A stretch of 40,687 nucleotides of DNA. It comes from Myxococcota bacterium. Its GTDB lineage: Bacteria; Myxococcota; XYA12-FULL-58-9; JALHOP01. Where the stretch lies: the NCBI GenBank assembly GCA_041288095.1, contig JBGGMJ010000194.1, forward strand, positions 1 to 40,687, read 5' to 3'. Shown one piece after another: positions 1 through 40,687 of the stretch (position 1 is the first letter of the stretch; every line of letters begins with the position of its first letter). The notes below the pieces were generated by a model. That model was not told the origin of the DNA. It made no database searches and worked only from the letters and a program-made list of their open reading frames with translations. The translations under genes were made by a program, and so were the position numbers.

Positions 1-967
1 CCTCCTGCACCTCGTTTGGCCTGCGCACCATCACCCGCCGCGAGAACCACAACCCAGGAATCATCGGCAGCCAGAAGCTCAACCCACGAAACAAGAGCGT
101 GGCCGCGAGCGCGACCGTCGTGGGGACGCCTACCATGCGCAGGGTCACTACGGACGCGGCTTCGAAGACGCCGACGCTGCCGGGAACGACGCCGATGGTG
201 CGCACCACGTTCGAGAGCATGAAGCTCGCGAAGACGCCGCTTGCCGACCCATGCTCGCCCAAGGCGCGAATCAGCACCCATAGGGTCGCCGCGTCGCAGG
301 CGACGAGCGCGAGCTGATAGAACATCGCTTCCAGGAACAGGCGTGGGCTGCGTGCGAGGCGTGGGTCGGCTTGCTCGATGAAATCGATGGCTGTCCGAAG
401 CAGGCGAATGCGTGTCGCGTACCGCGAGATGGCTTCGGCGCGCCCCCATGACAGCGCGAGCACTACGACGATCAGAGCAATCGCAAAGACGAAGAACACC
501 ACCGAAACGACGGTGATGATGTGGCTCGTATCTCGGCTTATCGCGGTAACGACGAGGGCCAGCGCAAGGCAAACGACGAAGGCCGCGTAATATGTGACGA
601 CCTCGACGACGATGCACGCGGCGACGACCGAGCGAGGGAGGCCCGCTTGTCTGAGACCGCTCGCGAGCACGACCGTCCCGCCCAAACCGGCGGACGGCAC
701 CGCCTGATCGACGAAGAGCTTCGCAAGGCTCAGGCGACACGCGGTGGCGAGCTCGAGCACGCAGTCGCCCGCGCGCGCGACGCGGTGAAAGACCTGGCCG
801 ACGGCGACGTAGGTGGCGACCTGCAACGCGATGGCGGCCGCGAGCCACGAGGGATGCGCATTCTCCGCGATGCGTGCGAGCTCTCGCGCTTCGGCGAAGT
901 GCAGCGCCGCGATGATGATCGCGGTGAGCATGGAGATGCCGAAAATCCACGGAAGGACTCGTGCCAC
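1..967 (-). CDS. Lysylphosphatidylglycerol-synthase TM / flippase-like multi-pass membrane domain, running off the left edge (possibly the N-terminus of a fusion to a Mg2+ P-type ATPase)
   Basis: Absent from the ORF track because no stop codon falls in the window. Manual minus-strand translation from GTG 967 (in-frame TAG just upstream): VARVLPWIFGISMLTAIIIAALHF...PSAGLGG...VVPGSVGVFEAASVVTLRMVGVPTTVALAATLLFRGLSFWLPMIPGLWFSRR. The PG.GVFE and ATLLFR..SFWLP motifs are typical of this family. Alternative ATG near 931. Confidence 0.75.
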   Translation of the reverse strand, partial: MARVLPWIFGISMLTAIIIAALHFAEARELARIAENAHPSWLAAAIALQVATYVAVGQVFHRVARAGDCVLELATACRLSLAKLFVDQAVPSAGLGGTVVLASGLRQAGLPRSVVAACIVVEVVTYYAAFVVCLALALVVTAISRDTSHIITVVSVVFFVFAIALIVVVLALSWGRAEAISRYATRIRLLRTAIDFIEQADPRLARSPRLFLEAMFYQLALVACDAATLWVLIRALGEHGSASGVFASFMLSNVVRTIGVVPGSVGVFEAASVVTLRMVGVPTTVALAATLLFRGLSFWLPMIPGLWFSRRVMVRRPNEVQE

Positions 968-1109
968 CCTGAGTAATAAGGTGACGATCCGCTACGCAGA
1001 CCAGCTCGATGCCTGAATTCAGCCTTGTTGCAGGCCTTTAGCGACTGCTGCTTGATCCTGCCAATTCGTCAGAAAGAGCGACGCACCAAGTTGGGTCTTT
1101 ATAGCTACG

Positions 1110-4100
1110 ATGGCCCACATGAGCACCAGCGGCGTTCGATCCGGTTCCTCAGCTCGGGTCCCCAATGTTCTCGAGGACACGATCGCATCTCCGGTGCAGC
1201 GTTCTCCCGGGCAGGAGCGGTCGCGCGACGAGCTCGACTACAACCGCGAGCAGCGTCGCAACTACGGGGCCGCCGGGGCTGCTCTGGTCCGCTTGCCGGA
1301 CGGCGACGACTCGGACCTCACGTTCGACATCCGCCGCATCATCACCGAAGCCCAGGAGGAGCGCCGGCAGGACGTCAAAGAGCGCGCGCTCACCGCCGCG
1401 GCGCAGCTGGAGGACATGCTCGCCCAGTACAACGCGGCGATGGAGCGCTTCCGCGAGTCGCAGCACATGGCGCAGATGGCGATGAGCGCCGAGGCGGGCA
1501 ACCACGAGACGTACGTGGACGACGCCGAGACCGCAGCCGCTGAGGCCGCCGAGCTCGCGGCCCAAATGGGCGCGCTCGCGGAGGACTGCGGCTCGTCGAC
1601 CGAGGCGGTCGCGCAGCTGGCGCAGATCGCCGCCGCTCAAGCGGCAGCCGCCGTGGCGCAGGCGGAAGCCTTGAGGGAGGCAGCGGACACTGCGTCTGCT
1701 GAAGCGGACGCCCCGGTGGACGGCGCACCGGTGCTCATCGACGAACCCCCGACAGACCCGGTCGAGCACGCGGCGTCGCTCGTGTTGCAGCTCACTTCGC
1801 CGAGCTTCGTACCGGACAACGTGCTCGCAGCGCAGCTCACCGCGAGCGCGCTCATGCAGATCATCGCGGCCTACGACGACACGACCGCGGCACAGCTCGA
1901 GCAGCCACTCGCCTATTGGACGCATATCGCCGAGCAGCATCTCACCGAGGGGACGTGGCTCGAAGAAGGCGCCCCAGGGACGACCGGGCAAGCAGGGCTC
2001 ACCGCGCCCGTCGCGCCGCAGACCAGTCCTTTCTGGTCGATCGGTGACCGCGAAGCCACCGGTCAAGACTTCGTCTACGAGTGGTTGCCGGCCGACGTTG
2101 CCGCCGCCGCGCAGGCGAGCACCGGCGGACACGTGCTGCTCGCGTCGAGCGATCAGATCACCACGGTGCAGGCACACCTCGACGAGCAATCCTTGGTCTT
2201 CATCGAGAAGCTCGTCACCGAGAACGTCAACGCCGGCGAAGGTGGCTCGACCACCGTTCAGGTGTTGCGCCAGGTCGCCGTGCCGACCTTCCAGGCGGCG
2301 GCCGAGCTTGGACTTTCCGGCGCCGAGCTCGCGGCATACGCCGAAGCGAACCGGGCGTACCTGCTTTCCGACGGCACCGCGGGCACGGCCGCCGCGTTCG
2401 AAGCAGCGGAGAGGCGCCCGCCGACCGAGGACGACCGCGCTTACATCGTCGCGGCCCCCACTCAGTACGGCGGCGAGGGCGGCAACGTTTCGACTCCCGC
2501 GAGCATCGGCAACCAGGCCACCTATCTCTGGCTCATCGGCTTGTCAGCGAGCACGCCGCGCGATCTCACCATCTCGTTCAACAACTCGTACTCGGGCGAC
2601 GGTGACGCATCTCTCGACACTTCGCACCGCACCTTCGATCTGACGCAGCCCAACTCCCGGCCATCGGGTGCCTACCACGCGATAGCCAACGATGAGCTCG
2701 CCGGCGCCTGGGTCCAAATAGGCGACAAGGGACCGATCGGCGACGACGTCGGCAAGATGCTCGAGGACATCTACGAAGAGCTCGGCGCCGACACGCCCGA
2801 GAAGCAAGAGGTCGTGCGGAGCATGCTGTTCCGCTACGACCCCAACTACGGCGTCCTCGCCAACCGCGAGCTCATCGCAGCCGCGGTGGAGATGAACAAC
2901 GGCCGCCGTCAGGGTTTCTTCGAAAACGGCATCGGGCGCGCCCTCATCCTGGCGGCGGCGACCTTCGTCGGCGGACCGATTCTCGCGGCCGGCGTGAGCG
3001 CAGCGTTCGCTTCAGCGGACGGGGGCTCGTTCGTGGACGTGCTGCGGGCAGGCGCCGCGGCCTATCTCGGTGGCCTGGTCGGCGCCAATGTCGGTAATTT
3101 CGTCACGTCTTCGCTTGCGACCTCCGGCCTGAACGCGACCGTGGTCGGCGGTCTCGCCGGCTTCAGTCAAGGCGTGACCAGCTCGTTCACGAGCCAGCTC
3201 ATCGCCACCGGCCGTATCGACGCCGACGCGCTGCTGACGGCTGGCATCGCCGGTGGTGTCGGTGGCGCGGTAACCACCGCGCTTAGTGGCACCGATTTGA
3301 TGGCCAACATCGACCAGACGCTCGGCCTCGCCCCAGGCACCGCGTCGCGTCTCATCGGCGGGCAAGCCGGGAGCCTCGCCGCAACCGGAGACCTCAACTT
3401 GGAAGGTGCGCTGCTGACGATTGGCGGCTCGCTCGACGGTGACTCGGTCGACGGCACCCATGGCAGCCTAATCCTCGAGGGCCCGCCGCCTGCCGACGCC
3501 GAGATTAGCGACTACGAAGCGCTCGGCTACACCTCCGCCGAGGCCGAAGTGCTGCGCTCGATGGGCTTCACTCCGGGGGCGCTGCCGGAGGTCCTAGCCC
3601 GTCCGCCGGAAGAGCTCGGTATCAGCCCGACTGACATCCGTATGAACGCCGTGAGCCAGGCGTACGCCACGCTCGCCGCCAACCCCAACCTCACCGTCGA
3701 GCTCAGTGACTCACCGGAAGGCGGACAGACCATCAACATCTGGACGCGCGAGGGCGCGCAGATGACCTACAGCTTCACGAACGGCGAGCTAAACGGAACA
3801 CAGGTCAACTTGGACCTCGTCGCTTCCGGCGTCGGCGCCAAGATGCAGCAGGTCAGCAGCGTCGCCGAGGAGCTGCGTGCCAATCCGGACCTGACTGTCA
3901 GCGTCACCAACGACTATCGCACCGGCGTCCAGCAGATCCTGATCACCAGCCCCGAAGAGCCGCCGGTCCAGTACAACTACGAAGACGGCGTCTTCGTTTC
4001 GGTCACCTATCCCGATCAGGCGCGCAACACGGCGTTCTACGTGAACGACACACTCCGCAATGGCGTACCATCCGACATCGCGAGCTACTGGGCTAATCGC

Positions 4101-4892
4101 GCCATCGCTGGAGAGTCACTCATCGCGAGCGGCATGCCCGACGACGTCGTGGCCATGGGTCAACTCTCCACGGTCAGCATTCACACCTCCGAGCCTGGCC
4201 AACCCGGTCGCGACCGCGCGTCGGGCGTGCTCGCCGTCGCCAACATCAACGGTGTCGATACCCCCGTGCTCATCACCGCCAACCACGTGGTGAACCCCAG
4301 CGAGAACACCATGCTCTGGGCGCGCGATTTCATGGGTCGCCTGGTCCAGATCCCAATGGATGGTCAGACCATCCTCTCGAATGGGGTCGTCGATCCCAAC
4401 GGCCGCGTGAACATGGGCGGGTCGGCAGCGAACGACGGTTACCTGGTCACTCTCTCGCCCGAGACCTTGAACGCCCTGCGCCCGGGGGTCTCGCTCGCGA
4501 ACCTACCGCGCGTCGGCCCGCCACCCATGAGCGGCACCCCAATCTACGAGTTCGGCTTCGCCGCGTGGGGCAACATCAACACAGCCGGCCAGTACGTGGG
4601 CTTGAATCTCGTGGGCGCGAACGGCACGGCCAATACCGCTGCGAACGGTATCATCACCACTGGCATGCCGGTGAGCACGACCAACCCGCCAGTCACCGGT
4701 GGCATGAGTGGCGGCCCGGTCTTCGTGAGGCTCCCCGACGGCAGCATTCAGGTGGTCGGGGTGGCCGCCACCGCGGGCAGGCACAACAGCTTGGGCGTCA
4801 TCAACAACATCGCCGGCACGAACTTCATCTCGCACACCACCTCGTTTGCTTCGCTCCACTGGCTGCTCAACCGCGGCGGCCCGAAGCCGTAA
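1110..4892 (+). CDS. Large (1260 aa) multidomain protein with a C-terminal trypsin-like serine protease and a central Gly/Ala-rich hydrophobic region
   Basis: Long ORF. ITANHVV (His codon 4284), ANDGYLV (Asp 4434) and GGMSGGPV (Ser 4707) form a chymotrypsin-clan triad. Hydrophobic helices at about 2931-3430. No Sec signal peptide. Start may be ATG 1119. Confidence 0.8.
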   Translation: MAHMSTSGVRSGSSARVPNVLEDTIASPVQRSPGQERSRDELDYNREQRRNYGAAGAALVRLPDGDDSDLTFDIRRIITEAQEERRQDVKERALTAAAQLEDMLAQYNAAMERFRESQHMAQMAMSAEAGNHETYVDDAETAAAEAAELAAQMGALAEDCGSSTEAVAQLAQIAAAQAAAAVAQAEALREAADTASAEADAPVDGAPVLIDEPPTDPVEHAASLVLQLTSPSFVPDNVLAAQLTASALMQIIAAYDDTTAAQLEQPLAYWTHIAEQHLTEGTWLEEGAPGTTGQAGLTAPVAPQTSPFWSIGDREATGQDFVYEWLPADVAAAAQASTGGHVLLASSDQITTVQAHLDEQSLVFIEKLVTENVNAGEGGSTTVQVLRQVAVPTFQAAAELGLSGAELAAYAEANRAYLLSDGTAGTAAAFEAAERRPPTEDDRAYIVAAPTQYGGEGGNVSTPASIGNQATYLWLIGLSASTPRDLTISFNNSYSGDGDASLDTSHRTFDLTQPNSRPSGAYHAIANDELAGAWVQIGDKGPIGDDVGKMLEDIYEELGADTPEKQEVVRSMLFRYDPNYGVLANRELIAAAVEMNNGRRQGFFENGIGRALILAAATFVGGPILAAGVSAAFASADGGSFVDVLRAGAAAYLGGLVGANVGNFVTSSLATSGLNATVVGGLAGFSQGVTSSFTSQLIATGRIDADALLTAGIAGGVGGAVTTALSGTDLMANIDQTLGLAPGTASRLIGGQAGSLAATGDLNLEGALLTIGGSLDGDSVDGTHGSLILEGPPPADAEISDYEALGYTSAEAEVLRSMGFTPGALPEVLARPPEELGISPTDIRMNAVSQAYATLAANPNLTVELSDSPEGGQTINIWTREGAQMTYSFTNGELNGTQVNLDLVASGVGAKMQQVSSVAEELRANPDLTVSVTNDYRTGVQQILITSPEEPPVQYNYEDGVFVSVTYPDQARNTAFYVNDTLRNGVPSDIASYWANRAIAGESLIASGMPDDVVAMGQLSTVSIHTSEPGQPGRDRASGVLAVANINGVDTPVLITANHVVNPSENTMLWARDFMGRLVQIPMDGQTILSNGVVDPNGRVNMGGSAANDGYLVTLSPETLNALRPGVSLANLPRVGPPPMSGTPIYEFGFAAWGNINTAGQYVGLNLVGANGTANTAANGIITTGMPVSTTNPPVTGGMSGGPVFVRLPDGSIQVVGVAATAGRHNSLGVINNIAGTNFISHTTSFASLHWLLNRGGPKP

Positions 4893-4896
4893 GAGG

Positions 4897-4918
4897 GGCG
4901 TGCAGGGTTCCCCACGCC
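4897..4918. terminator. Short hairpin between convergent genes
   Basis: GGCGTG (4897-4902) ... CACGCC (4913-4918), lying between stops at 4892 and 4923. Confidence 0.35.
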
Positions 4919-4922
4919 TAAT

Positions 4923-6605
4923 TCAACGCTGCGCTCCCGGAATACACGGGCACGACGAGCTCGGCTTCACGTCCGCATCTTTTCCGGCCACGCTCAGGCG
5001 CGTTTCCACGTCGTCCGCTTCGGCGGTCTTACGTTGCGCACGCAAGCTGCTCGCGAGCCCGCGCAAGGACCACACGTTCTCGGGGAGACGCGCTAGATCC
5101 TCGCGATACACTGCCTCGGCCTCACGGCTTCGGCCAGCATCGAGCAACGCGGCGCCCAGCGCATGCCGCGTCGGCTGGATCCAATCCGGCGGCTCGTCGT
5201 AGCGCAGGGCGTCTTCGCGTTTCACCGCGACGCGCAGCTCCGCGAAAGCGGCGTCACGTTTGCCCTCGCGATAGAGAATCTCGCCGGCGAGCAAGTGCTC
5301 GGCCACACCGAGGAGGTCGGCGGCGCCGTTGTTGCCGAAGGCCGCGTCGCTCGGCACCTTCGCTTTGGCGGCAAGGAACGCGGACTGCTCTGCTTTCGCC
5401 TCTTTCACCCGCCCCAACGCGGCGAGCGCGACGCCGCGACCGTACAAGCGCAAGGCTCGGGCGATCGGCGCGACCTCCGGAGGCTCGGGCTCCTTGAGCA
5501 CCTGCTCCCATTCGCCAAAGCGGAGCAGCACTTCGATGGGCATGCCGGTGTAACCGTCAACGAACACCGCGTTGTCGCGCTTCCAGTCTGGCGGCATGGT
5601 GTCGAGCATCGCGCGGATGCTGGAGAGGGCGAGTGCGCGCTGGCCCGACATCATCGCGGCGAACGCCAGCATGTGCCGATTGTGCGCCATGTAGACGCCA
5701 TAGAAACCGAGCTGTGAGCTCTGCTCTCGATAACGCGTGTCCGCTTCGATGGCCTTGTTGTTCGAGCTGATCGCGGCAGCCCAACGGCCGCGGCGCACGT
5801 CGATGTGCGTGGGCATGTGCAGCATGTGGCCGAGCCCCGGCGTCAGGTCGCGCAAGGCTTCCGCGGCGGCATCGGCCTTGGCCGGCTCCGGCGATGCTTC
5901 GATCGCGTGGATGTAGAGATGGTTTGCCAGCGGGTGACGCGGCGCCTTGGCCAACACGGCTTCTAACGTAGCGAGGACTTCGGCGGTGCCGGGCTGCGGC
6001 TTGCCGTCGCTCGTCCACTGGTCCCAGGGCCTCACATCCATGAGCGCCTCGGCGAAGAGGGCGCCAACGTCGGCGTCATCGGCGTGCACGCGCCACGCCT
6101 CGCGCATTGCGTCGGCGTAGGCTTGGTCGAGCGGCTTTCGGTCCGCGGGTTGCGGCATGGCGTAACGCTTGTCGGCGGCATTGATGAGCGCGCTCTCGCT
6201 AGGGCTCGCACCTGTCAACGCGGCTTTCGCCTTGTCGAGCGCCGCACGTGCCGCTGCCGCCTGCGGCTCGGGCACCATCGGAAAATTGATGTGCGGGCCA
6301 TTCGTCATGGCCACGCCCCAATGCGCTATCGCGAGGTGAGGATCGAGGTCGCTGGCCTTCTCGAACGACCGTCGCGCTTCGTCGTGGTTGAACGCGTAGA
6401 GAAACGCCAAGCCCTGATCGAAGTGGCGCTGCGCCTCCGCGGAGGTCGTGCTGACCTTGCGCGTGTGCGGCCCAAGCCCGGTGAACTGGGGAGCGGTGGG
6501 CGTCGCGGGCTCAGCGGTCGGCGGCACGGGCGGCGGTGTGGCGCGCTCACAGGCGGCTAAGGTTACGAGAAGAAGAAGCGCGGCGGAGTGGGCATGTTTG
6601 CGCAT
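4923..6605 (-). CDS. TPR-repeat lipoprotein
   Basis: Lipobox LAAC, then a Pro-rich linker. AQRHFDQGLAFLYAFNHDEA, HLYIHAIE, HMPTHID and YDEPPDW...RHALGAALL are characteristic of a widespread TPR protein family. Confidence 0.8.
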   Translation of the reverse strand: MRKHAHSAALLLLVTLAACERATPPPVPPTAEPATPTAPQFTGLGPHTRKVSTTSAEAQRHFDQGLAFLYAFNHDEARRSFEKASDLDPHLAIAHWGVAMTNGPHINFPMVPEPQAAAARAALDKAKAALTGASPSESALINAADKRYAMPQPADRKPLDQAYADAMREAWRVHADDADVGALFAEALMDVRPWDQWTSDGKPQPGTAEVLATLEAVLAKAPRHPLANHLYIHAIEASPEPAKADAAAEALRDLTPGLGHMLHMPTHIDVRRGRWAAAISSNNKAIEADTRYREQSSQLGFYGVYMAHNRHMLAFAAMMSGQRALALSSIRAMLDTMPPDWKRDNAVFVDGYTGMPIEVLLRFGEWEQVLKEPEPPEVAPIARALRLYGRGVALAALGRVKEAKAEQSAFLAAKAKVPSDAAFGNNGAADLLGVAEHLLAGEILYREGKRDAAFAELRVAVKREDALRYDEPPDWIQPTRHALGAALLDAGRSREAEAVYREDLARLPENVWSLRGLASSLRAQRKTAEADDVETRLSVAGKDADVKPSSSCPCIPGAQR

Positions 6606-6687
6606 GTCTTGGGCTCTTGTGGTTTTGCAGCGAAGCGGAGCCTATGCCCAATCGCCAGGCCTTCGCTACGCGTGACGAGCCCTCCCC

Positions 6688-7281
6688 ATGAAACACTTCG
6701 CCCCCGCCACCCAACGCAACCGCGACCCAATTCTCGAGGTCCTAAGGCGCGTGCTCCCCGCGCAAGGGCTCGTCCTCGAGCTCGCCAGCGGTTCTGGCGA
6801 GCACGTCGTACACTTCGCGTCGCACCTGCGAGGGCTCACGTGGCAACCAACTGACGTCGACCCTGTAGCTATCGCCAGCATCGAAGCATGGGTCCACGAA
6901 AGCGGACTGGAGAATATACAGCCCCCGATCCTGCTCGATGCCACCTCAGCGACCCCGCCAATCACAAAGGCGGACGCAGTCTTATGCATCAACATGATCC
7001 ACATCTCCCCCTTCGAGGCGTGTATCGGCCTGATGCGCTGCGCCGCCGCGATTCTCCCGAGCGGCGGAACTCTCGTGACTTACGGGCCCTACAAGATCGA
7101 TGGAGCCCATACCGCCCCGAGCAACGCCGCCTTCGACGCAAACCTCAAGGCTCGCGACCCACGATGGGGTGTGCGCGACGTAAGCGAGGTGTCGTCCGCC
7201 GCCGCGGAGCACGGTTTGACGCTCGTCGAACGCGTGGCGATGCCGGCAAACAACTTCACGCTCGTGTTTCGGCGCGCGTGA
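6688..7281 (+). CDS. DUF938 (METTL26-like) SAM-dependent methyltransferase
   Basis: APATQRNRDPILEVL, VLELASGSGEH, WQPTD, INMIHISP, YGPY, SNAAFD, WGVRD, MPANN. Confidence 0.9.
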   Translation: MKHFAPATQRNRDPILEVLRRVLPAQGLVLELASGSGEHVVHFASHLRGLTWQPTDVDPVAIASIEAWVHESGLENIQPPILLDATSATPPITKADAVLCINMIHISPFEACIGLMRCAAAILPSGGTLVTYGPYKIDGAHTAPSNAAFDANLKARDPRWGVRDVSEVSSAAAEHGLTLVERVAMPANNFTLVFRRA

Positions 7282-7343
7282 GCAGAATCTTTTTCCATGT
7301 AGGCGGGTGACGGTGTCTCTTCCCTGACCCCAGGGAGAACGCC

Positions 7344-8525
7344 ATGCGCCTGTTCGCGACGCTCTGTCTCCTTCTCGCTTCGTGTGGTGGCGGCGTCCGG
7401 ATGCCGGATCCCGAGGGCACCACAGCGAGTAATGACGCGGACGCGCCTGCCGATGTCGACGCGCCTGCCGACGTCGACCCGCCCGACGACCCCGTCGTGG
7501 ACCCGACTTGGGCCACCTTCACCAAAGTCCCCGCCGGTCGCTTCCGCGGACAGGTCTACGAGGGCGACTGGGGCATCGTCGGCGACCCGTGCGTCATCGA
7601 CGACGGCGCGATCTTTCGCATGTTCTACACCTGCCTCGGCCCCATCGGTGCCAGCATGTGTGAGTCGACTTCATCTGACGGCATCAACTGGACGCCCGTC
7701 GCCTCGCTCGTGCCCGCGCACGAAGGCCTCGTGCTCCCCGGCGTCGCGGGAGCGTGGGACGACCAGCTCGAGACCTGCTCGATCGTAAAACGCGGTGGCA
7801 CCTACGAGCTCTACTACTCGGGCTATCAAACGCCCGATGAGTCGGGCCAACGCGCGCCGGCCGCTCTCGGTCTCGCCACGAGCAGCGATGGGCTTGGCTT
7901 TGCTCGTGCCGGCACCGCGCCCGTCATGATGCCTACCGTGGGTGGCATCGACAGTGACGACATCTTCAGCGCCGACATCTTCGAGCACGCAGGCCTGCTG
8001 CACGCGGTCTACGCCGCCTGGTGTGTCCCTGGGTACAACGACGGCGGCGAGTGCGATCAGACTCCCGCGATCCAACTCGGTGGCGCCGTTCGTCAGGCCA
8101 ACGGCTCTTGGGTCAAGCATGACCAAGTCGTACTCGCGCCCGACGAGAATATCCCGATGATGCGCAACGGTGTTGCCGAGCCCGCCATGCTCGAGGGTCC
8201 GGACGGCCTCTTCTACCTGTTCTTCTCGGCCGCGCTGGGCGAAGACGAGCCGCGCGTCACCGCCGTCGCGGTTGGCGCTTCACCGTTCGGTCCTTGGGAC
8301 GTGAATCCGCAGCCCGTCATCACACCGGGCGGCGAGAGCTACGAGGCCTGCGGTACCTTCGCGCCCGAGGTGCTCCTCGACGGCGACACCGTGCGCGCTT
8401 GGTACATCACGCTCGACAACTGCCACGGCGATTGCCCGAGTTGTAACTTCGTCGCGTGCGGCTGCGACGGGGAGTTCTCCATTGGCTACGCCGAGGCGCC
8501 GTGGCCATTGTTTGTCGCCCGCTAA
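7344..8525 (+). CDS. Lipoprotein with a five-bladed beta-propeller glycoside-hydrolase-like domain (GH43/32/130-like)
   Basis: RBS GGAG. Lipobox LASC and an acidic DAPADV x2 linker. Repeated blades: GDPCVI..MFYT..SSDGINW, YELYYSG..LGLATSSDGL.F, AEPAML..FYLFFS..SPFGPW. Confidence 0.7.
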   Translation: MRLFATLCLLLASCGGGVRMPDPEGTTASNDADAPADVDAPADVDPPDDPVVDPTWATFTKVPAGRFRGQVYEGDWGIVGDPCVIDDGAIFRMFYTCLGPIGASMCESTSSDGINWTPVASLVPAHEGLVLPGVAGAWDDQLETCSIVKRGGTYELYYSGYQTPDESGQRAPAALGLATSSDGLGFARAGTAPVMMPTVGGIDSDDIFSADIFEHAGLLHAVYAAWCVPGYNDGGECDQTPAIQLGGAVRQANGSWVKHDQVVLAPDENIPMMRNGVAEPAMLEGPDGLFYLFFSAALGEDEPRVTAVAVGASPFGPWDVNPQPVITPGGESYEACGTFAPEVLLDGDTVRAWYITLDNCHGDCPSCNFVACGCDGEFSIGYAEAPWPLFVAR

Positions 8526-8538
8526 GACGGACGCGTGC

Positions 8539-10086
8539 TCACGGGCACGTCGAGAAGAATCGCACGACAATGCCCACGCCCTCTTTGCCATAGGCCACGG
8601 CATGTTGGGCGCCATGCGACACCACCGCGCCTGAGTGTTCTTCCGCGGCATCGTCCGAGGATATGCGGAACGGCTCTACGTCGAGTCGCTTGTTGTCTTG
8701 CGTGACCCGCGTCGCGCACACGCTGGTGGCGCCGCAGTCGCTCCCGGCCCACGGACCATCGGCGACGAGCACGTAGTTCGCGCCATCGAAAGTAGGGCGA
8801 TACGTCTCGCCGCTGTCCCACGACGGAGATCCCAAGCCACTGAGCGGCGTAGTGCCCGGAGTGAAGTTCGGCGCGATGGTGTTCACGAAATTGTCGTAGG
8901 CGAGCAGCAAGCCGTGCGACCCGGCGAAGAGCCTCGCGGTGCGCGACATCTGGAAGTCTTGAGCGATGGTGCGCAGCGGTGTGCGTGCGAGGTTGCCGTC
9001 GCTGCCGTCTGGTTTGATCTTGGTGCCGAAGATCTCACAGGCGTTCGAGAAGTGTGTCTCGTCCGCGAAAGCGACAGCGAAGCGTTGTCCATCGAAGGCG
9101 GCGCTCGCGTAGTAGCCGCTGTAGGCGGTGGGCGCGGGGATATTGTCGATCTTGGCGACGCCGCCCGCTGTGTCGATGAGCGCGTACTTGGTGGTGCGCC
9201 ACTCGGGGCCGGCGTAGAGCACGAGGAATCTGCCCGCGGCGTAGCTCACGCTCATCGGCCCGCAGGTGTTGGCGCCGCCGCGACAGGCGCCGTCGACAAG
9301 GCGCACGCCACCGAGTAACGGCGCGCCCGCGGGGGAGACGAAGTGGTAGGTGACCACGGTGTTACCGGAGTCCGCGTCGGTGTCGAACCCGAGCACCAGA
9401 TACTTGGTGCCGTCGAAGGCGAGCCCTCCGTAGAAGCCGGGACCGATGCTCCAGGGTAACGTGTCCACCACGGTACCGTCTGGCGCGATGCGCGCGGCGA
9501 ACCAGCTATCGGCGGCGCGGAACACCACGAGGAAGTTTTGACCGTCCCAAGCGATGTCGCTCATGCGTGTCGTGATGTTGGTCAACGTGTACTCGGGGGA
9601 GAGCACCGGCTCGGACACCCAACCCGCATCCGCGGCCGATCCATCTCCGATGCCGTCGTGCAGCGTCACAACGTTGCAAAAGTGGTCGTCGGTGCATTGC
9701 GCGCGTGCGCACTGAGCGCTGCCGCCGCAGTGGTCGTTCACGAGACACTCGACGCAGTCGCCTTCGAAGCAGTAACCGGCCTCATCGGATGGCTGCGTGC
9801 ACGCCGTGCCGTCGGGCTCGCCCTCGCAGGATGGCACCGGCTCGGGCGGCGGAACCGTGGGGCCGGGCACGCGGCGCTCGACCGCGCAGATGCGACCGTC
9901 GCACACCAGATTGTACGGGCAGTCCGCGTCGACGGTGCAGGGAAAGACGCAGTACGAGTCTTCGCAGATCTGCTGCGACGGACAGTCGCTCGAGGTGCCG
10001 CACGAGCCGCCGATGGCCCTCAATCTGTCGCTGGAGCAGGCCGCGAGCGACGCGAGCAATGCCACCCCAAACAGTATGTTGGTCAT
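8539..10086 (-). CDS. Cys-rich lipoprotein with C-terminal beta-propeller-like repeats
   Basis: GGAGG RBS before ATG 10086 and lipobox LAAC. C..D.DC-type Cys repeats are followed by repeated AWDGQNFLVV / AFDGTKYLV / AFDGQRFAV / TFDGANYVLV blades. Confidence 0.75.
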   Translation of the reverse strand: MTNILFGVALLASLAACSSDRLRAIGGSCGTSSDCPSQQICEDSYCVFPCTVDADCPYNLVCDGRICAVERRVPGPTVPPPEPVPSCEGEPDGTACTQPSDEAGYCFEGDCVECLVNDHCGGSAQCARAQCTDDHFCNVVTLHDGIGDGSAADAGWVSEPVLSPEYTLTNITTRMSDIAWDGQNFLVVFRAADSWFAARIAPDGTVVDTLPWSIGPGFYGGLAFDGTKYLVLGFDTDADSGNTVVTYHFVSPAGAPLLGGVRLVDGACRGGANTCGPMSVSYAAGRFLVLYAGPEWRTTKYALIDTAGGVAKIDNIPAPTAYSGYYASAAFDGQRFAVAFADETHFSNACEIFGTKIKPDGSDGNLARTPLRTIAQDFQMSRTARLFAGSHGLLLAYDNFVNTIAPNFTPGTTPLSGLGSPSWDSGETYRPTFDGANYVLVADGPWAGSDCGATSVCATRVTQDNKRLDVEPFRISSDDAAEEHSGAVVSHGAQHAVAYGKEGVGIVVRFFSTCP

Positions 10087-10163
10087 CGCCGCCTCCACGC
10101 CGCCCTGCCCACGACCTACCTACAGGCTTCGGGAATGGGCTCGGCGCGGGGCCTGCCGTAGCG

Positions 10164-11093
10164 TCAGCTCGCCTTGGCCCAGGCTAGAAAGCCGGGCGCG
10201 ATGAGCTCGAGCTTCTGCAGCAGCTGCGCTGTTGGCAACTTGTCCCCGGCGGAGAGGACGCGGTCGACGTTGCCGATGAAGTCGAGCCCCTGCACCTGGT
10301 GGACGACGCGCACGCGCTGCTGGTAGCGGCCCTGATGCCAGAGAAAAGCGGGCAGTCCTTCCTCGAGGGATCGCTCGAAGTCGTCGAGCTCGCAGCGCTG
10401 CGGGCGACCGCGGGCTACGCTGGTGGCGAGCAACGCATCCCACGCCAACGCACGCTTCGGCTCGAGCGCTTGGTAGTAAGCGTAGGCGAGATAGGTCGCG
10501 AGAAACTCGCCGAACCAGGGTGGCGCGTTGGGCACGTCGATGAGGTTTGCCCAAACGTGACCGAGCTCGTGAACCGCCGCGAGGTCGGCAAACGTTTTCG
10601 CTACCTCGGCATACGACAGGCCAGCTTCCTCGAGACGCGTCCGCCACTCCGCGGGCAGCGCCGCCGCCGCGGCCAACGCCTCCTGGGTGACGACGTTGTC
10701 TTGGCTCGCAGGCACGACGGCGACGAACTTGCCGCCCTGCTCGCTCACGTTGGTGATGCCGTAGGGCACCATCGGCACCAGCCGTTCCCAGTCGGCTGGG
10801 CTCAGCACCATGAGCTCGAGCTTGGCTTTGACGCCCAGTCGCTTCTCGAGAAAGTCGGCCGCCGCGGTGATCTCATGTTGAAACATCTGCGCGCGCGCCA
10901 GCTCTCCGTTGGAGTACGACGTGCGGACTTTGCCCTCGAGGACAGGCAGGGCCCGGCTGCTCGTCGGCCCCATGACGTACGACACCACCCCGGCACGTTG
11001 TGGCGTCACAGCGGGAGCCGGTTGGGCCCCAAGGCTTGCGGGCGAAATGGTAACGCGATGGCGGACTTGCGATGTGGAGAAAGTGGTCTTCAT
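10164..11093 (-). CDS. Putative gluzincin-like metallopeptidase with an unstructured N-terminal extension
   Basis: AAVHELGH followed by WFGEFLATY (HExxH plus downstream Glu). The N-terminus MKTTFSTSQVRHRVTISPASLGAQPAPAVTP is not a Sec signal. Confidence 0.65.
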   Translation of the reverse strand: MKTTFSTSQVRHRVTISPASLGAQPAPAVTPQRAGVVSYVMGPTSSRALPVLEGKVRTSYSNGELARAQMFQHEITAAADFLEKRLGVKAKLELMVLSPADWERLVPMVPYGITNVSEQGGKFVAVVPASQDNVVTQEALAAAAALPAEWRTRLEEAGLSYAEVAKTFADLAAVHELGHVWANLIDVPNAPPWFGEFLATYLAYAYYQALEPKRALAWDALLATSVARGRPQRCELDDFERSLEEGLPAFLWHQGRYQQRVRVVHQVQGLDFIGNVDRVLSAGDKLPTAQLLQKLELIAPGFLAWAKAS

Positions 11094-11121
11094 GGTCGTC
11101 CCTGGGAACCCGGCGCCGTTC

Positions 11122-11147
11122 TTATCGCGACACCCCTTGGGCGGTTG
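11122..11147 (-). promoter_or_regulatory. Sigma-28-like promoter candidate CAAC-N15-GCGATAA
   Basis: Minus strand reads gCAAC cgcccaaggggtgtc GCGATAA, about 29 nt upstream of ATG 11093. Same spacing as the other copies. Confidence 0.55.
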
Positions 11148-11214
11148 CGCGGCTTACCGCCTGACTGCCGCGCCGTCATGGACAAACCGGACTGCTTCTT
11201 GCCTACCCGCAGGC

Positions 11215-11220
11215 TACAAT
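11215..11220 (+). promoter_or_regulatory. -10 hexamer TACAAT of a probable leaderless transcript
   Basis: TACAAT, 7 nt, then ATG 11228. No SD sequence. Confidence 0.45.
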
Positions 11221-11227
11221 GACGCCA

Positions 11228-12124
11228 ATGGTTGGACCGGCTGGTCTCGGTTCTAAAGCGCATCTGCCCGCGCCCCTGCGCGTGGTCTCCGACGGCGGTG
11301 TCGCGCCGGTCCAAGCCCAACCGAGCTGCGCCCTTGATCGCCGCGAACCCGCCGTCGCACGGCCGCCCACCGAGCGCGCTGCCTGTGCGCCGAACGTCAC
11401 CGCGCCTGTGGGTGGGGCGACCGCCGGGCCCGCCAAAGGCACGTTCAGTCCGAGCGTCCTCGCCGTCGCCCTTGCTTCTGAGCCCCTCGGACCAGGGCAC
11501 CAGGCAGTGGTCCGGGACCAGCTCAATCTGCTCATAGGCAAGTACGGGCCCGTGGATCGGGACACCGCGCTGGGGTTGCCGCGCGCCGCACACTACAAAG
11601 TCGAGCGGCTCCTGCCTTTCAACGGTGCGCACTCACCGAACGGCCTCCTGCAGATGAGCCCCAAGTCGCACGGCGAAGCGGTGCGCTTCTTGACGGGCGC
11701 GCGCGATAGGGCCGCTATAGCGGGCATGGGGTCAGTCGTTCATGAGGCGCTGCACGGGCACTCTGTCGTCGGGGCGCGGCATTGGGGTGAGCTGCCCGAG
11801 GCGTCTCAACGCATCGATCACCTCGCGATCGTCGCCGCGACACAGGCCATCTTGGTACGTGAGTTCCGCGTCGATCCCGGGTCCATCACCACCTCCGTGC
11901 CATACGGAGTGAACGAGACGATTGCCATGATCGCTCGCAGTACGGGCTTGAGCCCAGCCGCCGCCCGCAACGCCCTCTACGACGCGTCCTTGCAATACTT
12001 GGGACCCGGCCCCAACGTGCATACCGGCCAGATGGTCGAAAGACGCTTCATCGACGCCGTCAGCGCGGTCACAGGCAGAAGGTTCGACGACGCGCTGCGA
12101 CAGCACCTGGCCGCACTGCCCTGA
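11228..12124 (+). CDS. Hypothetical protein with an HExxH motif and a Pro/Ala-rich N-terminus
   Basis: VVHEALHG motif. About 75 aa low-complexity N-terminus and no Sec signal. Start chosen from the upstream -10 box (ORF track start is 11219). Confidence 0.6.
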   Translation: MVGPAGLGSKAHLPAPLRVVSDGGVAPVQAQPSCALDRREPAVARPPTERAACAPNVTAPVGGATAGPAKGTFSPSVLAVALASEPLGPGHQAVVRDQLNLLIGKYGPVDRDTALGLPRAAHYKVERLLPFNGAHSPNGLLQMSPKSHGEAVRFLTGARDRAAIAGMGSVVHEALHGHSVVGARHWGELPEASQRIDHLAIVAATQAILVREFRVDPGSITTSVPYGVNETIAMIARSTGLSPAAARNALYDASLQYLGPGPNVHTGQMVERRFIDAVSAVTGRRFDDALRQHLAALP

Positions 12125-12130
12125 GCTACG

Positions 12131-13810
12131 TCAGCGCCTGCTCCCCGGACCCCGCAGCGCCCGTCCCGGCCGCGCGTCGGTGATAACGCCATCGCGGACG
12201 ATCGGCTTACCGTTGACGAGCACGTGCTTGACGCCACTCGAGTAGTGGTTGGGCTCCTTGTAGGTCGCCAGGTCCTTTAGGCTCGCCGGGTCGAAGACGA
12301 CGATGTCGGCCATCATGCCTGGGCGCAGGATCCCGCGATCCATGAGCCCGACGCGACTTGCCGCAAGCGACGTCATTTTGCGCACGGCCTCTTCCATGCG
12401 CATGGTCGGCGCGCGCTGTACGTATTCGCTGATCACGCGTGGGAAGGTGCCAAACGCGCGTGGGTGAGGGCGCATGGCACCCAGCGGTCCGTCTTCGGCG
12501 GTGGCGGCGCTGTCGGCGCCGAAGGAGACCAGCGGGTCGGAGCTGACCGCGCGCACGTCCGCTTCGTCCATGATGGCGTTGATGACCTGGCTCATGCCTC
12601 GGTCCGCTATCGCGATGTCCATCGCGGCGTCGCGGGGATCCTTGCCGAGCTCCTTGCCAATCTCATCGAAGGTCTTGCCGACGAATTTCTGAAGCTCGGG
12701 TGTCACCACCAGCGACAACATCACGCCCTTGCCACCGCCCGCTCCACGCCACTGGTTCTCCCAGTCGGCCCCCGCCTCGTCCATTTCCTTCTTGGCGCGC
12801 GCCCTCTGGCTGGGGTCCGCGAGCCTCGCGACCAGCTTGTCGCCGCCGCCTTCGGAGACCCAAGGAGGCAAACAAGCGGCGATACGATTCGAGCTGCGAG
12901 CGTAAGGGTAGGCGCTCGCTGCAACGTCTACACCGGCGGCACGCGCCGCCGCCAAGCGACGCAGGACCTCCGGCATCTTGCCCCAGTTCGGGGGGTACGC
13001 GGTCTTCAAATGCCAGATGGTGGTCGAGATGTTCGCTCCCTTGGCGATGGCCACGACCTCGTCCAGGGATTCGAAGATACGATCGGCTTCCGAGCGTTGG
13101 TGTGTGAAATACACTCCGTTATAGCGGCGCGCCACTTTGGCAAGCTCGGTGAGCTCCTCCGTCGTAGCGAACACGCCGGGCACATATTGCAGCGCGGAGC
13201 TCAAGCCGAAGGCACCTTCCTTCATTGCTTGCTCGAGGAGCTGGCGCATCTGATCGAGCTCGGCCGGCGTTGGCGGGCGGTTATCCGAGCCCATGACGTG
13301 GATGCGCAGTCCCCCCGCGCCAACGAGGATGCCGACGTTGGCTGCCGGTTTCGCTCGCTCGAGCCGCTTCAAATACTCGTCGAGTGTCCGCCAATCGAGC
13401 GCGATGCCGAGCTTCTGGGCGGTATCGCGCCAACGCGACGCGAAGACCTGCTCGTTCGCGGGCGCGATGGAGACGCCTTCGCCGGTGATCTCCGTCGTGA
13501 CGCCCTGGGTTACCTTGCTGGCGAGGCGGTTGTCCGCGAGGACGTTGAGCTCCGACTGCCCCTGGAGGTCGATGAACCCCGGGGCGACCACCAAGCTCTT
13601 GGCGTCGATGCGCTGTTTGGTGGGGGCGCTACTAAGGTCGCCGATGGCCACGATGCGGTCGCCGACGACGCCAACGTCACCCACGAACCACGGAGCGCCG
13701 GTGCCGTCGACTACGCGACCATTGGCGATGACGACATCGTACGTGGGTAACTTGGCGGAGCTGGTGCCGCTGAGCAGCAGCGCATTCACGACGACAATGA
13801 GATGAGTCAC
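12131..13810 (-). CDS. N-acyl-D-amino-acid deacylase (D-aminoacylase, amidohydrolase superfamily)
   Basis: YDVVIANGRVVDGTGAP, VAPGFID, GVTTEITGEG, GLSSALQYVPG, HPRAFGTFPR, DRGILRPGMMADIVVFD. GTG 13810 is preceded by TACCGT plus 8 nt (leaderless). ORF track start is 13864. Confidence 0.9.
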   Translation of the reverse strand: MTHLIVVVNALLLSGTSSAKLPTYDVVIANGRVVDGTGAPWFVGDVGVVGDRIVAIGDLSSAPTKQRIDAKSLVVAPGFIDLQGQSELNVLADNRLASKVTQGVTTEITGEGVSIAPANEQVFASRWRDTAQKLGIALDWRTLDEYLKRLERAKPAANVGILVGAGGLRIHVMGSDNRPPTPAELDQMRQLLEQAMKEGAFGLSSALQYVPGVFATTEELTELAKVARRYNGVYFTHQRSEADRIFESLDEVVAIAKGANISTTIWHLKTAYPPNWGKMPEVLRRLAAARAAGVDVAASAYPYARSSNRIAACLPPWVSEGGGDKLVARLADPSQRARAKKEMDEAGADWENQWRGAGGGKGVMLSLVVTPELQKFVGKTFDEIGKELGKDPRDAAMDIAIADRGMSQVINAIMDEADVRAVSSDPLVSFGADSAATAEDGPLGAMRPHPRAFGTFPRVISEYVQRAPTMRMEEAVRKMTSLAASRVGLMDRGILRPGMMADIVVFDPASLKDLATYKEPNHYSSGVKHVLVNGKPIVRDGVITDARPGRALRGPGSRR

Positions 13811-14017
13811 GGGGCGGGACGGTAGCGGTTGGAACCGGCTCACCGCAATCGCCCCCCCTCCCAACGCAGCGCCGGCACGCTGGTTGTGCTCGCGCGCGCA
13901 CCGCGTCTGTCATCGCGTCACGCCCTCCGCAGGCCGCGGGCAAACCGCCACTGCGGCTACATGCGTAGGGTTGATCGTGCTCGGCATGGTGTTGGGGCAC
14001 TTCACAAGGAGATGACG

Positions 14018-14650
14018 ATGGTCGGCTTCCCGCTCCCGGCTCTTTCGTCCCGTAGCTTCGAAACCCTGCTCGCATCGTCGACGCAAGCAGCTGTTGCCCC
14101 AGTGAATGTTCAGTCGACGGCGCTCGCGCCTCTGCTCTCCGCGAGCTTCGCACCGCCCGCCTCGAGTGCGACAGGCCTCATGCCCTTCAGCGCCGCGGAG
14201 CCCGCTTCGAGCACGACATCGTCCGGGACGAGCGGGCCGGTGACCAAGAGCCCGTATGCGGGCAAACCGTTCGACATCACGAACTATCACAACCTGAATC
14301 CGGCGGTGCGCGACCAGCTTCTCGATGAGCGTAATTGGGATCCAGACCTCGCCGACAACGGCGATTTCATCGGCGCCTTCATGCTCGCGGGTGGCAAGAT
14401 GCCGACCGTCACTTTCGACGCGCAGGGAATGCCGCGCATGGATGAGTACTACGAGCGCTACTCGGCGGTCGTGAGCTCCCCAGAATTCCAAGAGGTGAAG
14501 CAGCGACGCATGAACGAGATGCGCGAGACCCTCGCCTTCATGCACTCCGACGAGGGACGCGCGGCGCAACGCGAGCGCGAGGCTTGGTACCAACGCCAGT
14601 TTCCGCAGCAACGCACGAGCGACAATAGATTCGTCGTCGGACCGGCGTAG
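14018..14650 (+). CDS. Hypothetical protein with a Ser/Ala/Pro-rich N-terminus
   Basis: AGGAG RBS 6 nt before ATG 14018. About 75 aa low-complexity N-terminus, then a charged helical region. Confidence 0.6.
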   Translation: MVGFPLPALSSRSFETLLASSTQAAVAPVNVQSTALAPLLSASFAPPASSATGLMPFSAAEPASSTTSSGTSGPVTKSPYAGKPFDITNYHNLNPAVRDQLLDERNWDPDLADNGDFIGAFMLAGGKMPTVTFDAQGMPRMDEYYERYSAVVSSPEFQEVKQRRMNEMRETLAFMHSDEGRAAQREREAWYQRQFPQQRTSDNRFVVGPA

Positions 14651-14668
14651 CGATTAGAAGAGAGAGGA

Positions 14669-15028
14669 ATGAAACCAAACCTGTGGTTCATGCTTCTCTT
14701 GGCAAGCTGCGACACCGCCGTCACGCCGAGCGATGTCGCGCCCAATCCGCACCGGGACGCCGCCCGCGCCGCCCTCGAGCTTCATTGCGGGAGCTGCCAT
14801 CGTGAGGACTCGCCCACCGCCGACCCCGCGGCCCTGGTCGTCTACAACCTGAATGACCTGCTGTGGCCGAGTAAGATGAAGAGCGAGCATGTCGCCGATT
14901 TGGTCGTGCAGTTCGAGGACCGCGCGATGGCGGATGCGGCGCTCTTACCCGATGTACCCACGGTAAAGCGCTTCGTCGAAACGGAGCTAGCACTCCGCTG
15001 CAAACGGAACCCACTCGAATGCACGTAG
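14669..15028 (+). CDS. Small lipoprotein with a single c-type heme motif
   Basis: GAGG RBS, lipobox LASC, and CGSCH (CxxCH). Confidence 0.6.
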   Translation: MKPNLWFMLLLASCDTAVTPSDVAPNPHRDAARAALELHCGSCHREDSPTADPAALVVYNLNDLLWPSKMKSEHVADLVVQFEDRAMADAALLPDVPTVKRFVETELALRCKRNPLECT

Positions 15029-15324
15029 AGCTTCTTGTCTTCCCCGACTGCCCGCACGCGGAGAACGCACGACGGCAACTGCGCCGCGCGTTCGAGCTCG
15101 TCGAGCTGCCTGCGTCCTGGAGCGAACGCGACATCAGCGCACCCGGCACGTCCAACGAGGTAGCCGCTTTCGGATCTCCGACGATCCTCGTCGACGGCCA
15201 CGATGTCGATGAAGCGCCGACGCGCGCGGGGGTGACGTGCCGCATCTACGCCGGTAGCGAGCTGACCGGAGCGCCCCGCCTGAACGCTATCGTCGCCGCG
15301 CTGCGCAAGTGCACGCCAACATGA
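15019..15324 (+). CDS. Thioredoxin-like small protein (DUF2703-like, as often seen near or fused with mer genes)
   Basis: VELLVFPDCPH ... FGSPTILVDGHDV ... TCRIY pattern. Overlaps the upstream stop, and its own stop overlaps the next ATG (ATGA). Confidence 0.7.
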   Translation: MHVELLVFPDCPHAENARRQLRRAFELVELPASWSERDISAPGTSNEVAAFGSPTILVDGHDVDEAPTRAGVTCRIYAGSELTGAPRLNAIVAALRKCTPT

Positions 15325-15698
15325 AACGACTTGCCCTCCTCGGCTTGATGCTCTGTGTCGCCTGTGAGGAGACTCAGGTTCTCTGCGAGTGCGCCATCGC
15401 CGGTACGACGGTTGTCGTCCCGGATAACCTGTCCGCTACAGCGGTGCGCATCAGCGGAGTCGGTTGTGACCACGCCGATCTGAAATGCGGCGACCAACAC
15501 GTGGTTCCTGAGAGCGGCCTCTGCACGAGCGGCGAGTACTTCATCCCACCCGCCGACGATGGCGTGTGTCACATTGAAGTCGACCTCGACGGACACGGCA
15601 CCTTCACCCGTGACGTTCGCTTCGAGGACAGCGACGGTTGCTGTGAGGGCGTCTACCCTGTCAGCGGCGACTGGCTCGTCAACGTCGAGGTCCAGTAG
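15321..15698 (+). CDS. Small Cys-containing lipoprotein
   Basis: MKRLALLGLMLCVAC lipoprotein signal, with ATGA coupling to the upstream gene. Confidence 0.65.
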   Translation: MKRLALLGLMLCVACEETQVLCECAIAGTTVVVPDNLSATAVRISGVGCDHADLKCGDQHVVPESGLCTSGEYFIPPADDGVCHIEVDLDGHGTFTRDVRFEDSDGCCEGVYPVSGDWLVNVEVQ

Positions 15699-15733
15699 AA
15701 GGCGCGGATGCTCCTCGGCCTCCTCGTCGTCCA

Positions 15734-17257
15734 ATGAACGCGAACCTATTCGACCGGCTGCAGCGCTCGATCACCGCTCCCGAAAGAACGGCCATCGCCA
15801 CGCCCGACGGCGAGCGTTTCACCTACGCCGATCTCATCTCCTCCGCCGGCCGCCTCGCCAACGTATTGGTCGCCCGCGGTGTGAAACCGGGCGACCGTGT
15901 GGCGGCGCAGATCGAAAAATCCGTGCAGGCGATCGTGCTCTATCTCGCGACCGTTCGCGTCGGGGCCGCTTATCTGCCGCTCAACACCGCGTACACGCTC
16001 GCGGAGCTCGAGTATTTCCTCGGCGACGCCGAGCCGAGACTCGTCGTGTGCGACCCGGCGAAGCGTGAAGGCATCGCCGCAATCGCGAACAAGGTCGAAG
16101 CGTCCGTCGAAACGCTCGACGCTAAGGGCAAGGGGACGCTGACCGATGCGGCCGCCACCGCGCCGGCTGCGTACGCTACAGCGGAGAGCGCCGGTGACGA
16201 CATCGCCGCGATTCTCTACACGTCCGGCACGACCGGTCGCTCCAAGGGAGCGATGCTGACGCACGACAATCTCGTCTCCAACGCGCTCACGTTGAAGGAG
16301 ACCTGGCGCTTCACCGCGGACGACGTCCTCATCCACGCGCTGCCGACCTACCATATTCACGGCTTGTTCGTGGCGACCAACGTGGCGCTCTTCGCCGGCG
16401 CGTCGATGACCTTCCTGCCCAAGTTCGATGCCGAGAGCATCCTCGCGCTCATGCCCAGCTCGACGGCGCTCATGGGCGTCCCGACGTTCTACGTGCGCCT
16501 GCTGCAGCAGCCCGGATTGAATGTGCAGGCGACCTCACGGATGCGTCTCTTCGTCTCAGGGTCGGCACCGCTCCTCGCCGAGACGCATCGCGAATGGAGC
16601 GCGCGCACCGGCCACGCCATCCTCGAGCGCTACGGCATGACCGAGACCAACATCAACACGTCGAACCCCTACGATGGCGAAAGAATGCCCGGAGCTGTCG
16701 GGCTGCCGTTGCCCGGCGTTTCCGTCCGCATTTGCGAGCCCGAGACGGGGAAGGAGCTCGCGCGCGACGCCATCGGCATGATCGAGATCAAAGGGCCGAA
16801 CGTGTTCAAGGGCTACTGGCGGATGCCGGAAAAGACCGCGGCCGAGTTCCGAGCCGACGGCTTCTTCATCACCGGGGACCTGGGCAAGATCGACGAGCGC
16901 GGTTACGTGCACATCCTTGGTCGCGGCAAAGACCTCGTCATCACCGGCGGCTTCAACGTCTATCCCAAGGAGATTGAAGAAGAGATCGACGCCATTCCCG
17001 GCGTCAGCGAATCGGCGGTCATCGGTGTTCCGCACCACGACTTCGGCGAAGGCGTGACGGCGGTGGTCGTGCGCTCCGGGGCGGCCCCGGTGGATGAGTC
17101 GTCGATCCTCGCCGTGCTCGAGGGCAGGCTCGCCAAATTCAAATTGCCGAAGCGCGTGCTCTTCGTCGACGAGCTACCGCGCAACACCATGGGGAAGGTG
17201 CAGAAGAGCGTCCTGCGCGAAAGGTTCGCGGACCTCTACGCCATGTGGGCGATGTAG
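15734..17257 (+). CDS. matB: Malonyl-CoA synthetase (malonate--CoA ligase)
   Basis: MNANLF start, YLPLNTAYT, YTSGTTGRSKG AMP-binding motif, SGSAPLLAETH, ERYGMTETN, GYWRMPEKT, PRNTMGKVQK. Closely resembles alphaproteobacterial MatB as I recall it. Confidence 0.93.
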   Translation: MNANLFDRLQRSITAPERTAIATPDGERFTYADLISSAGRLANVLVARGVKPGDRVAAQIEKSVQAIVLYLATVRVGAAYLPLNTAYTLAELEYFLGDAEPRLVVCDPAKREGIAAIANKVEASVETLDAKGKGTLTDAAATAPAAYATAESAGDDIAAILYTSGTTGRSKGAMLTHDNLVSNALTLKETWRFTADDVLIHALPTYHIHGLFVATNVALFAGASMTFLPKFDAESILALMPSSTALMGVPTFYVRLLQQPGLNVQATSRMRLFVSGSAPLLAETHREWSARTGHAILERYGMTETNINTSNPYDGERMPGAVGLPLPGVSVRICEPETGKELARDAIGMIEIKGPNVFKGYWRMPEKTAAEFRADGFFITGDLGKIDERGYVHILGRGKDLVITGGFNVYPKEIEEEIDAIPGVSESAVIGVPHHDFGEGVTAVVVRSGAAPVDESSILAVLEGRLAKFKLPKRVLFVDELPRNTMGKVQKSVLRERFADLYAMWAM

Positions 17258-17377
17258 GCGCTCACCGCATAGCGCGCCCGTTTCCCTCTCTGGGTACGCC
17301 CAACCCGTGAGTCTCTCCAGCCGCCGGGTTTGCCCCCGCGCTGCCCGCTAAAGCGTTCATCTTCGACACACGGGGGT

Positions 17378-17393
17378 CGGCATCACCCGTGCA
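17378..17393 (+). promoter_or_regulatory. Sigma-54 (-24/-12) promoter candidate
   Basis: cGGCATCACCCGTGCA: GG at 17379-80, 10 nt, GC at 17391-92. Intergenic, 70 nt upstream of ATG 17462. Confidence 0.55.
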
Positions 17394-17461
17394 TTGATGA
17401 CCCGTAGGCCGCAATGGCGGCTTAACCAATATCCGCTCGAGAGCGAGCACAGAGGGTCGTC

Positions 17462-18811
17462 ATGACGTGGACCAATGTTCGTAACATGCACCTTGCGGTC
17501 GCCTGCGTAGGCTTCGTCGCGGCGTGCGGCGCATCGACGACGCTCGATGGCAGCACCAGTACTCAAGAGCTCTCCGAGACGCTCATCAGGGTCACCGAGT
17601 TTTCGGATGACTCCCACTGCCCAGGCGAAGGCAGTCGCGTCGAAGCGGGACTCGACGACGGTGAGGGCGAGAGCGTCGCCGGTGACGGAGTCCTCCAAAG
17701 CGGTGAAGTCGACTCGACGACATACATCTGCACTGGTTCGACCGGCCCCTCGGGTGACGACGGTTACAACAGCCTGCTGCGCGCGGTTCCGGAGGGCGTC
17801 GGTGAAAACTGCGGAGCCCCTGGCTTCCGCATCGACACTGGCCTCGACAACGGCGACGGCGGCAGCGTCAACACCATCAATTCGAGCGTTGCGAACGACG
17901 GCATCCTGCAGGATGGCGAAGTCGACAGCAGCGAATACCTCTGCGAGCCCCCGCACCCCCGCGGCGCCCTCATTGCCTTCCAGAACGGCACCGGCACCGG
18001 CAACGTCCTGAGCGTCGACGTGGTCGCGATGACGGCGACCTCCATCCATGATGTCGACGACGACTTCGTCCAGGCTGTCCACTCGCGCGGTGGCGCTATC
18101 GCGTACCGCCACTACGCGGACGACGACCTCACGACTGTCCACTCGAACGGCAACTACTACGACATCAACTCGCTCTGGGGCGGCACCGCTTACTTCACCG
18201 CGGTGCATGGCTCGAAGGTCGCCTTCGTGGGCGCGTATGGTGGCCCCTGGAACGTGTTCGCCGGCGACTACGTCGATGGCTCCTTCACGCAGATCACCGA
18301 CAACGAGGAGCTGGGCACCGGCTACTACGAAATCGACACCGACGGTGAGTGGGTCGTGTATCGCCGCTTCGCGAACGGCTCGAACGCCATCGTCGCCTAC
18401 AACTTGGTGACGGCGGCATCGGTCGAGGTCGGCTCGGGTCATTCGCCGCACGTCGGCGCCGGTCATGTCAGCTACGTCGCGGCCGGTGATGACGTGGTCG
18501 TCTACGACCTCGCGGCCGAAACGGCGAGCAACCTCACCGTGGACATCGCCGGCGAAGCGAGCGAGGCGACGATCGACGGCGACATCCTGGCTTTCACTGC
18601 GGAGAGCGCGCTCTACGTCTACGACTTCGGTACCGGCCAGCGTTCGCTCGTACAGGGCGCCACCACCAATCGGGCCCGCGCCGTTGGCAACACCGTGTTG
18701 TTCGTTACAGCGGACCACCACATGGCCCGCGTCTACAACGTGGCCACCGGCGGTATCGCGACAGTCGCCAACGATGCGTCGACGTACTTCGACTTCCGGC
18801 CGGCCGACTAA
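17462..18811 (+). CDS. Lipoprotein with two C..G.R...GLD...DG.LQ.GEVDS..Y.C repeats and a C-terminal beta-propeller-like domain
   Basis: Lipobox VAAC. Repeats HCPGEGSRVEAGLDD..GDGVLQSGEVDSTTYIC and NCGAPGFRIDTGLDN..NDGILQDGEVDSSEYLC. C-terminal IDTDGEWVVY / IDGDILAF / VYDL blades. Confidence 0.75.
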   Translation: MTWTNVRNMHLAVACVGFVAACGASTTLDGSTSTQELSETLIRVTEFSDDSHCPGEGSRVEAGLDDGEGESVAGDGVLQSGEVDSTTYICTGSTGPSGDDGYNSLLRAVPEGVGENCGAPGFRIDTGLDNGDGGSVNTINSSVANDGILQDGEVDSSEYLCEPPHPRGALIAFQNGTGTGNVLSVDVVAMTATSIHDVDDDFVQAVHSRGGAIAYRHYADDDLTTVHSNGNYYDINSLWGGTAYFTAVHGSKVAFVGAYGGPWNVFAGDYVDGSFTQITDNEELGTGYYEIDTDGEWVVYRRFANGSNAIVAYNLVTAASVEVGSGHSPHVGAGHVSYVAAGDDVVVYDLAAETASNLTVDIAGEASEATIDGDILAFTAESALYVYDFGTGQRSLVQGATTNRARAVGNTVLFVTADHHMARVYNVATGGIATVANDASTYFDFRPAD

Positions 18812-18835
18812 CGTAAAGAACCCACGTCTGACCGT

Positions 18836-18878
18836 CTTGGCCTACGCCGGCTCCGATCTTCGGGCGGCGTAGGCCGAG
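18836..18878 (+). terminator. Stem-loop downstream of the 17462-18811 gene
   Basis: GGCCTACGCCG (18839-18849) / CGGCGTAGGCC (18865-18875) is a perfect 11-bp inverted repeat, extendable with a G-U pair. Confidence 0.6.
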
Positions 18879-19046
18879 CGCGTTTATGGGCACCCGAGTA
18901 TCGTCTCTCACGTCTTACGCGGATGTCGTGGATCAGCGCGAAATGTTTGGGAAAATGCGCCTTGACCCCAACTAACGACCTGTGTGCTTTTCAATGTCCG
19001 AGCCCGGCGCGTGGGGATGCAGCCAGGGCAAACATAGGACGTTGGC

Positions 19047-21713
19047 GTGAACCGAACGGTGCTTCGAGGCTGTTGTCTCCAGAAGTTTGTTCTCGTGTTG
19101 GCGCTCGCGAGCTCGTTCGCCATGGGATGCGGCGACGAGGACGACAATTTACGCGACGAGTGCAACGACAGCTGCGGGGTGACTGGCGCGCTGGCTTGTA
19201 ACGACGGTGTGCTCCGGACCTGCGTCGAAGACGCTGACGGTTGCCGCGCCTGGGATGGCGGCACGACGTGCCCCAACGGCGCATGTGCTGACTCGGTCTC
19301 CTGCGGTGCGTGCACCAACAGCTGCTCTGCCGCGGGCGTGACTTCCTGTGATGACGGCGTCGTCGAAACCTGCGTCGCCGATGGCAATGGTTGCCTCGCT
19401 TTCGCTACCGGGACGGCCTGCCCCGACGGCTTCTGCGGTGACGCTGCTTCCTGCGGCACCTGCACCAACACGTGCTCCGCAGTCGGCGTGACCGCGTGCT
19501 CGGCGGGCGTCGTGAGCACCTGCGTTGCCGACAGCAATGGTTGTCGCTCCTTCAACGCCGGCACTGCTTGTCCCGACAACTTCTGCGGCGACACCGCGTC
19601 CTGCGGCACCTGCGCCAACACCTGCGCCGCGGCGGGTGACACCTCCTGCTCCGCCGGTGTCCTTCAGACTTGTGTCGCCGATGGCAACGGCTGCCTCGCC
19701 TTCAACTCGGGTACGGCCTGCGCCGACAACTTCTGCGCCGATGCCGCTACTTGCGGCACCTGCGCCAACACCTGCGCCGCCGCGGGCGACACCTCCTGCT
19801 CCGCCGGCGTCCTTCAGACTTGCGTCGCCGACAGCAACGGCTGCCTCGCCTTCAACTCGGGTACGGCTTGCACGGACAACTTCTGCGCTGATGCCGCCAC
19901 TTGCGGCACCTGCACCAACACCTGCGCCGCCGCGGGGAACACCTCGTGCGTTGGCGGCGTCCTTCAGACCTGCGTCGCCGACAGCAACGGCTGCCTCGCG
20001 TTCAACTCGGGTACGGCCTGCACGGACAACTTCTGCGCCGATGCCAGCACCTGTGGCACCTGCACCAACACCTGCGCCGCGGCAGGAGACACCGTGTGCG
20101 TTTCCGGCGTTCTGCAAACTTGTGTCGCCGACGGCAACGGCTGTCTGGCATTGAACTCGGGCTCGACCTGCCCCGACGGCTTCTGCGCCGACGCAGTCTC
20201 TTGCGGCACCTGCACCAACTCCTGCGCGACAGCGGGCGATACGGAGTGCAACGCCGGCGTGCTGACCACTTGCGTGGCCGACGTCAACGGCTGCTTGGCC
20301 TTCAACGCGGGCACGGCTTGCCCCGATGGCACCTGCGCTGACGCGGTATCGTGCTCGACGTGTCTCAACACCTGCGCGACCGCGGGCGACACGGCTTGCA
20401 ACGCCGGCGTGCTCACGACCTGCGTTGCGGACGTGAACGGCTGCTTGGCGATGAACGCCGGCACCTCTTGCCCCGACGGGTTCTGCGCCGACGCGGCTTC
20501 ATGCGGTACGTGCACCAACACCTGCGCCGCCGTTGGTGATACCTCCTGCGCTGCTGGTGTTCTGCAGACCTGCGTTGCTGACGGCAACGGCTGCTTGTCC
20601 TTCAACGCCGGCTCGTCTTGCCCCGACGGGTTCTGCGCCGACACGGCTTCGTGCGGTACGTGCACCAACACCTGCGCCTTGGCCGGAGACACGGCGTGCT
20701 CCGCTGGTGAGCTCACCACCTGCGTGGCTGACACGAACGGCTGCCTCGCGTTCAACGCCGGCACGACCTGCCCCGATGGTTTCTGCGCTGACGCAGTCTC
20801 TTGCGGCACGTGCGCCAATACCTGCGCCAATGCAGGTGACACCTCGTGCGCCGTCGGTGTGCTCACTACCTGTGTCGCCGACATCAATGGCTGCCTTGCG
20901 CCGAACGCCGGCGCGGGATGCCCGAGCGGCTTCTGCGAGAGCGCTACGGCGTGCTCGCCGCCGCCGGATCACTTCAGCATCGCGGTGATCGGCACCCAGC
21001 ACTCGGGCACCGCGTTCGACATCGTCGTCACGGCGGAAGACGCCGGCAACGCCACGATCACCGCGTTCGAGGGCACCGTCGACCTCGCGGTCAACTCGGG
21101 CACCATCGCTCCGCTCACCAGCGGCGCGTTCGTCGCCGGCGTGTTGACGCAGAGTGTGACCATTACCGGGCCGTACCGCACCAACGAGATCGTCCAGGTG
21201 ACCAACACCGCTGGCGGCGCGTCGGGGACGAGCAACGCGTTCACCTTGAACCGCTTCCACGCGACGGCGGTGGCCCTGGTCGACGGAGCCGCGAACGCGG
21301 GCCGCATTCAGAACGGGGACCTCATCGTGCTGACCTTCAGCGAGGCTGCTTCGCCCGCCTCCGTCGGGACGTGCGGGATTACGACCGCTGCTACCGGCCT
21401 GTTGTTCAATGACTCGGGTGGCGCTATCGCGGACACCGTTACGGCGGACACGACGGCTCTGCACATGGGCACGATCAATCTGGGCAACGGCGGATACATG
21501 ACGGGCAATCGCACGACCGACACCTCGACCTGCGTATGGAGCGCGGGCGATACCGTCCTTACGATCTCCGTGCTCGGTATGACCGGCTCGGTCGTCGCCA
21601 GTGTCGGCACCGCGAGCACGGCGACCTGGACACCGGTTGCCGGCCCGACCAGCGCCACGGGTGAGGCTCTCGACCTCACGCAAGTGCCCACGGTGACTGC
21701 GGTTCTCTTCTAG
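19047..21713 (+). CDS. Cys-rich tandem-repeat surface lipoprotein with C-terminal Ig-like/beta domains
   Basis: GTG start and lipobox-like AMGC. Twelve 50-aa repeats with 8 Cys each. Tail DHFSI..Q.SGTAFDIVVTAEDAGN...F.GTV.L..SG...F..GV....VT is Ig-like. Confidence 0.85.
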   Translation: MNRTVLRGCCLQKFVLVLALASSFAMGCGDEDDNLRDECNDSCGVTGALACNDGVLRTCVEDADGCRAWDGGTTCPNGACADSVSCGACTNSCSAAGVTSCDDGVVETCVADGNGCLAFATGTACPDGFCGDAASCGTCTNTCSAVGVTACSAGVVSTCVADSNGCRSFNAGTACPDNFCGDTASCGTCANTCAAAGDTSCSAGVLQTCVADGNGCLAFNSGTACADNFCADAATCGTCANTCAAAGDTSCSAGVLQTCVADSNGCLAFNSGTACTDNFCADAATCGTCTNTCAAAGNTSCVGGVLQTCVADSNGCLAFNSGTACTDNFCADASTCGTCTNTCAAAGDTVCVSGVLQTCVADGNGCLALNSGSTCPDGFCADAVSCGTCTNSCATAGDTECNAGVLTTCVADVNGCLAFNAGTACPDGTCADAVSCSTCLNTCATAGDTACNAGVLTTCVADVNGCLAMNAGTSCPDGFCADAASCGTCTNTCAAVGDTSCAAGVLQTCVADGNGCLSFNAGSSCPDGFCADTASCGTCTNTCALAGDTACSAGELTTCVADTNGCLAFNAGTTCPDGFCADAVSCGTCANTCANAGDTSCAVGVLTTCVADINGCLAPNAGAGCPSGFCESATACSPPPDHFSIAVIGTQHSGTAFDIVVTAEDAGNATITAFEGTVDLAVNSGTIAPLTSGAFVAGVLTQSVTITGPYRTNEIVQVTNTAGGASGTSNAFTLNRFHATAVALVDGAANAGRIQNGDLIVLTFSEAASPASVGTCGITTAATGLLFNDSGGAIADTVTADTTALHMGTINLGNGGYMTGNRTTDTSTCVWSAGDTVLTISVLGMTGSVVASVGTASTATWTPVAGPTSATGEALDLTQVPTVTAVLF
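19158..20957 (+). repeat. 12 x 150-bp in-frame tandem repeat (50 aa, 8 Cys each)
   Basis: Consensus TCxNTCAAAGDTSCxAGVLxTCVADxNGCLAFNxGTxCPDxFCADAxSCG. Twelve units counted directly, and units 4-6 are nearly identical. Confidence 0.95.
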
Positions 21714-21735
21714 AAGGGCGTCCACGAGGCGGTTT

Positions 21736-21764
21736 GGCGACCCGCGTCACGAGCGCGGGTCGTT
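21736..21764 (+). terminator. Stem-loop after the repeat lipoprotein gene
   Basis: CGACCCGCG (21738-21746) / CGCGGGTCG (21754-21762). Confidence 0.55.
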
Positions 21765-21837
21765 CCTCGTTGATAGATCGGTTTCGGCCGGCTACACCTA
21801 ACTACTCGGCCTTCGTCGACCTTCAACAGGGAGATGG

Positions 21838-22509
21838 ATGATGCAAATCCACCGCCTCGTGCCTTTCGTAGCTCTAGCTCTCATCGGATGTACCGGCTCA
21901 GTCGACGGCTATCCCGGGAACCCGGAGCTCGCGCGCGAGCTGGCGGCGTCCAACGCGCTGCAAGCCAAAGGCGGCCAACTGAAGGTCACCATTTGCCACG
22001 TACCGCCGGGCAACGTGGAGAACGCTCACGAGATCACCGTCGGCGCTCCGGCAGTGCCTGCCCATCTTGCGCATGGCGACATCATTGGCGGCTGCGGCGG
22101 CACGGACCCTGGCACTGATCCCGGCACGGACCCCGGCACCGACCCGGGCACGGACCCCGGTACAGACCCGGGCACCGATCCCGGTACCGACCCCGGCGGC
22201 ACCGACTGCGGCAACAATCATGTCGAAGAGGGTGAGCTGTGCGACGGCACCGACCTCGGCGGAACGACCTGCGCGACCTATGGCTTCGAGGGGGGCACCG
22301 TCGTTTGCACCTCGATCTGCACCATCGATCGCACTGGTTGTACGAATGACGATCCGCCACCGCCGCCTCCGCCACAGGGTGACGAGTGCACGACCTGCGA
22401 CCAGTGCGGCGGCCAAGCGTGCAATGCGGGTCTGTGCGGCGCCTGCGTGACCAGCGCCGATTGCTGCGGACCGCTGCAATGCTTCGCCGGCGTTTGCGCT
22501 CTCTTCTAA
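21838..22509 (+). CDS. Lipoprotein with a KVTICH..PGN..H...HLAHGD motif, a (GTDP)8 linker and myxobacterial-type Cys-rich domains
   Basis: GGAG RBS and lipobox LIGC. CGNNHVEEGELCDGTDLGGTTC..GF.GG...C resembles the Myxococcus Cys-rich repeat. Poly-Pro stretch and a C-terminal Cys cluster. Confidence 0.8.
   Translation: MMQIHRLVPFVALALIGCTGSVDGYPGNPELARELAASNALQAKGGQLKVTICHVPPGNVENAHEITVGAPAVPAHLAHGDIIGGCGGTDPGTDPGTDPGTDPGTDPGTDPGTDPGTDPGGTDCGNNHVEEGELCDGTDLGGTTCATYGFEGGTVVCTSICTIDRTGCTNDDPPPPPPPQGDECTTCDQCGGQACNAGLCGACVTSADCCGPLQCFAGVCALF
22099..22194 (+). repeat. 8 x 12-bp coding repeat (GTDP)
   Basis: Eight GGN ACN GAY CCN units with synonymous variation. Confidence 0.9.
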
Positions 22510-22510
22510 G

Positions 22511-22948
22511 ATGACCGTTCCAGCGGCGCTTGCGCTCGTTGCTCTCTTCGGAGCTCCAACGAGCGCGGCCCCGCGGGCCGGTGCTGTCACCGTCGAACAG
22601 CTCGAGGCGTTCGCCCAGGCGTGGAACCGCCATGACGTCGACGCGCTCATGGCCGCGATGACGGACGACTGTGTCTACGAAGCCAGCGTCGGTCCCGAGC
22701 TCAGCGGCAAACGTTACGTCGGCAAAGTGGCCGTGCGCCGCGCCTTCGAGGAGCTCCTCGCCCGCTTCCCCGACGCTCAGTGGACGAACCCCAAACACTT
22801 CATCGCCGGCAACCGCGGCGTCACCGAGTGGGTGTTCACCGCTACCGCGCCCGATGGGACGCGCATCGTCAATCAGGGCTGCGACGTGTTCACGTTCGCC
22901 AACGGCAAAATCGCGGTGAAGAGCGCGTACCGCAAACGCCCGAGCTAG
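22511..22948 (+). CDS. SnoaL-like / NTF2-family protein
   Basis: AFAQAWNRHDVDALMAAMTDDCVYE, FPDAQW, GVTEWVFT, GCDVFTF..GKI..K..Y.K. Possible N-terminal signal peptide. Confidence 0.85.
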   Translation: MTVPAALALVALFGAPTSAAPRAGAVTVEQLEAFAQAWNRHDVDALMAAMTDDCVYEASVGPELSGKRYVGKVAVRRAFEELLARFPDAQWTNPKHFIAGNRGVTEWVFTATAPDGTRIVNQGCDVFTFANGKIAVKSAYRKRPS

Positions 22949-23484
22949 GGCGCCGGTGCGAGGTCTCGCAGCGCCGGGCTCTCGCGTAGCATCCTGCGCG
23001 CGCGATGCAGCCGCGTCTTGAGCGCTTCGACCGTGATGCCGAGCGCGTCGGCGGCTTCAGGAGCCGTGCGACCTTCGATGTCACGTAGGATCACCACTTC
23101 ACGGTACTGAGGTTCCAACGTGGCAAGGGCGCCCGCGATCGCGCGCCAGAATTCTCGACCTTGGACGGTGCCTTCGACGTCGTCGCGTTCGTCGCGCAGG
23201 TGCTCGTCGAGGTCGACGTGACACGCTCGGCGATTCCCGCGCTCGAGACGCAGGCACCAGTTGCGTACGATCGTGAAGAGCCAGGTCGTAAAGGAAGCTG
23301 CCCGACGAAATGAGCCGATCGCCCGTGACGCCGACCACAATGTGAGCTGGACCGCGTCTTCGGTGTCCTCGGTGGTGCGGCAAACCGTGAGTCCATAGCG
23401 ATAGACACCGCCGCGATGTTGCTCGAGCAGCTTGTTCAGCGCCTCGCGGTTTCCGGCTTGGGCCAAATCGATGGTGGTTTCCAC
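22945..23484 (-). CDS. ECF-type RNA polymerase sigma factor
   Basis: Region 2 (AQAGNREA..LLEQH...EDTEDAVQ...F..WLFTIVRN) and region 4 (LEPQYREVVILRDIEG...EAADALGIT...KTRLHRAR). GTG start. Confidence 0.9.
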   Translation of the reverse strand: METTIDLAQAGNREALNKLLEQHRGGVYRYGLTVCRTTEDTEDAVQLTLWSASRAIGSFRRAASFTTWLFTIVRNWCLRLERGNRRACHVDLDEHLRDERDDVEGTVQGREFWRAIAGALATLEPQYREVVILRDIEGRTAPEAADALGITVEALKTRLHRARRMLRESPALRDLAPAP

Positions 23485-23544
23485 TCGGTCACCTTTTTTG
23501 CGGATCCGCGAATCCTTTTTGGCGCGCGACGACTCTCACCCGCC

Positions 23545-24291
23545 ATGACCAACGAACAACCAGCGCGCCGTATGCCTTCAATCGCTTGTCCGTCAACGTG
23601 TCCGACGACCGGTCTCGCCGCCGCGGTGGCGCGCTGGTGGTACAAAACAACGCACGCGTCGCGACCGAGCCAGCCGCGCCTCGTATCCATGTACCGGCGC
23701 CTGGCGGCGGTCTACGACCCGTGGACGCGACTGACCGAGAGTCGGTCGCTGCTGACCGCTGTCGCCAAAGCGGACATCCGTGACGGCGAGTCGGTGCTCG
23801 AAGTCGCGGTGGGTACAGGCTTCGTCTTCCGAGAGCTGCTGCGCCGAAACCCGAGCGGCACGACCGTGGGGATCGATCTCACACCCGAGATGCTCCGTCG
23901 CACGCGCGCGAAAGCAGAGAAGACAAGAGTGCCGTTTTCTCTCCTCGAAGGGGATGCACGAAAGCTACCGTTCGCCGACGGGGCTTTCGATGTCGTCCTC
24001 AGCGGCAACATGCTCGGCTTGTTGTCCGATGCCGATGCAGTCACCGCGTTGCGGGAGATGGCGCGCGTCCTGCGCCCCGGTGGTCGACTCGTTCTCATCA
24101 CCATGACGTGTCCGCGAAGCCTTCTGTCGGGTTGGATCTATCGCCTTGGAGCGATGCGTTTGGGCGGATGGCGCGACGTCCATGTCGAGCCGCTCGTGCG
24201 GGAGGTCGGTTTCGAGCAGGTGCGGCGGACGGTGGTCAGTCAGCTAGGTGTGCCGAGCGAGGTTCTCGTGGCATGGAGTGATGGATGCTAA
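23545..24291 (+). CDS. Class I SAM-dependent methyltransferase (UbiE-like)
   Basis: VLEVAVGTG motif I, GIDLTPEML, GDARKLPFADGAFD, EMARVLRPGG. Start uncertain (ATG 23545 chosen). Confidence 0.8.
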   Translation: MTNEQPARRMPSIACPSTCPTTGLAAAVARWWYKTTHASRPSQPRLVSMYRRLAAVYDPWTRLTESRSLLTAVAKADIRDGESVLEVAVGTGFVFRELLRRNPSGTTVGIDLTPEMLRRTRAKAEKTRVPFSLLEGDARKLPFADGAFDVVLSGNMLGLLSDADAVTALREMARVLRPGGRLVLITMTCPRSLLSGWIYRLGAMRLGGWRDVHVEPLVREVGFEQVRRTVVSQLGVPSEVLVAWSDGC

Positions 24292-24734
24292 CCCTGGCCT
24301 TCGCGATCCTCACGAGCACGACACCTCTTCCCGACATGACCTGGATGGCCGGCTATTGGCTGAACTGCGACGGCGGTCGCGAGACCTCGGAGACGTGGAG
24401 TGACCAGCACCGTGACGTCGTCGTCGGCACGTCGCTCGCCGTGAGCCCGCAAGAGCTGTGGTGGGAGCACATGCGCATCAGCGTCGCTGAAGGACGCGCC
24501 ACGTTCTTCGCGATGCCCTCGGACCAGAAGGCGACCGAGTTCAAGAGCATCGAGCTTGGCGAGCGCCGCGTCGTCTTCGAGAATCGCGAGCACGATTTTC
24601 CCCAGCGCGTGATCTACAGCCGCAAAGGCGAGCAGCTCATCGGGCGCATCGAGGGTAGCGAGAACGGCACCGCCAAAGCGATCGAGTGGCGTTACAAGAA
24701 GGCGGCCCTCAACAGTCACTGTCCGCGCAAGTAG
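24285..24734 (+). CDS. DUF6265-like secreted protein
   Basis: WMAGYW...ETWS...WEHMRI...VVFENREHDFPQRVIYSR...IEG. Overlaps the upstream stop. Confidence 0.7.
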   Translation: MLTLAFAILTSTTPLPDMTWMAGYWLNCDGGRETSETWSDQHRDVVVGTSLAVSPQELWWEHMRISVAEGRATFFAMPSDQKATEFKSIELGERRVVFENREHDFPQRVIYSRKGEQLIGRIEGSENGTAKAIEWRYKKAALNSHCPRK

Positions 24735-24740
24735 CGGTTG

Positions 24741-24767
24741 CGAGCCTGACGTGGCTTCGCAGGCTCG
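24741..24767 (+). terminator. Stem-loop after the DUF6265-like gene
   Basis: CGAGCCTG (24741-24748) / CAGGCTCG (24760-24767). Confidence 0.45.
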
Positions 24768-24772
24768 GGGGG

Positions 24773-24797
24773 CAACCAGCTCCGCAAGCGCCCGATA
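24773..24797 (+). promoter_or_regulatory. Sigma-28-like promoter candidate CAAC-N15-CCGATA
   Basis: gCAAC cagctccgcaagcgc CCGATAg, 9 nt before ATG 24807. Confidence 0.6.
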
Positions 24798-24806
24798 GTG
24801 GTGCAA

Positions 24807-25307
24807 ATGACAATTTCCAGGGTTTCCATTCAAGGGCAGCAGGCCTTGTCGGCTGGCGGCCGACTCCTCGGTCAGACCACCGCGGCTGTCTCCACGGTGC
24901 TCGGTCTCGACGCCGCCAGTGCCGCCCGGGTGCACTTCGGCCTGTGCTGCGTGTTCGTCTCGGGCTCGCTGCGCAACATTGGTTTGCCGCTGAACCCGTA
25001 TCTCCACGGCTCGACCTACACGCTCGAGCCCGCGCTGCAACAGCTCGGTTGGCGTCCGGAGTCGATGGCGACGGCCCCCCCAGGCTCGGTCGCCTTCTTC
25101 TCGCGACCCGGCGACATCGTGCCGTACCACGGCGCCTTCTTCGCGGGGCACGACGGGGCCAACGCGTACTTCTTGGAGAGCAGTAACGACGTCGACCTAA
25201 CGCCGCAGACCGTGCGCCTTCGTCGTGTGCCGGTGACCATGATCGCGGGCGCTGTGGCGGCCTTGGGGGACGGCGATTCCGTGCGTCTCGTGGCCCCTGT
25301 CATGTAG
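24807..25307 (+). CDS. Putative NlpC/P60/CHAP-like (papain-fold) cysteine hydrolase
   Basis: GLCCVFVSGSLRNIG (C-x-x-F-V, Cys47), LQQLGW, PPGSVAFF, YHGAFF (His108), FLES (Glu124). No Sec signal. Confidence 0.55.
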   Translation: MTISRVSIQGQQALSAGGRLLGQTTAAVSTVLGLDAASAARVHFGLCCVFVSGSLRNIGLPLNPYLHGSTYTLEPALQQLGWRPESMATAPPGSVAFFSRPGDIVPYHGAFFAGHDGANAYFLESSNDVDLTPQTVRLRRVPVTMIAGAVAALGDGDSVRLVAPVM

Positions 25308-25322
25308 CGCCAGGCCGCTTGA

Positions 25323-25351
25323 TTGCTAATCCGCGCCAATGAGCGTATGAG
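25323..25351 (+). promoter_or_regulatory. Sigma-70-like promoter candidate for the helicase gene
   Basis: TTGCTA-N17-TATGAG, with a second TATAAC at 25361, in a relatively AT-rich leader. Confidence 0.35.
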
Positions 25352-25456
25352 TCCCTTTCGTATAACTAGCAACTCGCCTGCCTGATATCGCTCCGCACTT
25401 CTGCAGTACGCTATCCGCCCTCGAGTATCCGCTTCCGTTCCAAAGAAGTTTTTTAA

Positions 25457-26785
25457 GTGTCTTTCGATCAATTTGCTTTACATAACAGCCTAGTCGCTGC
25501 TGTCCGCAGCCAGGGCTACACGACTCCCACTCCTATCCAAGCCGCCGCGATTCCGCGCGTGCTTGCCGGGCGCGACGTCCTCGCCTGCGCCCAGACCGGT
25601 ACCGGCAAGACCGCCGCATTCGCCCTACCGATCCTGAACCGCATCATCAACGAAAGTCAGCGTCAGCGGCGCCCCAAGGCTCTGGTCTTGGTGCCGACGC
25701 GCGAGCTCGCCATCCAGGTGGCCGAGAGCTTCGAAGCCTATTCCGACGGTGACGTGCGCGCCGTCGTGCTCATCGGCGGCGTTGGCCAGGGCGGACAAGT
25801 CGCCGGGCTTCGCGCTGGAGCCGAGGTCATCGTCGCTGCTCCGGGTCGCTTGCTCGACCTCATGCAGCAAAACCTCGTCGACCTGCGCGGCATTCACACG
25901 CTGGTCCTCGATGAAGCCGACCGCATGCTCGACATGGGCTTCATTCAACCGCTGAAGCTGATTGTCGCGGTGCTGCCGCGCGTGCGCCAGAACCTGATGT
26001 TCTCGGCGACCATGCCGGAGCCGATTCGCAAGCTCGCGAGCTCGATTCTGCAGAACCCAGAGAGCATCGCCGTGAATCCGGTCTCCCAGGCCGCGGGCAC
26101 GGTCACGCAGCACGTCTACCACGTGCCGCAAAAGCAAAAGCCCGAGCTGCTGCGTAATCTGCTGGTCGCCGAAGAGATGGGCCGCACGCTCGTCTTCACG
26201 CGCACCAAGCATGGCGCCGATCGCTTGGCTCGGAGCCTCGCGCAAGGTGGTGTCGAGGCCGTCGTCATCCATGGCAACAAGTCGCAGAACAACCGCGTAC
26301 GGGCGCTCGAGTCATTTCGCTCGGGTCGCGTGCCGTTGCTCATCGCGACCGATGTCGCGGCCCGCGGTATCGATGTCGATGGCGTCTCGCATGTCATCAA
26401 CTACGAGTTGCCGAACGAGCCCGAGAGCTACGTGCACCGCATCGGCCGCACTGGCCGCGCCGGCGCGACCGGTAGCGCTATCGCTTTCTGTGATCCGGCG
26501 GAGAAAGACTATCTGCGGCAGATCGAGCGCCTCACGCGCAAGCAACTGCAGGTCGTCTCCGATCGTCCGGCTCAAGCCCCGACCAAGGCACCGATTCGCA
26601 ACACCGAGCCGCAAGAGTACTCTCCGCACCAAGATCCGCGTCGTCGCCAGCAGCGCCGCCCGGGTGCTGGTCAGAGCCAAGGCTCGCGCACCGGTGGTCA
26701 GCAAGGTCGTCGCCAGACTCGTCAAAGCTCGGGCGGCCCGACCCATGGTAGTTGGGGTCCGCCGCGTCGTAGCGCAAGCCGCTAG
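25457..26785 (+). CDS. rhlE: DEAD-box ATP-dependent RNA helicase (RhlE-like)
   Basis: Q motif GYTTPTPIQ, AQTGTGKT, PTRELA, LDEAD, SAT, HGNKSQ, ARGID, HRIGRTGRAG, and an Arg/Gln/Gly-rich tail. Confidence 0.9.
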   Translation: MSFDQFALHNSLVAAVRSQGYTTPTPIQAAAIPRVLAGRDVLACAQTGTGKTAAFALPILNRIINESQRQRRPKALVLVPTRELAIQVAESFEAYSDGDVRAVVLIGGVGQGGQVAGLRAGAEVIVAAPGRLLDLMQQNLVDLRGIHTLVLDEADRMLDMGFIQPLKLIVAVLPRVRQNLMFSATMPEPIRKLASSILQNPESIAVNPVSQAAGTVTQHVYHVPQKQKPELLRNLLVAEEMGRTLVFTRTKHGADRLARSLAQGGVEAVVIHGNKSQNNRVRALESFRSGRVPLLIATDVAARGIDVDGVSHVINYELPNEPESYVHRIGRTGRAGATGSAIAFCDPAEKDYLRQIERLTRKQLQVVSDRPAQAPTKAPIRNTEPQEYSPHQDPRRRQQRRPGAGQSQGSRTGGQQGRRQTRQSSGGPTHGSWGPPRRSASR

Positions 26786-26803
26786 CTCGCACGGCATGCG
26801 GAC

Positions 26804-27466
26804 ATGACGCCGCCGTTCAATCGCATCTTCGCGGCCATCCTGTTCGACATGGATGGCACGCTCATCAACTCCATCGCCGTTGCCGAACGGGTATGGGGCG
26901 CATGGGCGCGCCGCCACGGGTTGGACGTCGCGAAGTTCTTGCCGACCATTCATGGCCGCCGTGTGCCCGAGACCATCGCTGGCGCCGGCATCCCCGGCAT
27001 CGACATCGCGCGCGAGTCCGCGGAGATCACCGCGGCCGAGCTCGAGGATGTCGAAGGCATCGTGCCGATACCCGGGGCCATCGAGCTCCTCGCCTCCGTT
27101 CCAGCGGAGAGGCAAGCGCTCGTTACATCGGCGCCACGCGCGCTCGCGCTACGCAGGCTCGCGGCGGCAGGCATCACGCCGCCACGCATCATCGTCTCCG
27201 GTGACGACGTTAGCCGTGGCAAGCCGGCACCTGCCTGCTATCTGCTCGCGGCGCAGCGCCTGGGTATCTACGCCGCGGATTGTCTCGTCGTCGAAGACAC
27301 GCCCGCGGGGATCGCGGCGGGTGAAACCGCGGGTGCCACGGTGCTCGTCATCAATGCAACGCACCACGAGCCGCTCATCACGCCGCACACGCAGCGCCCG
27401 AGCTTCGCCTCGCTGCGCATCGAAGTGAAGAGCGACGGTTGGTTGCGCGTTCGCGAGACCGGATAA
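26804..27466 (+). CDS. HAD-IA family hydrolase (sugar-phosphatase-like)
   Basis: FDMDGTL motif I, VTSA motif II, GKPAP and VVEDTPAG motifs III/IV. Confidence 0.9.
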   Translation: MTPPFNRIFAAILFDMDGTLINSIAVAERVWGAWARRHGLDVAKFLPTIHGRRVPETIAGAGIPGIDIARESAEITAAELEDVEGIVPIPGAIELLASVPAERQALVTSAPRALALRRLAAAGITPPRIIVSGDDVSRGKPAPACYLLAAQRLGIYAADCLVVEDTPAGIAAGETAGATVLVINATHHEPLITPHTQRPSFASLRIEVKSDGWLRVRETG

Positions 27467-27499
27467 GCTCCGCCCCCGGTGGCGTGTTAAGCTCGGGTC

Positions 27500-28009
27500 A
27501 TGCCTCCTCCCCAGGCCGGCGCCGTGCTGCACGACCTCAAGGGTCCAAAGACGTCGCGCATCCCCTTCATCGTGTTTCTCGCGCTCATCTGCTTCTGCCC
27601 GCTCTACTTCGCGCCACACTTCTGGCTCATCGGGCTGGGCGCGTTCGTGCTCTTCACGGCCTTCTACTGGTTCGGCGAAAACGCCTCGGCGCGTAGGCGG
27701 CGCCTCGACTTCGTCTGCGAAAACGGACTTGTCGTCAGCGAGCGCGGCGCCGACACGGTCATTCCGTGGAAAGACGTGCAGAGCGTCAGCGCGTGGTCAC
27801 ATCGCACGACCACGGGCTACGACGTCAACGCGCGCGACACGCGTTATCGCTTGGACTCGGGCTCGACGAAGAAGCTGCGACCGGTGATCGACACGGTCGT
27901 CGCCAAGGCGCCGCTCGAGTGGATCCACGAGAACATCGCGGTCCGGCCGGAGAACGCGCCGAAGGCACGCGAAACGTTGGACAAGATCTTGGCGACGATC
28001 GGGCGCTAG
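27500..28009 (+). CDS. Hypothetical membrane protein (2 TM plus a soluble domain)
   Basis: Two hydrophobic helices, then G.VV.....IPWKDV. Preceded by TGtTAAGCT plus 6 nt (leaderless). Confidence 0.65.
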   Translation: MPPPQAGAVLHDLKGPKTSRIPFIVFLALICFCPLYFAPHFWLIGLGAFVLFTAFYWFGENASARRRRLDFVCENGLVVSERGADTVIPWKDVQSVSAWSHRTTTGYDVNARDTRYRLDSGSTKKLRPVIDTVVAKAPLEWIHENIAVRPENAPKARETLDKILATIGR

Positions 28010-30469
28010 CTACGCCTTGATCTTCGCGTTGTCGGCATCGAACATCGGCTTGAGCGAGGCGACCGCCGGATAACGCGTGCCGGCGATGTCGACTTCCCAG
28101 GTGCCGTTGTCGATCCACGTTTGGTCGAGCGGCTCCTTGGCATCGATCATCGCGAGCCCCACGGCGCCGCCGAGCGTGTGTCCGTACGACGCCGCGCGGA
28201 TGTAGCCGACGGCGATGTTGTTGCGACGGACGATCTCCGCGTGGAACATCATCGGCTCGGGATCCTTCACGAGCACCTGCAAGAGCCTCCGCGTTAGCGG
28301 ACCCGCGGCTTTCTTGGCGACCACCGCGTCCTTGCCGAGGAAACCGTTCGGCTTCTTCATGCTGACCGCGAAGCCCAAGCCGGCTTCGAGCACCGAGTCG
28401 GTGTTGTCGATGTCGTGTCCGTAATCGCGGTAGCCCTTCTCCATGCGCAGCGAGGCGAGCGCCTTCAAGCCCGCGTGGCGCAACCCGACCTGGGCGCCGG
28501 CTTCGACCAACTGATCGTAGACATGGCAGGCCTGCTCGGTGGGGATGTGGAGCTCGTAGCCCAGCTCACCGAGATACGTGATGCGAATGCACATCACCTT
28601 GGCGAAGCCGATATCGATCTCGCGCGCCGCGCGAAACGGGAACGCCGTGTTCGACATGTCGGCGCTGGTCACCAGCTGCATGAGCTCGCGTGAGCGCGGA
28701 CCTTGGATGTTGAGCTGCGCGTAGGCGCCTGTCACGTCGGTGACGAAGGCGTGCGCGTCGCGCGGGATGTGGCGACGCAGCCAGGTCTCGGTGTGACGGT
28801 GCGCCGTGTCCGAGGCAATGACGAAGAAATTCTCGTCGTCGTGTTTGGTGACCGTTAGATCCGCCTCGAGGGTGCCGGCTTCGTTGAGCCACTGTGTGTA
28901 CGTGATCATGCCTGGCGCGCCGTCGACGTCGTTGCCGGAGATGTGGTTGAGCACCTTGCCGGCGTCGCGGCCCTGCACCGCGAACTTCGCCATGAACGAC
29001 ATGTCCATGAGGATGACGCCCTCGCGACACGCCTTGTGCTCGGCCTCCCACTGCGGGAACCAGTTCTGGCGGTTCCACGAGAGCTTCTCGACCTTCGCCT
29101 CTTTGCCCGCTCCAGCGTACCAGTCGGCGCCTTCCCAACCGCTGACGTCGCGGAAGTACGCGCCTTGCGCCGCCAACCGGTCGTAGAAGGCCGGCTTCTT
29201 GGCGCCGCGAGCCGTCTGCATGCCGCGCGTCGGATAGTGGCACTGGTAGACCATGCCGAGTGACTCGACGGTGCGCGTCTTCCGGTATTGCGGAGTCGAT
29301 TGATAGCGATGAAGCCGGTCGATGTTCATGCCGGTGATGTCGATGTCCGGGGTGCCGGTCGCGATCCAATGCGCGAGCGCGCGGCCGATGCCGCCACCCG
29401 TGATGATGCCGATCGAGTTCAGACCCGCGGCGACGAAGAGGTTCTTGAGCTCCGGCGCTTCACCGAAGACGGGAGCGAGGTCGGGCGTGAAGCTCTCTGG
29501 GCCGCAGAAGAACTTCTTGACGCCGAGCTCCATCGACATCGGCACGCGCGCCATGGCCTTCTCGACGTACGGACCCATGCGGTCCCAGTCGGGCTCGATC
29601 TCACCGAACGAGAACTCGTCGGGAATGCCCTTCACGTTCCACGGGGCGCAGACCGGCTCGAACAAGCCGATCATCAGACCGCCGCCCTCTTCGCGGTAGT
29701 AACCGTAAGAGCCTGGGTCCTCGATGACCGGGAACGACTGCGAGATGCCCGGCATGCGCTCGGTGATGAGGTAGTAGTGCTCGGCCGCCTGGAGCGGGAT
29801 GTTGACGCCGAACTTCTCGCCGAGCTGACGCGCCCACATGCCGGTGCAGTTCACGACGACGTCGCAGGTGATGTCACCGAACGGCGTCGACACGCCGGTC
29901 ACGGCGCCGTTCTTCTTGTGGATGTCGGTCACGCCGACGCCCTCGAAGAGCTTCGCGCCTTGCATGCGCGCGCCTTTGGCGAGAGCCATGGTGCAGTCGA
30001 CGGGGTTCGCGCGACCGTCTTCCTTCACGTAGAAGCCGGCGAGGATGTCGTCCGTTTTAGCGAGCGGGAAGAGCTTCTCGACTTCCTTGCCGCCGATCTC
30101 GTGCACGTCGATGCCGCAGAAGCGATTGAACGCCGCGACGCGACGGTACTCCTCGAGGCGGTCCTTCTCGGCCGCGAGCTCGATGAAACCGACGGGCATG
30201 AAGCCGGTGGACTGGCCGGTCTCCGCTTCGAGCTTCGTGTAGAGATCGCGGGTGTACTTGCGCAGCTCGGTCGAGGTTTCCGAGGTGGAGCCGAAGGTCA
30301 CCACGAGACCCGCCGCGTGCCAGGTCGTGCCCGACGTCAGGCGGTCGCGCTCGAGCAGGACGACGTCTTTCACGCCCATGTGCGCCAGGTGGTAGGCGAC
30401 CGACGTTCCAATGATACCGCCGCCGATGACGACGACGCGCGCGTGGGTGGGCAGAGTGGGGTGGCTCAT
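28010..30469 (-). CDS. GcvT-family FAD-dependent oxidoreductase (sarcosine/dimethylglycine dehydrogenase-like)
   Basis: VVIGGGIIG, SGTTWHAAG (flavin-attachment His), GPESFTPD, a folate-binding domain with YLGELGYEL and LRMEKGYR. ATG 30469 (MSHPTLP). Confidence 0.92.
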   Translation of the reverse strand: MSHPTLPTHARVVVIGGGIIGTSVAYHLAHMGVKDVVLLERDRLTSGTTWHAAGLVVTFGSTSETSTELRKYTRDLYTKLEAETGQSTGFMPVGFIELAAEKDRLEEYRRVAAFNRFCGIDVHEIGGKEVEKLFPLAKTDDILAGFYVKEDGRANPVDCTMALAKGARMQGAKLFEGVGVTDIHKKNGAVTGVSTPFGDITCDVVVNCTGMWARQLGEKFGVNIPLQAAEHYYLITERMPGISQSFPVIEDPGSYGYYREEGGGLMIGLFEPVCAPWNVKGIPDEFSFGEIEPDWDRMGPYVEKAMARVPMSMELGVKKFFCGPESFTPDLAPVFGEAPELKNLFVAAGLNSIGIITGGGIGRALAHWIATGTPDIDITGMNIDRLHRYQSTPQYRKTRTVESLGMVYQCHYPTRGMQTARGAKKPAFYDRLAAQGAYFRDVSGWEGADWYAGAGKEAKVEKLSWNRQNWFPQWEAEHKACREGVILMDMSFMAKFAVQGRDAGKVLNHISGNDVDGAPGMITYTQWLNEAGTLEADLTVTKHDDENFFVIASDTAHRHTETWLRRHIPRDAHAFVTDVTGAYAQLNIQGPRSRELMQLVTSADMSNTAFPFRAAREIDIGFAKVMCIRITYLGELGYELHIPTEQACHVYDQLVEAGAQVGLRHAGLKALASLRMEKGYRDYGHDIDNTDSVLEAGLGFAVSMKKPNGFLGKDAVVAKKAAGPLTRRLLQVLVKDPEPMMFHAEIVRRNNIAVGYIRAASYGHTLGGAVGLAMIDAKEPLDQTWIDNGTWEVDIAGTRYPAVASLKPMFDADNAKIKA

Positions 30470-30536
30470 GGGGAGGCGCAATACAAGGCGGCGCGGCGAT
30501 GATCAACTTGAGTCAGACGCGGTATAAGCCTCGCCA

Positions 30537-31115
30537 ATGCGCCACCTCCCGACCCTCTTGTTGCTGGGCGTGACCGTCGTTCCATGCACCGCCGGCGCGG
30601 ACACCCATTTCGTCCGCGGCGCCCAAGTGCTTAGCGTTCCCTCGCCCTATGCGACGCCGGCGACCCCGTACCACGGGCTGTTTCTGCGCTTGCACGAGAA
30701 GGTCGACAAGCAGACCGGCGCTTCCGGGTTTGCCTTCGACAAGAACCTCGAGCGCATCAGATACTTTCAAGGCGAGAAGCCCGTGGCGATCGTGCCGGGG
30801 GAGGGCTGCGGCAAGCATCCGGTGGAGTGGCTCTACAAGGCGAAGGCCGTGGGCTGGTTCAGCAAGAAGCTGCCGGCGCTATTGCTCATCCAGGTCCCGG
30901 AGGACGCGAAGAGCGCGGCAGCGCCCAAGGTGTTGCCGGTGTGCAAGGAGGAGGGGGCGGTGCGCGCTTCGACGGTGCTGCGGACCGGCGGCGAGGAGCT
31001 CGCCTATGTCGTCTGTTCAGGCGACCTCAACGCTTGGCTCCAGGTCATGCGCTGGAGCGACCAGGGCGCATGGACCCCCATCGATGCGTTCACGGTGACC
31101 GACAACTGCCCGTGA
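30537..31115 (+). CDS. Hypothetical secreted protein
   Basis: N-terminal signal peptide MRHLPTLLLLGVTVVPCTAGA. TATAAG lies 8 nt upstream of the ATG. Confidence 0.65.
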   Translation: MRHLPTLLLLGVTVVPCTAGADTHFVRGAQVLSVPSPYATPATPYHGLFLRLHEKVDKQTGASGFAFDKNLERIRYFQGEKPVAIVPGEGCGKHPVEWLYKAKAVGWFSKKLPALLLIQVPEDAKSAAAPKVLPVCKEEGAVRASTVLRTGGEELAYVVCSGDLNAWLQVMRWSDQGAWTPIDAFTVTDNCP

Positions 31116-31158
31116 GGCCCGTGTCAGGCGGACAGACGCCGAATCGTCAATTCAGCGG

Positions 31159-31184
31159 TAACCAACTCGCGTTCACGCCCGATA
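31159..31184 (+). promoter_or_regulatory. Sigma-28-like promoter candidate (TAAC-N16-CCGATA)
   Basis: CCGATAT at 31179 in an intergenic region, then GGGGAG RBS and ATG 31216. The -35 spacing is imperfect. Confidence 0.4.
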
Positions 31185-31215
31185 TCCCCAACGAGCTCGA
31201 AACGGGGAGACCGGC

Positions 31216-31581
31216 ATGCACGACGTTCGATCCACCTCCGCAATCAGGACGCACGCCGCCACCGTCGAGCCGGCTACCACGCCCCTCGCAGCCCAGGTGC
31301 CCGCCACCCCCGCGGACACCTACGCCCGGTCGCGTGCCAGTGAGCCCCTCGCGCTGGGTCTCGTGATGGGTCTCAGCGCCGGCATGGCGCTCACCGCTGC
31401 CCTCGTCGCCGCGGGACTCAACGCCGGCGCCCCCATGGAGACCGTGCAGCTCGCGAAGGCCAGCGGCGTTCTGATGTTCGGCAGCGTCGCTGCTGGCGGG
31501 TTGATTGGTGGGGCTGTCGCCGCGTTGAACTACGCGGCCGCGGGTGTCGCGACCTGCGTGAAGCGCGCTTGGCATCGTTAG
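31216..31581 (+). CDS. Small hypothetical protein: Thr/Pro/Ala-rich N-terminus plus two Gly/Ala-rich hydrophobic helices
   Basis: MHDVRSTSAIRTHAATVEPATTPLAAQVPATPADTYARS, then LALGLVMGLSAGMALTAALVAAG and GVLMFGSVAAGGLIGGAVAAL. RBS GGGGAG. Confidence 0.65.
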   Translation: MHDVRSTSAIRTHAATVEPATTPLAAQVPATPADTYARSRASEPLALGLVMGLSAGMALTAALVAAGLNAGAPMETVQLAKASGVLMFGSVAAGGLIGGAVAALNYAAAGVATCVKRAWHR

Positions 31582-31625
31582 AGCGTTGACCCCGAGCCTC
31601 CCCTGCGGTTTGGATGGGGGTTCGC

Positions 31626-32519
31626 ATGGCAACCTGCTCTCAAGCCGAGGACTACGTCGCCGGGAAACTCTCCGCCGGCGACACACGCGCCTTCGAAGCG
31701 CACGCGGCGTCGTGTGCGACCTGCGCCAAGGCGCTCGTCAGGCGTAAGGCTGTCGAGCGGGCTGCCTCGGTGATGCGGCGCAATCAGGTCGCGCGTGACA
31801 CGCGCAGCGACGTCCCTTCCGCTCCCAATTCGCAGCTCGACGCGACGCCGGTCTCCGCGAGCGAGCTCGCCAGTGTCGCGAGCGAGCGCGAGGAGAGCCG
31901 GGAGCCGGACCTCGCGAGCGGCGCGAACGGCAAGCGCATCGCCATCGCGGTCGGCGTCGTGCTGACCGTGGGCGTGGCCATCGCCTTGTGGTCGAGCAGC
32001 GGCACGACGCAGTCGCAGCCAGAAGCCCCACCCGTCGCCGCCGCGCCCCTGCCCACCGAGCCGACGCCGGAACCGCAACCCCAGCCCGTGGTGGCCGCGC
32101 CAGCCGAGGTGCCACCTCCGGAGCCCCCGCATCCCATCGCCGAGGTTCCCGCCAAGGCACCGGCACCAACGCCCACCAAGACCGACGCCAAGCAGCAAGA
32201 GTGGCTGCCCATCGGCACCGACATCGAAGAGCTCGCCTCGACCGTCGCCGGCAAACGTTGCGGCTCCGCCGTCACCGCCCTGCGCGACCGCGTCACCAAG
32301 AACAAGGCCGAGGCCCGCTCCTGGGCGCTCCTCACCACCTGCTATGCGAAGCGCAAGCGTTGGCAGCTCGCCCTCGACGCCTACGACATGGTGGTGCAGT
32401 ACGGCGACCAGGCGCTCGTCGCTAGCGTGCAGAACCACGCCGATGCCGCGCGTGCCGGGCAAAAGGCCGAGGCCGAGGCCGCCGCGGCTGCTGCTCCCGC
32501 CGTCGCTCCGCCAGAGTGA
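31626..32519 (+). CDS. zf-HC2 (anti-sigma-like) membrane protein with a Pro-rich linker and a TPR-like C-terminus
   Basis: DYVAGKLS....AFEAHAASCATC (HxxxCxxC), one TM (IAIAVGVVLTVGVAIALW), Pro-rich stalk, and helical ARSWALLTTCYAKRKRWQLALDAY. Confidence 0.75.
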   Translation: MATCSQAEDYVAGKLSAGDTRAFEAHAASCATCAKALVRRKAVERAASVMRRNQVARDTRSDVPSAPNSQLDATPVSASELASVASEREESREPDLASGANGKRIAIAVGVVLTVGVAIALWSSSGTTQSQPEAPPVAAAPLPTEPTPEPQPQPVVAAPAEVPPPEPPHPIAEVPAKAPAPTPTKTDAKQQEWLPIGTDIEELASTVAGKRCGSAVTALRDRVTKNKAEARSWALLTTCYAKRKRWQLALDAYDMVVQYGDQALVASVQNHADAARAGQKAEAEAAAAAAPAVAPPE

Positions 32520-32523
32520 CGCC

Positions 32524-32572
32524 AAAAATAGAAACGGCGCGCGGCACCCCACCACAGTGCGCCGCACGCCGT
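32524..32572 (-). terminator. Rho-independent terminator for the Crp-like gene
   Basis: GC-rich stem AACGGCG.GCGGC / GCCGC.CGCCGTT, followed on the minus strand by TCTATTTTT. Confidence 0.6.
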
Positions 32573-32607
32573 TCCCGAATACGACCTATGGACCCTGCTA
32601 GGGAGAG

Positions 32608-33309
32608 CTAGATGGCCAGGCGCTGAGCTGCCGGGACCTCGAACTCGTCAGTGCGCTCGTTCCAAGCGTTCTCGCTGTTGGCGATCTTGGTCGGCTCCGC
32701 AATGAGCGAGTACATGAGGCTCGTCTCTTCCTTCTCTTCCTTCTCCTCGCTCGGACGAGCGCGGAGCTCGGCGAGAGCGCGGAAGACCGAGCGCTCGGAC
32801 ACGCCGAGGACGGCGGCCAAGGCGCGGACCGGAAGGCCCAAGGAAGCCAAGACACCGAGGAGGCCCGAGAGGCGATCCGCGAGGCTCGAGGTCTCGAGCG
32901 CGAACCACGACAGCGAGCTGGCGTAGCGGCCGACGAGGTCACGCGTAATCCAGGCGCGCAGCTCGGCGGACGAGAACCACTCGTTCAGGAAGTCTTCACG
33001 GGGAATGCTGATGAGGTGACCAGGGGTGAGCAACCGGACCGAGTCACGGGCGGTGCTACCGGCCAGAACCTCACGGTCGCCGAGAATCGCCGGACCGCAC
33101 ATCAGCAAGGTGGTGCGGCCATTGCCGCGCTCGCCGACGTAGGCCCGGGCGTACCCGGAAACCAGAATGTAAATCTCATCGACCGGCTCGTCGGCACGGT
33201 AGAGCCGCTGACCGGCTCGCCCCACGAGCGAACGGTCTGCGAACCGCGCCTCGCGCTGGTCGATGGGGGTGGCTTTAATCTCACGAAGTAGGTTGAGCAG
33301 GGTGTCCAT
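32608..33309 (-). CDS. Crp/Fnr-family regulator (cNMP-binding domain plus HTH)
   Basis: AGQRLYRADEPVDEIYILVSGYARAY...ILGDREVL...R.DSVR cNMP-binding pattern. HTH LPVRALAAVLGVSERSVFRALAEL. Confidence 0.8.
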   Translation of the reverse strand: MDTLLNLLREIKATPIDQREARFADRSLVGRAGQRLYRADEPVDEIYILVSGYARAYVGERGNGRTTLLMCGPAILGDREVLAGSTARDSVRLLTPGHLISIPREDFLNEWFSSAELRAWITRDLVGRYASSLSWFALETSSLADRLSGLLGVLASLGLPVRALAAVLGVSERSVFRALAELRARPSEEKEEKEETSLMYSLIAEPTKIANSENAWNERTDEFEVPAAQRLAI

Positions 33310-33322
33310 GACAAACCTTCAG

Positions 33323-33339
33323 TGCAGGTCGCGTGCCCA
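33323..33339 (-). promoter_or_regulatory. Sigma-54 (-24/-12) promoter for the Crp-like gene
   Basis: Minus strand TGGGCACGCGACCTGCA: GG-N10-GC with a GGCACG core. Predicted +1 at about 33312, just upstream of ATG 33309. Confidence 0.7.
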
Positions 33340-33429
33340 AGCTGGGTGCAAGTAGGGTAGGGAGGGTGAGCGTCATGATTTCAGGATGTTACGTCGGTAC
33401 GTGCCAGTGTGGTCCGACGCACACAAAGG

Positions 33430-33446
33430 CCTGACAGCAGGTCAGG
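33430..33446. promoter_or_regulatory. Palindrome CCTGAC-N5-GTCAGG, candidate enhancer (UAS)
   Basis: Perfect 6-bp inverted repeat about 95-110 bp upstream of the sigma-54 -24 element, between the divergent crp-like and activator genes. Confidence 0.35.
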
Positions 33447-33542
33447 ACCTGAAGGTTGAATCCGACACTGTAGGGACGACCCGACGTTTGTTGGCTTCAA
33501 CCTCGACCTCACCCAGCACTTGGGCGGATAGTAGATTTGACG

Positions 33543-34940
<1,398 letters not shown>

Positions 34941-34966
34941 GCCGCCGATAAGGCGTTACCTTTCTC

Positions 34967-35899
34967 ATGATGCACTACATCGCTGGCGTCTCCGGGCCCT
35001 CGTTGGCTTTCTCTTCGGGCTCCGTGTCCGAGCGTCTCGTCGAGCGCACCATTCGTGGCAACAAGATGGTCTGCCGTGAGTGGGGCAAGCCCGGGAACCC
35101 CGTGGTCATCGGTATCCACGGCTTGAGCTCGAACTCGATCTGCTTCGCCGACATCGCCGAGGCGGTGGCCAAGGCCGGCTATCACGTCGTCGTCCCCGAC
35201 CTGCGCGGCCGCAACCTCAGCCCGGCGAGCGGCTCGCAAAGCTACGGCTGGCCGAATCACGGCAAGGACGTGTCTGCTATCGCGGACGATATCCGCAAGG
35301 AGACCCGCGGCGCTTGCGGCGAGAAGTTCAGCATCATGGGGCACTCGATGGGCGGGTACATCGCGCTCGACATGCCGCGCGAGCGTCTCGATCGCGTCGT
35401 CATCCTCGACGCCTTGGGCATCCCCGAGAGCGGCGCCGTTCAATCGGTTGGCGGCTCGGTCAATCGTCTCGACAAGACCTACCCCTCGGCCGATGCCTAC
35501 GTCGCCAGCATCAAGAACAAGGGCCTCATCAAGCCGTTCACCAAGACCTGGGACCGCCACTTCCGCGAGGAAGTCGTGGCGATCGCCGACGGGGTGACCC
35601 CGCGCACGAGCAAGAGCGCGGTCGACGAGGACACGGCCTACGCGATGATGCGTTCGTCGATGCCCTACTCCTTCGCCCAGTCGTGGAAGACGCTGCCGGA
35701 GCAGACCCTGGTCATCCGCGCCGGTCAGCCCATGACGCCCGTGCTGGGCCGCTTCATCAGCGATACCGACTCGTTCGCCTACAAGGCCCTGCGCGGTGAC
35801 AAGCTCTTCAAGACTGTCGACGCCAACCACTACACGGTGCTGACCGAGCCCCACACGATTTCGCTGGTCGCGAAGTTCTTCAAGGGCGAGTCGCTCTGA
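34967..35899 (+). CDS. Alpha/beta-fold hydrolase (esterase/lipase-like)
   Basis: IHGLSS oxyanion motif, PDLRGR, nucleophile elbow GHSMGG, catalytic His in DANHYT. Confidence 0.85.
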   Translation: MMHYIAGVSGPSLAFSSGSVSERLVERTIRGNKMVCREWGKPGNPVVIGIHGLSSNSICFADIAEAVAKAGYHVVVPDLRGRNLSPASGSQSYGWPNHGKDVSAIADDIRKETRGACGEKFSIMGHSMGGYIALDMPRERLDRVVILDALGIPESGAVQSVGGSVNRLDKTYPSADAYVASIKNKGLIKPFTKTWDRHFREEVVAIADGVTPRTSKSAVDEDTAYAMMRSSMPYSFAQSWKTLPEQTLVIRAGQPMTPVLGRFISDTDSFAYKALRGDKLFKTVDANHYTVLTEPHTISLVAKFFKGESL

Positions 35900-35937
35900 G
35901 CTTGCGGATGACGCGCCGCTGATTTAACTGCGGCCGC

Positions 35938-36702
35938 ATGAATCTGAAGAATCGTCGTGCTCTGGTTACCGGCGCGGCTTCCGGCATCGGCTGGGCCATC
36001 GCCAAGCGCTTCTCCGACGCGGGCGCGGAGGTTCTCCTCTCCGACCTGCCCGGCCCGGCTCTCGACAAGGCCGTCTCCGAGCTCGGCGGCAAGGCCCGTG
36101 CGTTGCCGGCGAACCTCGCTGTCCGCGATGAAGTTCTCAAGCTCGCCAAGGACGCCGGTCAAGTCGACGTGCTCATCAACAATGCCGGCTTGCAGCACGT
36201 GAGCCCCATCGACGACTTCGACCTCGCCAAGTGGGACCTCATCATCGCGGTGATGCTGACGGCGCCGTTCACGCTCGTGCGCGCGGCGCTTCCGGGCATG
36301 GTTCAGCGCAACTGGGGCCGCATCATCAACGTCTCGTCGGTCCACGGCTTGATCGCTTCAGCGTACAAGTCGGCCTACGTCTCGGCGAAGCACGGCGTCA
36401 TCGGTCTCACCAAGACCGTCGCGCTCGAAGCCGGCGCCCGCTCGCACCAAGTCACCTGCAACGCCATCTGCCCGTCGTACGTGCGCACACCGCTCGTCGA
36501 GAAGCAGGTCGCCGACCAGGCCAAGGCCCACGGCATCCCCGAGAGCGAAGTGCTCGAGAAGGTCTTGCTCACGCAGAACGCCATCAAGCGGCTGATCGAG
36601 CCGGCAGAGGTGGCGGAGGCGGCGATGTATCTGACGCGCGATGATGCGTGGTCGGTGACCGGTAGCGCGCTGATGCTCGATGCGGGTTGGCTAGCGCATT
36701 AG
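35938..36702 (+). CDS. bdhA: D-3-hydroxybutyrate dehydrogenase (SDR)
   Basis: TGAASGIG, NNAGLQHVSPI, SSVHGLIASAYKSAYVSAKHG and ICPSYVRTPLVEKQ are family-specific motifs. Confidence 0.9.
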   Translation: MNLKNRRALVTGAASGIGWAIAKRFSDAGAEVLLSDLPGPALDKAVSELGGKARALPANLAVRDEVLKLAKDAGQVDVLINNAGLQHVSPIDDFDLAKWDLIIAVMLTAPFTLVRAALPGMVQRNWGRIINVSSVHGLIASAYKSAYVSAKHGVIGLTKTVALEAGARSHQVTCNAICPSYVRTPLVEKQVADQAKAHGIPESEVLEKVLLTQNAIKRLIEPAEVAEAAMYLTRDDAWSVTGSALMLDAGWLAH

Positions 36703-36704
36703 CG

Positions 36705-37709
36705 TTAGAGCCTGAACGACAAGTCCAGCGAGCCGAAGAAGTCCGGCTTGATCTGCCGCTCGAACTCCTTCGTGCGCAACACGTGGGTCATCGCCACGCG
36801 CGTGTTCTTCCACACCAGTGCCCAGCCGAACTGCGCGTCGACGACGATCGGATTGCGCTCGACGCCGCGGCTCTCGCGAAAGGTGCTGCCGTCGATGAAG
36901 ATGTTGCGGATGACGCTGCGCGCCTCGCCGCCGAGGAAGTAGTACCAGCCGAAGTCGTTGGTTTGCGTGAACACGCCGTTGCCTTGGATGCCGGGCAAGA
37001 CGCGGCGTGGGCCGTAGTCGAGGGGCATGTTGTCGCCAAAGCGGATGGTGAAGCCCGCGGCCGTGTAGTCGTAGACGTTGCCCAAGGCGACGCCGATGTG
37101 CGGGAACACCTCGGTGAAGAGGCCTCCGAAGGTGCCGAGGTGATAACGCCAAACGTGTTGATACGAGAGGATGGCCGCGCCTTCGTTCGGCAGCTGCGTG
37201 TCCCAGCGGCGTGGCGTCGGGCCGATGGCGACATGGATGACCCGCTGCACCTGACGGCCCAGCGCCGCCGGTCCGATGATACCCAGAGTCAGCGTCAGAT
37301 CGTCGAAGTGCTCGGGCGTGACCGTCTGGATGCCCGCTGTAGCGTACAAGAACGCGGCGAAGGGGCGATCGCGGTCGCCGAGGTTTTGCAGGATGATGCT
37401 GCGCGGCGTGTAGATGTTGTGGCCGCCGCCGAAGGTCGCGTGCACCTCGCCGTCCGTCGCGAACCAACGGCCGATGGCGTGCATGAAGTTGGGCGTGCCG
37501 GCGCGGCTCGTGGTCCAGAGGCCGTTGACGCCGCTCGAGTAGTGGCGGTCGAGCGCGAACAGCACGTCGTTCTCGATGAGGAGGCTGAAGGTGCCGCGGT
37601 CGTCATCGGGACGTGAGAGACGATAGCTGGCTGCTGCCGCGGCGGCGGCGGACGTGTCGGGCGGCCCTGCGAGAGCTACGAGCGAGCAGGCGAGTACCGC
37701 GACCGACAT
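36705..37709 (-). CDS. lpxR: Lipid A 3'-O-deacylase LpxR-family (DUF2219) outer-membrane protein
   Basis: Signal peptide, ENDVLFALDRHYSSG, HNIYTP, DRPFAAFLY, LGIIGP.A.G..VQ..IH, W..QL.NE, NIFIDG, and a C-terminal beta-signal-like LSFRL. Confidence 0.8.
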   Translation of the reverse strand: MSVAVLACSLVALAGPPDTSAAAAAAASYRLSRPDDDRGTFSLLIENDVLFALDRHYSSGVNGLWTTSRAGTPNFMHAIGRWFATDGEVHATFGGGHNIYTPRSIILQNLGDRDRPFAAFLYATAGIQTVTPEHFDDLTLTLGIIGPAALGRQVQRVIHVAIGPTPRRWDTQLPNEGAAILSYQHVWRYHLGTFGGLFTEVFPHIGVALGNVYDYTAAGFTIRFGDNMPLDYGPRRVLPGIQGNGVFTQTNDFGWYYFLGGEARSVIRNIFIDGSTFRESRGVERNPIVVDAQFGWALVWKNTRVAMTHVLRTKEFERQIKPDFFGSLDLSFRL

Positions 37710-37746
37710 TGGCCGCGGACGGTCTCCGATCGCGGAGCACCGCGCA

Positions 37747-37779
37747 AGTGGGGAGCCCGCTCATGACGGACTCCCCACT
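37747..37779 (-). terminator. Stem-loop downstream of the 37790-38719 gene
   Basis: AGTGGGGAG.CCG / CGG.CTCCCCACT inverted repeat. Confidence 0.55.
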
Positions 37780-37789
37780 CGCTTCGTGA

Positions 37790-38719
37790 CTACTTCGCTG
37801 CTTCTGGCTTTTTCTTGGTGAACTTGAGGAGCAGACCACCGCCAGCGGCCATGACGCCGCCGCCGATGATCGCCGGTACCGCTTGCTGCCAGTTCAAGGC
37901 AGTGCGGCCCAGCGCAGGACCCCAGTCCATGCCGTTGGTGACGCCACCGACCACGCCCGACAAGGCGTAGAAGGCACCGGCGCCGAGGAGGCCATAACCA
38001 GCGACGCGGAGCGCCAAGCGGCCAACGTTGCCGAGCTCGAACCTCTTCTTCTTCTCTTCAGCCGGCTTCTCGGCCGGGCGCCCACCGCGATCGACTTCAC
38101 GCGATCCGCCGCCCGAGCGCACCGAGATGACCTCTGGTCCTTCGACCGGGCCATTGGTGCGATAGACCTTCCAACCGCGGTCGGTCTCGACGGCCTCGTA
38201 CATCTGGCCGTTGACCTCGTAGAAGCCAGGACCTTCCTGCTCGGCCTGCGCGATCACCGCGGCGGTGATTGACGGCTTACGCTGCGGCTTGAAGGGGATC
38301 TGCTCTTCTTCGCCCTCGTAGCCGTTCTCGTAGCGCTCTTCGCTACGGGGTCCGCCACGACGGGGCGCCGGCTCGCTGGAATACTCTTCTTCGTAGCCGG
38401 CCGGTCCACCACCGCGCTCGTTGTAGCGGATACGCGGATTCGGCGCGCGCTCGAGGTCGATCTGAATGTCCGGCTGCTGGCGCTCCTTGATGCGGATGCG
38501 CTGCGGCGGCGGTGGCGGCGCGTCGTCGTCCAGGATGCGGACGTCTACGCCCCGACCCGAGCCGGCAGGTTGGCGGGAGGGATAACCATACTCATAGGAA
38601 CCGCTGGCGCGGGTCGCTGAGCGGCGGTGGCTTTCACGGTATTCCTCGTGCGAGTACTGACCGCGGCCCCGGCCGCCATTCGGCCCATAGTATCCAGCGT
38701 CGGTGGCACGCATCGACAT
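37790..38719 (-). CDS. Hypothetical protein: long Arg/Gly/Tyr/Glu-rich disordered region plus two C-terminal TM helices
   Basis: AGGTGA RBS-like sequence before ATG 38719. Low-complexity N-terminal 230 aa, hydrophobic LALRVAGYGLLGAGAFYALSGVVGG and AIIGGGVMAAGGGLLL, basic tail. Confidence 0.7.
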   Translation of the reverse strand: MSMRATDAGYYGPNGGRGRGQYSHEEYRESHRRSATRASGSYEYGYPSRQPAGSGRGVDVRILDDDAPPPPPQRIRIKERQQPDIQIDLERAPNPRIRYNERGGGPAGYEEEYSSEPAPRRGGPRSEERYENGYEGEEEQIPFKPQRKPSITAAVIAQAEQEGPGFYEVNGQMYEAVETDRGWKVYRTNGPVEGPEVISVRSGGGSREVDRGGRPAEKPAEEKKKRFELGNVGRLALRVAGYGLLGAGAFYALSGVVGGVTNGMDWGPALGRTALNWQQAVPAIIGGGVMAAGGGLLLKFTKKKPEAAK

Positions 38720-38821
38720 GGGTTCACCTGCCTTTAGATGGTCAAATTGTGTTGGGATTGGAGTCCGCAGCTCACATGACTGAGGTCACGTGATCGCTCT
38801 AGCTGTGGATCCAGATCGATA

Positions 38822-38846
38822 TATCGGCGCCGTGACGCGGGGGTTG
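38822..38846 (-). promoter_or_regulatory. Sigma-28-like promoter candidate CAAC-N14-GCCGATA (leftward)
   Basis: Minus strand reads gCAAC ccccgcgtcacggc GCCGATAt, about 100 nt upstream of ATG 38719. Confidence 0.65.
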
Positions 38847-38861
38847 CTTGGCGAAGGGCAA

Positions 38862-38886
38862 CAACTCTTGGCGGTCACTGCCGATA
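38862..38886 (+). promoter_or_regulatory. Sigma-28-like promoter candidate CAAC-N14-GCCGATA (rightward)
   Basis: aCAAC tcttggcggtcact GCCGATAc, back-to-back with the leftward copy. Confidence 0.65.
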
Positions 38887-38960
38887 CACCCCGTTGATCT
38901 GGGAAGGCGCCTGACCCCTTCGAGGCGAACGCTTCCTGTCGAACCAAAGTGAGGGTCCCC

Positions 38961-40577
38961 ATGCGGGTCAGCGGTTGCCGACTCGTCACCGCCATTTTGT
39001 TCGTCGGCATCGGCCTTTGGGCGGACGTGTCTTCGGCGTTGACCGTGCAAAACATCGCCTGCACCAGCGGCGAGCTCAGCGTCACCATCAAGATCCCGAC
39101 CCAAGCCATTGCCGGTGATCCCCGTACGTTCTGCCGTGTCGACATCGTCCTGACCGGCCAGACCAACCCCCTGGCGATCGGTCACCAGATCCTCGTGCAG
39201 GCCCTGGTCGACGACTCGTATTGGGGCAGCGACAGCACCTTCTATTCGAGCACGTTCAGCGTGACCTCGCAGGAAGCGGCCGCCCAGCGCGTGCAGCGCT
39301 CGATCGATTGCACCGGCGACTTCATGGACAACGGTTGGTCGAGCGTCGCCATTTACGGCTTCGTCGACGCTTACAAAGGCCCGATCTACGCCCCGGATCG
39401 CTGCGCCACGAACACGCTCGAGGTCGAGGTCATCGGTGACGAGGACCCAGAGGTCTCGGACAGCGCCGCGAGCGCCGCCCAGCTTGGCACCGGCGTTAGC
39501 AACAAGGTGGCGGCGGATCCGGACTGGTATGCGGTCACGGTCAACGGTCAGAGCAGCCTCGCCATGACGCTCGCCTATGACGGCGGGTCAGGCGCGCTCG
39601 ACTTTCAGCTCACCGACAGTGCTGGCACTCAGGTGGCCAGCGGTAGCAAGACCGCCGAGGGCGCGGTGATCAACAAGACCGGGTTGGCAGCTGGCACCTA
39701 CAAGGTGAAGGTCGCGCCGCAGAGCGCAAGCGATCCCAACCTCTACGACCTGCGCATCGGCGGAACCTCCGGCGGTGGCGGCACCTGCACCGGCACCGCT
39801 TCGGAAGACCGTGACTGCGGCCGCTGCGGTACACAATCGCGGACATGCAACAGCGGCACTTGGTCGGGTTGGACGACCTGCACGGGGCAGGGCGAGTGCG
39901 AAGCCGGCGAGACCGATGTCGAGAGCTGCGGCGCCAACAAGTCGCGCACCATGACCTGCAGCGAGACCTGCGAGTGGGAGCCCGGCGCCTGCGTCGACGG
40001 TGACGGCGGCGGTGGTGGGGGCGGCAGCAACGCCGGCAAGGTCGGCCTCGCGTGCGACGACAACGAGCCCTGCGGCAACCTCGAGTGCCTCGGCCTCGAT
40101 AACACAGAGGGTATGTTTCAAAACGGCTACTGCACCATGTCTCCGTGCAACGCCGACTCGGCGTGTGGTGACAGCGCGGCCCTCTGCGGCGGCCTGTTCG
40201 GCACGCACTACTGCTTGAAGCGCTGCAGCGACAGCACCGATTGCCGCACCGGTTACGTGTGCGCCCGCTTCGGGAATGCCCGTGCCTGCACGCCGCGTTG
40301 CCGAGATGATCAAGACTGCGCCGACAATGCCCTGCCCGTCTGCGACGACGACAGCGGCTTGTGCCTGGCGTCCGCCGGAGCGGACCCGCAGGCCTGGAAT
40401 GGCGCGAGACCGAACGCTGACGGAAGTTTGGGTGGCGGTGCGTTACTCACAGCTGGAGGTGGATGCGTGGCTCTCGATCCTAGCATTTGGACTGTGATCT
40501 TCGCTGCGTTCTTGTTCAGTGCCCATGTCACCGCGCGGCGCTTTGCCGCGAAGGCGGCGCACAGCGTCGTCCGTTAG
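38961..40577 (+). CDS. Secreted Cys-rich surface protein with a PPC-like domain and a MYXO-CTERM-like tail
   Basis: Signal peptide. DPDWYAVTV...LDFQLTDSAG...AGTYKVKV..N.YDL is a PPC-like domain. Cys repeats CGRCGTQSRTC..W.GW..C and C....DC..GY.C. The tail GGGCVALD-TM-RR resembles MYXO-CTERM. ORF track start is 38949. Confidence 0.8.
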   Translation: MRVSGCRLVTAILFVGIGLWADVSSALTVQNIACTSGELSVTIKIPTQAIAGDPRTFCRVDIVLTGQTNPLAIGHQILVQALVDDSYWGSDSTFYSSTFSVTSQEAAAQRVQRSIDCTGDFMDNGWSSVAIYGFVDAYKGPIYAPDRCATNTLEVEVIGDEDPEVSDSAASAAQLGTGVSNKVAADPDWYAVTVNGQSSLAMTLAYDGGSGALDFQLTDSAGTQVASGSKTAEGAVINKTGLAAGTYKVKVAPQSASDPNLYDLRIGGTSGGGGTCTGTASEDRDCGRCGTQSRTCNSGTWSGWTTCTGQGECEAGETDVESCGANKSRTMTCSETCEWEPGACVDGDGGGGGGGSNAGKVGLACDDNEPCGNLECLGLDNTEGMFQNGYCTMSPCNADSACGDSAALCGGLFGTHYCLKRCSDSTDCRTGYVCARFGNARACTPRCRDDQDCADNALPVCDDDSGLCLASAGADPQAWNGARPNADGSLGGGALLTAGGGCVALDPSIWTVIFAAFLFSAHVTARRFAAKAAHSVVR

Positions 40578-40634
40578 ACGGCGTTTGCCCGCTGCCCGAG
40601 TGCGTTGGTGCCAGCAGGTCAGGATCCTGCGAGG

Positions 40635-40659
40635 CACCGGTGCGCCCGCGTCGCCGATA
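40635..40659 (+). promoter_or_regulatory. Sigma-28-like promoter candidate CACC-N14-GCCGATA
   Basis: gCACC ggtgcgcccgcgtc GCCGATAc, followed by a GAGAGG RBS and ATG 40672. Confidence 0.5.
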
Positions 40660-40671
40660 CCTGAGAGGTCG

Positions 40672-40687
40672 ATGGCACCGATAAGGC
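40672..40687 (+). CDS. Probable start of a gene running off the right edge (MAPIR...)
   Basis: GAGAGG RBS, then ATG GCA CCG ATA AGG, downstream of a motif copy. Only 5 codons are visible. Confidence 0.35.

Follow-up and report, generated by a model that had tools for sequence, protein, structure and literature searches.

A putative lineage-restricted promoter class, GYAAC-N15/16-CCGATA, ahead of scattered non-flagellar genes in uncultured Myxococcota

A bipartite signal, GYAAC followed after a gap of 15-16 bases by CCGATA (in full, G(C/T)AAC(C)-N15/16-(C/G)CGATA), recurs ahead of genes in a 40,687-nt contig from a Myxococcota bacterium, hereafter the window, and in two close relatives, the Myxococcota MAG contigs JALHOP010000002.1 (L001) and CAZAER010000002.1 (L002), which are ∼22 kb each and bring the total to ∼85 kb. 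The motif is enriched, consistently oriented, conserved between the three sequences and restricted to this lineage. It almost certainly serves as a promoter for an alternative sigma factor, and we regard the putative lineage-restricted promoter class, with its large non-flagellar regulon, as real. Where transcription starts, and which factor is responsible, are predictions.

Two forms of the motif were scanned, the exact CAAC-N15-SCGATA and the broader [CT]AAC-N15/16-[CG]CGATA. The exact form was found four times in the window (at 11123, 24773, 38822 and 38862; Table 1) against an expectation of 0.12, and none of 100 dinucleotide shuffles reached four. These are the four copies listed in a preliminary description of this DNA, of which the first had been placed one base too early, at 11122; the three variants that it named, at 31159 (TAAC-N16-CCGATA), 34925 and 40635 (CACC-N15-GCCGATA), were likewise recovered. 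The broader form gave 7, 5 and 5 matches in the window, L001 and L002, compared with first-order Markov means of 0.20, 0.11 and 0.11, respectively, and for each sequence the observed count was reached in 0 of 300 simulations. Sixteen of these 17 matches are intergenic, a status that rests on GC3-based gene calls, in sequences of which intergenic DNA makes up 10-26%. The window contributed six of the intergenic matches and also the remaining one, which lies antisense within a coding region at 20216.

A blind count of dyads (4-mer/N13-19/4-mer) ranked CAAC-N17-GATA top, with 8 occurrences in 63 upstream segments versus none in 138 kb of coding DNA, and the runner-up dyads were mostly pieces of the same GYAAC/CCGATA motif or its reverse complement. 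The original observation is confirmed, in a stronger form than first described. When the window was scanned with a position weight matrix (PWM), itself trained on the sites that it later scored, eight intergenic sites scored ≥16.5 with a clear gap below, the exceptions being two intragenic matches; of these, that at 40076, the one strong intragenic match, has not been retained in L001. Elsewhere the motif is rare. Among 78 other loci (1,301,821 bases), the broader form was matched nine times, three of these in the part with GC >0.6 (653,924 bases), and the PWM at ≥15 gave 17 matches in 1.30 Mb, with at most two per locus. One of these loci, L029, carries a single well-placed site, ahead of a dimethylglycine-dehydrogenase-like gene. 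The motif was absent from the nearest Polyangiales-like loci. An Rfam scan of the window returned no matches.

Base conservation was counted over 13 collected sites, for which CGATA had served as the search key. Among sites gathered in this way, GATA is present in all 13 and CGATA in 12, a C precedes CGATA in 11, and GCCGATA occurs in 6. The upstream element is YAAC in 12 of the 13 sites and CACC in the other; the base before it, the first of GYAAC, is G in 10, and the last base is C. The gap after GYAAC is N15 in nine sites and N16 in four. Between the two elements the spacers are mutually unrelated in sequence, which rules out a mobile repeat. Over the window, L001 and L002, 16 of the 28 CCGATA hexamers fall within the motif.

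Table 1. Motif sites in the window, with two of the genes that they face
Feature	Position	Strand	Remarks
GCAACC-N14-GCGATA (CAAC-N15-GCGATA)	11123-11147	-	-10 to ATG of 10164-11093, 29 nt
Target gene, 309 aa, HELGH motif, without signal peptide	10164-11093	-	No Pfam/NCBIfam match
GCAACC-N14-CCGATA	24773-24797	+	In-frame ATG 24807, 9 nt past -10
Target gene, 166 aa	24807-25307	+	No family match
TAAC-N15-CTGATA	25363-25387	+	Ahead of DEAD-box helicase operon 25457-28009; absent from the preliminary list
GTAACC-N15-CCGATA (TAAC-N16)	31159-31184	+	31 nt before ATG 31216; ribosome-binding site GGGGAG
CAAC-N16-CCGATA	34925-34950	+	ATG 34967, 16 nt downstream, opens alpha/beta hydrolase + SDR operon
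GCAACC-N14-CCGATA	38822-38846	-	Faces gene 37790-38719
ACAAC-N15-CCGATA	38862-38886	+	Faces gene 38949/38961-40577; back to back with 38822-38846
GCACC-N15-GCCGATA, weaker -35	40635-40659	+	ATG 40672, 12 nt past -10; ORF leaves window

The placement of the sites is strict. All 16 intergenic matches face a start on the same strand, and the nine non-redundant sites that lie between co-directional genes all share the orientation of those genes. All seven sites of the preliminary list are intergenic; as had been proposed, the four exact ones are aimed at gene starts, and the site at 40635 precedes an ATG whose frame runs out of the window. For six window sites the distance from the -10 to the next start was 1-430 nt by automatic calls and 9-102 nt once two starts had been corrected by eye; over all sites with a checked start it was 8-123 nt. 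In three cases the start codon lies only 8-10 nt past the -10. For a leaderless start at +1 this distance is a little too great, which makes either the start sites or the start-codon calls uncertain there. The motif heads ∼8 of roughly 26 transcription-unit starts in the window, with a density of ∼1 site per 4-5 kb in the three genomes, and about two thirds of unit starts have no motif, even at low PWM scores. This is a denser regulon than the preliminary description conveyed, and it takes in a DEAD-box helicase. Orthologous sites are retained in L001 and L002, whose conserved proteins are 91-96% identical; given this close relationship, sites in the syntenic parts are not independent. Five additional sites (L001 517 and 18368; L002 6937, 7953 and 20477) stand ahead of genes with no counterpart in the window.

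The predicted targets are diverse. The first had been counted among scattered orphan genes. The scattering holds, but at least this target is no orphan: in an Atlas model the product of 10164-11093 resembles an MA-clan (M1/MA_2) zinc peptidase-like fold, a widespread family. The transcript from the 24773 site is predicted to be leaderless or nearly so, given its ATG only 9 nt past the -10; the L001 ORF at the position of its target gene is not homologous. The site ahead of the helicase operon reads GTAAC...CTGATA in L001 and GTAAC...CCGATA in L002. The 31159 site heads a gene for a 121-aa membrane protein, followed by a zf-HC2 anti-sigma-like gene (31614-32519). At 34925 the -35 falls within the final codons of a sigma-54 activator gene, and the non-coding -10 block, GCCGATAAGGCGTT, is identical in all three genomes amid flanks that vary.

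Of the back-to-back pair, the minus-strand site faces a gene for a 309-aa disordered protein with a C-terminal membrane helix, for which the search for Atlas look-alikes gave no usable match (model pTM 0.23); the LpxR gene at 36705-37709 may belong to the same transcription unit. Its partner faces a gene for a secreted Cys-rich protein with a PPC domain and a C-terminal tail of GGGC, a transmembrane segment and basic residues. The weak site at 40635 reads GCAACC-N14-CCGATA in L001. All-against-all BLASTP of the three gene sets revealed no paralogy among motif-driven genes. The expected hydrolase-like, membrane and surface proteins are present among the targets. Flagellar and chemotaxis families were, as anticipated, not matched by any downstream gene in the window, L001 or L002 (Pfam and NCBIfam); none of these genes qualifies as a flagellar class-3 target (flagellin, motor, chemotaxis or FlgM), and the 85 kb hold no flagellar, chemotaxis or FlgM-like genes. 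Nor did these sequences show any genes for type III secretion.

The -10 element, CCGATA, is by its sequence of the sigma-28/WhiG type, and the -35 element, GYAAC, is of the kind that characterises ECF promoters. Both families accommodate the spacing, which equals, or falls one base below, the sigma-28-family consensi. Relative to the TAAA/TCAA of sigma-28 promoters, the -35 keeps the CAA/TAA core but has a different base at either end. All three sequences lack canonical sigma-28 sites of the form T[ACT]A[AG]-N15-18-CCGATA. That the factor is of the sigma-28 type (group 3, FliA/WhiG) and drives many non-flagellar genes is a tentative reading, plausible but somewhat short of probable. The density of sites fits better with a global group-3 factor than with a typical ECF factor. 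Cultured Myxococcota are not known to be flagellate; ECF factors are abundant in them. Both points were counted against the sigma-28 reading.

The closest precedent is the attack-phase regulon of Bdellovibrio bacteriovorus FliA (sigma-28), whose promoters read TTAAG-N16-CCGATA and make up 92 of 140 mapped promoters, serving surface proteins, proteases and uncharacterised proteins besides flagellar genes (PMC3627812). The CCGATA hexamer, a five-base -35 with central AA, a nearly equal distance and a large dispersed regulon are common to both systems. The present sites differ in having GYAAC rather than TTAAG, a commonest gap of 15 rather than 16 and a greater density; no flagellar targets were seen here, and the clade is Myxococcota-like. 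Actinobacterial WhiG, another sigma-28-family factor, offers a second parallel in serving non-flagellar programmes, a role that is only proposed here; the WhiG2 consensus is T(A/C)AA-N16-GCCGATAA (PMC12871210). Its TCAA variant shares CAA with GCAAC, and its -10 has the core GCCGATA with central CGA; the -10 elements described here, gathered as they were with a CGATA key, agree with a GCCGATAA-like element with invariant central CGA. Unlike WhiG2, the first -35 base is G rather than T, a further conserved C follows AA, and most sites have a gap smaller by one base. The preliminary assignment of a sigma-28/WhiG-type -10 agrees with the FliA and WhiG2 consensi, which the spacing also matches; the altered -35, with GYAAC in place of T(A/C)AA(G), had likewise been noted.

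The alternative that the motif is an ECF (group 4) promoter, with an AAC-type -35, a CGA-type -10 and an unusually large envelope/stress-type regulon, is the main rival, although on balance unlikely. GYAAC(C) equals the -35 of ECF sigma-D of M. abscessus and C. glutamicum, with GTAAC(A/G)-N16-CGAT, the C. glutamicum form being given as GTAAC(A/G) with GAT (PMC13537577, PMC6338062), and that of Caulobacter crescentus sigma-F, GTAACC-N16-CGAA (PMC3511200); it is also near the hrp box of the ECF factor HrpL, GGAACC/T-N15/16-C/T/G-CACNNA, which precedes type III effector genes of plant pathogens (PMC8809351). An AAC-core -35 ahead of a CG-containing -10 is indeed what the YAAC sites show, mostly with a gap one base shorter than in these comparators, and the four N16 sites have the exact sigma-D/sigma-F geometry. 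Surface, membrane, lipid-A-modifying (LpxR) and zf-HC2 anti-sigma-like genes among the targets would suit an ECF regulon, and one sigma gene of this class is present in the window, at 22945-23484. Against this, that gene, the single ECF representative in the window, is preceded by no copy of the motif within 300 nt; nowhere in the window, L001 or L002 was the motif seen ahead of a sigma/anti-sigma operon; and six -10 bases (CCGATA) are conserved, in the fashion of sigma-28. The sites are also far denser than those of sigma-D (72 ChIP sites genome-wide in M. abscessus) or of sigma-F, which controls a small metal-stress regulon and has a dedicated anti-sigma.

The individual ECF comparisons divide in a similar way. 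Sigma-D shares GTAAC with the T-variant sites, CGAT within the -10 and the N16 geometry; it differs in that the -10 here continues to CCGATA, the gap of most sites is a base shorter and the phyla are unrelated. Sigma-F shares GTAACC, the CGA core and a similar gap, but its -10 ends as CGAA rather than CGATA. HrpL provides a likeness in organization, with one box for many scattered, fast-evolving and often orphan genes whose products lack signal peptides, together with a -35 ending in AACC and a similar gap; its -10 has CCAC in place of CCGATA, and no type III secretion genes accompany the motif in the sequences covered here. That targets of the present motif are effectors is a guess.

Searches for the sigma gene itself were negative within the sequences covered. 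No FliA/WhiG-family sigma gene lies in the 40.7-kb window or the two 22-kb relatives, no WhiG/RsiG genes were seen there, and no sigma gene attributable to the motif was found in any of the three. The zf-HC2 gene trails a motif-headed gene in both the window and L002, in neither case with an accompanying sigma gene, and the neighbouring ORFs 30537-31115 and 31162-31581, considered as possible hidden sigma domains, gave no Pfam or NCBIfam match down to E = 0.1. Literature searches on CCGATA in myxobacteria, Myxococcota sigma-28 and ECF factors with CGATA yielded no printed description of the motif.

It is very unlikely that the motif represents the main housekeeping-type promoter of the lineage, recognized by a primary or group-2 sigma factor that has diverged. 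The high density of sites, the presence of the helicase gene among the targets (and, in L029, of the dimethylglycine-dehydrogenase-like gene) and the lack of enrichment of the sigma-70 consensus would be in keeping with this. TTGACA-N16-18-TATAAT occurred once in 21000-40687 against a shuffle mean of 1.6, and never at the motif sites, a simple scan that is insensitive in DNA of 66% GC. The regions that recognize TTGACA and TATAAT are generally conserved among primary sigma factors across bacteria. The motif is unlike these elements, most unit starts lack it, and so do the nearest Polyangiales-like loci. A non-promoter origin, as a bipartite regulator-binding site or as what is left of a small repeat, is scarcely tenable: conservation is limited to two short blocks, and the -10 at 38817-38828 forms a perfect palindrome, CCGATATATCGG, but orientation is strictly that of the downstream gene, the two blocks are always 15-16 bases apart, start codons are close and each block has a counterpart among known elements recognized by sigma factors.

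Under the favoured sigma-28 reading, one alternative sigma-70-family factor would read the motif throughout a narrow uncultured Myxococcota clade represented by the window, L001 and L002. Its region 4 would contact GYAAC and its region 2, joined by region 3 in a group-3 factor, CCGATA; the -35 preference of such a group-3 factor would have changed, with GYAAC replacing T(A/C)AA(G). Transcription would begin a few bases past the -10, giving leaders of ∼0-10 nt up to ∼100 nt. Roughly one quarter to one third of the transcription units seen would be driven in this way, including those for the metallopeptidase-like protein, the alpha/beta hydrolase and SDR, the DEAD-box helicase operon, small membrane proteins, the zf-HC2 anti-sigma-like protein, the surface PPC-domain protein and several proteins that are confined to the lineage and lack signal peptides. 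The factor would then serve as a broad lifestyle regulator, as FliA does in Bdellovibrio. A more elaborate version is rather unlikely. In it, the clade would be nested among Polyangiales-like Myxococcota and its sigma factor, a non-flagellar FliA descendant of hybrid specificity (ECF-like for GYAAC, sigma-28-like for CCGATA), would be a near-global driver that reads a quarter to a third of all transcription units, several of them leaderless or nearly so; it would favour fast-evolving, lineage-restricted proteins without signal peptides and with Ser/Thr/Pro-rich N termini, of an effector-like or lifestyle-switch kind, in a programme akin to that of the Bdellovibrio attack phase, but larger.

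Through the motif, a large regulon becomes accessible from sequence alone in bacteria that have never been grown. Scanning MAGs with it would yield hundreds of co-regulated genes, many with no assigned function, and would point to their sigma factor. Should that factor prove to be related to sigma-28, the system would add another case of a flagellar sigma factor re-used as a general programme switch, in a group in which no flagellar genes were seen here, and would provide a natural example of altered -35 specificity; if it is an ECF factor, the regulon would rank among the largest ECF regulons known. Whichever factor reads it, the motif is of practical use when the start codons and operons of this clade are annotated.

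The preliminary description had reported four matches to CAAC-N15-SCGATA (the exact pattern) and three looser copies in this window of 66% G+C, and all seven were recovered; each exact match is intergenic and oriented toward a start on its own strand. An eighth site precedes a DEAD-box helicase gene. Against shuffled and coding DNA alike, the motif is enriched, in keeping with the promoter proposed there. Four exact matches were observed versus 0.12 expected, a count that none of 100 shuffles reached. The broader pattern, [CT]AAC-N15/16-[CG]CGATA, gave seven matches, six intergenic and one antisense within a gene, compared with a mean of 0.20 in first-order Markov simulations of the window (0 of 300 reached seven). 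With a position weight matrix (PWM) built from 13 sites, the eight intergenic window sites scored 16.5-23.7, apart from the rest. Elsewhere in the window only two matches exceeded 14, both intragenic, and the one at 40076 has lost its -35 in the related contig L001.

All 4-mer/N13-19/4-mer dyads were also counted, the motif not being used as input, in 63 upstream segments (10.4 kb) and in both strands of 138 kb of coding sequence, with orthologous segments from the three genomes (window, L001 and L002) counted separately. The top-ranked dyad, CAAC-N17-GATA, occurred in eight upstream segments and nowhere in the coding sequence, and most dyads ranked after it were fragments of this motif, read directly or as the reverse complement.

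Alignment of the 13 non-redundant sites yielded nnG(C/T)AAC(C), a spacer and (g/c)CCGATA(a/t/c), with 15 bases separating YAAC from SCGATA in nine sites and 16 in four. Because the spacers are unrelated, the motif is not a repeat element. A same-strand start lies ahead of all 16 intergenic broader-pattern matches in the three genomes, and every non-redundant site between co-directional genes (9/9, manual count) is co-oriented with them. Two groups of -10-to-start-codon distances can be told apart, one short and one longer, the latter at ∼29-31, 57-74 and 102-123 nt. Given the short distances to predicted starts, some motif-driven transcripts would have little or no leader. At the 38822 site, the -10 forms a perfect 12-bp palindrome, CCGATATATCGG (38817-38828), also kept in L001.

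Putative promoter sites and associated features (window positions unless a relative is named; distance, -10 to start codon)
Feature	Position	Strand	Distance (nt)	Remark
Exact-pattern site	11123-11147	-		
Exact-pattern site	24773-24797	+	9	start 24807
Exact-pattern site	38822-38846	-		
Exact-pattern site	38862-38886	+		
CACC-N15-GCCGATA	40635-40659		12	looser copy; start 40672
TAAC-N16-CCGATA	31159-31184			looser copy
CAAC-N16-CCGATA	34925-34950		16	looser copy; start 34967
TAAC-N15-CTGATA	25363-25387			eighth site
Extra site	L001 517		10	
Extra site	L001 18368			
Extra site	L002 6937		8	before FAD/ALO oxidase and zf-HC2 genes
Extra site	L002 7953			
Extra site	L002 20477			before beta-helix protein gene
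HELGH protein	10164-11093			MA-peptidase-like fold
166-aa protein	24807-25307			no Pfam or NCBIfam match
Helicase leader	25388-25456			L001 ∼14550-14620 (-); L002 ∼9264-9332 (-)
DEAD-box helicase, HAD hydrolase, 169-aa protein	25457-28009			
121-aa protein	31216-31581			two membrane-like helices
zf-HC2 anti-sigma-like protein	31614-32519			after 31216-31581 gene
Alpha/beta hydrolase, SDR	34967-36702			
LpxR	36705-37709			possibly same unit as 37790-38719
Disordered protein	37790-38719			C-terminal helix; only six database relatives
Secreted PPC-domain, Cys-rich protein	38961-40577			GGGC, helix, basic tail

Relatives were sought in one genome scan with the dimethylglycine-dehydrogenase-like protein (28010-30481) as query, which returned 80 loci. 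Only two were close relatives: L001 (JALHOP010000002.1, a "Myxococcota bacterium" MAG; 94% identity), syntenic with window 25322-40568, and L002 (CAZAER010000002.1, also a MAG; 96%), which is rearranged. A FastTree phylogeny of this one protein placed the three genomes in a clade (support 100, branch 0.19) amid loci with Polyangiales, Polyangiaceae or Myxococcales labels. The L002 record is labelled "uncultured Bdellovibrionales", a label that looks doubtful from sequence comparison: its proteins share 82-96% identity with those of the window's conserved genes, and in the one-protein tree it groups with the "Myxococcota bacterium" MAG among Polyangiales-like loci.

All broader-pattern matches in L001 (5/5) and L002 (5/5) are intergenic, and the other 78 loci hold nine in 1,301,821 bases; exact matches number three, one and three, respectively. 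Five sites in the relatives precede genes with no window counterpart, and outside the syntenic parts the sites are about as dense as in the window. The nearest tree neighbours (L019, L013, L015, L027 and L010) carry no motif at PWM ≥15. The range of the motif may nevertheless reach somewhat beyond the three genomes, since L029, a 2.1-kb contig from another MAG, has a single well-placed GTAACC-N15-CCGATA (within 1-60), 10 nt before the ATG of the same dimethylglycine-dehydrogenase-like enzyme.

The back-to-back 38822/38862 pair is kept in L001, which is weakly informative because the whole intergenic region is ∼90% identical. The -35 of the 34925 site shares the final codons of a sigma-54 activator gene, which makes coding a confounder of its conservation. 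All three genomes have the same non-coding block, GCCGATAAGGCGTT, and vary at positions on either side of it. At the helicase site, (A/G)TAAC and C(T/C)GATA are kept in all three with a changed spacer. Two genes (192 and 121 aa; window 30537-31581) and the 31159 site are missing from L001 (9824-9990), where the zf-HC2 gene comes immediately after the divergent enzyme gene; the window and L001 share a short GCGTTGACCC element upstream of the zf-HC2 gene.

Genes were called by codon-position G+C and annotated with Pfam and NCBIfam. The targets had been described as non-flagellar orphans; no flagellar or chemotaxis family was matched among those in the three genomes, and orphan status holds for some and fails for others. 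Ser/Thr/Pro/Gln/Asn made up a mean of 0.35 of the first 30 residues in 12 motif-headed proteins compared with 0.26 for a further 29 proteins of the window (p = 0.011, one-sided Mann-Whitney test), an exploratory comparison weakened by start-codon uncertainty. With the same uncertainty, a signal peptide was found in one of the 12. Across the three genomes, in a small sample with uncertain start codons, motif-headed products mostly lack signal peptides and have Ser/Thr/Pro-rich N-termini, segments that are probably disordered; classical signal or lipoprotein peptides are encoded by many of the adjacent genes that lack the motif. At the C-terminus of the PPC-domain protein (40440-40577), GGGC is followed by a hydrophobic helix and then by basic residues, resembling the MYXO-CTERM sorting tail of Myxococcota; NCBIfam gave no match to this tail at E ≤0.1. 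The helicase leader, ∼70 nt from promoter-like site to GTG start (TCGCTCCGCACTTCTGCAGTACGCTATCC...), is almost identical in the three genomes, pointing to a regulatory 5′ UTR like those of cold-shock DEAD-box helicases, and it had no Rfam match.

Among other window features, neighbouring genes at 18908-19642 (-) and 19964-20887 (-) encode internally repeated proteins with 50-60% mutual identity over several offsets. The codon statistics of an opposite-strand 888-aa ORF (19047-21713, +) are shadow-like (GC2 0.65), and it is unlikely to be a gene. A 97-nt ARAGORN tRNA-His call (18659-18755, -), inside coding region 17462-18811, is probably false because Rfam finds no tRNA there.

The proposed sigma-28 likeness survives in the -10 (CCGATA) and the spacing, the -35 (GYAAC) being of the ECF type, and a canonical sigma-28 site is absent from all 85 kb of window, L001 and L002. 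The E. coli sigma-28 form, TAAAGTTT-N11-GCCGATAA, would give an N15 gap like the main class here. Bdellovibrio FliA has TTAAG-N16-CCGATA, present at 92 of the 140 promoters mapped in attack phase, including many non-flagellar ones (PMC3627812), and WhiG2 has T(A/C)AA-N16-GCCGATAA, its central CGA most conserved (PMC12871210); ECF sigma-D has GTAAC(A/G)-N16-CGAT (PMC13537577, PMC6338062), ECF sigma-F GTAACC-N16-CGAA (PMC3511200) and hrp-box promoters GGAACC/T-N15/16-C/T/G-CACNNA (PMC8809351). In common notation, gaps in the examples quoted are 16-17 for ECF and 15-16 for sigma-28; here 15 predominates.

We tentatively favour a group-3, sigma-28-like factor as the reader of the motif, on three grounds: its -10 spans six bases, its gap is the shorter one and its sites are very dense. 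An ECF promoter, to which the -35, several envelope-flavoured targets and the likely ECF-rich, non-flagellate character of Myxococcota all point, is the main rival, somewhat less likely; the window's only ECF gene (22945-23484, -) is not preceded by the motif. This gene overlaps a SnoaL-like protein gene (22511-22948, +) by four bases, tail to tail, and no adjoining anti-sigma gene was recognised in the Pfam/NCBIfam annotation. Reading by a diverged primary sigma factor is improbable, and a non-promoter binding site would be more improbable still.

The motif itself is a solid observation, and no printed description of it was found in the literature searched. Like the Bdellovibrio FliA programme and the WhiG regulon, in which one alternative-sigma box serves a dispersed, largely non-flagellar gene set, this putative promoter for a sigma-28-like factor would, by analogy, work in the same way, and it would matter more should the factor turn out to drive transcription near-globally.
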